From a virus (lineage: Duplodnaviria > Caudoviricetes), in the IMG/VR virus record IMGVR_UViG_3300029171_000002, positions 1-64,000 of that record: a stretch of DNA of 64,000 nt; one strand, written 5' to 3'. Under the pieces are notes generated by a model. That model made no database searches. It saw only the letters and a list, made by a program, of their open reading frames with translations, and was not told where the DNA came from. Numbering within the stretch: the first letter of the stretch is position 1; each line of letters starts with the position of its first letter. Positions 1 to 64,000 of the stretch are shown in pieces. The translations under genes were made by a program, and so were the position numbers.

Positions 1-242
1 GGTGGATTCACCACTCCGTTATCATCACCACTAACTGTAGGCGGGGGCGCAACTTCTGGCTGCTGCTGGCTCGGAGGCTTCATCGGCCTGCCATCTTCGG
101 TCATGTTTCCGGTTAAGATCCGGCGTCCGGCTCCGGCAAACCCACCGGGAAGTTGATGGTCAATTGCTCGAACACCACCCTTAATCCCACTGCCGACACT
201 CGCCAGACCGTGCCCAATTCCTCGAAACATATCAGCGCCCAT
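1..242 (-). CDS. Partial ORF running off the left edge; Gly/Pro/Gln-rich, probable internal virion (ejection) protein
   Basis: Hand translation MGADMFRGIGHGLASVGSGIKGG...; AAGGAG RBS before ATG at 242; follows GNAT and pilot-like genes. Confidence 0.5.
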   Translation of the reverse strand, partial: MGADMFRGIGHGLASVGSGIKGGVRAIDHQLPGGFAGAGRRILTGNMTEDGRPMKPPSQQQPEVAPPPTVSGDDNGVVNP

Positions 243-250
243 AAGTCTCC

Positions 251-538
251 TTACGTTGGAAGGAATTCTCCCTGATCGTAATCCTTCAACTTCAAATAGA
301 CATGCCACTCGCAACCTTCAGGTGATTCTCCAATTTTGAAGTCAGTTCCCTTCTTGTGATAAAACGAAGCTGTGACGCTCCCATCAGCGTGAACATGGTG
401 CAGTCCGATACCACAAAAGTTGCCGCAGTTGCAGCGAATGACTGGCTTCAAGACCTGTCCGTCTTTAGTCTTAGGACAAAACCAACCGGGGTCATTTGGT
501 TCGTTATGAAAGTCTGTAATTTTTGGAATTTCTACCAT
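251..538 (-). CDS. Small Cys/His-rich hypothetical protein
   Basis: 95 aa, CNCGNFC and CEWH motifs, abuts upstream gene. Confidence 0.6.
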   Translation of the reverse strand: MVEIPKITDFHNEPNDPGWFCPKTKDGQVLKPVIRCNCGNFCGIGLHHVHADGSVTASFYHKKGTDFKIGESPEGCEWHVYLKLKDYDQGEFLPT

Positions 539-1129
539 TTACTGTCCCCACTTCGCCCTGAATTCTTCACGTTCGATATTGCAGACCAGAGCATCAACTC
601 TTTTGCCGTGATGGCAGGTAAAACCCGGCAGATTTGCCACATACTTCATGCCCAAACGTGTCGCAAACCGGCGTGCCAACCTGTTGCTCTTTGGCGTCAG
701 TCCCCAGAGGCTGTCAAGCGGTGGATAGCTGATCCCAAACTGCTCTGGAAAGAACCATTGAGCCACGCAAATCTTTCCGTAATGCAAGCTCCGCTTCGTG
801 TCCCACGCCTGCTTTAAGAAGCAGTAACTACCCGAGGCCTTTGTGTGCGTATCCGTAATCGCGATGTCACTCAGCCAGGCAATGCCATCGATTCGGTTCT
901 CTTCGACATTGGCAAATACAGAAGGCAGGGTGAACTTCTCGACGTAAGAGATAAAGTCATCCTTGCTGTTCTCTTTCTCGTGCAATACCTCACCCAAAGA
1001 CCCTTCGGCAACCAAGGCTTCATAAATATTACCCAACACCCCGGCAGGAAGTAGGTCCTTATTCAAGAAGTAAGGAATCACCACTTCTTTCACGCCAGCT
1101 TTTGTCTCTGCATCCAATGTGATGTTCAT
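539..1129 (-). CDS. GNAT-like acetyltransferase (putative)
   Basis: C-terminal GLTPKSNRLARRFATRLGMKY resembles the GNAT acetyl-CoA motif B; GNATs commonly sit beside ejection genes in podoviruses. Confidence 0.5.
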   Translation of the reverse strand: MNITLDAETKAGVKEVVIPYFLNKDLLPAGVLGNIYEALVAEGSLGEVLHEKENSKDDFISYVEKFTLPSVFANVEENRIDGIAWLSDIAITDTHTKASGSYCFLKQAWDTKRSLHYGKICVAQWFFPEQFGISYPPLDSLWGLTPKSNRLARRFATRLGMKYVANLPGFTCHHGKRVDALVCNIEREEFRAKWGQ

Positions 1130-1950
1130 GCCGTTCTTGCCAATCTCTTCGGTTCTGCCAGTTCGGTGGCAATGAATTTCTTGAGGTCGTCGATCTGTTG
1201 CTGTTGCGCCTTTACAGACCCGATTAAATAGGCCAGCACCGAAGGAACGTCCAAAAACAGGCCATTCCTGAACGGAGGATGCGTGTCCTCGACGATCACA
1301 CCGTAATGCCTTTGACCGTCGTCCATGCCGTTGTTGTACCTGAATCCGACAAGGGTTTGCTCCAAGATCACCTGCAGGGCATAGTCATAGTCCTTGAACT
1401 CCGTGATGTCTTTCTTAAACGTGCGACTGCACATCGCGGCCTTGCCTGCGATACTGGCAACCCCTTTAACGCCTTCCATTGCCGCTTGCCGCTGTCGCTC
1501 AGCCAAAGCACCGTAAGACTGTCCAGTGTTCAGATACCCGCCCGCACTCGACAATGCTCCACCCAACCCTGCCTGGGTGCCAAACACGCCAAGATTTGCA
1601 AGCTGCCCGATACTCTCGTTCACTCGATCGGCAAACAGACGGCTCACATCTCCGGCTTCACCCATCGCCAATTGACGCTGCCCAGCCTGTACGGCACCAC
1701 CTCTGGGAGCCTGCCGTTCCAGTTGCTCTCGGGCATTCCGATACTGAGTCCGGATCGCCGAAGTCTGAGGCCCCAAGGTCTGCTGCGCTCCGGCTCCGCC
1801 CTTACTCACCGCAGTCCAATACTCTCCGGCTGTGCCGCGGTACTGCTTTCCCTCGTTCAAGAGATCCTGGCTCTGGGCATTCGTCAGCCCATAAGCACTG
1901 CTGGCCTGGTTGTAAGCATTCTGTTCGTTGGTTCTATTTTGCTTCCCCAT
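1126..1950 (-). CDS. Gly/Ala/Gln-rich pilot/ejection-like protein with C-terminal peptidase S74-type intramolecular chaperone
   Basis: CSRTFKKDITEF (S..R..K.DI pattern), GFRYN, HYGVIVED, then coiled coil LIGSVKAQQQQIDDLKK. Confidence 0.6.
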   Translation of the reverse strand: MGKQNRTNEQNAYNQASSAYGLTNAQSQDLLNEGKQYRGTAGEYWTAVSKGGAGAQQTLGPQTSAIRTQYRNAREQLERQAPRGGAVQAGQRQLAMGEAGDVSRLFADRVNESIGQLANLGVFGTQAGLGGALSSAGGYLNTGQSYGALAERQRQAAMEGVKGVASIAGKAAMCSRTFKKDITEFKDYDYALQVILEQTLVGFRYNNGMDDGQRHYGVIVEDTHPPFRNGLFLDVPSVLAYLIGSVKAQQQQIDDLKKFIATELAEPKRLARTA

Positions 1951-2674
1951 CGGTCACCGCCTTTCGATAAGACTCGTATTCCCTCAACCACGTCTCGGAC
2001 ATTGCCATGTCTTCGCAACCCGGAAGATTCGGAGTGCCCAAAGTAAAATGCGCTAGCTTGATTTCAGTCGTTGCTGGAATTGCTGGACTCACTCCCACTA
2101 GGTAATTCCACGTCAATGGCAACTCTCCAATCTCATCATCGGCCAGCCACTGAAACGCATGCAGGTTTCGTCCCGGCCAAGTGTTCAGATCAACCAAGGT
2201 CAAAGCCTGGTTCGAGGGATGCCCGCAATTCCACAACACCACCGAACTCCAGTTCTTGCGGGAATAATAGGTTTGAGCCTGGCCATCCATCTTTACCGGG
2301 GAACCATGCCCCTGACTGTGTTTCACGACCATGACAGCGTACTGATCGTCAGCGAGGTCGAACAACTCCTTGATATCTCTCAGCATGACGACGTCGCTGT
2401 CACAGAATAATGCCCATCCTTCGCGTTGCAGAAACGGCACACAGAACCTGGAGATAGCAAACTCGGTACTCATTGGAGCCTCAGAGATTGGGCACCACAT
2501 TTGACCGTTCTGTTTCTCGACGGGTCGAGTCAGAATCCCGTGCTTTGACAGTTTTGACAGCTTCAGCGGTTGCACCTGCACAGGTACAGATGCCCGAGTC
2601 TCAATCGAGTGCTTGGCAACGTAATAAGCGTCTCGCTGTCTCGAATCAAATCCGATGAATACTTGCAGTGTCAT
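1934..2674 (-). CDS. GT-A glycosyltransferase, GT8-like phage family
   Basis: VFIGFDSRQ start, STEFAISRF, DSD (DxD), NWSSVVLWNC, WNYLVG, HFTLGTP. Confidence 0.8.
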   Translation of the reverse strand: MTLQVFIGFDSRQRDAYYVAKHSIETRASVPVQVQPLKLSKLSKHGILTRPVEKQNGQMWCPISEAPMSTEFAISRFCVPFLQREGWALFCDSDVVMLRDIKELFDLADDQYAVMVVKHSQGHGSPVKMDGQAQTYYSRKNWSSVVLWNCGHPSNQALTLVDLNTWPGRNLHAFQWLADDEIGELPLTWNYLVGVSPAIPATTEIKLAHFTLGTPNLPGCEDMAMSETWLREYESYRKAVTDGEAK

Positions 2675-5385
2675 CCTCGCCTCACATCGTAAAGTAGAAC
2701 ATCCCTAGTGCCTTCACATGGCTCAACGCCGTGGAAGCTGTTATCTGTTTTCAGAAAAGCAAAGCAACTATTCGGTTTGAACGGCATGGTCTTGAAGATA
2801 TCAAAATGCTTTTTGTTGTGGTGCGGGCCACCCTCGCAGGTAACCCCTGCTTTCTTTGGCGTATAAATGCTAGTTCCGGCTCCAATCAAAGACTCATCAG
2901 CAGGCAGGTAAAACAACACCGTGATCACCTTTGCCTTGGAATCAGTATGAGGTCCAATGCTGTAACCAGCTTTGTCCCGGATCAGTAAGACTTCATCGGT
3001 CAAACCTTGCTGGTCTACCCCGAACCGATCACACAACTTCTTCTTCAACCTGCCGGCCACGAGATCCCGGTAAACATCTTTCCAGACCAATGCTTCAGGG
3101 ACGGCCGTGAACCGCTTTGGATATCCCTTGGTGCCCCTGCTCTTCGCAATCTCAACGTAGTTCTCGGGCATGTGCTCCCGCATCTTTTGGTAGATCTCAG
3201 ATGGGAAAACGTTCTCGATGTAGATGTAAGGGAAAGGCTCAGTCAATACCTCTGCTTGGCTGAATTTCTCCACAACGTGCCGCTCGATTTCTGAAGGCTC
3301 TGGCTTGCGGAACAGATACTCGGCCACACCTTTGAAGTGACCGTCTTTGCGTTTTGCGGCATCTACTTGGCTCTGCTCGTATTCGAATCCGATACTTTTC
3401 AAGTAGTCTACCATCTCCATGTGTTCTTTGGAGTTAGTATTTACCTCAACCAGTAGGCTTTTGACGCCATTTGACAGAACTTTCGTGGCACCCCTTACGA
3501 CTTTTGGTTCAAAACCGTCGACATCGATCTTGATGTGGTCCGGGCTCGGCAGGCCATTCTCAACCAAGCGATCGAGTTCTACGCCGTAACACCCTTGTTT
3601 CTTTTCGCCACCGTACTCGAACCCCAGTCCATTCCCCGTGCTGAAACTGTGGCAGCTGCCACCGACGCCCTGCTGAGACAGCCTGAGGGTCCCGCAGGCC
3701 TGCTTGTCGCTCAACGCCATGCAATACGCATGCGGGTGAATCCCATTCAGAGCCATGTTCTTTACCAGCAACGAGTAGTTGTCTGCCTCAGGCTCGAAGG
3801 CAAAGACCACGACTCCCCTCGTGCCAGCCATAACGGTGTAACCACCGATGTTTGCTCCCACGTCAAAGAGCGTCTCGCCTTTAGCCATTCCCTGAATCCA
3901 TTCCGTCGTCACCGGCTCTTTCTTCAGCAGTGTAGAAGCCCGCCATTTGGTCGCATCATTTGGCGTGTAGAACTTCATGGTGTGACTGTCGGTCTTGACT
4001 TCGAAAATATTCACGGACCCAGCAACGACTGGAGTCGCTTCTTTCTTAGGGCCGACTATGATGTGAAGGTGCTCATCTTTCTCATTGATAGTCCCTACAG
4101 TGAAGCACTTCTCAAGATTCTTCTTCCACCACGCCTCGTCATGTTGAAGCAGGTGAGTGTTTCGGCCGTCAGCATATTTTTTCTTCGCCGCCCCTGTATG
4201 GATCACGAAGTATCCAATCTCTTTAACGCAGCGACGTAAGTCAGCCAATACTAGCGGCAACTTTTCTGGTTCAATATGTTCCAAGACATCGGTCGCGACA
4301 ACCAAGTCTGCTGGCTTCGGCAACTCTTCTTTCCCTGGAATTGCTGGATCATACTCGGCAATCGGATAAGGCAACGACTTGGCCAGCATCCCCTTACCGC
4401 AACCATAATCGAGGACACTTACCATGGGTTTCTTTGCGCTCACCACTAGGCTCTGCACAAGCTTTTGCACCATGTCGGTGTACTTACTGCCGCTCATCCC
4501 ATACGCTGGATTCTCACGATGTAGTCTGGCATTCAATTCTTTTGCTTCGGGGCTAATCAGTTCCGGATTCTTGAATGCGATTGTCGGTGTCCCTTGCTTT
4601 ACATGATTTGGCGTGTATTTCCTGGCCATGGCTTGAACTAAGCCTTCACCGTAAAACGTGACATTCACGTCAGGCATTTGGTCGAGCTCGTGGAAGGTTC
4701 CGCGTGCGCACTCAAGCATCGACTCCGTGGTCTCATAGGTCTTGCCATCGTACTCACAGATCTGGCTCTGCTTTGGTTGGTTCGGGTGAGCCGATGCGTG
4801 CTTGCCATGGATCTTAGAACTGCTCCCATCCATACCAAACACATGAAGATCGGTAAAACCAAGGAACCTGGCGATCGTAAGTGCCCGCAGTCCCACACTG
4901 CATCCACCAAACAATGCCCACTCGCCGGCCGGAAGAGTTCTCAGCGCATCCTCTTCGGCATCAAACACGTGCCACAGCTTGATGTTGCCGCCAGCATTCT
5001 GAATATGAGCGACGTACAAGGGGTGACACGTCGAAGCAATCAGGTATTCACAGTCTGACTGTGGATCCCCAAGCAATTCAATCTTATGCTTTCGTGGATC
5101 CACTTCGAGGTGATAGGTAGGCCTGATGCCTTTACTCAGCAGGAATTTGTGACTACCGCTACAGGTAAAGACATGCTTGAACTTTCGGATCTCTTCGTAA
5201 GTGTCATTCAGCGAAGGCCCGAAGCATACGACTGCGGCAGGTTCATCGCGCAATTCATAGTGCGGCTCGATCCTGCCTTTGACGGCCTTGATGTTCAAAG
5301 CAATCTGAACATCCCGGAGATCCTTCGGAATACAGTAAGAAACGGTTTGAGGCTTGGTTACATCCAACACTTTTTGCATGATCAT
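2671..5385 (-). CDS. Four-domain enzyme: DUF115/Maf-like + class I SAM methyltransferase + FkbM methyltransferase + 2OG-Fe(II) oxygenase
   Basis: VCFGPSL...GGCSVGLRA...FGMD; LDYGCGKG...TDVLEHI; FDVGANIG...FEPE...IKIDVDGFE; PHTD...FHGV...R. Confidence 0.85.
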   Translation of the reverse strand: MIMQKVLDVTKPQTVSYCIPKDLRDVQIALNIKAVKGRIEPHYELRDEPAAVVCFGPSLNDTYEEIRKFKHVFTCSGSHKFLLSKGIRPTYHLEVDPRKHKIELLGDPQSDCEYLIASTCHPLYVAHIQNAGGNIKLWHVFDAEEDALRTLPAGEWALFGGCSVGLRALTIARFLGFTDLHVFGMDGSSSKIHGKHASAHPNQPKQSQICEYDGKTYETTESMLECARGTFHELDQMPDVNVTFYGEGLVQAMARKYTPNHVKQGTPTIAFKNPELISPEAKELNARLHRENPAYGMSGSKYTDMVQKLVQSLVVSAKKPMVSVLDYGCGKGMLAKSLPYPIAEYDPAIPGKEELPKPADLVVATDVLEHIEPEKLPLVLADLRRCVKEIGYFVIHTGAAKKKYADGRNTHLLQHDEAWWKKNLEKCFTVGTINEKDEHLHIIVGPKKEATPVVAGSVNIFEVKTDSHTMKFYTPNDATKWRASTLLKKEPVTTEWIQGMAKGETLFDVGANIGGYTVMAGTRGVVVFAFEPEADNYSLLVKNMALNGIHPHAYCMALSDKQACGTLRLSQQGVGGSCHSFSTGNGLGFEYGGEKKQGCYGVELDRLVENGLPSPDHIKIDVDGFEPKVVRGATKVLSNGVKSLLVEVNTNSKEHMEMVDYLKSIGFEYEQSQVDAAKRKDGHFKGVAEYLFRKPEPSEIERHVVEKFSQAEVLTEPFPYIYIENVFPSEIYQKMREHMPENYVEIAKSRGTKGYPKRFTAVPEALVWKDVYRDLVAGRLKKKLCDRFGVDQQGLTDEVLLIRDKAGYSIGPHTDSKAKVITVLFYLPADESLIGAGTSIYTPKKAGVTCEGGPHHNKKHFDIFKTMPFKPNSCFAFLKTDNSFHGVEPCEGTRDVLLYDVRRG

Positions 5386-6065
5386 CCCAAAAGGTTACTC
5401 AATTCAAAACTATTGCGTCCCTGCGCTGCGGTTATGCCACCACCGCCCCCGCCTCCGGCAGCTTTCACTGCCGTGGCGATCATGGCAATATCAATTGCTG
5501 ATGTCGTGGTCCAGCTCGCGACCGTGCTGGCACCTGTCGCTGACTCATGCGAACCCCGGAGCCGAATATCGAAGTTGCCGTTTGTCGAGAACGTATCCTC
5601 AGTTTGTCCACCACCAGGGGTCGGGCTTTGCCCACCTGCTGTATACGCCCAGTCGTCTATGACGATATCGCCACTGGCACTGTCAATAACGGTCACGCTC
5701 GGCGTGCTGGTGTTTATTGCCGACGTATAAGACGTTCCCAGAGGGGTTGTGGTGTCTCCTCCTGTAAACGATATCGACCTTGCTGCAGCGACGACGCTTG
5801 AATTTGGAGTGATTGTAATAACATGAGCCCCCACAGTGGGGGAAATTAATCTGAAAATCTCAACTTTTGCAGCCGAACCATTTTCGATTGAGCCATGAGA
5901 CGTCATGCTGCCGTCGACGCTCGAAGACGCCGTGATGGTGACCCCGGCAGGAACCGTTACCGCGACACGAAGGAGAGTGCACGATGCCGCGCATGTGTGG
6001 TTTATGGTAAAGCTAGCACCGGAATCCTGAGACCCTATATTTGTCGCGTCAATCGCAAGAGCCAC
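5382..6065 (-). CDS. Thr/Ser/Gly-rich beta-sandwich virion protein, paralog of 17520..18200
   Basis: Shares GGDTTTPLGT and GQTEDTFS.NGNFDIRLRGSHE with the paralog. Confidence 0.65.
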   Translation of the reverse strand: MALAIDATNIGSQDSGASFTINHTCAASCTLLRVAVTVPAGVTITASSSVDGSMTSHGSIENGSAAKVEIFRLISPTVGAHVITITPNSSVVAAARSISFTGGDTTTPLGTSYTSAINTSTPSVTVIDSASGDIVIDDWAYTAGGQSPTPGGGQTEDTFSTNGNFDIRLRGSHESATGASTVASWTTTSAIDIAMIATAVKAAGGGGGGGITAAQGRNSFELSNLLG

Positions 6066-6074
6066 AACTGATCC

Positions 6075-8378
6075 TCACACAATCCTGAACACCTGCATGT
6101 ACGAACCCCTCTCAATCGTAATAGCTGAAGCCCCACCAGCCCCACCGGCCTGCAATTGCAAGGTGCCTGTTGCACTCACGACGAAGACGCCGTCATAAGT
6201 CACAAACGTACTCACGTTGCCGGCTGAAATTGTAGACATGATGATTGAACCCGACGCGCTATCCCCTTCCCACAAAGCACGAGCACCCACAACCGAGAGA
6301 GTTGGCAAGCCGCCCTGAACCGTTGAGGTCGCGGCAAAGATTAGGCCCCGAGTTCTTGCCATAGCGGGGAATGTGAGACCATATCTCGGTGTCCCGCCAG
6401 CAGCGCCCTTCAGAATGAACAAGAACGCCTGAAGTTGATAGACTCCTCCAGCGACAAGGCTCACGCTGAATCCGGAAATATTTGTCAGAGCCGAAGCGGA
6501 GATCGTTTGATTACCCGATAGCACTTTGGTTTGGCCCGCAATGGCGACGCTCAGAACCGAGACGGCTTGTGAGAGAACAGAGACTTGCGCACTTAGAGCA
6601 GAAACTGCTTGTGAGATCACCGAAACTGCCTGAGACAGAACGGAAACGGCTTGCGAAAGCACGGAGATCTGATTGCCAAAGTTTGCCGAAATGAAGTTAC
6701 TCAGGGCGTTATCGGCACTGGTCCTATTGGCAATCTCAACAGAAAGCGCGTTGGAAATGGCGTTGTCTGCTGAGGTCATCTGTGCCGAATTCACAGAGAT
6801 GGCCGCAGAGTTTGCGCTGATGCGATTCTTCACACTCACCAAGTCGACACTGAGAGCTTGTGCCTGTGCCGAAACCACCGAAACCGCATTGCTGATGGCA
6901 TCGTCAGCACTTGTCATTTGTGCTGAGTTCGTTGTCACCTGCCCGCTTAAAGCGGACAAGCGCGTGCTAATTGCCGAAGCATTAACACTCAAAGCCGCAA
7001 CAGCTGCGGATATAGCGTTATCGGCCGAAGTCATCTGGGCGGAGTTCGTGGCAATGGCTGCGCTCAACACGTTATCGGCACTTACCCGGTTAGCTGCCTC
7101 TACCGAAACTGCGTCTACGACTTCGGCGCTAGTGACACTGCCTGCCCCTCCCGTACCAGAGTTTGCCGACACCCGGTTGGAGAGCACGTTGTGTGCGCTC
7201 GTCAAGGCGCTGATCAGATTCGAAACCGTATCGATCCTTACCGAAAGAGCACTGGCAACGGTAGAGACGATAACCGAAAGGGCGCTAACTGCATTGGAGA
7301 GCACGTTATCGGCACTGATGCGATTGGCAGTTTCCACACTGACCGCGTCCACTACCTCTGCAGAAGTGACACTACCGCCCCCCCCTGTCCCTGAGTTCGC
7401 GCTCACCCTATTCACAAGGGAGAGATGTGCAGCACTGAGGACTGAGACTGCGTTAGAGATTGCGTTATCCGCGCTCGTCATCTGAGCGGAGTTACTGGAA
7501 ACCTGTGATGATAGTGCCGACAATCTTGAGCTGATAGCACTCACGTCCAGGCTGAGTGCGGCCACAGCAGCAGACACCGCATCATCTGCCGAAGTCATTT
7601 GCGCGCTGTTACTGCTAACCTGTGCGCTCAAAGCAGATAAGCGCGAGCTTATAGCTGAAACGTTTAGCGAGATTCGGCCGAGTTCCGAAACCACGGAAAG
7701 ATGGTTGGCTGAAGTTACACTTGCGGTTCCACCGGTGCTGGAATTCGCAGAAACTCTGTTTACGAGTGACAGATGTGCCGCACTGAGAGTGGAGAGCGAT
7801 TGAGAAACGATGCTCACCGCATTACTGATCACGTTATCGGCGCTGATTCTGGCAGCCGTCTCAACACTTAATGCCTGAGAAACCACGCTCACTGCGTTTG
7901 AAATCGCATTATCGGCACTCGTAACTTGAGCGGAAAGAGTAGAAACACTAGAGGAGAGAACCGATAAGGCGTTACTTAGTGCGTTGACTGCCGAGATTCT
8001 ATTAGCAGTTTCTACACTCACGGCATCGACCACTTCAGCACTAGTCACGCTGCCGCTACCACCGGTTCCTGAATTGGCGCTGACTCGATTCACGAGCGAT
8101 AGGTGCGCGGCACTGAGGACGCTTACGGCATTGCTGATAGCATCATTGGCAGAGGTCATCTGCGCGGAATTGGTATTGACCCGCGCCGAAAGCACACTCA
8201 CCGTGTTGGAAACAACGCTGACTGCGTTGGCCAACACTACATCCACAGAGGCTCTGGCAGCTATTTCCACAGAAAGGGCATTCGACAAAACGGAGAACTG
8301 TGCAGAAGTAGGCTGCGCACTGAGCGCAACCTCAATTTCCACTCCCAACAGTCTTCCGTGTTCGTCGTAAACCCTCAT
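6075..8378 (-). CDS. Long Ser/Ala/Val/Asn-rich coiled-coil fibre protein with C-terminal globular tip
   Basis: 767 aa, repeated NSAQMTSADNAIS and NRVSANSGTGG modules; normal composition only in the last ~160 aa. Confidence 0.7.
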   Translation of the reverse strand: MRVYDEHGRLLGVEIEVALSAQPTSAQFSVLSNALSVEIAARASVDVVLANAVSVVSNTVSVLSARVNTNSAQMTSANDAISNAVSVLSAAHLSLVNRVSANSGTGGSGSVTSAEVVDAVSVETANRISAVNALSNALSVLSSSVSTLSAQVTSADNAISNAVSVVSQALSVETAARISADNVISNAVSIVSQSLSTLSAAHLSLVNRVSANSSTGGTASVTSANHLSVVSELGRISLNVSAISSRLSALSAQVSSNSAQMTSADDAVSAAVAALSLDVSAISSRLSALSSQVSSNSAQMTSADNAISNAVSVLSAAHLSLVNRVSANSGTGGGGSVTSAEVVDAVSVETANRISADNVLSNAVSALSVIVSTVASALSVRIDTVSNLISALTSAHNVLSNRVSANSGTGGAGSVTSAEVVDAVSVEAANRVSADNVLSAAIATNSAQMTSADNAISAAVAALSVNASAISTRLSALSGQVTTNSAQMTSADDAISNAVSVVSAQAQALSVDLVSVKNRISANSAAISVNSAQMTSADNAISNALSVEIANRTSADNALSNFISANFGNQISVLSQAVSVLSQAVSVISQAVSALSAQVSVLSQAVSVLSVAIAGQTKVLSGNQTISASALTNISGFSVSLVAGGVYQLQAFLFILKGAAGGTPRYGLTFPAMARTRGLIFAATSTVQGGLPTLSVVGARALWEGDSASGSIIMSTISAGNVSTFVTYDGVFVVSATGTLQLQAGGAGGASAITIERGSYMQVFRIV
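7130..8120 (-). repeat. Four coding copies of SAAHLSLVNRVSANS(G/S)TGGxxSVTSA within the fibre gene
   Basis: Copies centred near 7160, 7395, 7745 and 8075; peptide conserved, codons diverged. Confidence 0.75.
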
Positions 8379-8698
8379 GTCAACTCCCTACCATCGATAA
8401 TGAAATCGACCCCTAGCGTGTCGGCACTGCCCCTGATCTCATCCAAGCTGCTCATCTGGAACTGCTCATCACCAAAATCAATCCTGTAGCCTGGAGGCAA
8501 CTGGAAATCTTCCGGAACCAATCTCCGTGCGGTACGGTTTGGCTTCTTCTTGAATAGGTTCAGTGTTCGCGTTGCCACGGTTGTGTTGATGAACACCATG
8601 TTATCGACGGAGGTAGATGCCCCCGAAGGACACTTGTAGAGCACACCATCACTGGTTTGCAACTCTCCGTCTGCTAAGCTTTTGATTGCTGATGGCAT
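8375..8698 (-). CDS. Small virion-region protein
   Basis: 107 aa, ATGA overlap with the fibre gene. Confidence 0.6.
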   Translation of the reverse strand: MPSAIKSLADGELQTSDGVLYKCPSGASTSVDNMVFINTTVATRTLNLFKKKPNRTARRLVPEDFQLPPGYRIDFGDEQFQMSSLDEIRGSADTLGVDFIIDGRELT

Positions 8699-8700
8699 AA

Positions 8701-8943
8701 TTATGGCGTCAGTTCGGAAATAGCTTTGTCCACGTAAGATTTTGTAGCTGCTTCTTGAGGGTCAACAGGATCTCTCACATTGATCAGCCTGTGATTATTC
8801 AGATTGATATCGTCTGCATGCGAAGTGCTGCCCCTCTTGCCTTCCAATGCGTCCAGCCGATCCCAAATCCGGCGCAATGCGAAGTTCAACATGTCCCAAT
8901 CTTCTTTCCTTATCTGGTAATACTCTGCGGTTGCGTTTGGCAT
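8701..8943 (-). CDS. Small trimeric fibre/needle-like protein
   Basis: NLNNHRLINVRDPVDPQEAATKSYVD matches the fibre stalk motif N..I.NV.DP...DAATK.YVD. Confidence 0.55.
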   Translation of the reverse strand: MPNATAEYYQIRKEDWDMLNFALRRIWDRLDALEGKRGSTSHADDINLNNHRLINVRDPVDPQEAATKSYVDKAISELTP

Positions 8944-8961
8944 ACCTGCTCACCAAGATCA

Positions 8962-9011
8962 TGCTAAAATAACGAAACCTCGCCAGCGTTCTAAGCGCCG
9001 AGCGAGGTTTC
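8962..9011 (+). promoter_or_regulatory. Extended -10 (TGCTAAAAT) followed by a 10-bp hairpin upstream of the antisense HNH gene
   Basis: TGCTAAAAT 8962-8970; GAAACCTCGC 8974-8983 pairs with GCGAGGTTTC 9002-9011. Confidence 0.5.
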
Positions 9012-9041
9012 TAGACACATCGACCTATCATGGAGGCCGCC

Positions 9042-9608
9042 ATGCCCGAAGAGATTCTCACCAACACCTGCGTTACCTGCAAGGGAATAAAGCCGCAAGC
9101 GACTGGATTTCACAAATCCAAGCAAAACATTTCTGGATACACCGGTAATTGCAAAAGCTGCCTCAAAATTAAGCAACGTGAATACAGAAGCAAAAGTGAT
9201 ATCAAGGAAAAAGTTCGTGGATATCTCAGGAAATACACGCAGAGTCAAAAATTCAAGGACTGCAAAAAGAGATATCAAGGGACTGATAAGTATCGTCATT
9301 GGAAGAAGAGGTTTGAGAAAACAGAGACACGAAAAAAAATTGCGAAGAGATATCATCAGAGTCCTAAGGGTAAAGAACAAAGACACCAGCAATACCTCAA
9401 ACACAAACTTAGGGTTTACGCACGCAGTGCGATTGCTTATGCCCTGAGAGATGGCATTATCACTAGGCCAGACGAGTGCGCGAAATGCGTATCTGAATGC
9501 AAACCAGAAGCTCATCACTATTTGGGATATTCTAAGGAGCATCATTTTTCTATTCAATGGCTTTGCAAGTCGTGTCATTCTGAAATTCATAAAAGTCAAC
9601 GATCATGA
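9042..9608 (+). CDS. Free-standing HNH-type homing endonuclease, antisense to the structural arm
   Basis: CxxC zinc knuckles, EAHH...WLCKSCHSEIH; GGAGG RBS before ATG 9042; A-rich relative to flanks. Confidence 0.75.
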   Translation: MPEEILTNTCVTCKGIKPQATGFHKSKQNISGYTGNCKSCLKIKQREYRSKSDIKEKVRGYLRKYTQSQKFKDCKKRYQGTDKYRHWKKRFEKTETRKKIAKRYHQSPKGKEQRHQQYLKHKLRVYARSAIAYALRDGIITRPDECAKCVSECKPEAHHYLGYSKEHHFSIQWLCKSCHSEIHKSQRS

Positions 9609-10666
9609 ATATGACTTATGTCTAGGGTGTAACGCTCATAAGCCCTGTCAGAACTCAATGGCTTCCATTCGATCTGCGATTGATCCAGAAATATCTTAAA
9701 AGCTGAATCCGATGTCAGGATGAAGCGAAAGAGTTGACCCTTTAAGCATTCTGCTGGTAATCGAATCTCGGCCTTAGACCATCCAGTACCAGAAACTGGT
9801 GTCATGGAGAAAGTGGTAGTAAATCGCAAAGTCTCATCGATCCAAATTTCCATTGTTATAGGACCAGATGAAATTCCTGCCCACCAAATACGCCTAATGA
9901 ATTTCCATCGATTCCATCCAAAATCTAATTCGTATGAATCCATTCGAGTGACGTCAAGTGGGTCCTTGGTCAACTCGAATTGGTGTCCGTAATAGATAAA
10001 GACGTTCTTATTGCCACTGCCATCTACGTAAGGCGGAGGACCATCACCAGTGAACCTGTCAGGATCCGGCCCAACCGTAGGCCCTGAAGTACCCGGCGTC
10101 GGAGTACCCGGAGCTGCAAGAGGGTTGCCCTGCGTCTCAATGAAAACAGTAAGTGCATAGACGATGACGCGGTTGACATCGCTTTCAATGATCTCGGTTA
10201 GGCCCGGGACAATGACGCGATCGACATTTGACTCAATAATTTCAGTAAGTGAGCCTGCCTGAATCTGTTGAATGAAGTCAGATACGACTCCGGTGTCACA
10301 TGCGGTGTTTCCTTGGGCGTTGGTATTGATATCCAGGATCGTTGAATATGGCCCAACGCCATCGCTATTTTCAAACCGCACCCTGATTCGGTATGGCTGA
10401 AACTGGTTGGCCAAATACATGAACTGAAACTGCGGTTGCGTCGACGCATAAAGCAACGCTGTAACGTTTCCGACAACAGCAAAGTTAGTGCACCCTAATC
10501 CATTACATACTTCCACCCTCATCAAGATCCCAGTGCTGGCGGCATCGGTGTTGCTGATGCGAGCCAGAACCGCAATCACTGGACGCTGTCCGTTGGCTAC
10601 AATCGTTCCATCTGGACCGTAGTCAACTAACAGGCAGAGTTGTAATGGTGCTGAGGGAATAGCCAT
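9596..10666 (-). CDS. Tail protein: FN3-like N-terminus, Pro/Gly linker, C-terminal nozzle-type beta-sandwich repeat
   Basis: YRIRVRFENSDGVGPYS; YGHQF...DFGW...KFIRRI resembles repeats at the end of the 11683 gene. Confidence 0.6.
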   Translation of the reverse strand: MAIPSAPLQLCLLVDYGPDGTIVANGQRPVIAVLARISNTDAASTGILMRVEVCNGLGCTNFAVVGNVTALLYASTQPQFQFMYLANQFQPYRIRVRFENSDGVGPYSTILDINTNAQGNTACDTGVVSDFIQQIQAGSLTEIIESNVDRVIVPGLTEIIESDVNRVIVYALTVFIETQGNPLAAPGTPTPGTSGPTVGPDPDRFTGDGPPPYVDGSGNKNVFIYYGHQFELTKDPLDVTRMDSYELDFGWNRWKFIRRIWWAGISSGPITMEIWIDETLRFTTTFSMTPVSGTGWSKAEIRLPAECLKGQLFRFILTSDSAFKIFLDQSQIEWKPLSSDRAYERYTLDISHIHDR

Positions 10667-11679
10667 TATGGGATAACGGTTGTCGCTCCAACTTCAGGGT
10701 TTTGTGCCAATGTCCAGTTACCACCGGCCGGGTTTGTTGTTCTGCGATCCAGTAAGATCGTCGGTGCCACATTCAGATTTCGGATTGTCGAAGGATAATC
10801 CACTCCACTGATTCGGAACGATGGCTCCATGCGGCCCCCGCTGATCTTTATCGGGACCCAGCGTGCCGTGATTGATCGAATCTGAGTCGGTGCTACCAGG
10901 CCATGAGGAGCGATCAAGAAAAACTGTTTCTGCCCATTCGTGATGCTACTCACGAAATCAGCGGTTGAGTAAGGCACCTCATCCACCAGAGTAAATCCGT
11001 CAGTGCCAGTGCTCCTCACCCAGTCGTTATGAAGTGCCACGGCAGAATCACCGATCACAACAGCCATCGGCATTTGCACGATGCCTTCAAGGTCGTTCTC
11101 GGGAGCCGGACCAGTGTCGTCGTTGATATAAAGCGAAGCCCAAAGCGAAGTGCCGGACGTCTCTGGTAGTACCCAGTTATCGATATAGCTTCTGCCAAAT
11201 GCCGTGTCTCCTGTGAACAGAAACTCTTCGGTATTGTCGATCAGGAAGCGACAGACTCCTGCTCCAGTGCCTGAAACCGTGGCCGAAAGGTCATACTTGA
11301 TCTGAAAGTGCCGCCAGCTATCCGCAGGCACGGCGTTAACGCTTTGGGCCTTGATGTTCCCGTTTGTGTCGAGAAAATTAATCTTCCCGGCCCCGTCATG
11401 CGTAAAGCTGCACACCACACTACTCGCCGCCCTGAATTGGAGGAACGTTCCTTTGGCTAGAGCTGTTCTCGGACTCCAATAAAACCCGCTACGCAGTTTC
11501 AGCTTCTGTCCAGGAAGCGATAATGTTCTACTTCCGCTTCCAAAGGGACCGTCAACCGCCAAACAATACGAGCCCACTTGGTCAGGAGTGCTGAACGTAT
11601 TTCTGAAGTCTGTACTGCCTGGCACGGAAAAGATCAGCGTGTCCCGTGCCTTTAAAGGTTCTGTGATGATTCGCGCCAT
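10666..11679 (-). CDS. Tail-associated beta-rich protein (ConA/LamG-like N-terminal region)
   Basis: SWRHFQIKYDL...CRFLIDN pattern; position in tail cluster. Confidence 0.5.
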   Translation of the reverse strand: MARIITEPLKARDTLIFSVPGSTDFRNTFSTPDQVGSYCLAVDGPFGSGSRTLSLPGQKLKLRSGFYWSPRTALAKGTFLQFRAASSVVCSFTHDGAGKINFLDTNGNIKAQSVNAVPADSWRHFQIKYDLSATVSGTGAGVCRFLIDNTEEFLFTGDTAFGRSYIDNWVLPETSGTSLWASLYINDDTGPAPENDLEGIVQMPMAVVIGDSAVALHNDWVRSTGTDGFTLVDEVPYSTADFVSSITNGQKQFFLIAPHGLVAPTQIRSITARWVPIKISGGRMEPSFRISGVDYPSTIRNLNVAPTILLDRRTTNPAGGNWTLAQNPEVGATTVIP

Positions 11680-11682
11680 AGG

Positions 11683-14514
11683 TCACCTATTGAAAACCAG
11701 CCGCTCGAGTTTACCTACCGTATTGGCTGGCAGAGAATGAGTCACAAGCCTGCGTCCTGCGGTATTAATCGTGAAGGTTTCAACCGTCACACCATCGATT
11801 TCCACTCCACACTGCACATCCTGCCCAAAGGTATTGATATCGACCATGAGTTGCCTGAACCTCTTTTCTGCCGGCCATCCACGGTCTACCCAGTCTGTCT
11901 GGGTCTTCCCCACCTCTATTCCATTCAACAGGAAGTTGAAGTAATGCCCGTAAACTTTGACCTCGTACAAAGCCTCCGCGCTTTGCACCTGAACTTTTGC
12001 CAGCTTGCCTTCGGTGTCGATCGGTAGCGATAGAACCGTTCTCTGCCTGGTCGTGGTCTTGACTGCCGTGAACGTAGTCGTTGGAACCGTTGCTCCATCC
12101 AGATAAACCGATACGCTGCAGACCGTGCCTTGGGTATCCAGGTCCATCACGAGTTGCTTGAAATACTTTCGCTCTGGACTACCGTAATCATTCCAATCCC
12201 AACTGGTTTTGTTTAGTTCCCGCGGCTCAGTCCAGTAATTAAACGTCACCTTGTAAAACTTGATGCTCTTCCCTTCGTTGTCTGTGGTGACTCTGAACCC
12301 CACGTTCTTTGAGAAGATGCCGATGCCATTGCTGATCGGCATATTAACCAACTGCCGACCTGTTCCAGCCACCGGATACGTTGTGGTGTAATCGCCGTTG
12401 TTGAAATCTAGCGTCATATCAAAGCTGGCGCCGCCTGGATCTACATCAAAGACAAGCTCAACAAAGTTCTTGTCCTGTTCCGGAGTTCCAAAATCAAAAT
12501 GCCCAGCCCTGAAGCTGAAGTTGATAACGCTTTCTGTCGTGCCCAGCTTGTCTACGTTCCCAACGTCTCTGCGATAGACATAGAGATCAGTGTGTGAGCT
12601 GAAAAGCTTGCCTTGGTACGGCACAGCCAGGTAGGTCGTTACCTGCCGATCAGTCTGCGACCAGCGATTGGCAATCAGGTCAAAGATCAGCTCCCTGCGT
12701 GTGAGCGTATTCGCGCCCTTGTACGACCAATAGAGCTTGTTGTCGAAATATGTCATGCGCTCGTGGTCAAGTTGATTGAACTCGTTGTAGGCAGGCTCGA
12801 GATTCGCTTCCGGGCCACCGGCCACGCCCTGAAACAGAGAGTTCATGTTCTCGCTGATCTTTTCCGAACCAGTGCCGGACAAGCGGTAGATCCCGTCATA
12901 GCTGCGCCAGAAGATCGTGCCCTCGCCTCGTGTAAACGCATACCGCGCAAACAGGCCATGAATCGACCCCAGAGGCAAAGGCTGAAAGCTGTCTGGCCCG
13001 GTGCCGACCATCATGTACATCGTGTTGTCTGTCGCAATGAACATGCGATCATCCAAGCTCAGCATGCGTCTAACGCGGTCACCGCTTTGCGTGATGATCA
13101 CGAAGTTGTCCAGCCTGAACTCCTCGACCCTGAACCGTTCCGAGTACCAGAGCCGATCCACATTACTCAAATCGTTTACCCAAACCCGGTCCCCATGAAT
13201 TGCAAACGTATCCGGATCCATGGGCATGGCAGAGACGGAAACGAGGTCAAACAAGACAGCCGCCGAAAGTGCAGCAGAAACACTCAGCCTGACGTGATAG
13301 GCTTCCACGCCATCAATCGTGTTTTTCTCCCAATTGTCAGGAAAGCGAAAAGTGATAATCCCGTTTACATTGAACGTCCGACCACCATTGCTTGTGCCGT
13401 CTCTGAGATCAGCTGCCTGAATCCAGTTCGCGCCGTCCCAGTACTCAATTGTCAAAGCCGAGACATTCGTGTTTACGTTCGCAGTGGGCAGGCCACTCAC
13501 CGAGTCAATGCCGATCAGGATCTTGCGAAACTGAAGGTCGGCTCCAATCACCAGCCAGTCACCATTAGCAAACGTGCTCAGTGCTCCTATGTCCACATGC
13601 GTGGTAATGCTGTTATCGCCAGCGGCTGCGGTGTAATCGGTGTAGGCACTTCCAGCATTCACGGTCTTCCGAATCGTGGTCGGTCCCATCACTGGGTTTG
13701 AAAACTCGATCTGAGTGACGGCCACTTCTGAGCCAAGGGTCTCGTCAGCCACATCGTCTTCGACAGTCAATGGTGCACCGAAGGCGGTATTGTCAACGGT
13801 CTTCACGAACAGGAACGAGCCTTCAATGGTTCCACCGGTTCTGTAGATATCGATATCTGTAACTTGGCTGTCCGGACTCTGCGGGATCGTCAGGTTGACC
13901 TTGTTGCTTGCCGTCGTCAGCGCCGTCATCTCCGGGCTCAACGGACTCACGCTGCCCGTGTTCCGATTCCTGTACTGAAATGCCCACTGATAATCACCAC
14001 TGAGATTGCCGCCCCCATTCGTTGCAGCCGCAGGCTTTTTGACCGCGCCGGCGATACCAAAACTGGTGATCGTCGCTCCGTCCAGCTTGACTCGCTTATT
14101 CACATCAAACGCGATGGCCTGGATCTTGATCGAGTCGGCGATCTTGTAATTGTCCATCGTCATCGGATTGCCGCTGAAATGCAGATTGTCGGAAACCTGA
14201 AGTTGACTTGGAACGTTAGTCCCCGTCCTGTAATAAAGTTCCGTGCCCGCACCGAAGTACACATGTGTGGGAGCACCCGCAGGCTCTTGCAGCAGGAACC
14301 CCATGGAGTGAACTTCTGCGGCAAACTGAACCGGAGCGATGCTCTGTTCCGTGCCAATTTCAATCGAACCCTTGCGTGGCTGAATGTAGCCACTCCGGTA
14401 AGCTTCCATGTTGAGGTATTGACTGTAATGCGCCTCAGGAAGCTTGTCCGCAGGCCTACCGATGTAGAGGCCAAGGGTTTCGAAGTCTAAAGTTGTATTT
14501 TGCTCAGTTGCCAT
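11683..14514 (-). CDS. Tail nozzle/stabilisation protein (P22 gp10/T7 gp12-like)
   Basis: Beta-propeller segments (RLWYSE...F, GTIFWRSYDGIY, YFDNKLYWSY) and C-terminal sandwich repeats; start moved to MATEQ at 14514. Confidence 0.65.
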   Translation of the reverse strand: MATEQNTTLDFETLGLYIGRPADKLPEAHYSQYLNMEAYRSGYIQPRKGSIEIGTEQSIAPVQFAAEVHSMGFLLQEPAGAPTHVYFGAGTELYYRTGTNVPSQLQVSDNLHFSGNPMTMDNYKIADSIKIQAIAFDVNKRVKLDGATITSFGIAGAVKKPAAATNGGGNLSGDYQWAFQYRNRNTGSVSPLSPEMTALTTASNKVNLTIPQSPDSQVTDIDIYRTGGTIEGSFLFVKTVDNTAFGAPLTVEDDVADETLGSEVAVTQIEFSNPVMGPTTIRKTVNAGSAYTDYTAAAGDNSITTHVDIGALSTFANGDWLVIGADLQFRKILIGIDSVSGLPTANVNTNVSALTIEYWDGANWIQAADLRDGTSNGGRTFNVNGIITFRFPDNWEKNTIDGVEAYHVRLSVSAALSAAVLFDLVSVSAMPMDPDTFAIHGDRVWVNDLSNVDRLWYSERFRVEEFRLDNFVIITQSGDRVRRMLSLDDRMFIATDNTMYMMVGTGPDSFQPLPLGSIHGLFARYAFTRGEGTIFWRSYDGIYRLSGTGSEKISENMNSLFQGVAGGPEANLEPAYNEFNQLDHERMTYFDNKLYWSYKGANTLTRRELIFDLIANRWSQTDRQVTTYLAVPYQGKLFSSHTDLYVYRRDVGNVDKLGTTESVINFSFRAGHFDFGTPEQDKNFVELVFDVDPGGASFDMTLDFNNGDYTTTYPVAGTGRQLVNMPISNGIGIFSKNVGFRVTTDNEGKSIKFYKVTFNYWTEPRELNKTSWDWNDYGSPERKYFKQLVMDLDTQGTVCSVSVYLDGATVPTTTFTAVKTTTRQRTVLSLPIDTEGKLAKVQVQSAEALYEVKVYGHYFNFLLNGIEVGKTQTDWVDRGWPAEKRFRQLMVDINTFGQDVQCGVEIDGVTVETFTINTAGRRLVTHSLPANTVGKLERLVFNR

Positions 14515-16555
14515 TGCTTGCCATGAGTTTCTTGAATAACTCTGCTCCAAACATGAATCGGTTATGACAATACTCAGACCGCATGAGATCTTGGGCTTCT
14601 CCTTGGCGTGAGAGCATGCGCTCCAACACTCCGAACTTGATGTACATCGCGCAATAGTCCGGGACCATCAGTCGATCGGTGAGCAACGAGACATCGCTGG
14701 GCAGAGACGTAGAGACGACGTTTAGCAACGCCGTGGAAGTTGTCGGCTTGCGATCTAACTCAAATCGCTTCAACGGTAAGTGATCGAGATGATACTTCCG
14801 AGGTCGTCCACTCTTCGTCCTCCACTTTGGATCGTCTTTATCCAGGAAGTGCTGATCGGTCTCAAGCAACGGAACATTCCCGTAAGTAATACGATCAATC
14901 TGCATGCTCAGCGGATGCGACGGGTAAAGGCTCTGGCCAGACAGCGTGCTCTGGCTGTCACTGCGCTTCAGCATTTGTGCTTGCCTGATGAATTCCTTTT
15001 GAGTGTAGTTGATGTAGGAAATTACCTCGTCCGCGCTCCACAGCGAACCGCAATCCAAGGTTGCTGGCTCCAGAACCATGGTGGCAATCTCGGCAATCAG
15101 GTCCGCCACCGTGATAGTCGAGAAGTCTCCGGTTAGCGGAGCAATCACAATCGCAGTTCCGGTGATGATGACAACGCCAGAGCCGTGGAAGTGCTTCAGC
15201 AATTGCAGTGTTGCCGTCCCAGAGGTAATGACCCCACCGGTGCCAACATAAAAGAACTGGCCAGGTGTGCTAGGGAAGAACACTGTCGTACCGGCACCAT
15301 CCGTAACAACCCCGCCGGCACTCGGCGTATACAGCTTTCTCAGCGCGAACGTCGCGGCCCCTGTGGTAAGCACCGCGCCACCGGCAATGCTCAGCGTATT
15401 GATGCGCTTGAAGCTGGCCGACCCTGATGTCACAAGTCCACCACTCGCGGTCATCACCTTTCGCAAAGCCAGAGTCGCTACTCCACCGGTCGTCAGAACT
15501 CCACCACTGGCCGTGAATAAGAATTGCCCAGTCGTCTGCCCAGTCAGTGCCAAGGTCGCAAGACCGGTAGTTGTCACGCCGCCACTGCCAATGAAATTAC
15601 GGATAGTCTTTAAGCCAGCGGTCCCACCCGTGACGACGCCACCACTAGCCAGGAATGACTTCAGCAATGCGAAGCCAGCCACCCCGGTCATTGTCAATGC
15701 CGCATTGCCGGTATTGGTGAGATTCTTTCTGAGCGCAAATGCAGCGGCTCCGGAAGTCGTCAAGACTCCAGTAGCCGTATGAGTGAACGTGACCGTGCCC
15801 GTCTGCGTGGATAGTGCTGCGGCACCACTGGTAACAACTCCACCAGTAGCGGTATAGATCTTTCTCAGTCTCAGGCTGGCGATGCCAGTAATCGCCATAG
15901 CACCGCTGCCCACGGTCTGGAATGACCTGATTTTTGTCACCGTCGCGGCCCCGGTCATCGAGAAAATGCCATCCCGCAGAGTCGTCGAAACCTCTCCGGA
16001 AACCGCAGACTCACCGGCAACGTTTGTGGCGGTTACTGCAAAGTAATAGGGAATCCCCAGCTTTAGGCCAGTGAGAGTAATCGCCAAGATGTTTCCAACA
16101 GTGATCGGAGACGCGCCTTGAGCCGCCTCAGTTCCGTCGTAAACTCCCGGACTTGTGCCGTAATAGATCTTGTACCCTGTGGCGTCGTTACTCACAGGAG
16201 CATCCCATTCCAAGTTAACGATGCCCGGGAATTGAGTGGTGTAGTTTTTTCGGAGGCTGAGACTTGCAGAGCCTGTCATCAGCAGGCTCTCACCAGTGCC
16301 AACAAACGTATAGGTCACCGTCCCAGTCTGCTGAGCCAGTGTCGCCTCTCCGGTCGTGGTCACACCGCCCGTCCCGACATAAGACTTCCGCAACTGCAGG
16401 CCAGCCACACCCGACATGCTTAACGCCGTGGCTCCTGCACTTGGCACGGTATATTCAAAGACAACGGATTGAGCGCTCTCTCCAATGGTTGGAGTGGCTA
16501 GAAGGTGGGTAGGCTGTCGCCGTTTTCGCGGCTCTGGTGATCTGTAGTTACTCAT
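14504..16555 (-). CDS. Fibre-adaptor fusion: ~20-aa GGVxTxGxA repeats + FN3 + C-terminal head-tail adaptor ring domain
   Basis: About ten repeats; FN3 LEWDAP...YYFAVTATN; C-terminus aligns with 23837..24499. Confidence 0.7.
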   Translation of the reverse strand: MSNYRSPEPRKRRQPTHLLATPTIGESAQSVVFEYTVPSAGATALSMSGVAGLQLRKSYVGTGGVTTTGEATLAQQTGTVTYTFVGTGESLLMTGSASLSLRKNYTTQFPGIVNLEWDAPVSNDATGYKIYYGTSPGVYDGTEAAQGASPITVGNILAITLTGLKLGIPYYFAVTATNVAGESAVSGEVSTTLRDGIFSMTGAATVTKIRSFQTVGSGAMAITGIASLRLRKIYTATGGVVTSGAAALSTQTGTVTFTHTATGVLTTSGAAAFALRKNLTNTGNAALTMTGVAGFALLKSFLASGGVVTGGTAGLKTIRNFIGSGGVTTTGLATLALTGQTTGQFLFTASGGVLTTGGVATLALRKVMTASGGLVTSGSASFKRINTLSIAGGAVLTTGAATFALRKLYTPSAGGVVTDGAGTTVFFPSTPGQFFYVGTGGVITSGTATLQLLKHFHGSGVVIITGTAIVIAPLTGDFSTITVADLIAEIATMVLEPATLDCGSLWSADEVISYINYTQKEFIRQAQMLKRSDSQSTLSGQSLYPSHPLSMQIDRITYGNVPLLETDQHFLDKDDPKWRTKSGRPRKYHLDHLPLKRFELDRKPTTSTALLNVVSTSLPSDVSLLTDRLMVPDYCAMYIKFGVLERMLSRQGEAQDLMRSEYCHNRFMFGAELFKKLMASNGN

Positions 16556-16556
16556 C

Positions 16557-17030
16557 TTACCCTAGCCTTACGTTTAGAGGAGCGACAGCGGTTGCGCCAA
16601 CGATGTACAGCGAAGAGACAGCAAAATTGTAGGTACTGTTAGCAAGAAACGCATCTGCTGGGAATGTGTACTGAAGCACATTCCCCACATTCACAGAATT
16701 CCCATAAGGAGAAACCCCTCGCAAATCCCAATACAAAATGTATCCCACGGCATTTGTCGCCGCATCCCATGCAATCGTCAGTGGAGCGATGCTGCCACTG
16801 ATGTAGAAGATCGAGCGAATACTGATCGCTGAACCCGTGATAGCCAGAGCCCCGTTACCGACAATGACGTTGCTGGTCAGTGTCGAGACAGCTGCCCCGG
16901 TCATCGTCAACACGCCGCCACTGGCAATGAACGGGAAGTCTTGGGTTGGGAACAGCTCGACCGCAAGGTTTCGGTTGATCCTGTTTCGGGCCTTTGGCCT
17001 GCTGGTTTCCGGAGTTCTGTAGTTGCTCAT
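16557..17030 (-). CDS. Short paralog of the N-terminal part of 14504..16555 (one repeat + FN3)
   Basis: MSNYRTPE start, ASGGVLTMTGAA, IAWDAAT...YNFAVSS. Confidence 0.65.
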   Translation of the reverse strand: MSNYRTPETSRPKARNRINRNLAVELFPTQDFPFIASGGVLTMTGAAVSTLTSNVIVGNGALAITGSAISIRSIFYISGSIAPLTIAWDAATNAVGYILYWDLRGVSPYGNSVNVGNVLQYTFPADAFLANSTYNFAVSSLYIVGATAVAPLNVRLG

Positions 17031-17036
17031 TCATCC

Positions 17037-17507
17037 TTAGCCAATCAGTTCGAATGTCATCACGGCGCTGTAGAAAGTAGTGGCTCCTGGAGCCACATCG
17101 ATCTTGACCACAATCATCCCGCCCGGAGGCAGAATTGGACGAGCCGACTCCACTGGCACATAGCTCCAGCCATTCAACTGGTTCTGGGATTCACGCCAGA
17201 TCATCTTGGTTTCAGTGGCGAAAGTCTCACCGGTCAGAATGTTCTGTCGAGCCGTGCCACCGTGAGCCGCATCACCGTCCTGAATCTTGGAGATTGTTCC
17301 AGCCGCTCCCTTGGCACTCTGATCCGTAGCGGTCTGGAAGATATTCAGAGGTTGCTGCTCCGAAGTTTCCAACGTGTCTTGAGTGACCTTGATTTCGTGG
17401 ATCACGCCGACCATTGTTGTCGGCACCTTGAAAAACATGATCTCGCACACTGCCGCCACCGAGAGTGCGTCCACAACCTGGTTGTACATTCTTCCGTACT
17501 TAGCCAT
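17037..17507 (-). CDS. Virion-region beta-rich protein
   Basis: 156 aa, AAGGAG RBS, co-oriented. Confidence 0.6.
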   Translation of the reverse strand: MAKYGRMYNQVVDALSVAAVCEIMFFKVPTTMVGVIHEIKVTQDTLETSEQQPLNIFQTATDQSAKGAAGTISKIQDGDAAHGGTARQNILTGETFATETKMIWRESQNQLNGWSYVPVESARPILPPGGMIVVKIDVAPGATTFYSAVMTFELIG

Positions 17508-17519
17508 GACTTCTCCTTT

Positions 17520-18200
17520 TCACTTTTTCTTCACGATAAGAACTTTTTCAATCTTGAAAAACTCTGTTGGGAACGTTGGAGCTGCGGCCGCTGCCTTGAC
17601 GGTCGTCGTTACCTGCGCCCACTGGAGCGTTGAGGTCGTCGTCCAGCTCATGACGGTACTGGAACCCGTAGCCGCCTCGTGCGAGCCACGAAGACGAATG
17701 TCAAAGTTTCCGTTAGACGAGAACGTGTCTTCCGTCTGGCCTGTCCCTGGGGTTGGCGACTGCCCGCCGACGTTATAGCCCCAGTCATCCAGAACTATGT
17801 CGCCGTTCGCGCTGTCAATCGCTGTCCCGCTGATTGCTGTCCCGTTCCCGGTCGTTGTGTAGGCGGTTCCGAGTGGGGTTGTGGTATCGCCGCCCGTGAA
17901 CTGGGTACAACGACTTGCAGCAACCGTGCTAGAGTCGGTGGTGACCGTCAGTGTGTGAGCACCCGCAGTTGGGGAAACGAGCTTGAAGATGACGATATCA
18001 ATCGACGCGCCGTTGGTTGCCCGTGCGTACTCAGTCCCGAAAGAGCCGTTGACGCTAGACGAGCAAGTGACGGCAATCCCCGAAGGCACCACCACAGCCA
18101 CGCGGAAGAGTGTGCATCCGCTTGCCGCGGTGATTGAAATAGTGTGGCTCGTCCCTGAATCCTGACTGCCAATTGCTGTTGTCCCTTGTGTTAAGGCCAC
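17520..18200 (-). CDS. Virion protein, paralog of 5382..6065
   Basis: Collinear similarity over about 205 aa. Confidence 0.65.
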   Translation of the reverse strand: MALTQGTTAIGSQDSGTSHTISITAASGCTLFRVAVVVPSGIAVTCSSSVNGSFGTEYARATNGASIDIVIFKLVSPTAGAHTLTVTTDSSTVAASRCTQFTGGDTTTPLGTAYTTTGNGTAISGTAIDSANGDIVLDDWGYNVGGQSPTPGTGQTEDTFSSNGNFDIRLRGSHEAATGSSTVMSWTTTSTLQWAQVTTTVKAAAAAPTFPTEFFKIEKVLIVKKK

Positions 18201-18212
18201 TGGTTAATCCTT

Positions 18213-21200
18213 TTAAGTGATCCTCAGATTCCGTGGCGGAGTCGGCACCGTCACCGCTACCGTGGTAAAGCTGAAGGCCGCTGCAAATGCACTGGTTCCG
18301 CCTGCGTTCGTCGCATTCACGCGCCAGAAGTATTGGGTTCCAATCGCGAGCCCTGAAATCGCCTGAGAAGTTCCAGTGATTCCGGCTTGGTCAACGACGG
18401 TCGAACCAAACCCAGAAGAAGTAGACACCTGCACCCTGTAACTTGCCGCACCTGCAGATGCCTGCCATACCAGAGTCGGAGCGATCGAAACTCCCGTGGC
18501 TGCATTCGCTGGGCTTGAAAGAGTTGGCGGACTCGGAACGGCCGGCAGGTTATTCACCGTGACGGATATCGCCGTGCTCGTTGTCGTATTCCCTGCCGCA
18601 TCCCTGGCAACAGCAGTCAAGCTGTGTGCCCCATTCGAGGCTGTTAGAGAGTTCCAGGTAATCGAATACGGACTGGAGGTATCCTCGGAGCCAAGGTTCG
18701 CTCCGTCCAGCTTGAACTGCACTCCAACAACACCCACGTTGTCGCTGGCATTTGCTGTCACAGTCACATTGCCACTAACAGTTGCTCCATTCGCAGGAGC
18801 ACTAATCGATACCAGTGGTGGCGTGATATCGGGAGCGGTCAGAGCGGACACCGAGTAGTCCTGCATCGCGAAGTTCGCGCCATTGCCTCCAGGCCGCAGG
18901 AAGAAGTTAATTCCTGGTTGTCCCGATGGGTAGGTTGTATCGGTGACTTGAGCGATCTGAATATTGTTAACCCAAGCGGTTAACACATTTCCCTGCACTC
19001 TGGCTCTGAAGACATCTCCAGTAATGAACGCCCTGCCAATGCCTCCATTCGTCACAAGGTTTGTGAAGTCACCAAATGGGCCGTTCCAGCGCATCAGCTG
19101 AAACTCACCGAAGTAGGCAAACAAGAACTCATAGCCGCGAATCGAGTTCGAGGTATCGGCGCCACGCATGAACAGGCACACCTCGTGCGTGACCGTAAAA
19201 GTTCCAGATGGATTGCGGAACAGCGTGCAAGTCGCCTCAACATCGTTCGGGAACCCAGAGAGCAAGGCGTAGGAATCGTCGTATGTGTCTGTGATTCCAT
19301 TCGTCCCGAAGGCATTACCGCCACTGGTTCTGACAGCAGTCCACTGGTTAGGCGTGTGGCTCCAGACCCCGCCCTCACTGATGGGATTCTCAGTCAACGG
19401 AAATGTGGTGGTGTAACTCGTGAGCGTAAGGTTATTGACAGTAACGTTGATCGAAGCACTGGTCGTGCTGTTCCCAGCCGCATCCCTCGCAACTGCGGTG
19501 AGTACATGGGCTCCGTTACTGACGCTGTTTGTGTTCCAGCTCACCGAGTAAGGACTACTCGTGTCCTCTACGGTGATGTCAGAGCCATCGACTTTGAACG
19601 TGACACCGACCACGCCCACATTGTCAGAAGCATTAGCGGTAACGCTCACCGTTCCGCTGACGGTCGCGCCATTGGCTGGAGCAGTAATGCTGACGCTCGG
19701 AGAAGTGGTGTCTCCAGGAGCTACGGCTGCCCCGCCATATCGGTAATAGAACTGAGCAGACGAACCTGAAGAGCGCCCAAATCCCAGCATCACTCCGGCA
19801 GCCGCGTCGAAGCCGATCGTGTTGATATTGATTCCTGAAAGGTTCGGTGTCTCGGTCTCCCATGTCTGGGCATCAACATCGAAGATTCCCAAGAGCGCAA
19901 CCTGTCCGGTGTAGCTGATTGCGTTGTAAGACGGCAAAAGAATCTTGCGACTGATCGGATCGAATGCCATCCAAGTTTCAATGTCAGTATTATTCGTTGA
20001 CGCAAGACCATTGCAGATACTGGAAGGCACGGCAATGCGAGTGAACGCGCTGGAGTTGATATCAAATCTCAGCAAGTATCCCGTGCTCTGTTGCGTAGTT
20101 CTGAGGTAGCAGTAGACTGCCCGACCCAACACGTCAATGACAGATTGATCGCCATGACAGTTTGGATTGTCCGCAGGAGCAGGAAAGTTTGGCGCGGTAA
20201 CTTGGCTCCAGGTTCCAGCCGCGACATTCAGGATCTCCATCTTCAGAGAGCCCGTGTCCCTGAAGCGATAGACGCGATCACCAATAGGATCGTAAACCGC
20301 GAAAGTAGCTCCAAGGTCACCGCCATAGCCGTTTGTTGGGTTAGACCACGTCACCGCCGAGTAGGCAGGCGTGGCCCCGGACGGGTCGAACTGAACCGGG
20401 TTCATGGTCAAAGTGCGCCCTGGACAGTTGGGCTGGATGTTAGCCAGATCGTTGTAGAACCCAGGGATCGTGTAATACCTGTCCCTTGCAGAGTCGTAGG
20501 CAAACCCAACATTGTCAGGGGCAGAGGGCATGAGTTGCCCAGACAATGAGCAGTACCCGTGCTTGTTCGTCCAAGAGTTATTCCCAGGAATGTTGAAGAT
20601 GTCTCTTTGCCAGATATGAGCGTTGCCGTTGTCGCTGGCTACGGAGTCTTGATAGTCGCCGCCTGTGTTCACAATCACGCTGCGCCGAGAGTCGTAGCAC
20701 ATGCGGGTATGCTTAGCTGCCCCGCCCGGTGCTGGTCCTTGCCCAGCCGAAGGCGACGGTTTGCTCACCCAAGTTCTGTTCGGATAAGGATTGGCAGTCA
20801 ACCGATAGGCATAGACAAATCCAGAAACGGAGTTGACCACGATAAAGACGTTCTTCGACGGCAGGTACTGCCATTTAGAGAACGGGAATCCACCTTCAAG
20901 CCGGGTCGTGTTCAGCGGGTCGGTTGGCGGAGTAACGGTGTTCGCACCAGAAGCTGTGTTTGTCGTCCAAACCAGCGTGGTCGAATTCAAGCTGTAGGTT
21001 GTTGTTCCTCCCCACCAGGCAACGATGCGCCGGGAAACCGGATCCCACGCCATACCAGGACCACGCTTTGTGACAATCGCAGACGCTCCGGCGCCACTGG
21101 ATGTCGGTTGCGTAAGAATCCCGGTATTGAGATTGCAAACGATCATCACGCTGTTACCGCAGGCGACGATGATCCGAGTGTCTGGGTCAAAACAAACACT

Positions 21201-21884
21201 CATGTCCTCGCCAATCGTCATACCACCCATGTCTCCAGCGGATTGCCCCTGGAAACTTCCAAACCCACTCCAAGTATTTGTGGCAATGTTCCAACGCTTG
21301 AACACGCCACGATCGCTGAAGCCGTACATGCTGTGCGTCACTGGGTCGTAAATATAGGTTGGACCAACCCCTAGTGAGGCGTCATCGGCCTGCCTTGCCC
21401 AGCCAGCAGTCACCGGGTTCCATATCCAAGAGGCCCGCGACCCATCCCCGCCTCCAGACCACAAAGAGCCGCCGCAGCGGAACACCTTGTCAATGCCGGG
21501 AATGTAGAGGAACCCGCAGTAGGTGTGAACAGAGACGGGATTGCCGTCCGAATATTGTTGGATAATATTTGGGCTAACTGGCGCGGGACTTGGAATAACC
21601 GCATTCGAAGAAGGTCCGAACGGACGCGACCAAGTCAGAGATCCGAAGTTGTAAGCGTAGATCTCGTTCCCAGAATAGTCACCGTGGCCACCGCCGTGGA
21701 CGTAAAGGCGATTCCGCAACGTATCCATAGCTCCGCCATTCCAAGCGATCATCACCGCTGGCGGGCCTACACCAGTTAAGGGCGGAGGCTGCGGGTTCGG
21801 CGGATACACGCCGCTTTGATCCAGGCGAGAGTTTGGTATCAGATACCACTCGCCCGGAACTAAGGTGTCAATGCTGGTGGCCAT
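18213..21884 (-). CDS. Large receptor-binding/adhesin protein: Kelch-like propellers + two bacterial Ig domains + lectin-like sandwich + FN3
   Basis: Two copies of DxTxPxVSIxAPANGATVSGxVxVTANASDNVGVVGV; repeated yDP/fD propeller blades; FN3 YFWRVNATNAGG. Confidence 0.75.
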   Translation of the reverse strand: MATSIDTLVPGEWYLIPNSRLDQSGVYPPNPQPPPLTGVGPPAVMIAWNGGAMDTLRNRLYVHGGGHGDYSGNEIYAYNFGSLTWSRPFGPSSNAVIPSPAPVSPNIIQQYSDGNPVSVHTYCGFLYIPGIDKVFRCGGSLWSGGGDGSRASWIWNPVTAGWARQADDASLGVGPTYIYDPVTHSMYGFSDRGVFKRWNIATNTWSGFGSFQGQSAGDMGGMTIGEDMSVCFDPDTRIIVACGNSVMIVCNLNTGILTQPTSSGAGASAIVTKRGPGMAWDPVSRRIVAWWGGTTTYSLNSTTLVWTTNTASGANTVTPPTDPLNTTRLEGGFPFSKWQYLPSKNVFIVVNSVSGFVYAYRLTANPYPNRTWVSKPSPSAGQGPAPGGAAKHTRMCYDSRRSVIVNTGGDYQDSVASDNGNAHIWQRDIFNIPGNNSWTNKHGYCSLSGQLMPSAPDNVGFAYDSARDRYYTIPGFYNDLANIQPNCPGRTLTMNPVQFDPSGATPAYSAVTWSNPTNGYGGDLGATFAVYDPIGDRVYRFRDTGSLKMEILNVAAGTWSQVTAPNFPAPADNPNCHGDQSVIDVLGRAVYCYLRTTQQSTGYLLRFDINSSAFTRIAVPSSICNGLASTNNTDIETWMAFDPISRKILLPSYNAISYTGQVALLGIFDVDAQTWETETPNLSGININTIGFDAAAGVMLGFGRSSGSSAQFYYRYGGAAVAPGDTTSPSVSITAPANGATVSGTVSVTANASDNVGVVGVTFKVDGSDITVEDTSSPYSVSWNTNSVSNGAHVLTAVARDAAGNSTTSASINVTVNNLTLTSYTTTFPLTENPISEGGVWSHTPNQWTAVRTSGGNAFGTNGITDTYDDSYALLSGFPNDVEATCTLFRNPSGTFTVTHEVCLFMRGADTSNSIRGYEFLFAYFGEFQLMRWNGPFGDFTNLVTNGGIGRAFITGDVFRARVQGNVLTAWVNNIQIAQVTDTTYPSGQPGINFFLRPGGNGANFAMQDYSVSALTAPDITPPLVSISAPANGATVSGNVTVTANASDNVGVVGVQFKLDGANLGSEDTSSPYSITWNSLTASNGAHSLTAVARDAAGNTTTSTAISVTVNNLPAVPSPPTLSSPANAATGVSIAPTLVWQASAGAASYRVQVSTSSGFGSTVVDQAGITGTSQAISGLAIGTQYFWRVNATNAGGTSAFAAAFSFTTVAVTVPTPPRNLRIT

Positions 21885-21909
21885 GTAGGGTCCAAGATCT
21901 GTTCAGAGA

Positions 21910-22206
21910 TTAAGCAGAGCGCCGCCTGCTGGCAGGGATGATGTCTGCCGGGCAGTCTTTCAACTCATGGATCGGGATCACTACGGCCTTGGTGATGAAC
22001 CGCATGTACTTCGGATGCTTCTCCATCACGTCTTCCCCGTTCTCATCCATCTCGTGGCAACTCACGAAGCCAAGCGGAATATCTTTGGCCTTGTCCACGG
22101 TGCCATCGGGCATCACAAAGCTCGAAGTCGCTTGTCCGCCAATCCCCGCGATCACGCCAGGCTTGCCATTCGGCAACAACACAAAGCTTCCAGTCTTTAG
22201 TTTCAT
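21910..22206 (-). CDS. Hypothetical protein
   Basis: AAGGAG RBS favours start MKLKTG at 22206. Confidence 0.6.
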   Translation of the reverse strand: MKLKTGSFVLLPNGKPGVIAGIGGQATSSFVMPDGTVDKAKDIPLGFVSCHEMDENGEDVMEKHPKYMRFITKAVVIPIHELKDCPADIIPASRRRSA

Positions 22207-22216
22207 AACGCTCCTT

Positions 22217-22262
22217 TCAAAACAAAAAGGCCTGCCCTCTGCTGTGCACAGAGAGCAGGCCC
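22217..22262 (-). terminator. Intrinsic terminator-like hairpin
   Basis: GGCCTGCTCTCTG/CAGAGGGCAGGCC stem then TTTTTGTTTT on the minus strand. Confidence 0.6.
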
Positions 22263-22327
22263 GGTTACTACAGTTTGTGCGCCCGTCAGCGCCAAACACT
22301 CGTTGTCATCTCACCTGAGGGTGAGTG

Positions 22328-23131
22328 CTATTGCTCGGTTACTCCTATTTCTGTTGCAACTACGTTGTGTGAACCACAATCTCCACAAGTGAATCTTTGC
22401 CCTGGGCCGTGTCTGCCTTTTCGCAATTGCAGATTTTCTATTCTGTTATCCGATTTATTCCCGTTGATGTGATGCACAGTCTCCGACTTCAGTAGTGGTC
22501 TGCCAAGAGACTCTGCCATCACTAATCGATGCTCATAGACATTTCCATTTCCATCTTGCATTTCTGTGAAGAACGGATGATTCATGGAGATAGGAAGTAT
22601 CTTGTAACCACGGATAATGTACCCTGTGCCTGGTGCTGATCTTGGCTTCGGAGTATGCAAACCATGAGCTTGGAGGATTCTTGATATCAGATTCTCTCCA
22701 CACTGCATTTTTGAAGATATTCCCCTAATCGGCATTCCCCCACGATAGCAAACCAACACCTCTTCGATCTTGCTGTGCTCCAATATGAAATCATGCTTCT
22801 TCGGTTCGACTCCATGCCTTTTCAGCATCTTCCTGAAACCAGAATAAGAGATGGCGAAATGCCTAGCTGTTTCCTTAAGACTGTGTGGAAACAGATAGTA
22901 GTCAACCATCTTCTTTTCAGCCACAAAAGACAACTTCGGTATCGGACCATGTTTCTGCAAAGTAGTTGGCTGAAGTCCATTACGATACAGCACTCGATAA
23001 ACAGTGTGCCTTCGCCATGATTCATCAGCCTTAGCGATCTCACTCGCTGGCATCCCACCACGAAACAACTCCACTATTTTTGCTTCAGCTTCCACTGATA
23101 GAGACCTCGGTTTTCCTCTCATACCCTTCAA
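22328..23131 (-). CDS. HNH homing endonuclease with N-terminal HTH repeats
   Basis: YEHRLVMAESLGRPLLKSETVHHINGNKSDNRIENL; AT-rich. Confidence 0.85.
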   Translation of the reverse strand: MKGMRGKPRSLSVEAEAKIVELFRGGMPASEIAKADESWRRHTVYRVLYRNGLQPTTLQKHGPIPKLSFVAEKKMVDYYLFPHSLKETARHFAISYSGFRKMLKRHGVEPKKHDFILEHSKIEEVLVCYRGGMPIRGISSKMQCGENLISRILQAHGLHTPKPRSAPGTGYIIRGYKILPISMNHPFFTEMQDGNGNVYEHRLVMAESLGRPLLKSETVHHINGNKSDNRIENLQLRKGRHGPGQRFTCGDCGSHNVVATEIGVTEQ

Positions 23132-23166
23132 TCCTCCTTTTGAATTTAGGTGATTAAAGGGTATGT

Positions 23167-23187
23167 CTTGACATTATTAGTGTCAAG
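23167..23187. promoter_or_regulatory. Palindrome giving a TTGACA -35 box on both strands; putative promoter/operator of the HNH gene
   Basis: CTTGACA-ttattag-TGTCAAG; on the minus strand TTGACA-17 nt-TACCCT then AAGGAGG. Confidence 0.5.
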
Positions 23188-23258
23188 TTAAATCTTTTAG
23201 AATCATTGCAAACATTAGTGTACAATCTGCATATAAAGACTGTAAACTATTGATTCTA

Positions 23259-23822
23259 TTATGCAAACTGAATCTTGGCCGTGATTGAAATTCTATCACC
23301 GTTATTCGCGATGTTATACGGTGCAGTAGGGAATTTTTCACTCCACATCAAGATGCCGGCGGTGGCAGTAGCGAAGAGATAACCATAGACATCTCCGAGT
23401 GCGCCGGTAAAGTCAAAATCCTGCTGAGAATGGGTAGACTCTGTGGTCCCGGTCGTTGTTACGGTCGACCAGTTAGAGTTCGTGATTGCCTTTTCGGCAT
23501 ACCCGTTTCCGGTGGCCTCGGTGTAAGTTGTGCGGGTGTCGGACTCACCAGGCGTCACGTTGTTGGTGTACAGCTTCAGCTTCACAGTGGACGTCATGGC
23601 AGTCTTGCCCAGGGCGGCATCACCGAGTACGGCCTCACCAACGTCGGGGACGACGAGGGCCATCTTGACTACGGGAAGATAGCACTGGTACTTGGGATCA
23701 AAGACCATGTCATCGACCACGGGGCGGTGATTGGCCACATAGAAGATATCGTGTGGATTCCTGAGCTGCTTGACGATCCCTTCCCGGACGACGCGCATTA
23801 GCAAATTGTGATTGTGAATCAT
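23259..23822 (-). CDS. Virion structural protein
   Basis: LKLYTNNVTP...TEATGNGYA...GDRISIT pattern common in phage structural clusters; true start may be internal (MALVVPD). Confidence 0.6.
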   Translation of the reverse strand: MIHNHNLLMRVVREGIVKQLRNPHDIFYVANHRPVVDDMVFDPKYQCYLPVVKMALVVPDVGEAVLGDAALGKTAMTSTVKLKLYTNNVTPGESDTRTTYTEATGNGYAEKAITNSNWSTVTTTGTTESTHSQQDFDFTGALGDVYGYLFATATAGILMWSEKFPTAPYNIANNGDRISITAKIQFA

Positions 23823-23836
23823 GGGGTTCTCTCCTC

Positions 23837-24499
23837 TTAGTTCTTGAGACTGGTAGTATATCCAGGCCCTGTGTCTGCACCTGGCTCCTCGACCAACAGG
23901 ATATGGTTCTCCGCTACCCGTCTCCTTAGCGCGGAGTCACTTACGGAACGGAACGACTCATACTGCTTGAGCGACTGCTGAAACTCGGCACCACCTTCTT
24001 TGAATCTGGCCATGTGGAAAACATAATCTCCCAAGGCATCCACGTACTCATCATCGAGATCGATCACAGTGTCCTCGCTGAGAATCATGGGCTGCTGCAA
24101 CAGCGTGAGTTCGAGCGACTGATTCGTTGTGGGGTTGGGGGAGAGAAAGAACAGATTGATTCCCACAGGCCCCCACTGCTTTGGCCTGGCTCCGGTCTGT
24201 AACTGCCAGCGCGGTTGCTCACGATCCATGCCTTCGAGGACACGCTTCCGCAGGAAGACATCGCCACGGCTGATTTCGAGCACGGCGATCGCACCCAAGG
24301 GGGTCACTTGAAATGCCACGCTCTGCGGCAGAGAACTGGTGACACGTTCCTGAAACTTCAGGGCAATCAAGTTGAATTCACGAATGGCATCATTCAAATG
24401 AACGAGCAACTCCTCTCGTGTCCAGAACACTGGGTTCAGCGGATCCTCGTCCAAGAGTTCCAGCGTTTGATCAATGACCTCTGAGGCAGTGATAGCCAT
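23837..24499 (-). CDS. Head-tail adaptor/ring protein (P22 gp4/tubular protein A-like)
   Basis: FWTREELLVHLNDA...PRW...P.P...EYVDALGDYV...KEG pattern. Confidence 0.65.
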   Translation of the reverse strand: MAITASEVIDQTLELLDEDPLNPVFWTREELLVHLNDAIREFNLIALKFQERVTSSLPQSVAFQVTPLGAIAVLEISRGDVFLRKRVLEGMDREQPRWQLQTGARPKQWGPVGINLFFLSPNPTTNQSLELTLLQQPMILSEDTVIDLDDEYVDALGDYVFHMARFKEGGAEFQQSLKQYESFRSVSDSALRRRVAENHILLVEEPGADTGPGYTTSLKN

Positions 24500-24501
24500 A
24501 A

Positions 24502-24846
24502 TTAGAGAATCGAGACAGAGACCAAGGCACCTTCACCACTGGTCTGAGAAATAATGTAAAGTGCAGCCACGTCGTGACCACCAGGAACATTCACAATAGA
24601 ATCCTGCCACGCCGGCAGAGACGTGCCATCAGTGGCCGGGATTGGCAAAACATAGAGCACGCCTACCAAGGTGGCCACAACCATCGTGCTCAGACCGATA
24701 TAGATCTTGCCGGTGTTCCCTGCGATCTGCTGAACCGTGATGGAGTAACACTGCAACAGATTTTGATCCGCTGCGGCCAGATTAGCCGTCAGCCTGGCAA
24801 CGGCACCGCCCGTAGAAGTAACCTTCCCAAGTGATTTGTGAGCCAT
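24502..24846 (-). CDS. Small virion-region protein
   Basis: 114 aa beta-rich, tightly packed. Confidence 0.55.
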   Translation of the reverse strand: MAHKSLGKVTSTGGAVARLTANLAAADQNLLQCYSITVQQIAGNTGKIYIGLSTMVVATLVGVLYVLPIPATDGTSLPAWQDSIVNVPGGHDVAALYIISQTSGEGALVSVSIL

Positions 24847-24851
24847 GATTA

Positions 24852-26516
24852 CTATCCTCTTTTCATCGGCAACCGATTTCCGGTAAAGGCAAAGAATTTT
24901 GTGATCACCCCTGCTGACTCTGTTTGCGCTTCCAGCGCCCCTATGTCTGGAGGCGAGCCAACGGAATTCCCGGCAAGATCCGTGGTCAAAGACACCGCAG
25001 TACCGGCGCCACGCGCTGGAGACGTAGCCAGCAGCCTGAAATCTCCTGCGGCCGCAGAGGACAGCAATGGATCCGCATTCACTCCGGCAGCGTCATAACC
25101 CAACAGCTTCCACTGCGCCCATGTCAAATCAACGCTGTTTACTCGAATCGCTGGATTCCCGTCAGCTCTCCAATGCAGGTTATTATCAATACTGACCGTG
25201 CCGGCTTGGAGAACAATGAACACAACGGTTCGGCGCGTGTCTGTGGCCACGATCAAATTGTTCTTAATCGTCAGCACGGTGCAGGACTCATTGATCTTGA
25301 TCTCCTGCTGGCTCGTGAGCCCGTTTTTCCAAATCGTGTTATTCAAGATCGTCAAAGACAGAGTGCCTGCGCCCTTGGTTTGCTCTGTGATCCCATTCTC
25401 CGCATTCAAAACGTTGTTGCTGTAAATCAAGTTATAGGAGACAACATAAACCGTGTTCGTTGCACCGTTTTGACCCAACTGAATGCCACTGCCCCAGTTC
25501 CCGTAGATCCGGTTCCGGTAGCAATTCGCCGATCCAATCAGCTTGATGCCGCTGCCATTGGGGTGCCCATAAACCACGTTGTCTCGAATGTCGGCCACCA
25601 CAGTAGAGGCTAGAACGTAGATCCCATGGCTTCCGCTGTTTGAGTTTGCCGTTCCCAGGATGTTTTCATAGATCGTGTTTCCTGAAATCGTGATGTTCCC
25701 GAGCTGCCCCTGAATTCCTGAGAATTGCTGGCTGCGAGCCGCCGAGTCCCAGCCATTGCGGGTAATCGAACATCCGTGAATCGTTCCGGCCGTAAAATCG
25801 TTGTTCACCCAGATCCCGAAACCACCGTTGTTCTTAACCGTGCAGTAACTGATAGTGAAACTAGTGGCCGTGGTGGCGTGGATATCTATTCCAATCCCCG
25901 CACAGTTTTCGACCGTGCAGTTCTGGAACACAATACCGATGACGCTCGTCCAACCCAGTTTGATTCCACCGGCATTGCCATAAGGCAGATTCCCAGACCT
26001 GATCGTGATCCCGTCACAGGTAACGTAGCTCGTGTTGTTTGTGTTGACCGGATCAACTCTCTGTGCTGCCTCAACAGAGCCAGAAGGGTCACTGGTGCTG
26101 TACACCGACAAAAGATTTGCTGCCCAAAACCAATCTCCAGCCGCAGTGCATGCTGCTTTTGAGGCAGACATGGATTCTGGAGCAGTGCTGCCAATAACCA
26201 CGGAATAGGTCTGAGTCGTTAGAGCAACGTCCCAGATATCACTGCCAGCCGAAACAAATCCAACAAGCCTGTCAGCGCCTGTGATCACTGGAGCTGCGCC
26301 ACTACCGTAAGTGCTGAAGGTAATGGGATGACCGCTGGTGCCAGAACTCGGGTAAGTCAGGGTCTCCCTCCACGTCTCGCCTTTCTTCAGCAACACGAAG
26401 TCGTCAGCCGCAAACGTCGCTGCATTCACCTTGGCAAGAGTCCGCCATGGCAGCTGCGTCGATAACCCGCTGTTCGCATCCGATCCTAATGTGGCGTCAA
26501 CGTAGTAAGTGGCCAT
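24852..26516 (-). CDS. Right-handed parallel beta-helix protein (tailspike/depolymerase-like)
   Basis: TYYVDATLGSDANSG...PWRTLAKV start, repeated I..N.I..N coils, PDIGALE end. Confidence 0.8.
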   Translation of the reverse strand: MATYYVDATLGSDANSGLSTQLPWRTLAKVNAATFAADDFVLLKKGETWRETLTYPSSGTSGHPITFSTYGSGAAPVITGADRLVGFVSAGSDIWDVALTTQTYSVVIGSTAPESMSASKAACTAAGDWFWAANLLSVYSTSDPSGSVEAAQRVDPVNTNNTSYVTCDGITIRSGNLPYGNAGGIKLGWTSVIGIVFQNCTVENCAGIGIDIHATTATSFTISYCTVKNNGGFGIWVNNDFTAGTIHGCSITRNGWDSAARSQQFSGIQGQLGNITISGNTIYENILGTANSNSGSHGIYVLASTVVADIRDNVVYGHPNGSGIKLIGSANCYRNRIYGNWGSGIQLGQNGATNTVYVVSYNLIYSNNVLNAENGITEQTKGAGTLSLTILNNTIWKNGLTSQQEIKINESCTVLTIKNNLIVATDTRRTVVFIVLQAGTVSIDNNLHWRADGNPAIRVNSVDLTWAQWKLLGYDAAGVNADPLLSSAAAGDFRLLATSPARGAGTAVSLTTDLAGNSVGSPPDIGALEAQTESAGVITKFFAFTGNRLPMKRG

Positions 26517-26701
26517 TAGTCCTTAGAGCGTTGTAGTGGAAACAGATCGCGAGGTGTGTCGTTGTTCGTCTGCACGCCCATATCGGGAACAATCAGCTTT
26601 GAGCCATTGGGATCAAAGTCGGCAGGCTTGGCTGTCGTCGGTCCCCAGTCTTCAATGTGAACGGTGCGTGGTGGATTCTGTCCTTGCGCTCGGTCTTTCA
26701 T
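26516..26701 (-). CDS. Small hypothetical protein
   Basis: 61 aa, AAGGAG RBS, 1-nt overlap with next gene. Confidence 0.55.
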   Translation of the reverse strand: MKDRAQGQNPPRTVHIEDWGPTTAKPADFDPNGSKLIVPDMGVQTNNDTPRDLFPLQRSKD

Positions 26702-26710
26702 GTGTTCTCC

Positions 26711-27865
26711 TTATTCCCCGTCGTACCAATCGTGATCGCGGTAGTACTGATCGCCTAAGCGCCAGTTCCGGTAGTCATAAAAAGCGGTCATCACTGAAGT
26801 ATTGTCGTCGTCGACCATCATTCTTTGCAGTGCAAACTCAGACTCCTGGAGATACAACTTCGACGCATTCGGATCGTAATAGATTCCGCCATCGACTTTA
26901 CGGTGCCCAGGCCATCTCGCGGCTTCCCCGCGCACTCGCATGAGCACTACATCTGACCTGATCCCGTTCGGCAGAAAGTCATTGTCGTCCGTCAGCGGCT
27001 GCCATTGCTTCACGTAGAAATAGACGAATTCTGCTTTTGACGTTGGCCGCGGATACAGTTCCCACAGCGGTGCCCCTGAAGGATCGGTCTCGTGAAACAC
27101 GCACATGTAGGTGCTCTGGGTCGTTGTGCGTCGTGGATCCCGGATATCCAGATAGTCTTTCGACAGATCGGTTCTCAACTGCCAATGACTTTGCAGGTTC
27201 ACCACAGTCAGAAGCTGCTTGCAGTCGTGACCAAAGCTCACAAACGCCTGGCTGAGCGAATAACTCTGAGTCGTGGCACTCACACCAGCCCAAGGGAAAT
27301 CTACCAACAGGGTCGTCGCACTCGTTACGCCTGTGACCGTGTACAGAGGATTATCGGCCGCAATCTTCATCTGCCGGCCAGCCAGAGAGGAAACTGTAAT
27401 TGCCGCTCCGCTTGAGTGCAGGTTCTCGAATCTAGCAGTGATTGAAGTCTCATCGGCATTCACCGCCATGATGAACACGGCTTCTTCAGCACTCTGCGCG
27501 GCGTCGATGACGATCCATTGCCCGGCCTTTAGGCCCGTGAGTGCCGCCACTACCACCGACTGAATCCGGCCACGGTCCAGAATGTCCTCAGTGATCGTTG
27601 TGCTGGCGACGTCTGATACCGGCCATGCCGTGGCTGTGCCAGTAATCTCGGTGTCCCCGTTTGTGACCGTCAAGGTCCCGGTGTTGTACTCAGCCGAAAT
27701 ATCCAGCATGCCGCGCTTCACGAGACCGCTCCAAGGCCGGCGAGCAATCAGTTCCCGCAAGTGATCGTTGATCTTGCGCTTGATGATCGCTTCGTCGTAG
27801 TGCGGGTAGTCGAGTAAGACTGATCGCACCATCTCGCCGAAGTTTTCGTTTTGCGGACTAGGCAT
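26711..27865 (-). CDS. Adaptor/tubular protein A-like ring protein with central beta-rich insertion
   Basis: Helical N-terminus (KINDHLREL...W), WELYPRP, C-terminal helices; insertion TGTATAW...VTSATTL. Confidence 0.6.
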   Translation of the reverse strand: MPSPQNENFGEMVRSVLLDYPHYDEAIIKRKINDHLRELIARRPWSGLVKRGMLDISAEYNTGTLTVTNGDTEITGTATAWPVSDVASTTITEDILDRGRIQSVVVAALTGLKAGQWIVIDAAQSAEEAVFIMAVNADETSITARFENLHSSGAAITVSSLAGRQMKIAADNPLYTVTGVTSATTLLVDFPWAGVSATTQSYSLSQAFVSFGHDCKQLLTVVNLQSHWQLRTDLSKDYLDIRDPRRTTTQSTYMCVFHETDPSGAPLWELYPRPTSKAEFVYFYVKQWQPLTDDNDFLPNGIRSDVVLMRVRGEAARWPGHRKVDGGIYYDPNASKLYLQESEFALQRMMVDDDNTSVMTAFYDYRNWRLGDQYYRDHDWYDGE

Positions 27866-28547
27866 TCATTCTCGCTTTAGGCTGCATCAATTCCAGAAGA
27901 CGCATGGCCATCTTCGCTCGTACCTGCTTGTGACCATCTTCGTGCCGGCGCCCTTGACCTTCTTCATCCAAGTGCAAGAACTCGTTTTGCTCAACTCTGG
28001 GAACCACGTAGTTCCAATTCCCAGCAATTCGGTTTGCCATGCACAACAAGAGGTCATCTGTTCTGTACCAACTGTGATCGAGTTGCGTTCTGAGTCTGTG
28101 TGCTTGCAGTAAGTGTTCTCGGGTACAGAAGAAGAGTCTGGAAACGATATCGACCTCGCACAGAAACTGCATTTCCTCTTCAGCGTCTTGCTCAAGTAAC
28201 TGACCTTTCATTCCCAAAACGGCATTCGGTAAGGCGTCATGGTAGTAATCAAACATCTTCAGCGTGTCGTGTTGAACCACCAAGTCATCGTCCTGAAAGA
28301 AGAAAGTGTTTGAGTCACTGAGCAGTGCCACCGCAAATCTCGCCACCGGCCCAAAGTTCTGGTTCGAGTTGATAATGGCAACGTTCGTGTCCGAGTCTAC
28401 CGGCAACGGCTCTGTGCCATTACAGAAGACGATCACGCGCTCTGGCTTAACGCTACCGCTGAGCAGCGCTCGCACTATAAGCGGCAAGTTCCGTTTCCGG
28501 CTCGTCGCATGCGATAGGACGACTGCAGTCATTCCAGTTGAGCTCAT
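27858..28547 (-). CDS. GT-A glycosyltransferase (GT2/GT64-like)
   Basis: TAVVLSH...R..NL start, NFGPVARF, FFFQDDD; GGAG RBS before ATG 28547. Confidence 0.7.
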   Translation of the reverse strand: MSSTGMTAVVLSHATSRKRNLPLIVRALLSGSVKPERVIVFCNGTEPLPVDSDTNVAIINSNQNFGPVARFAVALLSDSNTFFFQDDDLVVQHDTLKMFDYYHDALPNAVLGMKGQLLEQDAEEEMQFLCEVDIVSRLFFCTREHLLQAHRLRTQLDHSWYRTDDLLLCMANRIAGNWNYVVPRVEQNEFLHLDEEGQGRRHEDGHKQVRAKMAMRLLELMQPKARMNA

Positions 28548-29175
28548 CCAATCTCTCCAATCCTTCTTGCTCATCCCAGGGCAGGCGTGACGAGTAGGCC
28601 CCGTGAACCATGTGACGCAGCAAGGCATCACCACTGCACCAGACTTCAAAGCCTTTGCGCCTGGCGTCCGTGCAAAACTTCACATCCATGGTGTTATCGT
28701 CTTTCTCGTAGTAAAACCATGGTGCTGCCATTTCTCTGAGTACTTCTGTCTTGATCAGCATCGCTCCCGTGCCAATGGCGAAGCCTTGCTTCAGGCCATG
28801 CCGTGGAGGCTCCGGGTCGGCGATCAAGTTTCCAGCGCCGTCATCGACAAAGAAGCAGGGCTTTGACTTCGCGTTGAAGCACAGGCCACCAACAATGTCC
28901 TTGTCTGCTGCCAGCAGGATATCGAGCAGGTCCGGCTTGTAACAGATATCGTCATCAATCATTAGCAGGCGATCGGCTCCTGCCTTGATAGCGGTATGGC
29001 ACAACAGGTTTCTGGCAACACGGATAGGGACCCGCGGCCCAATCACCATGTCTTTGACTTTGTACCTGCCCTTCTCCATCTCCGCGCCAATCCGTTGCCA
29101 CAGCATTCGCATACAATAGGCAGGCAAGGGATCGATCCCAGAGTACATCGGAGTGCAGGCTAGAATTTTCAGCAT
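28453..29175 (-). CDS. GT2-like glycosyltransferase
   Basis: ARNLL, LLMIDDD, DIVGGL, IGTGAMLI...V, DVKFC. Confidence 0.8.
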   Translation of the reverse strand: MLKILACTPMYSGIDPLPAYCMRMLWQRIGAEMEKGRYKVKDMVIGPRVPIRVARNLLCHTAIKAGADRLLMIDDDICYKPDLLDILLAADKDIVGGLCFNAKSKPCFFVDDGAGNLIADPEPPRHGLKQGFAIGTGAMLIKTEVLREMAAPWFYYEKDDNTMDVKFCTDARRKGFEVWCSGDALLRHMVHGAYSSRLPWDEQEGLERLDELNWNDCSRPIACDEPETELAAYSASAAQR

Positions 29176-29223
29176 AGATGTTCCAAGAAACAAACCCCTG
29201 GCGTTTTCACCAGGGGAATGCTT

Positions 29224-29472
29224 TTAAGTTCCCCAAGCAGTAATCTTCCCAACGAGAGTCCCTGAAGCAACCTTGATTGTGATCGTCCCACCGGAAACCG
29301 TACCCCCTACAGCAACAGCCGTAGCGGGAACGAATGTCCAGAAGACAATCGTGTTCAAAGTCGAATCCCAAGTATCTGTGTCATCCACGCTGGTAAGATC
29401 TGCAGTCCTCATTCGAAGATTTCCAGCACTACTGTCAATCGTAGATCCGGAAGTCTCAGCAGCAGCAGCCAT
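29224..29472 (-). CDS. Small capsid-region protein
   Basis: 82 aa, AAGGAG RBS. Confidence 0.55.
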   Translation of the reverse strand: MAAAAETSGSTIDSSAGNLRMRTADLTSVDDTDTWDSTLNTIVFWTFVPATAVAVGGTVSGGTITIKVASGTLVGKITAWGT

Positions 29473-29524
29473 AACGGCTCCTTTCGATCAAGGCCCGGAG
29501 TGCGCATCCCCAGGCCTATCTCAA

Positions 29525-30055
29525 TTACCAGTCCAGATTGTGGAGTAACACGTTGGCTGTTGCCGCCGTGGTTGAGGCCGTAAGCATGACCCCGTAGGCT
29601 TGCAGGTACACCGTGGCCAAGGTAGCCGGAGTCGTAGCGGTGGTGGTCGTACCGAATGTCAAATCCACGGTATTTCCAACAACGCGAGATCCAATTGCCT
29701 TAGCAGCGGTAACCTTGGTGAGACTGACTCCACCCACCTGAATCCAGACATAGTATCCATCTGTCGGGATCAGCTTGATGACGCCAGCGACCGCTTGAAT
29801 CGAACCCGTGTCGCTCTGGTCCGCGCAAACAGTCCAAACCGGTGGATTGGTCGTGGGAGTCAGTGTGATCCAATACACCACTCCGTTCGCAATCCCGGTC
29901 ACCCCACCTTCGGTAAATTTCACGTACCGATAGAGGTTCCCCTTGTAGCGATACAATGATCCCAAAGGGGCCAATGCCGTTGCATCGTTCACAGTTTCCG
30001 GATTCCCTGTAGAAATATTGGGAGTCACAGACTGTCCATAAATCTCTCCTGCCAT
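29525..30055 (-). CDS. Capsid decoration/cement protein (putative)
   Basis: Directly after the capsid gene; YRYVKF and GYYVWIQVGG motifs. Confidence 0.6.
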   Translation of the reverse strand: MAGEIYGQSVTPNISTGNPETVNDATALAPLGSLYRYKGNLYRYVKFTEGGVTGIANGVVYWITLTPTTNPPVWTVCADQSDTGSIQAVAGVIKLIPTDGYYVWIQVGGVSLTKVTAAKAIGSRVVGNTVDLTFGTTTTATTPATLATVYLQAYGVMLTASTTAATANVLLHNLDW

Positions 30056-30074
30056 GGTAGTCTCCTTTACTCCC

Positions 30075-31865
30075 TTACAGAGTGGGAACGCTGGTGATAC
30101 GGAAGTTAAGGCGAGGGTTACTCACAACCAAGTTCCCCGCAAAGAAATACTGACCCGCAACATCGTCGGTATTCTGGGCTTCCTTAAATCCAGAGAAGCC
30201 GAACTGGTATCGCTCCAGCGTGCTCACGTACAGAGCAAAGTTCTCGCGCCGAGTATTCAGACCGTACATCTCGCCTGAAGGTGCGTACTGGTCGACAACG
30301 ACTGAAGCACTATTAAATTTGAAGCTGGAGAATCCTGCCTTAGCTACGTCAGAGCTCTCTTCGTGGAACCGCTGCATTGGCTGCAGTTTGCTCCAGAATT
30401 GATCCCAAACGTTCTGCCGTCCAGCAATCAAATCCACATGCTCGTTTCCGAACCATGCGCTTCCATACGCCTTCTGCACACCGGTCAAACTGAAACCGGT
30501 AGAGAATGAAGCCACGTAACCGTTAATGCCGCTTGAAACGGTTCCGTTTGCTACGCCCAAATCGCTTCTGGTGATCCCACCATAGCTTGCGTAGTTTGAT
30601 CCATGATCGACAGCGGCCTGCAAGCCGTCGAGTTGAAGCGTTCCAGAGTTGGTGCCCTGTCCGTCAAGATACATGTCGGTTGCGAGCAATTTGCCCATCT
30701 TGCCGGCAGCGTTGTTCAGCTTGGCAGAGACATGGGAGAAAGCTGCTTCCGGGCCACGGTTCAAGACAGAGTCGGGTCCATAGACTGTCACGTTTACGTA
30801 GTAGAACTTGATCGCAAACTGCAACGCCGAATCAGTTGTGACTCGGGTTGTGTCGAAAGTTCCACCAGGGGCATACGCGCCGCCATTTAATTCTGCCCAT
30901 TGTATGGGGACCAGGATACGATTACCGCCCTCGAAGCGAGCGACGTTATTCGTCCGAGCCCTGACAAAAACAGCAGAACTTTTGTAGCTAGAATCCTACG
31001 GCTTGAGGCGCACCGTAGCTTGGGCCATCACTCATCAGGACTGATTCTGATCGTTCGGGGTTGGTCTCTGCACGTGCGGCTTCAAGTTCGAGCAGGCGTT
31101 GTCGCCAACGCTCTTGCTTGTTGAGGATACGGGGAGGGGTAGCAATACCTGTGGCTCTGCGCTCACGCCAATGCTTTGAAGTCGTGTTGAACAACCTCAA
31201 GAGTTCTGCTTCCTCGTGACGAAACGTCATGTACCGTTTCGCAGTCGTAGCATTTGAACTCGCTTCAGCGCCTTGACTCAGCCACGATAGTTTGTGGCCT
31301 TTCAAGATAGTGCCGCCAAATTCCTTTTTGATAAAAGGCAAGGCGGAAACATCGATGCCGATCAAAAGCCCCAGAGCTGGTTCGCAAAAGCCATCAGGGA
31401 ATGATTCGACACAGAACACACCACAAGCTTCCAGGACACCGGCGAGATAAGCATCTTTGGCCCGAGACTTCCGAACCATCGACCGCTCTCGGGCTTCGAG
31501 CTTCAACTCTTGGACTTTTATACCATTGAGGTGATAGATGACAAGATTTTGCTCTCGCTCAAGAGTCCCGCCAAAAAGACCCTGGATTCGCTTCAAAGGT
31601 TTTGCTTGATTAAACTTTACGGTAAGAGTGTCTCCGGCAAAACTGGGGGATGCAGCATCCAGAAAGCCAGTGACATAACCGAGTATCGTTTCCCTATCCA
31701 TATCTGCCGCTTCGTCAGGGTAGCCGTCTTAGACATGTGTCCAAGTGCCGGGCGTTCCCTGGATTACCGAACGTTTATACACCGCCTACAGTTAACGGTG
31801 TCTACCAACACTGGAACGATGAAATCGCGGGTTTTTCCGTTGATATCCGTCCAGGTTAGAGCCAT
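30075..31865 (-). CDS. Major capsid protein, spliced: exon 1 31865-31795, exon 2 30987-30075 (327 aa)
   Basis: AGGAG RBS, ATG 31865; joined frame MALTWTDINGKTRDFIVPVLVDT-V-YKSSAVFVRARTNN...; 71+913=984 nt; HK97-type P22-like coat pattern; follows scaffold. Confidence 0.85.
30988..31701 (-). CDS. Intron-encoded double-motif LAGLIDADG protein, apparently catalytically degenerate
   Basis: YVTGFLDAAS and YLAGVLEACG motifs; starts in the P6a loop. Confidence 0.75.
   Translation of the reverse strand: MDRETILGYVTGFLDAASPSFAGDTLTVKFNQAKPLKRIQGLFGGTLEREQNLVIYHLNGIKVQELKLEARERSMVRKSRAKDAYLAGVLEACGVFCVESFPDGFCEPALGLLIGIDVSALPFIKKEFGGTILKGHKLSWLSQGAEASSNATTAKRYMTFRHEEAELLRLFNTTSKHWRERRATGIATPPRILNKQERWRQRLLELEAARAETNPERSESVLMSDGPSYGAPQAVGF
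30988..31794 (-). mobile_element. Group I self-splicing intron, 807 nt
   Basis: P1 CACCGU/GCGGUG with U.G at the splice site; P10 UGUAG/CUACA; P3 CGUUCGG/CCGAACG; P4 CAGGG/CCCUG; P6 ACG/CGU; P6a GCGGC/GCCGC; P7 G(A)GACCA/UGGCCC; P8 AUCAG/CUGAU; P9 CUACGG/CCGUAG; terminal G. Confidence 0.9.
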
Positions 31866-32030
31866 TGGTAAAGTCTCCTAAGAAAATGTCCAGCAAGTTC
31901 CGATGTTGGCGGTTTCGCCTTCCTCGTGCTGGCCATCTCCTTCCCTGCGTGAGCAGGGGTCCGGAGGCTGGCAAGGTTGAAGGGTCCGGTCGATAACTCG
32001 GGCCAGTGCGGGGTTACATTACAGCGTCAA

Positions 32031-32873
32031 CTACTTACCCTCGCGGGTTGCAGTTGCGGCTGCGGCGACAGCTTCATCAAGGCTGGCAAATTGATGCTGG
32101 CTGTTACCTGGATCCTGATTAAATCTGCGGTTCATGGCGCCACTGTCTAAGCTGACACCGGGCGATGGCGGAACCGAAGCAATCGTCTTGTACTTCTCTT
32201 CGGCCTTCCGATCAGCCTCTTCCTGAATACGTTTGATTTCTGTGTCTCTGATCTGCTGCCCAAATTTGGCGTTGTAAGCGTCTTCAAGTTTGGAAATCCC
32301 TTTCTCTGCGGCATATCCCCAGAGCTCTTGAATTTCAGTCTTTGTCAAAGCTTTGCCAAAATCTTTTGCCGATCGCTCCCGGATATCCAGAGTGTCGAGC
32401 AGGTTCTCATGGGTGAAGTTGATGTAACTCTGACCACGCTCGTTGATCAGCTTCTCTACTTGGTCGACGCTTACGGAACCCTTAATCGCGGTCTGCACCG
32501 TGCCCAGCATTTCCTTGACGCCTTTGATCTCATTCATCACGGCCTGGTTCTCGCCGACCGTCAGATCGCCGCCCGCAGCCCTCGACTGAAGGTCAGCAAG
32601 CTGTGACTCCAGCTGGGTCTTGACCGTGGTTAGTTGCTCGTTTTGCTCGGTCAGAGTTCGCACAGAGGAGAGCTTGGCAACGTTGTCGTCATACCACTTC
32701 TTCTGCGCAACCTCAGTTTCCTTAACCTTGTTCATGTTGCGGCTGTAGTCTTCCTGAGCCATGAACCCCTTAAGGATGTCTGGGTTGGATTCAAAAGCTT
32801 CCCGTGCAACCTTTCTGTAATTCTCGTCCGGCATTTTTGCCAGAGCGTCTTCAACTGATTTAGGCAGAGCCAT
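32031..32873 (-). CDS. Capsid scaffolding protein
   Basis: Helical/coiled-coil, charged, directly upstream of the capsid gene. Confidence 0.7.
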   Translation of the reverse strand: MALPKSVEDALAKMPDENYRKVAREAFESNPDILKGFMAQEDYSRNMNKVKETEVAQKKWYDDNVAKLSSVRTLTEQNEQLTTVKTQLESQLADLQSRAAGGDLTVGENQAVMNEIKGVKEMLGTVQTAIKGSVSVDQVEKLINERGQSYINFTHENLLDTLDIRERSAKDFGKALTKTEIQELWGYAAEKGISKLEDAYNAKFGQQIRDTEIKRIQEEADRKAEEKYKTIASVPPSPGVSLDSGAMNRRFNQDPGNSQHQFASLDEAVAAAATATREGK

Positions 32874-32880
32874 CTAATCC

Positions 32881-33468
32881 TCACGCTGCTGGCAGTCGTG
32901 CCAGCATTTCATCGGTTGGTGGCGGATTCATACCGTTGTTCCGCTCACCTTCCAGTATTTTGGGAACTTCCTGTCTGAGCTTGGAGAGAAACCCGGTGAT
33001 CACCGATCCCAGACTGGGATCGGCACTGGCAATCTGCGGCAACAACATCTCGAGTTGCACCGCAATGCCCATGACGCCTTGGGGGACGCCTTGCATCTCC
33101 GGGGCCGGACCCTCAGGAGGTTGAGGAGCCGGCTGTCCGGGGAGCAGCGGGGCCTGCATCTGTGGTGGACCAACCGATGGAGGGGCAGTTGGTGGACCTG
33201 ATGGACCCAGCTTAACAACTAGAGATTGACCTAATTTATCGATGTCAGGGCTGAGTTCTGGAGCCATATCGGCCAGATTCTCAAGCAGTGGCATCACTTG
33301 ACGGATCTTGCGGCCGGCATCCAAGCTAGCCATCACGCCGTCCTGACTTACTTTGTTTTGAAAGAAACTGGCAAGACCAGCGCCGGGTTGTGGCGTGGCT
33401 GCAGGAGGTGGCTGCATCTGCGATTGAATCTCGGGTGGTAACGGTGGACCGCCAATGATCTCAGCCAT
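32881..33468 (-). CDS. Proline-rich head-region protein
   Basis: About 35 Pro in 195 aa; AAAGGA RBS. Confidence 0.65.
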   Translation of the reverse strand: MAEIIGGPPLPPEIQSQMQPPPAATPQPGAGLASFFQNKVSQDGVMASLDAGRKIRQVMPLLENLADMAPELSPDIDKLGQSLVVKLGPSGPPTAPPSVGPPQMQAPLLPGQPAPQPPEGPAPEMQGVPQGVMGIAVQLEMLLPQIASADPSLGSVITGFLSKLRQEVPKILEGERNNGMNPPPTDEMLARLPAA

Positions 33469-33492
33469 GATTTCCTTTTCGGAGTCCTAACA

Positions 33493-33538
33493 AGCAAAAA
33501 GGCCATCACGCGCCGTTAACGGTGACAGCCTTTTTGCT
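33493..33538. terminator. Bidirectional terminator-like hairpin
   Basis: AGCAAAAAGGC 33493-33503 and GCCTTTTTGCT 33528-33538 with inner TCAC/GTGA pairing. Confidence 0.55.
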
Positions 33539-33585
33539 AAGCGTTAGGTGGTCTTTAAGCCCGCGTGCCCACGGGTGACCAAATT

Positions 33586-33660
33586 TGGTTGCGGGTCCTG
33601 GATTCGAACCAGGGATCTCTAGGTTATGAGCCTAGCGGAGTTCCTCTTTCCTAACCCGCC
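33586..33660 (-). tRNA. tRNA-Met(CAT), initiator-like, CCA encoded
   Basis: GGCGGGT...CTAGG-CTCATAA-CCTAG...CCTGG-TTCGAAT-CCAGG-ACCCGCA-A-CCA. Confidence 0.9.
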
Positions 33661-33740
33661 ATATTCATTTAGGGGATGCCATGCTCACACCTGACCGTCT
33701 CAAGGGAAAGTGTGAAAGTGGAGCCTGCAACCCCTAACCG

Positions 33741-33908
33741 TTATTTCGTCTCGCCGCTCTTTCCAAAGTCAGACTTGGTATTGACAGAGCTGGGCGTCTT
33801 CGACAATTCGGCGTGCGTCGCCGGACTCTGATAGAAGTCACCAGGCGCGTTGGTGGGCTGCTTGGTTCCTTCGTCATGCCCTGGGTACGAGGTATTTTGA
33901 TTGTCCAT
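33741..33908 (-). CDS. 55-aa hydrophilic hypothetical protein (below ORF-track cut-off)
   Basis: AAGAGGA RBS, MDNQNTSYPG...SGETK. Confidence 0.5.
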   Translation of the reverse strand: MDNQNTSYPGHDEGTKQPTNAPGDFYQSPATHAELSKTPSSVNTKSDFGKSGETK

Positions 33909-34031
33909 GATCGGTTCCTCTTTAGCCAGAACAGCGACTGGCCATCGCTTTATTGTGAAGCAGTTAATAGTTTGCAGTTCAAGAAATACAGGAGAGCCAA
34001 CGCTTTGTCAAGAGTCTGTTTAAGATTTTAT

Positions 34032-34745
34032 TCAGTCGCCGCCACGAATACAACGCTTGCCCATTGGAATTGGCTCGGGTACTGGCTCTGCTGGCTGCTC
34101 TGTGACAGTCCAACTTTCAAGTGCTGGCATCACGTAATAAGGTTGCCAGCCAGGAAAAACCGCTGACGTGACAGCCGCAGTGCGCATTGACTCTGGTGTG
34201 TCCCTGTGGCCACCGCCAAGCATTGGAGTAGATTCTATCCCAGTTAACCGAAACGACTGGCGTGGATTACCAACTTGAAGGTTGGAGGCGAACAGGATCT
34301 GTCCTTCTGGCATATTCGGATCAGTGACAACCGGCATGCCTGCCAATGCTCCACTCAATGCGTCCATCTCATCTGAGGATGGAACAACCAATGTAGGCCG
34401 GTCAGCTGCTATCCAACGTGCGCCAAAATCTTCAGGCCTCAACGCAACCGCGTCGCGATAGAGCGCATGTATCTGTTCTGCTGTTATCGCTGGCTGTTCT
34501 GGTCTCGCAGTAGCCACGGTCGCGGGAGGACCCTCAGATGTAACCGTATGAGTCACGGTCACCAAGTCACCACTGGCAAGATCGACTCCTGCCGGAAACT
34601 CTTGACGGTCAATCAGAGTCCCCAGAGACCATTCGCCTTCGACTGGTGGTTGATAAGAGAATATTGGCTCTCTGCCGAGATCTCCGAACGAGTAAGTGCG
34701 TCTGGCTCGACTCCTCTCTCTTGGTTCACGATTGCGCCTGCTCAT
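34032..34745 (-). CDS. Hypothetical protein ending in IPMGKRCIRGGD
   Basis: 237 aa; ATGA overlap; C-terminal motif. Confidence 0.65.
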   Translation of the reverse strand: MSRRNREPRERSRARRTYSFGDLGREPIFSYQPPVEGEWSLGTLIDRQEFPAGVDLASGDLVTVTHTVTSEGPPATVATARPEQPAITAEQIHALYRDAVALRPEDFGARWIAADRPTLVVPSSDEMDALSGALAGMPVVTDPNMPEGQILFASNLQVGNPRQSFRLTGIESTPMLGGGHRDTPESMRTAAVTSAVFPGWQPYYVMPALESWTVTEQPAEPVPEPIPMGKRCIRGGD

Positions 34746-35164
34746 CTCACGGTCACCTTGACATGCTGAGACCCAATAGTTTCCTTCAACACGGTCCCAC
34801 CGTGCTCATCGGCCACTTCATAAATAGCCGTCACGAAGTAGTGATAGGTTCTGACAGCCTTAAAACTTGTAGAGCCGTGAATTGTTTGTGTTGTTGAATC
34901 CACAAAGCAATCAGCCAGTATCATCTTCGGGATAAAAGGGTCATAGAACCCTTCCTGCGTCTGAGACCTGCGAACCCTAAAGTATCGGAACTGGTCACTG
35001 TATGGAGTCTCCCAGCACAGCTTAACATCTTCCCCCACCGCCTTTGCCAACTCAGAGGCTCCGTCAGCACCCACACACATACGGGCATCAGCACTTGTCT
35101 GTGCCATGACAAAGCCTCCAAAGAATACCAACAACAGCAGGAGAAAATAGAGGATCCAAGACAT
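34742..35164 (-). CDS. Signal peptide/TM + FN3-like domain
   Basis: MSWILYFLLLLLVFFGG; LCWE...FRVRRS...YHYFVTAIY. Confidence 0.6.
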   Translation of the reverse strand: MSWILYFLLLLLVFFGGFVMAQTSADARMCVGADGASELAKAVGEDVKLCWETPYSDQFRYFRVRRSQTQEGFYDPFIPKMILADCFVDSTTQTIHGSTSFKAVRTYHYFVTAIYEVADEHGGTVLKETIGSQHVKVTVR

Positions 35165-35619
35165 TACGCTTCAGGCTCTTGGATCTCGCTAACTTCCACT
35201 TTAACGATCGTGGCCTTGCTCAAATCGGGACCAGTGAAATCCAGCAGAGCAACGATGGGTTCTACGCCGGATCCAAGATCCGCATCGGCTTGGAACACGA
35301 TTTGACCGATCCCTTCATCCAGACAGGTGAGCTTCCCTTCCCGTGTAACCTGATCGAAGGCGACTCCGCCTGCGATTTCATTCGAATTCGTGATCGTGAT
35401 ATCGCCGTCAATCTTTGCATCCCGGCCTTTGACATCCTCGATCTTCAGTTTGAAAGTGACAAACTGTCCCAACTTTGTGAAAGCTGCCATGACTTTTTCT
35501 CCTTTTACTGTGATGTTGTTGATGGTGACGACGACGAACAGACGAGCTTGAGGCTTCTTCTTGTGAATGATTTTGACGATGAAGTCGGATTGCGGTTCCA
35601 GATCAAGACAAAGAGTCAC
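35164..35619 (-). CDS. Small Ig-like beta-sandwich protein
   Basis: Beta-strand pattern, GIGQIVFQADADLG. Confidence 0.55.
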   Translation of the reverse strand: MTLCLDLEPQSDFIVKIIHKKKPQARLFVVVTINNITVKGEKVMAAFTKLGQFVTFKLKIEDVKGRDAKIDGDITITNSNEIAGGVAFDQVTREGKLTCLDEGIGQIVFQADADLGSGVEPIVALLDFTGPDLSKATIVKVEVSEIQEPEA

Positions 35620-35685
35620 GATGAACCTCCTGAATGGAACCTAGCAGTAACTGGCACAAAGTTCAACCACTGTGTTGTTAAATCT

Positions 35686-36090
35686 TCAGCCACGGATGCA
35701 ACGCTTGTTCATTGGGATGAATTCTGGGGTGAACTTAGGCGACGCATATCCATAGGTAATCGCTGGTGTCCCTAGATTGTAGGTGACTGAATGGCCATAT
35801 TCTAAGGACCACTGGCTTGAAGCCACTTCTACTGCAAGATTGCGGTTATGATTGAATCCCATTACAGTCACAAAGAAACCACCAATATTTTCATCATAAA
35901 TTTCCGGACACTCAAAAGTTACATCTATCTGAGTTCTTGCTGGTTCTCCACCGCGATAGGCTGTCGGACATTCATAGACATAGGCCATTCTTGGGGTACG
36001 TGTGCCGTCTGGATGCAAAAGATTTTGGTGTACCGTGACCCTGTAAAAGTCCGCGCCCTGCAGAGGTTCCCAACTCGCTCGGACCCTCAC
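35686..36090 (-). CDS. FN3-like protein ending in IPMNKRCIRG
   Basis: ASWEPLQGADFYRV...FFVTVMGFN; GTGA overlap. Confidence 0.6.
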   Translation of the reverse strand: MRVRASWEPLQGADFYRVTVHQNLLHPDGTRTPRMAYVYECPTAYRGGEPARTQIDVTFECPEIYDENIGGFFVTVMGFNHNRNLAVEVASSQWSLEYGHSVTYNLGTPAITYGYASPKFTPEFIPMNKRCIRG

Positions 36091-36761
36091 GCATCACCGC
36101 CTCGAATCGCACGGCGTCCACTTGGGATAGACTTCTTGGCCGCAGCTTCGGCCGCTGGTTGGTTCGCTTGGCTATAGAGTCCTCGACCTACCCATGGTTG
36201 AGAGATAGTAAACCACTCTCCGGGAGCAAGGTTTCTGATTTGCCTAATTTCTTCCTCCCGTTGTGCTCGATGCTCCTCTGGAGTTACGCTGAAACCTACA
36301 GGCTGAGCAATCGACTCCGTGGTTGTGACTTCAACGGTTAGGGGTGTCGGAGCAATTATCCTCAGTGATTCCTCTTCAGTCGCAGGCCTCCAAGTTTGCG
36401 TTTGGTGATTCCAGAACCATAATCTTTCACCGCGAGCGGCCTGAGATTCAACGGGGCTGTTTAGATTGAATCGATAGCGTTCGTTACCAGCGTAATCGGA
36501 ATGGCCATAAGGGGAGTTCGATCCGGGCAATCCAGCCATCGGCATCTCTTGTGGTGGCTGATCCCTGAAGGCCTGAATTTGGTACTTGCTTATGAGATAG
36601 GCTGAAGAGCAATTCATGGAAAAGATTATCCCGCTGGTGACAATCTTGAGCCATAACGGGAGATTCATGCTGATCGCTTTATTGATTCCAATCGCAGCAA
36701 AAACGCCACACGCCATCAGGAGAGCTACTGTAATAATCAGGTTCTTGGTCGCTGCGGTCAT
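36087..36761 (-). CDS. Two-TM membrane protein ending in IPSGRRAIRGGDA
   Basis: Start MTAATK at 36761 by ATGA overlap; two hydrophobic helices. Confidence 0.6.
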   Translation of the reverse strand: MTAATKNLIITVALLMACGVFAAIGINKAISMNLPLWLKIVTSGIIFSMNCSSAYLISKYQIQAFRDQPPQEMPMAGLPGSNSPYGHSDYAGNERYRFNLNSPVESQAARGERLWFWNHQTQTWRPATEEESLRIIAPTPLTVEVTTTESIAQPVGFSVTPEEHRAQREEEIRQIRNLAPGEWFTISQPWVGRGLYSQANQPAAEAAAKKSIPSGRRAIRGGDA

Positions 36762-37417
36762 GGCATCTTCTCGTTCGGCGCAAACTTTCCAGTTTTCTTG
36801 CGGTAGGCGACCATTTGTCGCATCTTGGTTTGATTGTGCCTTCCCCACCAGTATTGTCCGGGAACGCCGTGGTGCGCAAGTCTAATTGGCAGGTACACCC
36901 GATTCCATTGCGACCAACGGGCTTGAAACTCACCGTCCACGCCCCCGGCATGACTCCATTGCTCCGACAACAAGGGCTTGCTGGCAACCGCAGGATCTTG
37001 ACTGTGAAACAGATGAAAATATCCCGGCATCTCGGAATGCTGGGGCCTGACAACCTTGCCGTCGAGGGTTCTGAACGCACCATAGAGACATCCCGAGACA
37101 GGCCCGATTGTCATTACCGTCTCTCGCCAGTTCGGTGGCGGCTCAACGTCAGCATCAAAGAACAGGCACCATTCGGTCTCGTGCCACTGCTCGACACCTT
37201 CATTCATGGCCGCACCTTTGTTGAAACTGGCACCGTTGTGATAGAAGCTGGAGGTTACAAGGAAGGGGATGCGGTGTTTGCGGCAGAGTTGGCGGGTAGC
37301 TTTGTCTTCGAGGTCAGTAACGACTATGAGTTCGTCAAGGGTGTCTTTCCAGATGGAAAGGGAATGGCTGAGTTCTGAGGCGAAGTTGACGCAGGTGGTG
37401 AGACCACTGATTTTCAT
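36758..37417 (-). CDS. GT-A glycosyltransferase (GT2-like)
   Basis: FNKGAAMNEG, WCLFFDADV, GYFHLFH, GVDGEF. Confidence 0.75.
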   Translation of the reverse strand: MKISGLTTCVNFASELSHSLSIWKDTLDELIVVTDLEDKATRQLCRKHRIPFLVTSSFYHNGASFNKGAAMNEGVEQWHETEWCLFFDADVEPPPNWRETVMTIGPVSGCLYGAFRTLDGKVVRPQHSEMPGYFHLFHSQDPAVASKPLLSEQWSHAGGVDGEFQARWSQWNRVYLPIRLAHHGVPGQYWWGRHNQTKMRQMVAYRKKTGKFAPNEKMP

Positions 37418-37425
37418 ACATCTGT

Positions 37426-38178
37426 TTAGAATTTTCTCTCACGTTCCATGCGCTTCAAACATTCTCTGGGAGTTTCATTCGGACGCAATGTGTATCCACA
37501 TCCAAGAGTTCCCCCTTTCCACGAGCCAGTACGCTCACCGACTTCATCATTGAATGTCACTTCAATTGCATAAGTGGTAATCCCCCAAGGCAATCGTCTC
37601 AAACGACGAAGTTTTCTTGTGCGGCGTTCAACAAAGATACTCGCTGTTCGCTCTTGAAACTGACCAGAATTTAGCAGATAGCGATACGGGTATACTTCAA
37701 TATGGCGACCATCAGGCTCTTTCAGGATTGGCGTACTACCGTCCCTGGCTCTCGCGAGGGCCATATCATTCTCCCACGTCCCAACATACTTGGACCAGGA
37801 TCCATCGGCCCTTCGTACCTCATGGTTCGTCTGCATCCAATCATGCCAAGGTAGAGTCCAAAGCTTTGTGCGCTTTCCCCAATGCAGATGCCAGCAACCT
37901 TCTCGGAGAGAAGCTCCCCATGATTCCATCATGTCTTCTGGATCGTGGCGATACTTATTCAAGAATGGTAGATCGATGAAACACTGGATCCAAAGCAGAT
38001 TAATCTGGAAAGAGAAGCCCTCTTCAAATAAGCAGATCTCAAGTGCGCAGCCACGAACACCAAGAGACAAAGACCCCCACTTCATTCTAAATGACCCGCG
38101 ATCACTTTTATCTCTCCCGCCAAGCAAGCGCACCATCAAGGGAAGTCTGTCTGGAATTACCACGTCAGAGCCAATCAT
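37426..38178 (-). CDS. Trp-rich hypothetical protein
   Basis: 250 aa, AGGGGAG RBS. Confidence 0.6.
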   Translation of the reverse strand: MIGSDVVIPDRLPLMVRLLGGRDKSDRGSFRMKWGSLSLGVRGCALEICLFEEGFSFQINLLWIQCFIDLPFLNKYRHDPEDMMESWGASLREGCWHLHWGKRTKLWTLPWHDWMQTNHEVRRADGSWSKYVGTWENDMALARARDGSTPILKEPDGRHIEVYPYRYLLNSGQFQERTASIFVERRTRKLRRLRRLPWGITTYAIEVTFNDEVGERTGSWKGGTLGCGYTLRPNETPRECLKRMERERKF

Positions 38179-38190
38179 TGAATTCTCCCC

Positions 38191-39102
38191 TCATACATTG
38201 ATTTCCTTAGACCATCGGCGCATGTAATCCGTCGCTCTCTCAGTGCGGGTTTGATGCAAAGACTCAATCAGCGTAGCTTTCCGGTAAGGCTTGATCTGCA
38301 CTAATTGCTCGTGCGTCTTGCTGTACGTGTCCGTATCGTCCAAGTCCATGCTGCCCTTCAGATTCAACGGCACTCCACAACTCGGACACCAACGTTCGAT
38401 CTGGTTCTCAAATCTCTCTATGCCAGACTTCCACCACTGCGGGTATACCGGGATGCCATTGTCTTCATCATAGAGGATATCAAAAGCAGCCGCAACCTCG
38501 CAGAAGTATCCCTTAGCAACGCCGTTACGCTCGATGATCCCTCCGCTCCAGTCGTTGTTGATCGGACAATTCTTGATGATCGCCCACATGGTTTCACGGT
38601 CGGGGATGTACTCGGAGCCAACGAAGTCTTCGATGGCAGTGAGAATCGGTGAGTGCCAGCTCTGGGTCGTGCCAGATTCTTTGATCGCCTTGCCTGGCAC
38701 CCAGCGTTCAAAGTCGGCAAAGGCTGCGGCATTGCCATGAGCGTTTAGGTTGAAAGTTCCATGAGGGTAAAACGTATCACGCACAACGCTACCATGCTTC
38801 AGCAGGTTGTTTGACCACAAGCCGCGGTGACGTTGATCTGGTATGACTTCGCAGAGGATGGCACAGAGTTCTGGGAACTGTTTGTGAGTGGTTGGGTTAC
38901 CACCGAATACACCCACAATTCCAGGCCAGTCTCTCAGCGACTCGCAGGCTTCACGAAAGCTCGACAGCGAGATGTTGTACTTGTTCCCGCTGTGTGCCAC
39001 GCTCTGAGTGCAATTGCTGCACCGGAGATCGCAGCGCGAGGTCACGATGATCTGGATGTTCTGGTTTCCGCCATTGCGGAGTTTGTCGATGGGAGCCAGC
39101 AT
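38191..39102 (-). CDS. Radical SAM enzyme
   Basis: CDLRCSNC (CxxxCxxC), FGGNP, later Cys cluster (CPI...YFCE...CPSC). Confidence 0.85.
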   Translation of the reverse strand: MLAPIDKLRNGGNQNIQIIVTSRCDLRCSNCTQSVAHSGNKYNISLSSFREACESLRDWPGIVGVFGGNPTTHKQFPELCAILCEVIPDQRHRGLWSNNLLKHGSVVRDTFYPHGTFNLNAHGNAAAFADFERWVPGKAIKESGTTQSWHSPILTAIEDFVGSEYIPDRETMWAIIKNCPINNDWSGGIIERNGVAKGYFCEVAAAFDILYDEDNGIPVYPQWWKSGIERFENQIERWCPSCGVPLNLKGSMDLDDTDTYSKTHEQLVQIKPYRKATLIESLHQTRTERATDYMRRWSKEINV

Positions 39103-39386
39103 TAGAAGGCCTGAGTTGCGGAACAGTTAAGGCAAAAAGTTTCATCCTTCGTTATTCCGAAGGCGATGCCCCCACAATTACAAGTCCACATCAAGCCTCG
39201 TGTTGGACTGCAATGGTAAATGTAGTGGCCCTTCATTGAATGGCACTCACCGCACTCGAACCAGAAGGTTCCCACAGGAGCCACGGCTACCCACTCATGA
39301 CCGCAAGTCATACAGCGAGCCTTCCCCGCATTGTGAGGAGTATCGTTGTTCTCTGGGAAGGCGAGTACCTTTGCGGGTTCATTCAT
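39102..39386 (-). CDS. Small zinc-binding protein
   Basis: Four CxxC/CxC pairs. Confidence 0.6.
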   Translation of the reverse strand: MNEPAKVLAFPENNDTPHNAGKARCMTCGHEWVAVAPVGTFWFECGECHSMKGHYIYHCSPTRGLMWTCNCGGIAFGITKDETFCLNCSATQAF

Positions 39387-41407
39387 TATGGTTCAGGTGT
39401 TATCAAATTCTGAGGATTCACGCTTCCCTTACCGCCAGGGAATGGCTTGCCAGTCCCACCAGGGTTGCCTGCCTGCTGATCGATGGGTGACGGCGGTGTG
39501 TTTGGCTGAGGCGGTGTCATGGCAGCCGCGACATTGATATCGCCCGTAGCAAATAGAGAAGCTAAGGCCGGCACGGCTTGGATCAGAGTCGTGATCACAG
39601 CTTCCCTGAGCGATTGTTCTTTCTCGATCTGAAGCTGCTTCTCTACCTTCTCGATCATCGCTCCCATATCCAGACCATCGTACAAGGTCTTGCGGCTCAT
39701 GTCGCCTTGACGTCGCAATGCCATGTACAGCATTGCCCGTTGATCACGGCTGCTATTCAGCAAAGTGTCTGGGCTGATCTGGAATTTGAACTGTTGGATG
39801 AACTCTTGCGGCTTCATCCCTGAAGGAATCATTGTGTCGGGATTGTAATCAAAGTCCTGTTCAACCGTGCCATCTTCCACGCCAAACATCATGATCCGGC
39901 GCTCAATCGAGTAAAACTGAATGAAGTTCGACACCATCTGCTCGCCAAGCTCTGAGACAGCGTGCTCCATGTAGCGGCCCCGGAGTCGCATGATCGTCTG
40001 CTGCGGTTCTTTCAGCTCAGCTAACGTGTCTCCGGCCGGGGTAATCTTCTTACGCCCAAGATCGGCTACACCCAACAGTCCAGAGTCGTCCTGAATCTGT
40101 TGCTGGGCGTATTCTGCCAACTGTGGGACATAAGAAGGGAGGCTTGGCGGTTGAGACCACGTAGGCACTTGGTTCGACATTCCACCATAACCCAGCTTCA
40201 GGCCCGGCTGGCCCATGTCCGCATTCTTCATAAAGTTTGAGCTGAACTGCTCGCTCTGGTAAAGCAACGTCGGGTTGATCGCCTTCTTCACCATATCCAG
40301 GATCCCGGCCATCACTTCGTTCACAACCTTCTGGAGCGGGACTTTAGACCGAAGCTCACTTACCCCGTGGTACTGCCATGGCACTTGCTTCACTCTCAGA
40401 TCGATGAATGGATATCGGCCGTGCCAGAGATAGTTTGGCCCATCGTCCAAGACGGCAAAGTTCTCACCACCGGTCACGATCAGGCGCCCACGCGGATACA
40501 AAGGTTGGCCTGGATGCACCCAATAGCTCCAATTCGTCTTTTCCTTTCCAACGAATACCGGCTGGTCTGAGACATTAACAGAATCGTCCTGCACCCAGAA
40601 CTGAGTGAAGCGAGCAATCGGAATAGCACTTTGCCGATTCTCAACCTGATTGGTCCCGCCCATGAACCTTCGCATTGCTGGACCAGCGGCATGAAAGGCT
40701 CCCGTAGTCATGTAATTTGGCGTGCCCACCGGAACAGCGTAACTGCTCATCTTCAGGTTCGGCACAACCTTGTAGTACTTTTCTTTGAAGTTGCGCTTGA
40801 ACCACCCCATCGGTTTGTAACAGGTATAGGTCAGGCCTTCCCAATCCTGCAGGCGATGCGTGGCAGGCCCGATCGGCAGCACAGAGTTAATGCCTTCGGC
40901 TGCGCACTGGAAATCACCTTTCCCCCCAAACAGGCGAGGGTTCCAGAAGTAGCGAATAAACCCTGTAGACAGATAGGCATGGGTCAAGGCCATGGCGAAA
41001 TCAAGATCCACGTCTTGATTCACCCACCAGGCTTTTGACATCTTCGTCAGCTTCTCGGCTTGCTGTTTTAGTGTCTGGTTCTGGGTGCCAACCGTGTAGG
41101 CCAAGCGGATATCAGTAAGGACAGCAATCGTCTGCTCCATGCTGCGCAATAGCAGGTTGTTTACCGGAGCCGACTTGTACTTCGGTCTCCCGGTATCCCA
41201 CTGCTTGCCCATCAGTTGATCAATGTATTTCGGGATCTGGTTTGCTTCAGGGCTGGACTTCTGCCAGAGGTCTTGCTCCTCTGCAACTGCATAACACCAA
41301 TCGGTAATTCTCTTTTCGATTGCGGCCGCATCCAGGTTGGGGGTATGGGCCAGCAGGTCATAGGGGTGAGAGGAAGTACTCGTTACTGCTCTGATCTGTG
41401 CATTCAT
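39386..41407 (-). CDS. Portal protein (P22-like)
   Basis: 673 aa; YPRGRLI, PWQYHGVSE, QKVVNEV...MV...INP, Pro-rich tail; between terL and scaffold. Confidence 0.8.
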   Translation of the reverse strand: MNAQIRAVTSTSSHPYDLLAHTPNLDAAAIEKRITDWCYAVAEEQDLWQKSSPEANQIPKYIDQLMGKQWDTGRPKYKSAPVNNLLLRSMEQTIAVLTDIRLAYTVGTQNQTLKQQAEKLTKMSKAWWVNQDVDLDFAMALTHAYLSTGFIRYFWNPRLFGGKGDFQCAAEGINSVLPIGPATHRLQDWEGLTYTCYKPMGWFKRNFKEKYYKVVPNLKMSSYAVPVGTPNYMTTGAFHAAGPAMRRFMGGTNQVENRQSAIPIARFTQFWVQDDSVNVSDQPVFVGKEKTNWSYWVHPGQPLYPRGRLIVTGGENFAVLDDGPNYLWHGRYPFIDLRVKQVPWQYHGVSELRSKVPLQKVVNEVMAGILDMVKKAINPTLLYQSEQFSSNFMKNADMGQPGLKLGYGGMSNQVPTWSQPPSLPSYVPQLAEYAQQQIQDDSGLLGVADLGRKKITPAGDTLAELKEPQQTIMRLRGRYMEHAVSELGEQMVSNFIQFYSIERRIMMFGVEDGTVEQDFDYNPDTMIPSGMKPQEFIQQFKFQISPDTLLNSSRDQRAMLYMALRRQGDMSRKTLYDGLDMGAMIEKVEKQLQIEKEQSLREAVITTLIQAVPALASLFATGDINVAAAMTPPQPNTPPSPIDQQAGNPGGTGKPFPGGKGSVNPQNLITPEP

Positions 41408-41739
41408 CGGATCTCGCCTCTTTGGAATCGGCTTCGCTTATAAGTCGTTAGTACTATCGGCTTTCGCTTCTTCTTCGGTCGTCGCCGATGCACTTTGCCG
41501 TGGCAAGGTTTGCACAGAACCTGCAGGTCTTCGAGTGCTTCGTTAAACAGTCTGACGTAAGTCAGGTGATGACATTCAAGCCGCGTTCGTCTCGGGCATT
41601 TCTGACATTTCCCTCCAACCGATTCAATCTTGACACGCCGCTTCGCATGCCATTGCGGTGACTTCAGATAGGCTTGGTACGCGCTGCGTTTAGCGGCTAT
41701 AAATGACGCCCTGCTTCTCCCGCGGGACCATCTTGCCAT
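41404..41739 (-). CDS. Small HNH endonuclease, possibly packaging-associated
   Basis: YLKSPQW...CQKC...HHLTY...LQVLCKPCH. Confidence 0.8.
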   Translation of the reverse strand: MARWSRGRSRASFIAAKRSAYQAYLKSPQWHAKRRVKIESVGGKCQKCPRRTRLECHHLTYVRLFNEALEDLQVLCKPCHGKVHRRRPKKKRKPIVLTTYKRSRFQRGEIR

Positions 41740-42025
41740 CTCTCATTACCCTGTCAGGTTCTGGGGTGTGAACGAGGCCAAACTCATTGCACAGATGGCT
41801 CAGCTGCTTCTGCGAGTGGATCCTGATGTTTTTACCACCGGGCAGAATGTTGTTGGTTTCGAAGGGCTCGAATTGCTTGACGGATTGGCGCATCGAGTTC
41901 CAGTAGATTTCCATGATCTGGCCACAGTGAATCGGAGCCGCCGGTTCGGGGCCATCGCTGGAGCTGTAAAATACCTCATGTTCCACGTGGTTGCACTTCT
42001 CGCAAATGAAGTCGAGATTAGGCAT
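41690..42025 (-). CDS. FmdB-like zinc-ribbon protein
   Basis: MPNLDFICEKCNH...HCG. Confidence 0.65.
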   Translation of the reverse strand: MPNLDFICEKCNHVEHEVFYSSSDGPEPAAPIHCGQIMEIYWNSMRQSVKQFEPFETNNILPGGKNIRIHSQKQLSHLCNEFGLVHTPEPDRVMRDGKMVPREKQGVIYSR

Positions 42026-42470
42026 AGTTTCTCTGTGGAGGTGTTGGCCAAGACACCCACTGAACTGACTTGAATGGAACCTTTGTAATCACGCTGTGGC
42101 CGCCGTGCTCATCCTGAAAGTCAGGGACAAAAGCAATTGAATCGAAGGATTTCTCCTGTTCGACTTTGCGCATCATTTCCTTGGCTCGCAATTCTGTCAT
42201 CTTGCGCTTGGTTTCCAGCTTCCACTTCGCATCGCCTGAGTCTGCCAAGGCGTTCATGTAAAAGAATTGCTGTTGTTCTCCAGAAGCGGTCTGAAACTTT
42301 CCCATCCAGAGGATCTGACCAGCCAGAGCTGTCGAGTCCATTGGCTGCTTCCAGCCCGTGAAATACAGGTCAATTGGACATTTGTACTCTGTTTCGCCAG
42401 CCAAGAACTTAGGAACGAGTAATGCCGGAACTGCCATTGCCAAGCTTCGGTTGAATTGTCGTCTGTTCAC
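42018..42470 (-). CDS. Hypothetical protein with twin-arginine-like N-terminus
   Basis: MNRRQFNRSLAMAVPALLVP. Confidence 0.55.
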   Translation of the reverse strand: MNRRQFNRSLAMAVPALLVPKFLAGETEYKCPIDLYFTGWKQPMDSTALAGQILWMGKFQTASGEQQQFFYMNALADSGDAKWKLETKRKMTELRAKEMMRKVEQEKSFDSIAFVPDFQDEHGGHSVITKVPFKSVQWVSWPTPPQRNYA

Positions 42471-42730
42471 GCTGACCTCACAAACCAGTCAGCTTCTTCT
42501 GGAGATTTCCAGCAGATGTTGATTGTGCCGTTTTGGTACTCGTCCCATAATCGTTGCCAAATAGCTCTGGCCTCGTCCAAGAGCTCCTGCGTGGGAGCAA
42601 ATATTTTCATCCATTGAGCTTGACTGTTTTCTAGAAAAGCGACAACGCATTTCTCCATGGACTCATAATCGCAACGGCAACAATCCATGCCGTCTCGGCT
42701 TCCCGGACCAAGCCACAACCGATCGCTCAT
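42467..42730 (-). CDS. Hypothetical protein
   Basis: Overlap-coupled to both neighbours. Confidence 0.55.
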   Translation of the reverse strand: MSDRLWLGPGSRDGMDCCRCDYESMEKCVVAFLENSQAQWMKIFAPTQELLDEARAIWQRLWDEYQNGTINICWKSPEEADWFVRSA

Positions 42731-43332
42731 ACTGTCCTCGGTGCCACAAACATGCTCATGACGTACTGCTCCAAAACCCCTTGCAGATACTCCTGCACGC
42801 TCTTCTGCTCGTGCTCAGCTTCGGCCTGAACGCCACCGACAAAGAATTCAGGGATGGTAAAGATCACCTGATCTTCTCTGAGCAATGACGGGGTTCTGCC
42901 CACGGATCCACCAGCGGCTTGCCGTCTCAGCCCATCGGCTACACTCGCATGCTGTTGCGCCAACTGCGTCAGGTCGATGATCTCACGTCGCATCGTCAGC
43001 AATGCCGACTTGATTTCGGCAGGACCAGAGACTTTGCCGATCAACTCTTCAATGGCTACGCGGTTGTCAACGTCGATGATGATGCGGTCATTGGCTGCGG
43101 GTGGGGGCGTTGTGGGTTGGTTTGGAGTACCACTGGAGCGGTACAGGTCTGGCCAGCGCTGTCTTGCCGCCGTCACGGCTCCCTGAAGCAGTTCAGAATC
43201 GTTCCAGGAATGGTTCTGATTGCAATAGTACATGAAATTGCCAGAACGGTTTCGGATGAAATTCCGCTGGCCAGCAGCAGCACAACTCGGGCACTGCGTG
43301 GTTGAAATGGTCTCGCCCTGAATTCCTTCCAT
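42727..43332 (-). CDS. Zinc-ribbon + coiled-coil hypothetical protein
   Basis: CPSC...CNQNH N-terminus. Confidence 0.6.
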   Translation of the reverse strand: MEGIQGETISTTQCPSCAAAGQRNFIRNRSGNFMYYCNQNHSWNDSELLQGAVTAARQRWPDLYRSSGTPNQPTTPPPAANDRIIIDVDNRVAIEELIGKVSGPAEIKSALLTMRREIIDLTQLAQQHASVADGLRRQAAGGSVGRTPSLLREDQVIFTIPEFFVGGVQAEAEHEQKSVQEYLQGVLEQYVMSMFVAPRTV

Positions 43333-43334
43333 AG

Positions 43335-43817
43335 TTACACCACCCTTTTCACAGGCTTTGTGGTCTCCACGAGGTGGATGATCGGCATCTTGAATGCCTT
43401 GCCTTTGTTCGGGCAGGCTTCTTTCAAAAGCTCCGATTGGTTGTGGGTATGGGTAAATATTCGGGTAAACGAACCCGTGATGGCGTCACCGTCCAACTTC
43501 AGTCCGCACACGGTACAGCGCACCGTTGCCAGCACTTCCACGGCAAGGCCATCGGGAGAGATCGGGGAATCCTTCACAATCGCGTCCAACCGGTCCAATC
43601 GGTTCGAGGCGTTGGCGTAGAGATTCACCATGTTACTGATCTCTTTTTCGAGGCTATTGAGTCGGTCTTCCACTGGCACGACCCGTATTTCTGGCACCGC
43701 TGTCTGTTCTGATAAATCGGTTACTTCAGGAGCAATCTGAACCTCTTCGACCATCGCCATGCGTGGGGCTTCGGCCACGGCTGCCGCAGCTTTAGAGGTA
43801 TTCGTAGTCTGGGACAT
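43335..43817 (-). CDS. Hypothetical protein
   Basis: Start MSQTTN at 43817 (AGAGG RBS); coiled coil and CxxC. Confidence 0.55.
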   Translation of the reverse strand: MSQTTNTSKAAAAVAEAPRMAMVEEVQIAPEVTDLSEQTAVPEIRVVPVEDRLNSLEKEISNMVNLYANASNRLDRLDAIVKDSPISPDGLAVEVLATVRCTVCGLKLDGDAITGSFTRIFTHTHNQSELLKEACPNKGKAFKMPIIHLVETTKPVKRVV

Positions 43818-45783
43818 TTGCTGTTTCCTCTGTGTCATAGATCGGTGAGTAATCGGTGTTGTAGAAGTCTGAGCCGTCACTGGCCTGCTTTTTCGCAATG
43901 GCAACAGTCGGTTCGGTCATTTCACTGATGAGCTTTGGGTCAATGTCCAACATGCAGGCCAACGCAATCATTGCACCAAACAAGCAGTCATCACTTTCAC
44001 CCTCCGGGGCTTCGAAATGGCCAGGCTTTTCAATACTATCTACGAAAGTGAAAAATTCGTCAATGAGACGTTTGCTTTTAACCTGCAATTGGTTCAAGTT
44101 CATCAACGACTTGGTGCGGTCCATGAGAAACTGCCGAGTCTTTTCGTTCGTCTCCCATCCATAATCGTTGGTGACCATGCTGGCCTTTTCGTGTCTGCGC
44201 CTACGGTAGATCTTCGGGTATTTGATCACATGCAGAAGATCCGAAATCACCGTCGTCAGCTTATTACGCTCTGGGCAGACCTCGCAGTTTAGGTAGAGCT
44301 CTCCAAGATTCGCAATCACCCTCGCAAACTGCGTTGGCTCCGTGAGTCCGCGATACTCAGCCACCTGGATATAATCCTCGTCTGGCTTTAACGGCACCCG
44401 CCAGATCGATGCTGCCGACCAGTTACCGCCCTGAATGCCTTGGCCTGGGTCAGCGCCAATGTAGTAAAGGTTCCCATTCTTTGGAAACTCCCAGATCCAG
44501 AGCGGGGATTCATCCATGTCAACCATCCGCTTCAGGCCGGCTTGGGTATCAATTTCTCCGGGAGTCACTATCTTTTTCTTGGTCCGGCCTATATCTCCAA
44601 ACCAGATCGGCTTTCGTACCGTGGCTTTTTCCAGGGCGTAGAGCCGCTTCTTCGGAAAGAACGTCTTGCCAGGGGCTCGGAAAGCAGCTTCTGGATAGGA
44701 AGGATACTCCTGCTCGAACAGATCGGTATCTTTCCCGGCATCCTCCATGATCATCTGGGTTTGCCGTCTGAAGTTCAGTTGCTCGTGCGTTAGATCGAAG
44801 TCGTATTCGTCTTTGACCTTGCCTTTCAGTTCAATCTCTTCTTCGGTTAAGCGGAAATTCGCCTTCGCTTCTTCGTTCTTGAACGGCCTCGAGTAGCGTT
44901 TCTCCTTCCACCAGGCGGCAAACACGGGCCGAAACATGTCGTACCTTCCGGTCTTGATGCTCTTCCAGAAGTCGGCAAAGAATGTGTTCTTGCCCTCAGC
45001 GGTGCCTTCAATCACGAACATGGACAATGGGTGATCGATGTTCGTCAATGTTGCCGGCATGATATCCAGGGTCAACACGTTTGGCTTGATGTAGCGGCTG
45101 ATCTCAGAAGCGTGAACACAATGAAACGTCATGCCGCGGCCAACACCTGAAAGCTTGTTGGCGGCATCGCAAATCAGAGTGCTTTTCAGGCCCGGATTCG
45201 TCTTTCTGAGCTCAGCGTCTTTTCGGTCAAACTTGATGTGGGTGTCTTTGACGTCATACTGCATTTCCGGCTGCATCCAGTACGGCAAGCTGTCGTAAGC
45301 CAGCTTCGACATATTGAACAGCCAGGCCGATCTTGGTTTCTCATCGGCAAGGGTCAGCGAGGTAATGAACCGGTTGAAAACGGTGTTGTGGAAGAGGATG
45401 CCCTGAACTATGGTCGACCAACCGATCTGCCGACATTTCAGCAGTATCCACCACAGCGGAAGTTTGTTGGTTCTGCAGAAGACAAAGTCTTCCCATAGCC
45501 ATTCCTGTGGTTCGTTGAATTGTAGGGTAGTTAGATTGGGGGCTGCGTCAAAACTCTCTGTCTTGGCGGCAGCGTTAATGACGTGGTAGTTCTCAAGGTA
45601 ATAACGAACACTCTTGTGATCGTTACCTTGACAGCGACGGATCTCTTCTTCGATGACTGCGTAATCGGCGGGAGAAAGTGCGGCAAAGACTTTGGCGGGA
45701 TCGTTATTCGCTTCCTCCAAGCGACGATCCATCGCCTCCACCAGTTCCGCAACATGGGGGGACTTCCTGGAGATCTGATCCAT
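43792..45783 (-). CDS. terL: Terminase large subunit
   Basis: LKCRQIGWST (Walker A), HASE (Walker B), EGTAEG coupling motif, IGADPGQG and SDDCL nuclease acids. Confidence 0.9.
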   Translation of the reverse strand: MDQISRKSPHVAELVEAMDRRLEEANNDPAKVFAALSPADYAVIEEEIRRCQGNDHKSVRYYLENYHVINAAAKTESFDAAPNLTTLQFNEPQEWLWEDFVFCRTNKLPLWWILLKCRQIGWSTIVQGILFHNTVFNRFITSLTLADEKPRSAWLFNMSKLAYDSLPYWMQPEMQYDVKDTHIKFDRKDAELRKTNPGLKSTLICDAANKLSGVGRGMTFHCVHASEISRYIKPNVLTLDIMPATLTNIDHPLSMFVIEGTAEGKNTFFADFWKSIKTGRYDMFRPVFAAWWKEKRYSRPFKNEEAKANFRLTEEEIELKGKVKDEYDFDLTHEQLNFRRQTQMIMEDAGKDTDLFEQEYPSYPEAAFRAPGKTFFPKKRLYALEKATVRKPIWFGDIGRTKKKIVTPGEIDTQAGLKRMVDMDESPLWIWEFPKNGNLYYIGADPGQGIQGGNWSAASIWRVPLKPDEDYIQVAEYRGLTEPTQFARVIANLGELYLNCEVCPERNKLTTVISDLLHVIKYPKIYRRRRHEKASMVTNDYGWETNEKTRQFLMDRTKSLMNLNQLQVKSKRLIDEFFTFVDSIEKPGHFEAPEGESDDCLFGAMIALACMLDIDPKLISEMTEPTVAIAKKQASDGSDFYNTDYSPIYDTEETANVPDYEYL

Positions 45784-46081
45784 TGCGTCTGACTAGCCGA
45801 TTGAACTCACGGAGACACCGTTTCCGTCTCTCTAAGTTAGACCTTATAGCACAACGGTCTGAACTTGTCAGGTTCAAGTGATACATCATGGCTTCCATTT
45901 GCTCGGGATTGTACGTGATAATTTCACGCCAAGATTCTATATCTTCTGCGGTTTTACAACACCGGAAGATGTGGGCGGCTTCGACCTTGGGGTTCCAGTC
46001 ATGGTTGAATACTCCGCCCACAAAGCTTCCAACAGTGAACTTGCGCTTGTGAGGATTGGAGAATTTCAAGGAGGTCTCCAA
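45704..46081 (-). CDS. Hypothetical protein overlapping the terL start
   Basis: GGAG RBS; 80-nt overlap. Confidence 0.45.
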   Translation of the reverse strand: METSLKFSNPHKRKFTVGSFVGGVFNHDWNPKVEAAHIFRCCKTAEDIESWREIITYNPEQMEAMMYHLNLTSSDRCAIRSNLERRKRCLREFNRLVRRNGSDLQEVPPCCGTGGGDGSSLGGSE

Positions 46082-46083
46082 GA

Positions 46084-46413
46084 TTACTCCGCAGCGATCA
46101 AACTACTGGCCTGCTCTTTCAACCCATCCAACAACGAGGTTCCACGACTTTCAATCGCTTCAAATGCAGCTTCGGCCTTCTGCTCTGGCGTAGGTGGTGG
46201 CACGTAGCCTGGGTCTGGGCCAACGATAACGAAGAGACACGGGCAAGGGATTGGCTCAGAGACGCCGTTGTGAATATTGTTTCCAACGAAGCCACGGCCG
46301 TAGCACTTGCCACAGTTCAGCTTGGGCTCCATGTAAAAGACCTTCTCGCCCTGCGTCATCTTCTGATTGTTCTTGAGCCTGCGAAATCCGGTTTCGATTA
46401 TAAATTCCATCAC
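46084..46413 (-). CDS. CxxCxGxG zinc-finger protein
   Basis: CGKCYGRG...CPC. Confidence 0.6.
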   Translation of the reverse strand: MMEFIIETGFRRLKNNQKMTQGEKVFYMEPKLNCGKCYGRGFVGNNIHNGVSEPIPCPCLFVIVGPDPGYVPPPTPEQKAEAAFEAIESRGTSLLDGLKEQASSLIAAE

Positions 46414-46640
46414 ATCTTCCTTTCCGGTGTTTTTGCGTCCATCAAATTCATTGCCGCTGCCTGAACGCGCTCAGACTCTTCAAGCTCAAACACGATCTTT
46501 CGCTCCAAACGTAGCAGTTGAATCCGCATCAATCCGATCTGATCCAACATGCTCAGGCCTTCGCCACTGCTCTGGATCACACCGATCTGGTCCGGCGTGT
46601 CTGCACCATCATTCACATCAATTCGAAGCCAGCCTTTCAT
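46410..46640 (-). CDS. Hypothetical protein
   Basis: 76 aa, coupled by overlap. Confidence 0.5.
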   Translation of the reverse strand: MKGWLRIDVNDGADTPDQIGVIQSSGEGLSMLDQIGLMRIQLLRLERKIVFELEESERVQAAAMNLMDAKTPERKM

Positions 46641-46649
46641 TCTTGCCTC

Positions 46650-47084
46650 TCAGAAACTTGGTTCTTGCGGTTCAAGATCAGCAACTAACCATTGGTTCTC
46701 ACCATCCCTGAATTTCTTGAAACACTCCAAGGCTCGCCTTCCCTCACGAACAGATCCATGATACATCTGACAGATTTCTGCTGGAGTGAATTTCAAGCTA
46801 AGTGGAATTGGAAATCCATTGAACCATAGCCAGCCTGGACGCATATCTGTTCTTTCAATAAGCAGCAGCGCACCTTTTGCGGCATCATCAATAGTCCCAC
46901 CACCCTTATTAAAATCAAAGTGCCAGACTCCACAAGGGTCTTGTGTCACCTTAAAACGAACCCAACAACCGCAGTCAAGCTTAAAAGTCACTTCATTTTC
47001 AGATCTCCATTCAAAGATCAGGCCTTCACCTTTAACGAGAGAGGCTGCGCCAAACCCACATCCCCTTATGGCTCTGCGGCTCAT
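46650..47084 (-). CDS. Hypothetical protein starting MSRRAIRG
   Basis: GAGGA RBS, ATGA overlap. Confidence 0.6.
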   Translation of the reverse strand: MSRRAIRGCGFGAASLVKGEGLIFEWRSENEVTFKLDCGCWVRFKVTQDPCGVWHFDFNKGGGTIDDAAKGALLLIERTDMRPGWLWFNGFPIPLSLKFTPAEICQMYHGSVREGRRALECFKKFRDGENQWLVADLEPQEPSF

Positions 47085-47614
47085 TCCTCATCCCTCGTGT
47101 ACTGAAGACTCCGAATCCGCTCTTCTTTCATCTGCTTGAAGATCTCTTCCACATCACCATTCGTCACCGTAGCCGCAATCTCGGCCTGCTCACGCAAACC
47201 CGCATCCTCTTCGTCATAGCCGTGGATCTCGCCAGAACCGCCAGGGCGAGTGAAGTTGGGAACCGGGAAGGGTTGCCCAGAAGAGAAGGGTGGCGGTTGC
47301 TGTCTCGGCATGTTCGACATGTAGACATACGCTGTCGAGAACAATGACCTGATCCCGTGCAGCACCGCTGCCATCGCAAAGGCTCCGTACATCTGCTCTT
47401 TTGACATCGCTGGCAGCCACGAGAAATCAAGCGTGGTGATCACTGCTCGCAACTCAAAGCGATAGTAAAACAGCAGGAGAAAGATCAGCAGGTATCGGAG
47501 CTTGCGAGAGCTGCTGAGTTCCAGCACGGGGGCTTTCAACCGCTTCAGACGCTGCCACGACTCCCATGTCGCCGTCCAGGCAATGCGCACCGCGATGTGG
47601 AACCATTGTTTCAT
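47081..47614 (-). CDS. Membrane protein with acidic C-terminus
   Basis: Two hydrophobic segments. Confidence 0.6.
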   Translation of the reverse strand: MKQWFHIAVRIAWTATWESWQRLKRLKAPVLELSSSRKLRYLLIFLLLFYYRFELRAVITTLDFSWLPAMSKEQMYGAFAMAAVLHGIRSLFSTAYVYMSNMPRQQPPPFSSGQPFPVPNFTRPGGSGEIHGYDEEDAGLREQAEIAATVTNGDVEEIFKQMKEERIRSLQYTRDEE

Positions 47615-47754
47615 TTTATTTCATCCTGAAGAGATTGGAATCCAGAGATAACACCCAAGCAAAGACAGAAAACAACATATCCGATCTTCACTCCCAGAAA
47701 AGCCATAGCGGTCGAACAAGCCAACAAAAACACGCTAAAAATTCTCCATCCCAT
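47611..47754 (-). CDS. 47-aa membrane peptide (below ORF-track cut-off)
   Basis: MGWRIFSVFLLAC...; ATGA overlap at 47611; fills the gap. Confidence 0.5.
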   Translation of the reverse strand: MGWRIFSVFLLACSTAMAFLGVKIGYVVFCLCLGVISGFQSLQDEIK

Positions 47755-47764
47755 CTCAATCCCT

Positions 47765-48019
47765 TTATCTGTACTGCGCAGGCATTTCCGATCTTAAATG
47801 CCCACATCGAGAACACTGCCACGGATTCACCCATGCGACTCGACCAAAATACATCACATCGCGAAACACCCAATGATGGCCAAGAATAAAGCAAGTCATG
47901 CCCGGAGAGAGCTTGAACATGCCCAAGCGGACCTTGTCCAAAAAGCTGAACGATGGTTCGGCAATCGCTTCCGTGCCACGACTTTCTTCAGGTTGAGGAC
48001 CACCACGAATACATCGCAT
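47765..48019 (-). CDS. Small protein starting MRCIRGG with CxxxGH...CxRC zinc motif
   Basis: CFILGHHW...CSRCG. Confidence 0.55.
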   Translation of the reverse strand: MRCIRGGPQPEESRGTEAIAEPSFSFLDKVRLGMFKLSPGMTCFILGHHWVFRDVMYFGRVAWVNPWQCSRCGHLRSEMPAQYR

Positions 48020-48175
48020 CGCTTCATTTGTCAGAGCTGCGGGCCGGGCTTACCTTAAAGGTGTTACCGACTATCCAGGTTCCGTCATGGACGTTGCCTT
48101 TACGCACGGCGTAGGCTGCAATTCCAATCCAATGAAAAGCAGGATTGCGACCAGCTTTGTTGACGCCGCAGCTTT

Positions 48176-48376
48176 CTATTCTTTCCGATCATTTGCCTGA
48201 ATCTTACCCTGCAATGTCGAGTGCAAGGCTCCACAGTTTGGGCAAGCGAGAACTGTTACCGAACCAAGGTGCATTGTCCCCATCCGGGCTACCAACGCAC
48301 CGCCATCACGGGCGTAGACATCGAGTCTGCCAAATGCGTCCCTGTCGGCTTCCAGCATGCAAACGTAGCATTTCAT
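48176..48376 (-). CDS. Small zinc-ribbon protein
   Basis: CYVC...CPNCG. Confidence 0.6.
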   Translation of the reverse strand: MKCYVCMLEADRDAFGRLDVYARDGGALVARMGTMHLGSVTVLACPNCGALHSTLQGKIQANDRKE

Positions 48377-48378
48377 GG

Positions 48379-48615
48379 TTACTCAACCGTACCAGTTTCG
48401 TTAGCTAGCGTATGTCCAAACTCGTCGGAAGCCACGATGTTGCATATTGACCCTCCAGGAAGGGCTATCTCGACGGGAGGTTTTTCGGCTAGCATGATCA
48501 GAACACCGTTACAGAATATTCGGTATGTATCAGCATCCGGCACTAGATCCCAATCCAACCTGTACAACTTAAGCTTTGGGATATTGTCCGGGTTTCGTAT
48601 CGCTCGGCGAGGCAT
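48379..48615 (-). CDS. FN3-like mini-protein starting MPRRAIRN
   Basis: LDWDLVPDADTYRIF...IVASDEFG. Confidence 0.55.
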   Translation of the reverse strand: MPRRAIRNPDNIPKLKLYRLDWDLVPDADTYRIFCNGVLIMLAEKPPVEIALPGGSICNIVASDEFGHTLANETGTVE

Positions 48616-48738
48616 AGTTTCAACCCGCAGGTCGGATCAGCCGACCGTTCGCTACCCAGGAGACCAGCGCGGGACCGTCCTCGCCCGCAAGCGTCGGATT
48701 GGCTTCCATTGTCCGTGTTCGCGCACACGCCGCTGCGG

Positions 48739-49311
48739 CTACTCAACCACTTCACCTTCCTGAAACGTCTCTGACTGCTGCTTCCGGATCTTCTGCAACG
48801 ACTTCTCAAAGTCAAACCCGCCAGCACCTTGATTGTTGTTCTGGTTCAATTGAACGTTGACGACATTCGCAGGCGCATCGGCTTGGCCCTTCTCCGGGCT
48901 CATCTGCGTGGTCTTACGGAAGTGCTCAAGTCCGGCACTCAAAGCTGTGTTGTCTCGGATTGTGTCGATCTCAATACCCCCATCAGGGAGAGTTCGAACA
49001 ACGTCTTGCTTACCTTCAAGAAGCTCTTCCTGTGCGCGGAGGTAGCTCTTGCTCTGCTCTCTACGGGCCTTCTGTCGCAACTTCTCGTTCTCAATCGCCC
49101 CGTTATGTTTCAGCCGCATCAACTCGGCGTTGCGCCTGACAGCATCTTGCTGCTCACCGCGCTGAATCGACGCCCTGACCTGGGCTTCTTCGATCTCATC
49201 AGCTACAGCGATCTGCTCCAGAGACTCTCCGGCCATGTAACGGTTGTAACGCTCAAGATCAGAGACAAGATTTTTCAGCTTCGCGATCGCCATGCCACGG
49301 CCACGCTTCAC
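48739..49311 (-). CDS. Terminase small subunit candidate
   Basis: HTH-like N-terminus, helical core, NVVNVQLN strand; GTG start overlapping the upstream TGA. Confidence 0.45.
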   Translation of the reverse strand: MKRGRGMAIAKLKNLVSDLERYNRYMAGESLEQIAVADEIEEAQVRASIQRGEQQDAVRRNAELMRLKHNGAIENEKLRQKARREQSKSYLRAQEELLEGKQDVVRTLPDGGIEIDTIRDNTALSAGLEHFRKTTQMSPEKGQADAPANVVNVQLNQNNNQGAGGFDFEKSLQKIRKQQSETFQEGEVVE

Positions 49312-49742
49312 CGCAGTCGTTTTTTCAGGCGCGTCAGATGTCCCTTTAGTGTTGCGATCTCTCTTAGTTTGGCTCTGTACTGCGCGGATAGATCGTGTTC
49401 GACCTGCGTCATCAGTCCGCTCAGCAACGATTCCGGCTTCTTGTCTGGACAAAAGTATCTCCAGTTTCTGCTGCCAAAGCAGCGTTCCAGTAAGCGTTCT
49501 GGCATTTGCTCCGAGTCAACATCCCAGAGCTGAACCCGTGGACCTGATTTGCGTGCTTGCTGAACCGCATAAATCTCTTTGGAAAAAAATCGATAACTCC
49601 CGCGTTTATTCAGTCGATGGTAGGGCAAAATCCCAAGATTGGCTAGCCGAATTACATGACGTGGCGTCACGTTGAGAATGATTCCGACCGCTCGGGAATC
49701 AAGGACTTCTTGGGTTGAGTCGAGTCTACTACTCTTCGCCAT
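49308..49742 (-). CDS. Excisionase/MerR-type HTH DNA-binding protein
   Basis: LDSRAVGIILNVTPRHVIRLANLGILPYHRL...YRF. Confidence 0.7.
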   Translation of the reverse strand: MAKSSRLDSTQEVLDSRAVGIILNVTPRHVIRLANLGILPYHRLNKRGSYRFFSKEIYAVQQARKSGPRVQLWDVDSEQMPERLLERCFGSRNWRYFCPDKKPESLLSGLMTQVEHDLSAQYRAKLREIATLKGHLTRLKKRLR

Positions 49743-49748
49743 GCAAAC

Positions 49749-50096
49749 CTACTCGGCAAGGGCTCTGACCACACCTCTGAAGATATAGTCTTTGGCCTGC
49801 TGAGCCAAGGGCAGATCCTCGAACGGAACCATGCAAGGGTGCTGCTTGAATTCAGGCAATTTCTCTGGACCATACACCCAACCATCTGCATCTTTCTGAG
49901 CGAACCACGATTCGTGGCTGGCCTTCGGTCCGGCATCTGGGTTAGTGATGTGCAGATTCACACCAACAATCGCACTCTTCTTGGCCCATTCCGGTGCCTG
50001 CTCCCACGGTAACTGAGTATTGTCGCCTTGCGACTGACAGTAGGCTCGGTTTACTTCGTGACAAACACGAGCAATTTCTTCAACGCTGAGTTTCAT
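49749..50096 (-). CDS. Stand-alone RyR-domain protein
   Basis: SHESW...GWVYG...KQHPCMVPFEDLP...KD. Confidence 0.8.
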   Translation of the reverse strand: MKLSVEEIARVCHEVNRAYCQSQGDNTQLPWEQAPEWAKKSAIVGVNLHITNPDAGPKASHESWFAQKDADGWVYGPEKLPEFKQHPCMVPFEDLPLAQQAKDYIFRGVVRALAE

Positions 50097-50449
50097 GATG
50101 CCTCCACACTTAAAGCCTCAACAACCTTCTGAGCCTTCTGATCAATATTCTCCCAACGCAGGGAGACATGCAGGACTGGGATGCCAACCGCGTTACGCTT
50201 CCGGGCACAGAACAAAAAGCTTCCATTCTCCGGCTGCATCAGATACTTCAGAACGCGATCCAGCTTTGTGATCTTGATCCGACACTTCTCAGCCCACTCG
50301 CTGCGCCTACGCTCAATCCACTGCACTCCCGACTTCTCGACCGTGCCGTTTTTCCAATCCTGTACGGCCTGGCGCATGAAGATTCCAGCTTCGATCGTGC
50401 CGGTCAAATCGGTCCAAAACTCAAAATCATCGCGTTCCGTCCAGTCCAT
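50093..50449 (-). CDS. First leftward gene, hypothetical
   Basis: ATG 50449 at the predicted +1 of the leftward promoter. Confidence 0.55.
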   Translation of the reverse strand: MDWTERDDFEFWTDLTGTIEAGIFMRQAVQDWKNGTVEKSGVQWIERRRSEWAEKCRIKITKLDRVLKYLMQPENGSFLFCARKRNAVGIPVLHVSLRWENIDQKAQKVVEALSVEAS

Positions 50450-50455
50450 AAATGA

Positions 50456-50553
50456 ACAATACAACCAATTTCAGATTCGCGCAAGACTATTTTGCGTAAT
50501 TCTTAAATCTATTTCATTTTTCACTTGCATCTGATTTCCTGTTTATCTAAAAT
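50456..50553. promoter_or_regulatory. Divergent sigma70-type promoters
   Basis: Rightward TTGCAT 50525-30, 17 nt, TAAAAT 50548-53; leftward TTGCGC 50484-79, 17 nt, TATTGT 50461-56; CGCAA-N7-TTGCG inverted repeat over the leftward -35; AT-rich strand switch. Confidence 0.65.
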
Positions 50554-50574
50554 CGTAGTTGGGTAATTAATCAC

Positions 50575-50904
50575 ATGGCACGAAGAGCAATCAGGGGTGG
50601 GGAGAAACCGCTACCGCAGTGGGCAGCAGATAGTCTGAATACTGTTAGCGTCGAGCTCCGGGGAGATCCGCTTGGAGGTTACTTCCTGAGTCGTCCAACA
50701 CATCTGATTAGGCCAAATGGAGATGTTGCTATCACTTTCGTGGTCTCGGGACTGGTTCCCGGAGATAGGGTTGTAGGCTATGTGTTGTCGTTCTATAGCG
50801 AAACGCTTGGTCGTCAGAAAAACGAAGGCTATCTTGTGCCACCGCTGGAAGCGGACGAGGAGTACAAGGAGTACGAAATTACGGTTGATCTGAGGGTGCG
50901 ATGA
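50575..50904 (+). CDS. First rightward gene, starts MARRAIRGG
   Basis: 109 aa beta-rich. Confidence 0.65.
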   Translation: MARRAIRGGEKPLPQWAADSLNTVSVELRGDPLGGYFLSRPTHLIRPNGDVAITFVVSGLVPGDRVVGYVLSFYSETLGRQKNEGYLVPPLEADEEYKEYEITVDLRVR

Positions 50905-51245
50905 CTCGGCGTGCGATCCGTGGCGGCACAGAAAATTACCTTAAACTCGTGGTCCTGCCGAGCCTGAAGTCTGGGTTGATCCTTTTGGATTCTTCTTTTA
51001 CCGGAAAGCAATTCAAGGAATGGCGCAAAGGTGGGCGTGAGGTCAATATGACGGAGAACGAGCTTCGCATCACCGACTATTTTGACATCCGTGGCGCCTA
51101 CCCCGTTCCGAACGTTCTGGGAGCCTGGTATCAGTATCAGCAGGCAACGATTGTGGGCTTGGGGAATCACTACAATTTCAGCACGGTTGAACCTGCCAAG
51201 CAGGATCCGCTCTTGCTCTGCACGAGGTATGTGATTAAGGGATAG
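50901..51245 (+). CDS. Hypothetical protein starting MTRRAIRGG
   Basis: ATGA overlap. Confidence 0.65.
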   Translation: MTRRAIRGGTENYLKLVVLPSLKSGLILLDSSFTGKQFKEWRKGGREVNMTENELRITDYFDIRGAYPVPNVLGAWYQYQQATIVGLGNHYNFSTVEPAKQDPLLLCTRYVIKG

Positions 51246-51277
51246 TTGAATTAAAGAGGCACTGGAGAGGCCTTTTC

Positions 51278-51562
51278 ATGAAGATCATCGCAACTCAAGG
51301 CAGTGATCACTTTCTGTGCGTAGTCTCGAAGGATGAGATTGCAAACCTAATTGGTTACTACTCAAAGTACGACAGAGACTTTCCGGCGGTCAAAGAAGGC
51401 AGCGTAATAGACATCAATGGGATGTACCGACTAGCTGCCAACATGGCAAGTATCCACGACAAACTTAAAGGTGCCAATGAGGCATTACGAACTTGCGCTA
51501 ACTTGGTCGACCACATTGCGATTGACAAACTAATCATTAATACAGAGGAGGTGAAATCTTGA
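51278..51562 (+). CDS. Hypothetical protein
   Basis: GGAG RBS. Confidence 0.6.
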   Translation: MKIIATQGSDHFLCVVSKDEIANLIGYYSKYDRDFPAVKEGSVIDINGMYRLAANMASIHDKLKGANEALRTCANLVDHIAIDKLIINTEEVKS

Positions 51563-52833
51563 AAATCGTAAGCCTTAAAACGGAGAACTTTAAGAAGTTG
51601 ATTGCCGTCAACATCGAACCCAAAGATAGTCTTGTCCCGATTAAGGGCAAGAACGCTGCCGGAAAGAGTTCAGTGCTAGAGTCCATTGAAATCGCCATTG
51701 GCGGCATGGCCCATGCTCCAGAGCAACCAATCCGCAAAGGCCAGAAGAAGGCCGAGATTGTCGTCGATCTTGGAGAGCTGATCGTGCGTCGCAGCATCAC
51801 GCCGAGCGGGGGCACGTTGGTTGTAACGACCAAGGACGGCGTACCACAGAAGACACCACAGGCTATCCTGGACAAGCTCTACGGCACTCTCAGTTTCGAT
51901 CCCCTGGCATTTTCACGACAGACGGCTCAGGAGCAAGGCAAGGTTTTGCGGGATCTTCTGAAGCTTGATTTCTCGACGCTAGATGCTGAACGAGCCAAAG
52001 CCTACACCGACCGTACTCTGTTTGGTCGCCTAGTCGCTCAGATCGAAGCCAGAATGAAAGTGTTCCCTCCAATTCCGGAGAGCGTCCCGGATGAAGAGGT
52101 TTCGGCTACAGACATCATCAATGAAAAACGTGATGCCGATGCGACCAACAAAGATAACAAGAATCAGCGCGAGGAAGCGGCGGCTGCGCAGGTAGTGGCC
52201 GACAATTACTTGGCCGAGACCGAGAGGATTCAGGGCAAGATCACTCAACTGCAAACAGAATTGTCTTTGCTCCAAGACGACTACCTGAAGGCCTGCGAGG
52301 TTGCCATGGCTCTATCAGAAGCGGCCGACAAACTCGTCGACATCCCCGTCACTGATTTCTACGACAGAATCGCCGGCATCGAGAAAACCAACGCCGCGGT
52401 TCGTGCCAAGAAAGAAGTCAAGAAGACAGAAGCCGAGCTTGCGGAGGCCAGACGACGTCACTCTGAGCTCGACAAAGCTATCGCCAAAATCGACGACGAA
52501 AAGCAGTCAAAGATTGCCAGTGCGCCTTTCCCAATTCCCGGCATGTCATTCAACGATGCCGGCGTGGTCATGTACCAGGGCGTGCCGTTCTCGCAAGCCA
52601 GCTCTGCCGAACAGCTCCGCGTCTCTTTGGCCATGGGCATTGCCCTGAATCCGAAGCTACGGGTTCTGCTGATTCGAGATGGTTCGCTCTTGGACGACGA
52701 CAACCTGAAGCTGATTGCGGAGATGGCGACGGAGAAGGACATGCAGGTGTGGATCGAGACGATCAATTCGGACAGCCCCAGTGCTGTGCTGATCGAGGAT
52801 GGTGCGGTAAAAGAAGACTCAGTAAACGCTTAG
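51559..52833 (+). CDS. SMC/SbcC-like ABC-type ATPase
   Basis: GKNAAGKSS Walker A, long coiled coil, ASSAE signature, LLIRDGSLLD. Confidence 0.85.
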   Translation: MKIVSLKTENFKKLIAVNIEPKDSLVPIKGKNAAGKSSVLESIEIAIGGMAHAPEQPIRKGQKKAEIVVDLGELIVRRSITPSGGTLVVTTKDGVPQKTPQAILDKLYGTLSFDPLAFSRQTAQEQGKVLRDLLKLDFSTLDAERAKAYTDRTLFGRLVAQIEARMKVFPPIPESVPDEEVSATDIINEKRDADATNKDNKNQREEAAAAQVVADNYLAETERIQGKITQLQTELSLLQDDYLKACEVAMALSEAADKLVDIPVTDFYDRIAGIEKTNAAVRAKKEVKKTEAELAEARRRHSELDKAIAKIDDEKQSKIASAPFPIPGMSFNDAGVVMYQGVPFSQASSAEQLRVSLAMGIALNPKLRVLLIRDGSLLDDDNLKLIAEMATEKDMQVWIETINSDSPSAVLIEDGAVKEDSVNA

Positions 52834-52841
52834 AGGCACCT

Positions 52842-53222
52842 ATGAAAATCACTAAACACATTGGCGATGTCACAAAACAGGAGTCGCGGATAGTTGAAAC
52901 TGAAACACAAGAAGAGAGGGATGCTTGCTTAACTGCAGCCTCAAAGGAATGCGGTGCGTGGAACGGTCGAAAAATATGTGGGAAATCACCAGCGAAAGAG
53001 ATCCACTCTTTAGATCCGATCTTGCTATTTTCCGCTTACAGAACTGCCATGATTGAAACAGCGGATGGATTCTTGTACGCGAGTTGGCTTTGCTCTGATC
53101 ATTATCCTAAGAATGAAGGCGACACTGAATCCATCATAAAAGACATGGATCCAGAACTATGGAAATCACAACAAGTTCAGTACTTGGAGTTTTTCAGACT
53201 CAACTCTAGTAACACTCATTAA
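52842..53222 (+). CDS. Hypothetical protein
   Basis: GAGG RBS before ATG 52842. Confidence 0.55.
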   Translation: MKITKHIGDVTKQESRIVETETQEERDACLTAASKECGAWNGRKICGKSPAKEIHSLDPILLFSAYRTAMIETADGFLYASWLCSDHYPKNEGDTESIIKDMDPELWKSQQVQYLEFFRLNSSNTH

Positions 53223-53245
53223 CAACCACAATAAGAAGGAGGAGC

Positions 53246-53626
53246 ATGCCAAAAACAAAGAAGCTCACAGAAGATCAATTGATGGTTCCACAAAAGTCTG
53301 AACTTGACGTGGTCGAAGAGGCTGGAATCGCCTTTAATCCTGAAACTCAATTCATTGATCTATCAAAAGAAGAAAAGAGGCGGACGACGAGCTTATTGAT
53401 GGCAATTCAAGCCTACCGAGAATTGATCATCAAAGACGCTGATTATTTGCGCGAAGCATCCAATTTGGCTGAACGCAATAAAGGACCGGCCATTCAGCCA
53501 GCAACCATTGATGCGATGCTTGATGCGGCTTTGAAGTTTGACCTGTTTATTTCTGGGAAACTTGAGGAATCAGCGAAGGAAGAGTTGGAAGAAATCGCGA
53601 AGGGTGGAGAGAGTGCAGAAGGTTAA
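53246..53626 (+). CDS. Hypothetical protein
   Basis: AAGGAGGAG RBS. Confidence 0.65.
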   Translation: MPKTKKLTEDQLMVPQKSELDVVEEAGIAFNPETQFIDLSKEEKRRTTSLLMAIQAYRELIIKDADYLREASNLAERNKGPAIQPATIDAMLDAALKFDLFISGKLEESAKEELEEIAKGGESAEG

Positions 53627-53631
53627 TACTG

Positions 53632-54063
53632 ATGCGAGCAATCAGAGGCGTCAACCTCGACGGGAAAATAGTTTGGATGTTGGACTATTGCAAACGCAAT
53701 GGTGCGCAACTTTCCCTTCAGGGTGAATGTGGATTCTGGAGACCCTGTGTTGGCATTCTTGTCAACGGTCTCTACCCAGACTATGAGTGGTGGGACAAGG
53801 ATTACAGTAATCAACTCGACAAGAATGGTGAGGTCTGGAAGCCGAGAAGTGCTTATCACAAACACCCATGCGTGGCAGTTCTCGGACACGATGAGGACTC
53901 TATAAATCAGCTTTGGTTGTGGCTGCAATGGTTTGAAGACAATGGATTCAAGATCGAAGTTGGTGGAATTGACATCGAGCCAAAGCATGCTCTTTTCCAC
54001 GGCTTGATGGGGACTGACAAGTTTGCGCGGATGGTTAGAGGTAGCAGTGAACTTTCACAATAA
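53632..54063 (+). CDS. Hypothetical protein starting MRAIRG
   Basis: GECGF...CVGI...YHKHPCVAV. Confidence 0.6.
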   Translation: MRAIRGVNLDGKIVWMLDYCKRNGAQLSLQGECGFWRPCVGILVNGLYPDYEWWDKDYSNQLDKNGEVWKPRSAYHKHPCVAVLGHDEDSINQLWLWLQWFEDNGFKIEVGGIDIEPKHALFHGLMGTDKFARMVRGSSELSQ

Positions 54064-54074
54064 AAGGAGGAGCG

Positions 54075-54323
54075 ATGGCTCAAACAGGCGAAATGGCAGT
54101 ACTGGACAGGACCGGGGACACGAAAACCACATGGGACAGAAACAATGCGGACGAAGTCAGCTTCGCACGTAAGCAATTCGATGACTTCAAAAAGAAAGGA
54201 TTTGCCGCCTTCAGTGTGACCAAGAAGGGGGATAAGGACGAACAGATTTCTGATTTTGATCCTGCGGCAGAGCGCATCATTTTTGTCCCACAAATCAAAG
54301 GGGGTGCGCTTGGCTACGATTGA
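54075..54323 (+). CDS. Small protein with ThiS/ubiquitin-like IIFVPQIKGG near the C-terminus
   Basis: AAGGAGG RBS; GG followed by 5 extra residues. Confidence 0.65.
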   Translation: MAQTGEMAVLDRTGDTKTTWDRNNADEVSFARKQFDDFKKKGFAAFSVTKKGDKDEQISDFDPAAERIIFVPQIKGGALGYD

Positions 54324-55008
54324 GATCACTGGATCAGCAGGGGCAGGAGTTTGGAGGTATTGGTGTGAGACCTCCACCGCCACGGCCTATTATGCTGGCA
54401 CGTCGAATTATGTTGGCCCATGGGAGTATTGGTGTTCTGGAGGTACATCCACAACCCCTACAAGCACAATCACCGACACGATCTACAAGGCGTGGGTCAT
54501 TAAGTCTTCTGAGGATGAGGGTTCTGCTTATGCCAGCCAGATTCGCCCAAAGCAGTCCCACATTGAATCCGAGGCCGACAGAACGGCACGTCTTCAGCGA
54601 GAACAGGCCAACAGGCAGGCAGCAGAGCTGCAGCGTCTCAACGAACTCGCTCGGCGTGAAGCCGCTGTCAAAGAACGCGAAGCGGCTGTGGCAAAGGCTG
54701 AAAGACTTCTTCTTGAAACACTGAAAGAAGAGCAGCGCAAGCAGTACCAGAAAGATCGTCATTTTGACGTGATCACCAAGGATGGCAAGCGCAGGTATCG
54801 CATCCACCACGGCAGTTCAGGGAATGTGAAGCTCTTGAACGAGAAAGGTCACAGCGTCAAGAGCTACTGCATTCACGCCGTGGATCAAGGCATTCCGAAC
54901 GAAGACAATATGTTGTTGCAGAAGCTTCTGATTGAGCATGACGAAGAGAGGTTCTTGAAGACGGCCAATATCTCGAATGTCCACCAGCCCGAACAAAGAA
55001 CCGCGTAA
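54310..55008 (+). CDS. Trp/Thr-rich N-terminus + coiled coil + conserved-looking YCIH domain
   Basis: TTG start after GGGGG; RYRI...YCIH...DNMLLQKL. Confidence 0.6.
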   Translation: MATIEITGSAGAGVWRYWCETSTATAYYAGTSNYVGPWEYWCSGGTSTTPTSTITDTIYKAWVIKSSEDEGSAYASQIRPKQSHIESEADRTARLQREQANRQAAELQRLNELARREAAVKEREAAVAKAERLLLETLKEEQRKQYQKDRHFDVITKDGKRRYRIHHGSSGNVKLLNEKGHSVKSYCIHAVDQGIPNEDNMLLQKLLIEHDEERFLKTANISNVHQPEQRTA

Positions 55009-55045
55009 GTCTAGTTTCATTCAAAGCCACATCTACGAAGAGGGG

Positions 55046-55246
55046 ATGGCGAGGGTTATCGGGTTCGATGCCTTCGCCTTTGCCCAAGATCCTCAGATTT
55101 GCTGGCACTGCGGTGGCGATAAGAAGTGTGCTTGTGCAGGTTGTGGGAATTCTCAAATGAAAGATGGTCAATGGGTAACAGGCTCAGGTAAGTGTGAGTG
55201 CTGCAAAGGCTCGGGGTTGCTGGTCTGGGCAGATGAGGTGATTTAA
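55046..55246 (+). CDS. Cys-rich zinc-finger protein
   Basis: CWHC, CACAGC, CECCKG; GAGGGG RBS. Confidence 0.6.
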   Translation: MARVIGFDAFAFAQDPQICWHCGGDKKCACAGCGNSQMKDGQWVTGSGKCECCKGSGLLVWADEVI

Positions 55247-55860
55247 TGGAATACCATAAGATTGAGACGCTCTATGAGCGCGACGAAGTGAGCTTCAAAG
55301 TTAAACCAGGGATTCTAAAGAATCGCACTTACAGTCTAATCAAGTCTTGGTTGTGGACTGAAAAGATTGACGGCACCAACATCAGAATCATCTGGGAACC
55401 GCCAGCACCACTGCGTTTTGGTGGCAAGACCGACAACGCTCAGATTCATACTGATCTGATCCGACATCTTTACGAGACAGTGTCGGCAGAGAAACTGAAA
55501 GAGCATTTCCCAGAAACCACAGCCGTTATCTATGGTGAGGGCTACGGGGCCGGCATCCAAAAAGGCGGCGATTACAGCCCAACTAAAAAGTTCATCGTTT
55601 TTGATGTTCTCGTGGATGGCAAATGGTGGATGAACTGGGAGAACACTTGTGACATTGCCAACAAGATTGGGTTAGAGGTAGTTCCATTCATTGGCGAGAT
55701 GACGCTCCATCAAGCAAGCGATATGGTTCGCAAGGGATTTCAGTCTCATCTCAATGATGGGAAGTTGGAGGCCGAAGGTCTCGTTGGTCGAACTGCGGAA
55801 CCCCTGTTCGACAAGAAGGGTCATCGTCTGATTACTAAACTGAAGACTAAGGATTTCTAG
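55246..55860 (+). CDS. ATP-dependent RNA ligase (Rnl2-like nucleotidyltransferase domain)
   Basis: TEKIDGTN (motif I), IYGEGYG (III), FIVFDV (IIIa), EGLV (IV), KLK (V). Confidence 0.8.
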   Translation: MEYHKIETLYERDEVSFKVKPGILKNRTYSLIKSWLWTEKIDGTNIRIIWEPPAPLRFGGKTDNAQIHTDLIRHLYETVSAEKLKEHFPETTAVIYGEGYGAGIQKGGDYSPTKKFIVFDVLVDGKWWMNWENTCDIANKIGLEVVPFIGEMTLHQASDMVRKGFQSHLNDGKLEAEGLVGRTAEPLFDKKGHRLITKLKTKDF

Positions 55861-55861
55861 T

Positions 55862-55936
55862 GCCGAGATAACTCAGAGGTAGAGTGCTGGCCTGAAAAAC
55901 CAGTGGTCGCCAGTTCAATTCTGGCTCTCGGCACCA
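55862..55936 (+). tRNA. tRNA-Phe(GAA), CCA encoded
   Basis: GCCGAGA...ACTC/GAGT, CTGGC-CTGAAAA-ACCAG, GCCAG-TTCAATT-CTGGC, TCTCGGC-A-CCA. Confidence 0.9.
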
Positions 55937-55954
55937 CAATTAAGGAGGATTACA

Positions 55955-56302
55955 ATGACGAAGTTCAATCCAGAAAACAAAGAATCCATGACTTATAGAG
56001 AATGCCTTGGGCCAGCAATGGAGATCACTGACCCTGAAGACGCAAGGCAGTACTTGCAGGACTACGTTGCCTTCACTCAGAAACACTTGGACCAAAATCC
56101 TCGCACCGATGGTTTGACGGCAGAAGATATCGCCAAAGCAAATCTTGGGTACTATGCCGGTTACTACAGCAACGAAACCCGAGAGAGAGTGGAGAGGTTG
56201 TTCTCCTGCTCACACCCTGTGTTCGGAAAGATCACAGAGCATGTGCCAACGCCAGAAGAGGCTTTCCATTCTGGCATTAATCTCATGAAGCATACGAGGT
56301 GA
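55955..56302 (+). CDS. Hypothetical protein
   Basis: AAGGAGG RBS; NLGYYAGYY motif. Confidence 0.65.
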   Translation: MTKFNPENKESMTYRECLGPAMEITDPEDARQYLQDYVAFTQKHLDQNPRTDGLTAEDIAKANLGYYAGYYSNETRERVERLFSCSHPVFGKITEHVPTPEEAFHSGINLMKHTR

Positions 56303-56305
56303 CTC

Positions 56306-56482
56306 ATGTTGGAAATCGGATTCTGGGAGTTCGCGGACAAGCACGCTGACGGCTTAGGGATTCTCGCATTTGTACTAATAGGAGCTATTGCATTCTACCT
56401 CTTTATTTTGGTCCAAATAGCGGAACAGTGGAGTTTGAGACATCGAGGTACTCCAGTGAATAAAAGTGAGGACAAAGAATGA
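56306..56482 (+). CDS. 58-aa single-TM protein (below ORF-track cut-off)
   Basis: GAGG RBS; ATGA overlap with next gene. Confidence 0.5.
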   Translation: MLEIGFWEFADKHADGLGILAFVLIGAIAFYLFILVQIAEQWSLRHRGTPVNKSEDKE

Positions 56483-56751
56483 AAACTAGCGATGGTGGTC
56501 CCGCATTCCCACACGGAAGCATTGTCTATGTTGACTCTCACGATCCTGGGATCAGGGAAGAAGTATATGCGGCCGCAAAAGGCATGTCCCTGCGAGATTG
56601 GTTCGCAGGGAAAGCCATTAGCTTATTTCCAGTTAGTGCAAACGAATTACTAATGATCCAACAAGGGAACGTGCCGAGACATAATGTGGTCGCACGGTTT
56701 TGCTACGACCTCGCCGACGCTATGATCGAAGAAAGAGAGAAGAGAAAATGA
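56479..56751 (+). CDS. Common phage protein of the GGPAFP...GMSLRDWFA family
   Basis: Both motifs plus terminal ADAMI. Confidence 0.7.
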   Translation: MKTSDGGPAFPHGSIVYVDSHDPGIREEVYAAAKGMSLRDWFAGKAISLFPVSANELLMIQQGNVPRHNVVARFCYDLADAMIEEREKRK

Positions 56752-57629
56752 GACCAGAACCCGGCATCTACAAAAACGTTCCGTTTGATGAGTACATGCT
56801 CTGGGAGGGATGCTCTAACTCAATGCTGAACGACATGCGTCAATCTCCCGCCCATTGCTATTATCGCAAGAGGAATCCAGAAGAACCAACACCGGCCATG
56901 ATACTCGGCTCAGCAGTTGATGCTTTGGTTTTTGAACCAGACAGTTTTAAAGCACGTTTTGCGGTTACTGAACAATGTACGGCCAAAACACAAAAAGGCA
57001 GTAGATGCTCTAATCAGGGCAGTTTGGTCGCCTTCAATTTTGACAAGGAATGCGATGAATGGTTTTGTGGAACCCACTCCCAAGCAAATTCAGCAACGGC
57101 TCCATCACAAAGAATATTATCCGCATCAGACAATGATAATGCCGTGGCTATGTCTGAAGCGGTCCGCGCTCACCAATCAGCCTCACAACTATTGACAGCT
57201 TGTGAAGCTTTTCAGGCCTCAATGCTGTGGCGGGACTCTCATGGTCTTTACTGCAAGGGTCGTCCTGACGGGATATCAAAAAAACATCAAGTTATTATTG
57301 ACCTAAAGACTACCATTGATGCAGGCCCCACGAGTTTCACAAAGACCATTTTCAATCTTCATTACTATGCCCAAGCTGCAATGTATTTGTCTGGAGCAAG
57401 ATCCTGTGGAGTAGATATTCAGGATTTTGCATTCATTGCTGTCGAAAAAACTCCCCCGTTTGGAGTCGCCGTCTATCGCTTAGAGGAATCAGCTATTGAA
57501 TTTGGCAGAAGAGAAATTGATAGGCTTTTAGCCACCTACAGAGATTGTATTGATCACGACTCTTGGCCAGGATATCCAAGTGAAATAGTAGATATTTCTT
57601 TGCCAGAATGGGTGATTCGATCGCTATGA
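56748..57629 (+). CDS. PD-(D/E)xK exonuclease, RecE/exonuclease VIII-like
   Basis: AMILGSAVDAL, KGRPDG, IIDLKTT, YYAQAAMY, FIAVEK. Confidence 0.85.
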   Translation: MRPEPGIYKNVPFDEYMLWEGCSNSMLNDMRQSPAHCYYRKRNPEEPTPAMILGSAVDALVFEPDSFKARFAVTEQCTAKTQKGSRCSNQGSLVAFNFDKECDEWFCGTHSQANSATAPSQRILSASDNDNAVAMSEAVRAHQSASQLLTACEAFQASMLWRDSHGLYCKGRPDGISKKHQVIIDLKTTIDAGPTSFTKTIFNLHYYAQAAMYLSGARSCGVDIQDFAFIAVEKTPPFGVAVYRLEESAIEFGRREIDRLLATYRDCIDHDSWPGYPSEIVDISLPEWVIRSL

Positions 57630-58141
57630 CAAGGCCACACAAGAAATACAAACGGAGGGCAATCCTTACTCTTGAAGCCAGGCTTTGGAGAAATGTAGAA
57701 AAGTCTGATGATGGATGCTGGTTATGGACCAAGGCGGTTCGTCGTGATGGCTATGGTGCCATAGAGGAATACGGAACAAAATTCAATCACGCTGTCCACA
57801 GATTGTCTTGGATGTTGGCCAATGGACCAATTCCAGAAGGTCTTTATGTTTGCCATCACTGCGACACAAAACGTTGTGTTAGGCCAGACCACCTTTTTCT
57901 CGGGACAGCCAAAGATAATACCCAGGATTGTATCAAGAAGGGGCGCTTTCAGAACGTATCACCATACAGGAAAACAAAACTCACAGAAGATATAGTGAGA
58001 TCGATTCTAGAAATGTCCAATGGAGGGGCACGCCAGATAGAGATCTGCAAAAGTCTTAACCTGAGAGACGATCAAGTGTGTCGAATTGTTAATCGAAAAA
58101 GATGGAAACATGTAAAGGAGAATGTCAATGAATGCAGGTAA
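57626..58141 (+). CDS. HNH homing endonuclease
   Basis: GCWLWT...GYG...HRLSW...VCHHCD...CVRPDHLFLGT..DN. Confidence 0.85.
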   Translation: MTRPHKKYKRRAILTLEARLWRNVEKSDDGCWLWTKAVRRDGYGAIEEYGTKFNHAVHRLSWMLANGPIPEGLYVCHHCDTKRCVRPDHLFLGTAKDNTQDCIKKGRFQNVSPYRKTKLTEDIVRSILEMSNGGARQIEICKSLNLRDDQVCRIVNRKRWKHVKENVNECR

Positions 58142-59234
58142 GACAGAGTTCCTTGAGGGACCGATTGAAACCGTATCGGCTCTTGAGGTCATCAATAAGT
58201 CAGAGATTGACATCCAGATCTCGACTGCGAAGAAGTATCCACGGCTCATCAAAAAGTTCAAGGATGAAGCCTTGGCAATGGCCACACTTGACGAAGAAAC
58301 CGCGTCCTCATGCTTCTACGTCCTAAAGCGCAAGAACGCTGACGGCACCCCAAACAACATCGAAGGGCCTTCCATTCGCTTGGCTGAGATCATTGGTAGC
58401 GCATGGGGGAACCTGCGGTACGGTGCCAGAGTCATTTCCATCGACGACAAGTTTGTCACGGCTCAAGGCGTTTGCCACGACCTGGAAAAGAACAATAGCG
58501 CCAATGTCGAGGTCCGGCGCCGCATCACCACCAAAAGTGGAAGTCGCTACGGTGACGACATGATCGGAGTCACGGCCAATGCAGCGTGTTCCATTGCCCT
58601 GCGCAACGCAATCTTCAAGATCGTGCCTTTCACTTACGCTAAGGATATCTACGAGCAAGCGAAAAAGACGGCGATCGGAGACGCCAAAACGTTGTCATCG
58701 AAGCGTGAGAGCATGATTCAGTATTTCGGCAAGATGGGTGTCAGTAAAGACAAGATCTTCGCCAGCCTTGACATCAAGAGCGTGGACGAAATCGGGCTGG
58801 ATCAGCTGGCTACACTAAAGGGATTCGCCACGGCCATCAAAGACGGGGATTCAACGATTGAGCAGGTGTTCGAGAAGCAAGCACAGGAAACCAGTAGTGG
58901 AGCTTCCAAGCTGAACGAGAAGATGCAGGAGACTGCGACCCAACAGAAAGAAGCAGCGGCACCGACAGAAACAGCGGCCCAAGGCACTCTAATTCCAGAG
59001 ACACAACTAGGTGAAGACGTACCGACCGACGACGCTGTTCTAGACCTTCGCTTAGCCATCAAAGAACTACTTACGAAGAACTTTACTCCCAATGTCGTAG
59101 GTTCAAAACTGACTACCCTCAGCAAGCGACCAAAGTCAGGTGGCGGGCACGAGTACTTGACGACCAAGACCCTTGAAGAATGCTCTGACGTGGAATGGCT
59201 CCAACTCACTTACGCTAATCTCTCTTCCAAATAA
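58122..59234 (+). CDS. Putative single-strand annealing/recombination protein
   Basis: GPSIRLAE...WGN...DLEKN pattern; follows the RecE-like gene (positional inference). Confidence 0.5.
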   Translation: MSMNAGKTEFLEGPIETVSALEVINKSEIDIQISTAKKYPRLIKKFKDEALAMATLDEETASSCFYVLKRKNADGTPNNIEGPSIRLAEIIGSAWGNLRYGARVISIDDKFVTAQGVCHDLEKNNSANVEVRRRITTKSGSRYGDDMIGVTANAACSIALRNAIFKIVPFTYAKDIYEQAKKTAIGDAKTLSSKRESMIQYFGKMGVSKDKIFASLDIKSVDEIGLDQLATLKGFATAIKDGDSTIEQVFEKQAQETSSGASKLNEKMQETATQQKEAAAPTETAAQGTLIPETQLGEDVPTDDAVLDLRLAIKELLTKNFTPNVVGSKLTTLSKRPKSGGGHEYLTTKTLEECSDVEWLQLTYANLSSK

Positions 59235-59261
59235 ACTACGATCACGACAAGGAGAAAATCA

Positions 59262-59489
59262 ATGGCTACGGGGACTCCCAAAGGTTTCAACTCCAATGCA
59301 GTTGGGTCAGATGTCGAGTGTTGTTACTACTTCAATGATGCGGATTTACGTGAGGCTGCGGGGGAAAAGAAAGAGCCAGCAGGTAAACCGCATGGAGCCA
59401 CGGGTTCAAGTTGTGGTGGTATGGTTCGCAGTGTGAATTTTGCAGTCGAGGTTTTGCAGCGCAAACGCTTGGAAGCACTCCAGGCGTAA
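59262..59489 (+). CDS. Hypothetical protein
   Basis: AAGGAG RBS. Confidence 0.5.
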   Translation: MATGTPKGFNSNAVGSDVECCYYFNDADLREAAGEKKEPAGKPHGATGSSCGGMVRSVNFAVEVLQRKRLEALQA

Positions 59490-59538
59490 CAGGTTCTCAT
59501 CCCGGTGCAATCACGGCCGGGATGAGGGTATTTCAAAA

Positions 59539-59646
59539 ATGATCCCAGCCATCATCGTCCTCTGTCTGTTCGTCGTCGCTGCGTTTGCAGCTTTGGTTTA
59601 CGTTGGCTGGCAGATTGTAAAGGATTTTAAGGAGAATTTTAGATGA
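59539..59646 (+). CDS. 35-aa single-TM peptide
   Basis: GAGGG RBS, hydrophobic, ATGA overlap. Confidence 0.45.
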   Translation: MIPAIIVLCLFVVAAFAALVYVGWQIVKDFKENFR

Positions 59647-60005
59647 GTTCAATCACGCTTCAACTTGACCCAGTGGCTATCCGGGAGGCCACATCGCAGG
59701 CGATCATGGGATTGCTGACACCGGAGATGAAGACAAAGATCATCACCGATGCCTTGTCAAATCTCCTGAAGCCCTCTACTGACTCATGGAGAAATAACAA
59801 AACACCCTTGGAGGAAGCTTTCAACAACGCCGTTATTCAGGTTACTCAGAAAATGGCCAAGGAAATGGTCGAGGGTGATGCTGATCTTGTGGCCAAGATC
59901 AAGGATTTGATCAACCAAACTGCTCACAAAGTACTCAACACGGATGTCGAGAAGTTGGCAGGAAAAATGTCAGATTCGTTTATTTCTTCAATGCGGAGAG
60001 ATTAA
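59643..60005 (+). CDS. Helical hypothetical protein
   Basis: AAGGAG RBS. Confidence 0.6.
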   Translation: MSSITLQLDPVAIREATSQAIMGLLTPEMKTKIITDALSNLLKPSTDSWRNNKTPLEEAFNNAVIQVTQKMAKEMVEGDADLVAKIKDLINQTAHKVLNTDVEKLAGKMSDSFISSMRRD

Positions 60006-60010
60006 TCCAA

Positions 60011-60469
60011 GTGATCACCACCTTCTTCGTCGATGGCAAGTCTGCACCCAAGGGGAGTACATTTTCTTTCAAAAACAAGAAAGGGAAGATCATCACGATG
60101 CAGGAGGGATCCAAAAAACTCTACGCATGGCAGGACGCAATTGGGTATGTCGCCAAGCAGAATGGAGTTCAGGTCTCGGATGGGGCTATCCATCTGAAGC
60201 TCAACTTTTTCATGCTGCCGCCGAATAAGTCCAAGTACTGGTTTCCACCACGGCCGGATTTGGACAAGCTTTGTAGGAGTTGTCTCGATGCGCTTTCGGG
60301 TGTGGCATACGCCGACGATTTTCAAGTAGTTTCAATTCAAGCAACTAAGCAGTACTCGACTCATCGGTCTGGAGTAGCAATCACTATTCAAACCATCACG
60401 GAGGAAGAGTTATGGCAAGAACGAGAAAAGCCGCCAAGCCAGGCGGGCCTGAACCTAAGTATGTCCTGA
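60011..60469 (+). CDS. rusA: RusA-family Holliday junction resolvase
   Basis: PDLDKL...LDALSG...DDFQVV. Confidence 0.85.
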   Translation: MITTFFVDGKSAPKGSTFSFKNKKGKIITMQEGSKKLYAWQDAIGYVAKQNGVQVSDGAIHLKLNFFMLPPNKSKYWFPPRPDLDKLCRSCLDALSGVAYADDFQVVSIQATKQYSTHRSGVAITIQTITEEELWQEREKPPSQAGLNLSMS

Positions 60470-60954
60470 TCAACGCAATATCCCCCAAGGGCCAGGAAGT
60501 TCTCAATCTGATGCTTGCCCTCATAAATGAGAATCACGAAGAACTTGTCAATGCCAACATCATTCCGGCATGGATGATGGGCAACAAGGAAGACAAAGAC
60601 GGACATTTGATCTTGGGCAAGATGAAGAAAGCCAGTGAGCTCGAACGCGAAGCTCACGGAGCTGATGGATTCCTGCTCTTGAATCATGAGGCATGGGAAG
60701 TGTTTGACATCAACCAGCGCAGGGCTTTGGTCGATCACGAGCTTGAACACTTGGCGTTAAGTTTTGACGCGGAAACCGCAGAACCGAAGCGTGACGGGCA
60801 CGACAAACTAGTGTATCGTTTGCGGAAACACGATGTTGAAGAGTTCCAGTGCATCATCAGACGACACGGTTGCTGGAAGGACGATCTCCGGAAGTTCGCT
60901 GAGGATGCGCTGAAGGCGGATAAACAAAAGAATCTCGCTCTCACCGCAGGGTGA
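60412..60954 (+). CDS. Phage metallopeptidase (HExxH)
   Basis: ALVDHELEH...HDVEEF. Confidence 0.8.
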   Translation: MARTRKAAKPGGPEPKYVLINAISPKGQEVLNLMLALINENHEELVNANIIPAWMMGNKEDKDGHLILGKMKKASELEREAHGADGFLLLNHEAWEVFDINQRRALVDHELEHLALSFDAETAEPKRDGHDKLVYRLRKHDVEEFQCIIRRHGCWKDDLRKFAEDALKADKQKNLALTAG

Positions 60955-61029
60955 GCTCCGGCAGGTTCGTCGGTCACAGGGAACGCACCCTCTCTCTGCA
61001 CGGGCCTGCTGGATGCCAGAAAGGACATC

Positions 61030-61806
61030 GTGGAATTCACGCTTGAAGAAGCAGAAGCAGCAACCATCCTTCGTGGCGTCGTCGGATCTACCGTTCACGG
61101 GCTTCAGGTCAGTGATGGCGTCGATGATACTGATGAGATGGCAGTAACTGTCGAACCATTCAACCGCGTTGTCGGGTTCCAAGAGTTTGAACAACATATT
61201 TTTAGGACAGCCGCTGTCAGAGAAGGAAAGCAGGATGCCCGATCAAAGTCAGGAGATCTGGACTTGGTGATCTACTCTCTCAGAAAGTATCTCCGGCTGG
61301 CACTGAAGGGGAATCCGACTATTCTTAATCTGCTGTTCATCAAGCATCCATTCGTAACTAAGATGACACCGCCTGGTGAGCAATTACAGAAGCTCCATCC
61401 CTACATCATCAGTCGAAAGGCCGGTGGTGCGTTTCTTGGCTATCTCACGGCGCAGAGACAGCGGATTAATGGTGAGGGTGGGCAGAAAGGCGTGCGGCGT
61501 CTAGATCTCGAAGAGAGATACGGCTTTGATGTGAAATATGCCATGCACATGCTCAGGCTTGGATTTGAAGGCGTGGAGTTAATGAGTACTGGGAACCTCA
61601 CTCTCCCAATGCGTGAACCCGAGAGGTCGTACCTTTTGGATGTGCGCACAGGCAAAGTGTCGCTACAGGATTGCCTCACTCGTGCCGGCGAATTGGAACG
61701 CGAGTTGAAAGATCTATGGGATAGCTCGCCATTACCAAAAGAGCCAAATCAAGGAATGGTCGAAAGTTGGATGATGAACGCCTACCGTGAAATGTGGGGA
61801 TTTTGA
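61030..61806 (+). CDS. DNA pol beta-superfamily nucleotidyltransferase (RlaP/YcgL-like)
   Basis: VGSTVHGL...DDTD, GNPTIL..LF, KYAMHMLRL. Confidence 0.8.
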   Translation: MEFTLEEAEAATILRGVVGSTVHGLQVSDGVDDTDEMAVTVEPFNRVVGFQEFEQHIFRTAAVREGKQDARSKSGDLDLVIYSLRKYLRLALKGNPTILNLLFIKHPFVTKMTPPGEQLQKLHPYIISRKAGGAFLGYLTAQRQRINGEGGQKGVRRLDLEERYGFDVKYAMHMLRLGFEGVELMSTGNLTLPMREPERSYLLDVRTGKVSLQDCLTRAGELERELKDLWDSSPLPKEPNQGMVESWMMNAYREMWGF

Positions 61807-62525
61807 TGAGAACAAAACTGAACTGCCTCAGCTATTGGTATCCGAAGATCGAACCGGTTGTGCCAACTCCCAAGACGGTCATCCTGCGAACCGATCTTGA
61901 GTTGTTGCGAATCTACGACTTTGAAGAGAAGAAAGACGAAGCGACGATGGAGAAGTGGCGTCTCTTTCTTGAAGAAATGAAGTCTGCAGCCAAACCATTT
62001 GGAACACCTTTCTTTCTCAGAACCGGTCAAGGCTCTGGCAAGCATGGATGGAAAGACAACTGCTTCGTCCAAGACGTTGAGAAGATTGGAGACCACATTT
62101 TGAGTCTTGTCGAGTGGTCTGAATGCGTGGACATATTTGGACTTCCATCTGACGTTTGGGTGATTCGTGAATTCCTTCAGCTTCAGGCGCCGTTTTCATT
62201 ACCAGGCTACGGCGACATGCCGATCGCAAAGGAGTTTCGATGCTTCGTTGACGAGGACAAGATCCGCTGCATTCATCCGTACTGGCCAGAGAATGCTATT
62301 GAGCATGGACGCCCGCCGGGACACTGGAAAGTACATTACGAAGACCTACTTGTCTTGAATGATTGGGATGAAAATAAGGTAAGAGATTTGGCCAGCAAGT
62401 GCGGCAAGGCTCTTGGTGGCTCGTGGAGCGTCGATATCTGCGTTACGCTGGCTGGAGAGTGGGTTGTCACGGATTGTGCTGTTGCCGAGAATTCATGGCA
62501 TTGGCCGGAGTGTAAGAATAAATGA
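61806..62525 (+). CDS. ATP-grasp protein, R2K/Cdc123-like
   Basis: PFFLRT, WVIREFL, EFRCFV, WSVDI...WVVTD; ATG overlaps upstream TGA. Confidence 0.65.
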   Translation: MRTKLNCLSYWYPKIEPVVPTPKTVILRTDLELLRIYDFEEKKDEATMEKWRLFLEEMKSAAKPFGTPFFLRTGQGSGKHGWKDNCFVQDVEKIGDHILSLVEWSECVDIFGLPSDVWVIREFLQLQAPFSLPGYGDMPIAKEFRCFVDEDKIRCIHPYWPENAIEHGRPPGHWKVHYEDLLVLNDWDENKVRDLASKCGKALGGSWSVDICVTLAGEWVVTDCAVAENSWHWPECKNK

Positions 62526-62731
62526 GCTTCACCTACGACGACGCCATTGCCATCATCCGAGAGATGAAGAACGACCCGCCATCGGAAGAGACTTACCATG
62601 GCAGTGAACGATGGATTTTCAGCTGCTGCAGTGGCGATTGGAAGACGGGTCACAAGATCACTTGCGCTTGGACCAGGGCAAAGCGGATACTGGAAGCATA
62701 CGACGAAGAAAATAAACCTGCGTCTTTATGA
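62522..62731 (+). CDS. Small hypothetical protein
   Basis: CC...H...C, ATGA overlap. Confidence 0.55.
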   Translation: MSFTYDDAIAIIREMKNDPPSEETYHGSERWIFSCCSGDWKTGHKITCAWTRAKRILEAYDEENKPASL

Positions 62732-62837
62732 TCCCACCACCGATCCTACCTCCGGCTAGCCACCGGGAAATCCTGCCAGAAGGTATCCACGCTGTTAACG
62801 GGCCGGAGCGATTCGGCCCAGCCCGCCTGGAGGGAGT

Positions 62838-63173
62838 GTGAGACGCGCTATCAGGGGAGGAGAGTTAAAACTTGGGCCAGGGCTGAGAAAGTTCTGGATG
62901 CGGTACAATGGCGAAATACTCGCCGAGGCTATTGCGAAAGATGAACTTACTTTCGGGGATATAGTCGTTCTTGATGGAGATGGCTATGTGAGAAGAATAA
63001 GAGACGAAGATCCTCCATCCTCCGTTGCTGGACAAGTATACAAGACTAAAGACAGACTAGTGACAGTATGTGTCAGAGGCAACGCTACCGTGGCAACCGC
63101 AGCTCCAGATACTTCAGCACAACCTCTTGACCCTCAACCTTCCGAACCAGAGCGTCAAACTCCTCACGAGTAA
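62838..63173 (+). CDS. Last rightward gene, starts MRRAIRGG
   Basis: GGAGG RBS, GTG start. Confidence 0.6.
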   Translation: MRRAIRGGELKLGPGLRKFWMRYNGEILAEAIAKDELTFGDIVVLDGDGYVRRIRDEDPPSSVAGQVYKTKDRLVTVCVRGNATVATAAPDTSAQPLDPQPSEPERQTPHE

Positions 63174-63351
63174 CCGCGGGCTTTGACTGCGTGGCCGTGC
63201 TTTGATCAATCTTGATTCCAAATGGATCTTTTGGTGCCGGCGCAGCGTTAGGATCACCGGTTGGGATAAGATTCGATCCTGGGCCTGGCTGGCCCGGATT
63301 GGTTGGACCCGTGGAAAGGATTGGATCTGGGACTGGGGGACCTGATGGCAT
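63085..63351 (-). CDS. Pro-rich N-terminus + short coiled coil
   Basis: GAGG RBS favours MPSGPP at 63351. Confidence 0.5.
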   Translation of the reverse strand: MPSGPPVPDPILSTGPTNPGQPGPGSNLIPTGDPNAAPAPKDPFGIKIDQSTATQSKPAVTREEFDALVRKVEGQEVVLKYLELRLPR

Positions 63352-63364
63352 GATAGACCTCGCT

Positions 63365-63733
63365 TTATTCCTTGTCTTTTTTCTCATCTGAACTCGCTGG
63401 CCCGAACCAGCCAACGACCCTGCGAATAATCAATGGCGCAATCAGTTCAGCAATCGCACCTAAAAAGAAACAGCTGGCAACGTGGAGTGGGAGATCCAAG
63501 ACTTCCATGAAAGGCATTGGCAATTTGTCGACATAAATGGCTCCCAGAACCCATTCTGCACCCAAGGTCATAACCGACGTTGTTGCGACTTGAACGTCAC
63601 CGACCATGTATTCTGCGATGATTCTCCAGAGTGAGACAGTATGATCGGCAGTTTTCCTTAAAAGGTAATTGCCGAGCTTGATAAAATAAGGGAGTGCGAC
63701 GCCTACAAAATACCAGAGCCAGTACCTGTTCAC
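63365..63733 (-). CDS. Holin-like membrane protein
   Basis: Three hydrophobic segments, charged tail DEKKDKE. Confidence 0.5.
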   Translation of the reverse strand: MNRYWLWYFVGVALPYFIKLGNYLLRKTADHTVSLWRIIAEYMVGDVQVATTSVMTLGAEWVLGAIYVDKLPMPFMEVLDLPLHVASCFFLGAIAELIAPLIIRRVVGWFGPASSDEKKDKE

Positions 63734-63802
63734 GTCACATCCGATCCGAATCGCTTATTGTCGAAGGTGACGGCCTGGACAATAGCTCTCGTGCTTTCTA
63801 AT

Positions 63803-64000
63803 TTATCCGCAACCCCAGAGGCCAATCGAAACTATTTTTTTGATTGTGCATCCGATGCCATGATGCCCAACGTCCCTCAAATCCTCGTATGCTTTCTGGA
63901 AATTCTCTGCTTTTTGGTTTGAAACTGCAAGCTCCTGTTTAGATAAATCCAGCTTATCCTGCATCAATTTGAGTTCACGGGCATTTAGGTCAGCCTCACG
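63803..64000 (-). CDS. Partial coiled-coil protein, spanin-like C-terminus
   Basis: READLNARELKL...GIGCTIKKIVSIGLWGCG; enters from the right edge. Confidence 0.4.
   Translation of the reverse strand, partial: READLNARELKLMQDKLDLSKQELAVSNQKAENFQKAYEDLRDVGHHGIGCTIKKIVSIGLWGCG

What the first reader, a model, noticed from the sequence alone, without database searches (positions are those of the whole stretch)
30988..31794. Group I intron interrupting the major capsid protein gene
Seen: exon 1 ends CACCGU, which pairs with intron GCGGUG (31785-31780) with U.G at the splice site. Intron UGUAG (31790-31786) pairs with exon 2 CUACA. P3 is 31773-67 with 31058-52, P4 is 31761-57 with 31720-16, and P6/P6a, P7 (31068-62 with 31027-22), P8 and P9 are all present, ending in G at 30988. 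Splicing restores a 327-aa frame, whereas unspliced mRNA stops after 33 codons. Known: phage group I introns mostly sit in DNA-metabolism genes and carry HNH or GIY-YIG ORFs. Inference: production of the most abundant virion protein depends on splicing, a possible timing control. Automated annotation would report a truncated capsid.
Basis: partly seen in the sequence, partly recalled or inferred. Interest (0 to 1): 0.8.

Follow-up and report, generated by a model that had tools for sequence, protein, structure and literature searches.

The report
Group I intron splitting phage capsid gene
An 807-base self-splicing-type (group I) intron carrying a crippled homing-endonuclease gene interrupts the major capsid gene of an uncultured phage after codon 24; it is real and well supported by comparison with related introns, but capsid-gene introns of this kind have been described before.

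Summary
On the minus strand the major capsid gene is split into exon 1 (31865-31795) and exon 2 (30987-30075) by 807 nt (31794-30988). Joining them gives a 327-aa protein collinear, without a gap, with uninterrupted 320-328-aa homologs. Rfam's group I model finds nothing, probably because a 714-nt ORF sits in the P6 loop.

The decisive evidence is comparative. A homologous intron lies at the identical site in another phage's capsid gene (L039), and related introns lie at other sites of the same gene (L042, L043, L046, L041). Across them P1, P10, P3, P7, P8 and P9 keep pairing while their sequences change.

It is a LAGLIDADG-fold protein that lacks both catalytic acids and about 85 residues. 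It reads through the ribozyme's 3' core, and its stop codon UAG ends on the terminal G.

Splicing itself could not be tested, and timing control is speculation. Precedents exist (mycobacteriophage LittleE, Tuc2009, crAss-like MCP genes), so this is a new member of a known kind. Other first-stage notes on this same stretch of DNA made the same reading.

The parts
31875..31879 (-). Shine-Dalgarno AGGAG, 9 nt upstream of the capsid ATG
   Evidence: sequence read
31795..31865 (-). Capsid exon 1: 23 codons plus 2 nt (MALTWTDINGKTRDFIVPVLVDT, then GT of the Val-24 codon). Its last 7 nt, ACACCGU, form the exon strand of P1.
   Evidence: Collinear with the N-termini of uninterrupted homologs P0002-P0030.
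30988..31794 (-). Group I intron, 807 nt. It follows an exon-final U and ends in G30988.
31779..31790 (-). Internal guide sequence: P10 strand UGUAG (31790-31786) directly 5' of P1 strand GCGGUGU (31785-31779)
   Evidence: The guide covaries with the exon sequence in L039, L042, L043 and L041d.
31706..31773 (-). 5' core: P3 5' strand (31773-31767), J3/4 UAAUC, P4 CAGGG (31761-31757), J4/5 AA, P5 hairpin, P4' CCCUG (31720-31716), P6 5' strand GCGGC (31710-31706)
   Evidence: (P4 invariant in 7 of 7 members)
30988..31701 (-). Intron ORF, 237 aa, a degenerate LAGLIDADG protein. Motif 1 is GFLDAAS, with A17 at the catalytic position. Motif 2 is GVLEACG, with C93 at the catalytic position. It starts 4 nt after the P6 5' strand, reads through P6'-P7-P3'-P8-P7'-P9, and its stop codon UAG is the last 3 nt of the intron.
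30988..31080 (-). 3' core: P6' (31080-31076), J6/7 ACGU, P7 5' strand (31068-31062, A31067 bulged), P3' (31058-31052), P8 (31051-31034), J8/7 GAGUGA (31033-31028), P7' (31027-31022), P9 (31018-30996), tail GAUUCUAG ending in the terminal G
   Evidence: 77.3 bits to the family model, which was built with this sequence included
30075..30987 (-). Capsid exon 2 (303 codons plus stop). It begins CUACA, the P10 partner.
   Evidence: phrog_9953 major head protein, E 2.9e-34, profile positions 36-327 of 329

Best explanation
This is a genuine group I intron of a family that has colonised the 5' part of the capsid gene in an uncultured phage lineage.

Inferred mechanism, following the established group I pathway:
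- The capsid pre-mRNA folds so that the last 7 nt of exon 1 pair with the internal guide (P1, with U.G at the cleavage site).
- An external guanosine bound in P7 attacks after U31795.
- The adjacent guide segment then holds exon 2 (P10), the terminal G30988 enters the P7 site, and the exons are ligated.
- The product is an mRNA for the full 327-aa capsid protein.

The intron ORF descends from a two-motif LAGLIDADG homing endonuclease that once drove insertion at the conserved VYKSS site. In this copy both catalytic acids and about 85 residues are lost. The intron is therefore most likely no longer mobile. It persists because precise loss is rare and splicing keeps the capsid gene working.

Shown: the boundaries, the restored frame, the helices and their covariation, and the ORF's homology and fold. 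Inferred: that splicing happens and is efficient, that the ORF is nuclease-dead, and that the intron is immobile.
For: 1. Precise excision restores a capsid protein collinear with 320-328-aa homologs. The junction lies in the conserved motif D-x-V-Y-K-S-S. In the tblastn survey of 38 related loci none shows an insertion at this site and 28 give one collinear match.
2. The splice-site rules are met: U.G at the end of a 7-bp P1, a P10 guide contiguous with the P1 guide, and a terminal G.
3. L039 carries a homologous intron at the identical site. Compensatory changes against the window:
   - P1: ACACCGU/GCGGUGU in the window, ACGUCGU/GCGACGU in L039.
   - P3: CGUUCGG/CCGAACG in the window, GAUUCGG/CCGAAUC in L039.
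   - P6, P7 and P8 also change on both strands.
4. Family members at other sites of the capsid gene (L042, L043, L041b, L041c, L041d) have guides complementary to their own exons, and P3 is 7/7 bp in 6 of 7 members with different sequences.
5. P7/P8/P9 are 95.8% paired, 10 of 17 pairs are compensatory, and 0 of 500 shuffles reach this. P4 is invariant.
6. A model built from the 3' cores finds the independent member L046 at 81 bits.
7. An ORF-deleted construct folds into P1, P3, P4, P6 and P9.
8. The ORF matches LAGLIDADG_1-bearing proteins (E 7.9e-15). Five of 6 family ORFs hit PF00961. The predicted fold matches E-DreI, I-AniI and the bI3 maturase. Both catalytic positions are A17 and C93, where relatives have E.
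9. Spliced capsid-gene group I introns exist in phages (PMC3706429; PMC7886860).
Against: - Rfam RF00028 gives no hit at gathering score or at E <= 10, on the whole region or on either half. It also misses the canonical-looking L039, and gives only about 22 bits on three interruptions of related capsid genes (L001, L031, L034; one is the ORF-less L041b). This weakens that negative.
- P7 has an A.C mismatch next to the presumed G-binding pair, though L042 and L043 share it.
- This copy lacks the P9.1/P9.2 hairpins and the GUAACA tail seen in other members.
- The record is a metagenomic virus contig estimated 82% complete, so viability is unproven.
Confidence: 0.88

Rival explanations
1. It is a group I intron by descent but no longer splices: a decayed element that has turned the capsid gene into a pseudogene in a defective or non-viable phage variant.
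For: - The ORF is degenerate: both catalytic acids are lost and about 85 residues are deleted.
- The P9.1/P9.2 hairpins are missing.
- P7 holds an A.C mismatch.
- The Rfam model gives no hit.
- The record is only a metagenomic contig.
Against: - Every core helix is intact.
- Differences from L039 are compensated on both strands, which implies continued selection for pairing.
- The A.C mismatch is shared by L042 and L043, which carry intact-looking endonuclease genes.
- Both exons keep an open, conserved frame and an AGGAG ribosome-binding site.
Confidence: 0.07
2. The intron is functional and its ORF has become a maturase. On this reading a nuclease-dead LAGLIDADG protein is needed to fold a ribozyme that has lost peripheral stabilising elements, so capsid synthesis depends on an intron-encoded protein. 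This is the only route by which the reader's 'timing control' could have substance.
For: - The ORF stays open for 237 codons despite losing both catalytic acids.
- The predicted fold matches LAGLIDADG proteins, including the bI3 maturase and the bifunctional I-AniI.
- This copy lacks the P9.1/P9.2 hairpins present in members with intact endonucleases.
Against: - There is a single sequence, so no test of purifying selection was possible.
- The N-terminal domain is modelled poorly (pLDDT below 50 for residues 19-63).
- There is no clear Shine-Dalgarno sequence before the ORF's AUG.
- An open frame may only reflect recent decay, or constraint from the overlapping ribozyme core.
Confidence: 0.12
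3. It is not an intron but a homing-endonuclease cassette insertion. The capsid would then be made as two polypeptides, or from an internal start in exon 2.
For: - Endonuclease insertions that split phage genes into separately translated parts are known in T4-type phages (from memory, not checked here).
- The automated gene call starts inside exon 2 (P0001).
Against: - Exon 1 would yield a 24-residue capsid fragment plus 9 junk codons.
- Exon 2 has no start codon or ribosome-binding site at its beginning.
- This reading does not explain the covarying P1, P10, P3, P7, P8 and P9.
- It does not explain the exact U|...G| boundaries at five further sites in L041.
Confidence: 0.02

Closest known systems
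Group I intron in the major capsid gene of mycobacteriophage LittleE (Pope et al. 2013, PMC3706429)
   Same: - It is an intron of about 800 bp (820 bp) in a phage major capsid gene.
- Exon 1 ends in U and the intron ends in G.
- It holds an ORF related to LAGLIDADG nucleases.
- The authors showed splicing by RT-PCR and N-terminal sequencing.
   Different: - The LittleE ORF lies on the opposite strand and is I-CreI-like with an HNH-like tail.
- No sequence relationship to the window's intron was tested here.
- The host phage lineage is different.
- Here the ORF is co-directional and overlaps the ribozyme core.
Group I introns in MCP genes of crAss-like phages, Delta and Zeta groups (Yutin et al. 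2021, PMC7886860)
   Same: - Uncultured phages carry group I introns in core genes including MCP.
- One MCP gene is split into five fragments.
- LAGLIDADG endonuclease/maturase ORFs are noted.
- Annotation is confounded in the same way.
   Different: - Those introns were recognised through protein domains, with no RNA structures given in the passages read.
- The capsid family is different: the closest isolate capsid here is Myxococcus phage Mx8 at 28.5% identity.
Rfam RF00028 Intron_gpI consensus core
   Same: - The P7 strand GCAGAGACCAA resembles the consensus CAaAGACUAA.
- J8/7-P7' GAGUGAUGGCC resembles AAGAUAUAGUC.
- The order of elements is canonical. The consensus lines are shown.
   Different: - There is no significant score.
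- There is no P2; J1/3 is 5 nt.
- There is no P7.1/P7.2.
- A 640-nt ORF occupies the P6 loop and runs on through the 3' core.
- The subgroup was not determined.
LAGLIDADG maturases and bifunctional enzymes (bI3 maturase 2ab5; I-AniI 1p8k/3eh8)
   Same: - The fold is a two-domain LAGLIDADG fold encoded inside a group I intron.
- Loss of catalytic acids, as reported for the bI3 maturase (from memory, not checked here).
   Different: - Maturase activity is untested.
- Sequence identity is only 9-13%.
- Those proteins are organellar, whereas this one is from a phage.

Membership tests
Group I intron | 5' exon ends in U, paired as a U.G wobble at the end of P1 formed with an internal guide sequence | tested here: met
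   ACACCGU/GCGGUGU, 7 bp. The guide covaries with the exon in L039, L042 and L043.
Group I intron | Intron ends in G (omega G), and a P10 pairing between the guide and the 3' exon | tested here: met
   G30988; UGUAG pairs with CUACA, contiguous with the P1 guide. The same arrangement holds with different sequences in L043 and L041d.
Group I intron | Conserved core P3-P4-P5-P6-P7-P3'-P8-P7'-P9 in this order, with a P3/P7 pseudoknot supported by covariation | tested here: met
   - P3 is 7/7 bp at a fixed offset in 6 of 7 members.
- P7/P8/P9 are 95.8% paired, with 10 of 17 pairs compensatory.
- P4 is invariant.
- The minimum-free-energy fold recovers P1, P3, P4, P6 and P9.
Group I intron | Guanosine-binding G-C pair in P7 next to a bulged nucleotide, with a flanking pair | tested here: inconclusive
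   The G31066-C31023 pair with bulged A31067 is present. The adjacent pair is A.C here and in L042 and L043, and A-U in four other members. The functional effect is unknown.
Group I intron | Match to the curated covariance model RF00028. This is a detection criterion, not a mechanistic feature. | tested here: not met
   No hit at gathering score or at E <= 10. L039 is also missed. Three other interruptions of related capsid genes (L001, L031, L034) score 22-23 bits against a threshold of 50.
Group I intron | GTP-dependent self-splicing, or ligated exons in RNA | not testable with these tools
LAGLIDADG homing endonuclease (PF00961) | Sequence homology and two LAGLIDADG helices | tested here: met
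   - phmmer gives E 7.9e-15 to P0122 and 2.3e-10 to P0123.
- The motifs align at G12-S18 and G88-G94.
- The window ORF itself has no Pfam hit, while 5 of 6 relatives hit PF00961.
LAGLIDADG homing endonuclease (PF00961) | LAGLIDADG alpha-beta fold | tested here: met
   The AF2 model has pLDDT 68 and pTM 0.66. Foldseek best TM-score (normalised to the query) is 0.67, to E-DreI, with 47 PDB matches at E <= 0.001 and LAGLIDADG proteins throughout the list shown. The N-terminal domain is of low confidence.
LAGLIDADG homing endonuclease (PF00961) | Catalytic acidic residue at the end of each motif | tested here: not met
   A17 and C93 stand where the relatives have E in DGEG and EAEG. It is therefore filed as a LAGLIDADG-fold relative, not as an active endonuclease.

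The most novel reading that the evidence does not exclude
The nuclease-dead LAGLIDADG ORF, translated through the ribozyme's own 3' core, has become an obligatory maturase for an intron that has shed its P9.1/P9.2 stabilisers. Production of the most abundant virion protein would then be gated by an intron-encoded protein. More broadly, one intron core has hopped between at least three sites of the same capsid gene by retargeting its guide sequence.
Probability: 0.12. Interest if true: 0.6.

Novelty: new member of a known kind. Interest (0 to 1): 0.38.

Why it matters
- Annotation: automated gene calling gives a 238-aa truncated capsid (P0001) and hides the true 327-aa protein. The same problem affects several relatives in public databases, whose capsid calls begin artificially at VYKSS or VDNVYKSS.
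- Biology: this adds a well-documented case of a group I intron in the gene for the most abundant virion protein, where splicing must be efficient.
- Comparative material: one ribozyme core occurs at several sites of one gene. Its LAGLIDADG ORF overlaps the catalytic core in a conserved frame (RAETNP...SDSP). Copies with intact and with degenerate endonucleases sit side by side. This would suit a study of intron retargeting, of conflict between the ORF and the ribozyme, and of the cycle of invasion, decay and loss of homing elements.
- It does not open a new category.

Tried and rejected
- Rfam cmscan gave no group I hit on the whole window at gathering score, on the region at E <= 10, or on the 3' and 5' halves alone. 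It also missed L039. I treat this as a limit of the model with ORF-bearing phage introns, not as evidence against.
- Pfam, PHROGs and PDB sequence searches with the intron ORF gave nothing. Homology appeared only through the large protein database.
- blastn of the locus against isolated phages gave no match.
- An exact 18-mer scan of metagenome contigs gave 56 hits, of which only 2 are real family members (L046, L091). The rest are chance matches.
- A search for a second intron of this family found none, in the window or in the whole 73-kb record.
- Intein: rejected, because a stop codon follows 9 codons into the insert.
- Group II intron: rejected, because of the boundaries UAAC...CUAG, the 807-nt size, and the helices of a group I core.
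- Translational bypass: rejected on distance.
- The family model R1 does not match the interruptions in L001, L002, L029, L032, L034 or L038. Those belong to other intron families or are too divergent.

Full report
**What is there**

The minus strand carries a head-gene block:
- a 280-aa gene of unknown function (32873-32031), lying where relatives also have a 280-310-aa gene just upstream of the capsid gene;
- a short ORF starting at ATG 31865, preceded by AGGAG;
- a 237-codon ORF (31701-30988);
- a long frame ending at 30075.

The long frame matches phrog_9953 'major head protein' (E 2.9e-34), but only from profile position 36. Joining 31865-31795 to 30987-30075 gives 327 aa.

More than 100 database homologs of 320-328 aa are uninterrupted. 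They begin MALTW(D/E)D...(V/I)YKSS, and the junction DTV|YKSS falls in that conserved motif with no gap. The record's own gene call is a 238-aa fragment (P0001). The window belongs to a 73,342-nt IMG/VR virus record estimated 82% complete. The nearest isolate capsid is Myxococcus phage Mx8, at 28.5% identity.

All are present at the stated coordinates:
- P1 (7 bp, U.G at the splice site), with the P10 guide lying directly 5' of the P1 guide;
- P3 (7 bp), P4 (5 bp), P6 (5 bp), P8 (5 bp), P9 (6 bp) and the terminal G30988.

P7 is Tetrahymena-like in layout: a G-C pair, a bulged A, a second G-C pair, then four more positions. One of those four is an A.C mismatch. An ORF-deleted construct folds by minimum free energy into exactly P1, P3, P4, P5, P6 and P9. 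P7 is pseudoknotted with P3, so that method cannot show it.

**Rfam**

RF00028 gives no hit at any threshold, on the whole region or on either half. It also misses the canonical-looking relative L039. Three other interruptions of related capsid genes (in L001, L031 and L034) score only 22-23 bits. The negative therefore carries little weight.

**Comparative evidence (decisive)**

The intron ORF has two distant homologs.

One of them, P0123, lies on L039. That contig holds a capsid gene with an intron at the identical site: exon 1 ends ...GACGUCGU and exon 2 starts CUACAAG. Compared with the window, P1 changes on both strands (ACGUCGU/GCGACGU). P3 does as well (GAUUCGG/CCGAAUC). P6, P7 and P8 also differ while keeping their pairing.

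A conserved 18-mer then found further members in capsid genes at other sites:
- L042, L043 and L046, after codon 15;
- three introns in L041.

The pattern across members:
- In WIN, L039, L042 and L043 the guide forms 7/7 bp with its own exon and ends in U.G. In L041d the pairing is shorter.
- Every intron whose 3' end was mapped ends in G.
- A P10 guide sits next to the P1 guide.
- P3 forms 7/7 bp at the same offset in 6 of 7 members, with seven different sequences.

On the 3' core alignment, RNAalifold predicts P8 and P9 with compensatory pairs. With P7 added, 95.8% of cells pair and 10 of 17 pairs show changes on both sides. No shuffle out of 500 reaches this, and slid controls give 25-42%. 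The A.C in P7 is shared by L042 and L043, so it is a family trait rather than decay. A covariance model built from these cores finds L046, which was not used to build it, at 81 bits. It finds only one site in the window.

**The ORF**

The ORF aligns over its full length with the 317-331-aa ORFs of the other members. Five of those six hit PF00961. The AF2 model (pLDDT 68) matches LAGLIDADG structures.

The window's copy differs in three ways:
- It has A17 and C93 where the relatives carry the catalytic Glu of DGEG and EAEG.
- It lacks about 85 residues.
- Its N-terminal domain is poorly modelled.

In every ORF-bearing member the reading frame continues through P7-P3'-P8-P7'-P9 in the same phase. 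The P7 strand encodes RAET and the J8/7-P7' segment encodes SDSP (SDGP in the window). In the window the ORF stops on the intron's last three bases. Relatives stop some 20-60 nt earlier, so that detail looks accidental. This copy also lacks the P9.1/P9.2 hairpins and the GUAACA tail of other members.

**Interpretation**

This is a bona fide group I intron whose homing endonuclease has decayed. Capsid production requires splicing. The intact, compensated core argues that splicing is still under selection.

Three things remain untested: whether splicing occurs, how efficient it is, and whether the ORF acts as a maturase. Nothing supports regulated timing.

**Novelty**

- Spliced group I introns in phage capsid genes are published for LittleE, which has a LAGLIDADG-like ORF; that paper also cites Tuc2009 (PMC3706429).
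- Multi-intron MCP genes are reported in crAss-like phages (PMC7886860).

This is therefore a new member of a known kind. Its value is comparative: one core at several sites of one gene, an overlap between the ORF and the ribozyme core, and intact and dead endonucleases side by side.

Two earlier first-stage notes on this same stretch (e1-5911235, e1-5911243) made the same reading. I reached it independently before seeing them.

Noticed in passing
L041:5923-9329 (IMGVR_UViG_3300036761_003996; the same phage again as L091): The capsid gene of a related phage carries five intervening sequences within its first 93 codons: 678, 181, 215, 281 and 1089 nt. Each follows an exon-final U and ends in G. 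Removing them restores a full collinear capsid ORF that includes a 27-nt mini-exon. Introns 3-5 share the window's core, and intron 1 matches the family model weakly.
   Followed up: partly
L029/L032 (aa ~291), L034 (aa ~155), L038 (aa ~90), L001 (after codon 6), L002 (codon 1-2): Other homologous capsid genes are interrupted at further sites. In L001 and L002 the insert holds a LAGLIDADG-motif ORF. These inserts do not match the family model R1. The L001 and L034 inserts get weak RF00028 hits. The 5' part of this capsid gene is a hotspot for several intron families.
   Followed up: partly
window 31764-31794 (minus strand): In the unspliced RNA the exon-1 frame reads through the P1 loop, the guide and the P3 5' strand, and stops at the UAA of J3/4. 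In L039, L042 and L043 an in-frame UAG lies inside the P1 loop. The window has a 1-nt shorter loop that shifts the frame past it. Ribosomes on unspliced RNA would therefore enter P3 here.
   Followed up: no
protein database entries P0025, P0028, P0029, P0041, P0050, P0066, P0086, P0090, P0091, P0094, P0096, P0104: Many public capsid gene calls of 301-304 aa start artificially at (M/V)YKSS or VDNVYKSS. For the two whose DNA was inspected (P0041 on L001, P0086 on L002), an upstream intron had cut off the true N-terminus. P0066 has a 529-nt ORF-free gap upstream, but no DNA was available.
   Followed up: partly
window 33589-33660 (-) and 55862-55933 (+): There are two tRNA genes in the window. 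One lies just upstream of the head-gene block.
   Followed up: no

Follow-up and report, generated by a model that had tools for sequence, protein, structure and literature searches.

The window, a stretch of 64,000 nucleotides, belongs to the 73,342-bp record of an uncultured aquatic podophage whose portal is of the P22/SU10 type. In this phage, 12 otherwise unrelated small proteins (78–253 aa) share a terminal peptide of consensus [K/R]-R-[A/C]-I-R-G-(G), termed here the tag. Nine copies are N-terminal and three are C-terminal; ten lie inside the window and two just beyond it on the same record. The ten copies had been listed in a sequence-only reading of the window, and all of them were confirmed, with peptides reading as listed; the three DNA strings quoted in that reading are likewise correct. 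The tags of the carrier proteins, A–J within the window and K and L beyond it, are as follows.

34035–34070, minus strand: C-terminal tag of carrier A, IPMGKRCIRGGD, then stop; ORF 34032–34745, 237 aa, head operon
35689–35718, minus strand: C-terminal tag of carrier B, IPMNKRCIRG, then stop; ORF 35686–36090, 134 aa, head operon
36090–36128, minus strand: C-terminal tag of carrier C, IPSGRRAIRGGDA, then stop; ORF 36087–36848, predicted membrane helices, head operon
47058–47084, minus strand: N-terminal tag of carrier D, MSRRAIRGC; ORF 46650–47084, 144 aa
47999–48019, minus strand: N-terminal tag of carrier E, MRCIRGG; ORF 47765–48019, 84 aa
48592–48615, minus strand: N-terminal tag of carrier F, MPRRAIRN, with N instead of G; ORF 48379–48615, 78 aa
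50575–50601, plus strand: N-terminal tag of carrier G, MARRAIRGG; ORF 50575–50904, 109 aa, first gene of the rightward arm
50901–50927, plus strand: N-terminal tag of carrier H, MTRRAIRGG; ORF 50901–51245, 114 aa, start overlapping the stop of G (ATGA)
53632–53652, plus strand: N-terminal tag of carrier I, MRAIRGV; ORF 53632–54063, 143 aa
62838–62861, plus strand: N-terminal tag of carrier J, RRAIRGG after a GTG start; ORF 62838–63173, 111 aa
71447, minus strand, beyond the window: N-terminal tag MRRAIRGG
70354, minus strand, beyond the window: looser N-terminal tag MVRKIRGG

Carriers A, B, and C are encoded in the head operon, between the portal and capsid genes. The capsid gene is interrupted by an intron, and the gene neighboring carrier C encodes a signal peptide. 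Six of the nine N-terminal carriers (G–J within the window, K and L beyond it) belong to the rightward arm or the far-right block, all outside the strand run that bears the head and tail genes, and G–J sit among genes of DNA and RNA metabolism. The gene for carrier J lies immediately 3′ of metallopeptidase, RlaP, and ATP-grasp genes. No homologues of the carriers are detectable, making them ORFans; carrier A aligns weakly and collinearly with the capsid protein at two places, both in the C-terminal part of the latter, and protein-language features place carrier J close to clusters of phage cement or minor-capsid proteins, which is a lead only.

Within the tag, the residues R, I, and R are invariant, and the G-G pair is missing from 4 of 12 copies (RGC, RN, RGV, and RG-stop). 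In carriers A and C, the tag reads IRGG plus one or two residues before the stop. All three C-terminal tags are preceded by Pro-rich linkers that end in I-P (EQPAEPVPEPIP, SPKFTPEFIP, and PAAEAAAKKSIP). Most N-terminal tags are followed by G-G/Pro; a Pro occurs within the five residues past the motif in 5/9 N-terminal copies and directly after it in three copies (carriers E, F, and L).

The motif is present well above chance. In a six-frame translation of the 73.3-kb genome, R[AC]IRG is observed 10 times, whereas 200 Markov-1 shuffles average 0.32 occurrences and never exceed 3, an enrichment of ~30-fold, and M-x(0-2)-R[AC]IRG is observed eight times against 0.03 expected from shuffles. The earlier observation that copies always lie near a terminus is upheld: all 12 lie within terminal windows, which account for 11% of the coding residues (P ~5e-12), and no internal copy is present in any frame of the 73,342-bp record. 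As had also been proposed, the tag is neither a DNA repeat nor a ribosome-binding site. Its codons vary at every position, Arg being encoded by five different codons and Ile by all three, and the upstream DNA is not conserved. This codon variation from copy to copy places selection at the level of the peptide. An all-against-all BLASTP comparison bears out the statement that the carriers otherwise differ in sequence, with no similarity beyond the tag except for one 13-residue tail common to the proteins at 34032 (A) and 35686 (B).

The exact tag-bearing protein sequences have been called independently by other gene callers (JGI, Logan assemblies), and the carrier starts are backed by these calls and also by overlapping stops or sequences of Shine-Dalgarno type. 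Codon usage backs them as well: its scores prefer the annotated frame for nine of the 12 carriers, with D, E, and J scoring neutral. These observations bear on the idea that the copies have no common function and are either remnants of a short coding cassette spread by recombination or products of mis-called gene starts, which we consider barely credible. Duplication of short segments does occur, as two C-terminal copies, identical at 22/27 positions in their DNA, retain the Met with which the N-terminal form begins. However, the third-position and CGN/AGR changes that leave the peptide unchanged indicate purifying selection on the peptide, the gene starts are independently supported, and tag copies are found neither off the termini nor in other frames. 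No support was found for the suggestion that the internal Met codons yield free peptides of 8–10 aa.

The tag has been seen in one genome only. A check in related phages, at 83 loci identified by means of the portal and totaling ~1 Mb, did not find it, and when viral, metagenome, and genome collections were scanned for the pattern, only chance-like matches came up; the tag is thus lineage-specific. Together, the synonymous changes, the strict confinement to one terminus or the other, and the lack of relationship among the carriers support the general proposal of the sequence-only reading, a peptide-level recognition or addressing motif. The functions that it listed (packaging signal, protease or ligase site, docking motif) are candidates, and its option of cleavage after G-G is weakened by the analysis below.

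Several known peptides share features with the motif and were rejected as identities. A double-glycine leader, the substrate of C39 peptidases, would have 15–30 residues rather than the 7–9 found here and an upstream LSxxELxxIxGG consensus, which is lacking, and neither C39 nor an ABC transporter was found. Compared with a twin-arginine (Tat) signal peptide (S/T-R-R-x-F-L-K followed by a hydrophobic h-region and AxA), R-R-A-I-R resembles only the n-region, and the stretch after it is polar or rich in Pro in every carrier. The arbitrium peptide AimP, exemplified by SAIRGA of phi3T, is a hexapeptide at the C terminus of a secreted precursor of ~40 aa encoded beside AimR. Here, nine of the tags are N-terminal, the carriers have 78–253 aa, and the Pfam sweeps yielded no receptor family of the TPR type; the likeness in A-I-R-G is taken as chance.

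The I-R-G-G of the tag resembles the L-R-G-G of ubiquitin-like tails, and the window encodes a protein of this general kind.

54075–54323, plus strand: 82-aa beta-grasp-like protein ending PQIKGG+ALGYD, a tail that resembles the tag; context, with a putative link to the tag

The tag may mimic the di-glycine tail of this ubiquitin-like protein of the phage and be cut after G-G, ligated, or both by the same putative machinery, although we regard this as unlikely. If so, the three head-operon proteins would be trimmed to an ...IRGG end, and the nine N-terminal carriers would lose a leader of 8–9 residues. In the family to which the 82-aa protein belongs, the terminal P-x-[IML]-x-G-G is invariant, 12 of 16 members stop at G-G, and one ends VPQIRGGR; the protein in the window has five extra residues past G-G, so that trimming would be needed. 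Its model has a beta-beta-alpha-beta-beta-beta order (pLDDT 80), and the top structural neighbors are ubiquitin and other beta-grasp domains, at a level that is not significant (E 0.04, TM 0.47). The ends of carriers A and C, with their one or two residues past IRGG, resemble ubiquitin precursors, and I-x-G-G also fits the site of the adenovirus protease, (M/I/L)-X-G-G|X. On the other hand, no carrier is recognizably beta-grasp, G-G lies near the C terminus only in A and C, and nine tags are N-terminal. The lack of G-G in a third of the copies, with R, I, and R invariant, also argues against this explanation, as does the Pro immediately after the motif in E, F, and L, because deubiquitinases cleave poorly when P1′ is Pro. 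Candidate processing enzymes are likewise missing: E1/ThiF, JAB, C39, Ulp/adenain-type (C48/C5), other cysteine peptidases, and prohead protease were all absent in Pfam sweeps of 97 proteins covering all genes, and the only protease recovered in Pfam and PHROGs sweeps is PF18894, a putative phage metallopeptidase, which is distant from the head genes. The conserved partner of the 82-aa protein (54256–55008) matched no known family, and both the ubiquitin-like gene and this partner also occur in other, tag-free phages.

A second enzyme-based explanation draws on the head operon itself.

38191–39102, minus strand: radical SAM enzyme with CxxxCxxC at residues 24–31, head operon; context, with a putative link to the tag

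Here, the tag would be the recognition and modification site of a phage enzyme, one maturase serving many substrates as for RiPP leaders; we consider this improbable. The candidate maturases are the radical SAM enzyme with its 94-aa zinc-ribbon neighbor or the metallopeptidase, RlaP, and R2K ATP-grasp genes at 60412–62525, directly upstream of carrier J. About 1.3 kb separate the radical SAM gene from the C-terminal carriers downstream of it. Among NCBIfam models, those that match it best, though weakly, describe peptide maturases (HxsC, SPASM family, and PqqE), but these matches span only the generic CxxxCxxC core and are far under family cut-offs, and no SPASM domain was recognized. Known radical SAM maturases act on Cys, Ala, Ile, and Arg, and the second core position of the tag is Cys or Ala next to invariant Ile and Arg. 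The gene and the tag are both absent from 83 of 83 related loci, and no second genome with either was found; their co-occurrence is that of a single genome. Similar to the substrates of RiPP maturases, many unrelated proteins carry one short conserved terminal peptide in a genome with a radical SAM enzyme; unlike RiPP precursors, the carriers are whole proteins, and the motif differs. The head operon also carries glycosyltransferases, and the enzyme may instead serve sugar chemistry.

Signals recognized by AAA+ machines typically need a free end, which may be either terminus, as is seen for the tag, and the substrates of ClpX include N-terminal classes of basic-hydrophobic character as well as a C-terminal one resembling RRKKAI of MuA. 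The tag could be read as a degron or unfoldase handle, the free end of which is gripped by a host or phage AAA+ machine of the ClpX, ClpA, or Lon type, so that the carriers would all have the same limited lifetime. Most carriers are small accessory proteins dispersed over different gene blocks, as this would suit. The tag, however, matches no defined degron class in sequence, and there is no evident reason to mark three head-operon proteins for degradation; a degron is a rather doubtful assignment.

In related phages, the position of carriers A–C is occupied by several small proteins that end in basic, protamine-like Ser/Arg tails (e.g. ...RKSSRKSGR). The tag, with three to four basic residues plus G-G, might similarly be a small arginine-rich (RGG-like) nucleic-acid-binding peptide that holds the carriers on the DNA or RNA of the phage and thereby lets them travel with the genome. 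Binding by charge alone, however, would not fix R-x-I-R-G, with its Ile and small residue, across 12 copies, and the basic charge of the tag is low compared with that of the relatives' tails. We judge this explanation very unlikely.

The invariance of R, I, and R rather than of G-G fits binding better than G-G-directed cleavage. Our tentative reading, possible though well short of probable, is that the tag is an uncleaved docking peptide that loads the carriers into the virion, by analogy with the capsid-targeting sequence (CTS) of T4 or the targeting peptides of encapsulins. This reading is also favored by the placement of carriers A–C in the head operon, where relatives encode small proteins with basic tails, by the weak capsid matches of carrier A, and, as a lead only, by the clustering of carrier J. 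The T-even internal proteins are small, diverse accessory and anti-defense proteins that share only the CTS, which directs IPI, IPII, IPIII, Alt, and the proteins of the polymorphic IP loci to the assembling head (PMC3012670). Similar to the CTS, the nine N-terminal copies of the tag are short peptides that constitute the only common feature of unrelated small proteins of one phage. Three tags, in contrast, are C-terminal. In T4, moreover, the prohead protease gp21 cuts the peptide at its terminal L/I-x-E; the tag has no L/I-x-E, and no prohead protease was found in the Pfam and PHROGs sweeps. In addition, packaging of the tagged proteins is a prediction here, and the phage is a podophage with a P22/SU10-type portal.

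Encapsulin targeting peptides are terminal peptides of ~10 residues on flexible linkers that dock unrelated cargo, uncleaved, inside an HK97-fold shell (PMC11664910). The tag similarly occurs at either terminus with a Pro-rich spacer, the flexibility of which is a reading of sequence and not of structure. Encapsulin peptides differ in being hydrophobic and Gly-rich, whereas the tag is basic. Those of Family 1 sit at the C terminus in nearly all cases and are encoded beside the shell gene, whereas the tag is mostly N-terminal and spread over three genome regions, and an encapsulin shell stands in place of what is here a DNA-filled virus head.

In the docking reading, the tag, exposed at the free end of 12 lineage-specific accessory proteins, would allow one common receptor to handle them as a group. 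The likeliest receptor would be a component of the assembling head, such as the scaffold, the portal, or the inner face of the capsid protein, so that a single receptor within the procapsid would read the tag, which would remain uncleaved on its flexible tether. For the six N-terminal carriers encoded outside the strand run of the head and tail genes (G–L), head loading would require that they persist until assembly or are synthesized at that stage. The membrane helices of carrier C and the signal peptide of its neighbor are odd for internal head cargo. The tag would put the small carriers into the particle, and the loaded proteins would probably be delivered together with the DNA. Were the tag instead a portable copy of the P-x-I-x-G-G tail of the phage ubiquitin-like protein, trimmed or ligated by putative phage machinery that may include the gene at 54256–55008, which we hold to be quite improbable, the phage would encode a ubiquitin-like system that serves a dozen clients, none of them ubiquitin, each bearing a seven-residue mark at one end or the other.

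A six-frame scan of the window finds R[AC]IR at ten sites only, and these are exactly the ten places listed in the sequence-only reading. The minus strand of the rest of the record adds two copies, on the proteins together called K and L: MRRAIRGG, starting at 71447, is perfect, and MVRKIRGG, starting at 70354, is looser. The total is 12 copies, nine N-terminal (for example MARRAIRGG) and three C-terminal (for example ...IPMGKRCIRGGD). The tagged proteins, or carriers, within the window are as follows.

34032-34745, minus: carrier A, C-terminal tag
35686-36090, minus: carrier B, C-terminal tag
36087-36848, minus: carrier C, C-terminal tag
46650-47084, minus: carrier D, N-terminal tag
47765-48019, minus: carrier E, N-terminal tag
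48379-48615, minus: carrier F, N-terminal tag
50575-50904, plus: carrier G, N-terminal tag
50901-51245, plus: carrier H, N-terminal tag
53632-54063, plus: carrier I, N-terminal tag
62838-63173, plus: carrier J, N-terminal tag

Comparison with shuffled sequence, a check proposed in that earlier reading, comes out in favor of enrichment: R[AC]IRG is present 10 times, whereas 200 composition-preserving shuffles contain it 0.32 times on average and 3 times at most, and its Met-preceded form occurs 8 times against 0.03 expected. The placement is as uniform as had been claimed, with 12 of 12 copies inside the first nine or last 13 residues of the gene, terminal windows that comprise 11% of coding residues (P ~5e-12 for all-terminal placement). 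The copies draw on five arginine codons, from the CGN as well as the AGR group, and on each of the three isoleucine codons, and the DNA upstream of the tags is unrelated from copy to copy. The conserved unit is therefore the peptide and not a DNA or RNA element, in agreement with the earlier statement that the tag is neither a DNA repeat nor a ribosome-binding site. No promoter-like motif common to the upstream regions of the tagged genes was seen. The tag-bearing proteins were independently predicted, with exact sequence, in JGI and Logan assemblies. Most carrier starts are associated with a Shine-Dalgarno-like sequence or overlap the preceding stop. By codon usage, the annotated frame is favored for nine carriers, with a neutral result for the other three; the carrier start codons are credible. 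The observation of a terminal tag is solid: ~10% of genes carry this short linear motif at one end, it is specific to the lineage, and selection acts on it at the peptide level. A tag without function is scarcely credible.

Within the motif, R, I, and R are invariant in the 12 copies, and the next residue is glycine in all but one. The second glycine is absent in four copies (RGC, RN, RGV, and RG-stop). A proline-rich spacer ending in I-P precedes the tag in all three C-terminal copies. In most N-terminal copies G-G and/or proline comes next, with proline immediately after the motif in carriers E, F, and L. With such flanks, the motif resembles a self-contained, tethered peptide placed at a free end, and its N-to-C orientation does not change between the two ends. 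Tethered free-end designs are typical of signals that are docked or gripped, among them degrons, secretion signals, and peptides for packaging or loading; a GG-defined cleavage site would less often have this form. A degron, one of the classes with this design, is a rather unlikely identity for the tag. A Tat signal, a lipobox, a double-glycine leader, an arbitrium peptide, a ribosome-binding site, and a downstream box were considered and rejected, and the tag lacks at least one tested feature of each of the T4, ubiquitin-like, double-glycine, Tat, and arbitrium definitions. Also rejected was the possibility that a downstream gene, frameshifted or split by an intron, lies behind the C-terminal copies, the sequence 3' of carrier A being an intergenic region and a tRNA. 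The tag belongs among terminal addressing peptides, but to no defined family.

The portal protein, as a single query, found no relatives, but in profile form it brought up 80 related IMG/VR loci, to which protein look-ups added three more; core genes are common to the window phage and these loci. The search of related phage genomes that the sequence-only reading had called for was run on this set, and no terminal tag copy is present in its 1.06 Mb. Degenerate DNA patterns for M-x-RRAIRGG and M-RRAIRGG returned only chance-like matches from IMG/VR and, among the at least 120 matches listed, from metagenomes, and M-RRAIRGGE returned only chance-like matches from 185k genomes. The matches in these viral, metagenome, and genome collections (for metagenomes, among those listed) are single and mostly out-of-frame or repeat-derived, and no contig with several tags is among the collection matches listed. 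Two individual matches were rejected as tags: that in contig L005 is out-of-frame inside a real gene, and the M-K-R-S-AIRGG of contig L107 is a REP-like repeat. A conserved 13-codon out-of-frame micro-ORF, VREMRRAIRGGA-stop, occurs in ~25 related IMG/VR contigs (L224-L258); since its flanks are equally conserved, the likeliest explanation is a conserved gene read in the wrong frame, not a tag. Among cultured phages, a 22-aa tag query gave no match on the tag. Given the tagless relatives and the chance-like collection matches, the tag is, as far as collections show, private to this lineage. The only public runs containing the phage DNA are the probable source samples, whose contigs match the window at 100% identity and thus offer no usable population variation; no public RNA runs containing the phage are listed.

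The 73,342-bp record, from an aquatic metagenome, has an estimated completeness of 82%, and its first 64000 bases form the window. A P22/SU10-type portal, SU10-type adaptor proteins, and GP4-type fiber domains are those of a podophage. The portal, large terminase, and capsid genes are located as follows.

39386-41407: portal, P22/SU10-type
43792-45783: large terminase
31864-31795 (exon 1) and 30986-30075 (exon 2), minus: capsid gene, split after codon 24

A 237-aa ORF (30988-31701) is located within the sequence separating the capsid exons, and Rfam at its gathering threshold reports no group I intron at the capsid gene. A 280-aa protein is the scaffold candidate, and the phage encodes roughly 116 proteins in all. 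Leftward genes from ~50.5 kb to 0 encode terminase, head, and tail, rightward genes at 50.5-63.2 kb encode DNA/RNA metabolism, and a leftward block resumes at 63.3-73.3 kb. Two tail-region genes (5382-6065 and 17520-18200, both minus) are 63% identical over 204 residues, an internal duplication adjoining two different large fiber-like genes. The window contains tRNA-Met(CAT) (33586-33660, minus), ~370 bases downstream of tagged gene A and, judged by eye, without the three G-C pairs of an initiator in its anticodon stem, and tRNA-Phe(GAA) (55862-55936, plus). Inside the head operon, flanked by a radical SAM gene and a glycosyltransferase, an untagged gene (37426-38178, minus) has a strong match to Pfam Acb3, a CBASS inhibitor (E 2.5e-43).

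The carriers are 78-253 residues long and, in an all-against-all comparison, have only the tag in common, apart from a 13-residue tail in carriers A and B, the DNA of which is 22/27 identical and thus points to recent duplication. None has a Pfam or PHROGs match or a homologue in the ~1 Mb of related phage DNA, and all are singletons at 90% identity clustering. Carriers J and K have no homologues in billions of proteins, the only matches to J being repeats in giant proteins. By-eye assignments of B and F as FN3-like and of J to Pfam's cement family were dropped, as Pfam confirms neither; J is near phage cement and minor-capsid clusters in language-model features only. An ESM Atlas search with carrier I was uninformative, and a single-sequence AlphaFold model of J (pLDDT 49) was unusable. 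Residues 107-170 of carrier A weakly match the major capsid protein, in its C-terminal part, at two collinear stretches (FG..W...... and GQ.LF..NL.V..R..FRLT.I), and A could be a capsid-derived minor head protein.

It is likely that one partner reads the tag. Loading into the virion is placed first among the readings, as a tentative possibility; a mimic of the phage's ubiquitin-like protein and an enzyme substrate site rank equally behind it, followed by a degron, a nucleic-acid tether, and no function. Since no prohead protease was found in the genome, the tag would act as a docking peptide that loads carriers into the virion without cleavage. The three C-terminal carriers occupy the interval from the portal to the scaffold/capsid genes, a context that favors the head; the capsid-like matches in carrier A and, more loosely, the language-model features of carrier J point the same way. 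That interval in relatives contains two to five small disordered proteins with basic, protamine-like Ser/Arg C-terminal tails (...RINPRGR, ...VRTSGR, ...TRTSGRG, ...RKSSRKSGRH, ...RKSARGGSR), found in many of the loci L020-L099 and at the following positions in two other related loci.

L017:12063-13303: basic-tail protein
L017:14618-14926: basic-tail protein
L018:12037-12225: basic-tail protein

These are possibly DNA-binding internal head proteins, and a tag that tethers its carriers to nucleic acid is a further reading, though a very unlikely one. Because such proteins occur in the same interval in relatives, a basic C-terminal tail is the ancestral state for small head-module proteins of the group; here the tails appear to have been standardized to K-R-C-I-R-G-G, with additional use at N termini elsewhere in the genome. 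Virion loading has two precedents. T-even internal proteins are diverse defense proteins with only a capsid-targeting sequence in common (PMC3012670), and encapsulin targeting peptides act on HK97-fold shells (PMC11664910). However, six of the nine N-terminal carriers are outside the head/tail strand run, on the rightward arm (G, H, I, and J, amid DNA/RNA-metabolism genes) or in the far-right block (K and L), and carrier C has membrane helices and a neighbor gene with a signal peptide.

Two further genes between the portal and the C-terminal carriers bear on the reading of the tag as the substrate site of a phage enzyme.

Between portal and C-terminal carriers: radical SAM enzyme, CxxxCxxC at residues 24-31
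Between portal and C-terminal carriers: 94-aa zinc-ribbon protein

The best matches of the radical SAM enzyme, though weak, are peptide maturases, and the enzyme, like the tag, is missing from relatives; this co-occurrence is that of one genome, no second genome with either having been found. Carrier J directly follows a metallopeptidase/RlaP/R2K ATP-grasp cluster. A substrate site is an unlikely reading. An RNA ligase, an RlaP-type nucleotidyltransferase, an R2K ATP-grasp protein, and a PF18894 metallopeptidase (55246-55860 and 60412-62525, plus) occur together with phage tRNAs and may form an RNA-repair or protein-modification set.

The tag could also imitate the tail of a ubiquitin-like protein encoded by the phage.

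54075-54323, plus: beta-grasp-like protein, 82 aa, of a 16-member recovered family

The family end, P-x-[IML]-x-G-G, is invariant. Of the 16 members, 12 finish with GG and a further one with VPQIRGGR, while five extra residues follow GG in the window copy. The model (pLDDT 80) has the beta-grasp order of strands and helix, and the top-ranked Foldseek match, non-significant, is ubiquitin in E1 complexes. An overlapping gene of no known family (~185-281 aa) always follows. This two-gene module occurs in unrelated phages (window 54075-55008, plus; L018:2692-3776; L103:10001-10878), its first gene encoding a beta-grasp-like protein of ~75-106 aa with the invariant terminal P-x-[IML]-x-G-G, and its partner, of 185-281 aa, having a conserved C-terminal domain (...YRIH.G..GNV...ANIT). 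E1 and JAB genes are absent from its neighborhood. The resemblance of I-K-G-G in the 82-aa protein to I-R-G-G in the tag is a real lead; the module is also present in phages without the tag, and neither an E1 nor a GG-peptidase was found in this genome. Mimicry, an unlikely reading, leaves the non-GG copies and the N-terminal majority unexplained.

About one-tenth of the genes of this phage thus carry the same seven-residue peptide at one end, known from one genome. If one receptor reads the tag, it delimits a functional set of otherwise unannotatable ORFans, plausibly host-takeover or anti-defense cargo. It would also offer a very short peptide that could be transferred to foreign proteins to load them into a podophage particle, or for use in whichever process reads the tag. 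It would be the first such tag at both termini in a tailed phage without a recognizable head protease.
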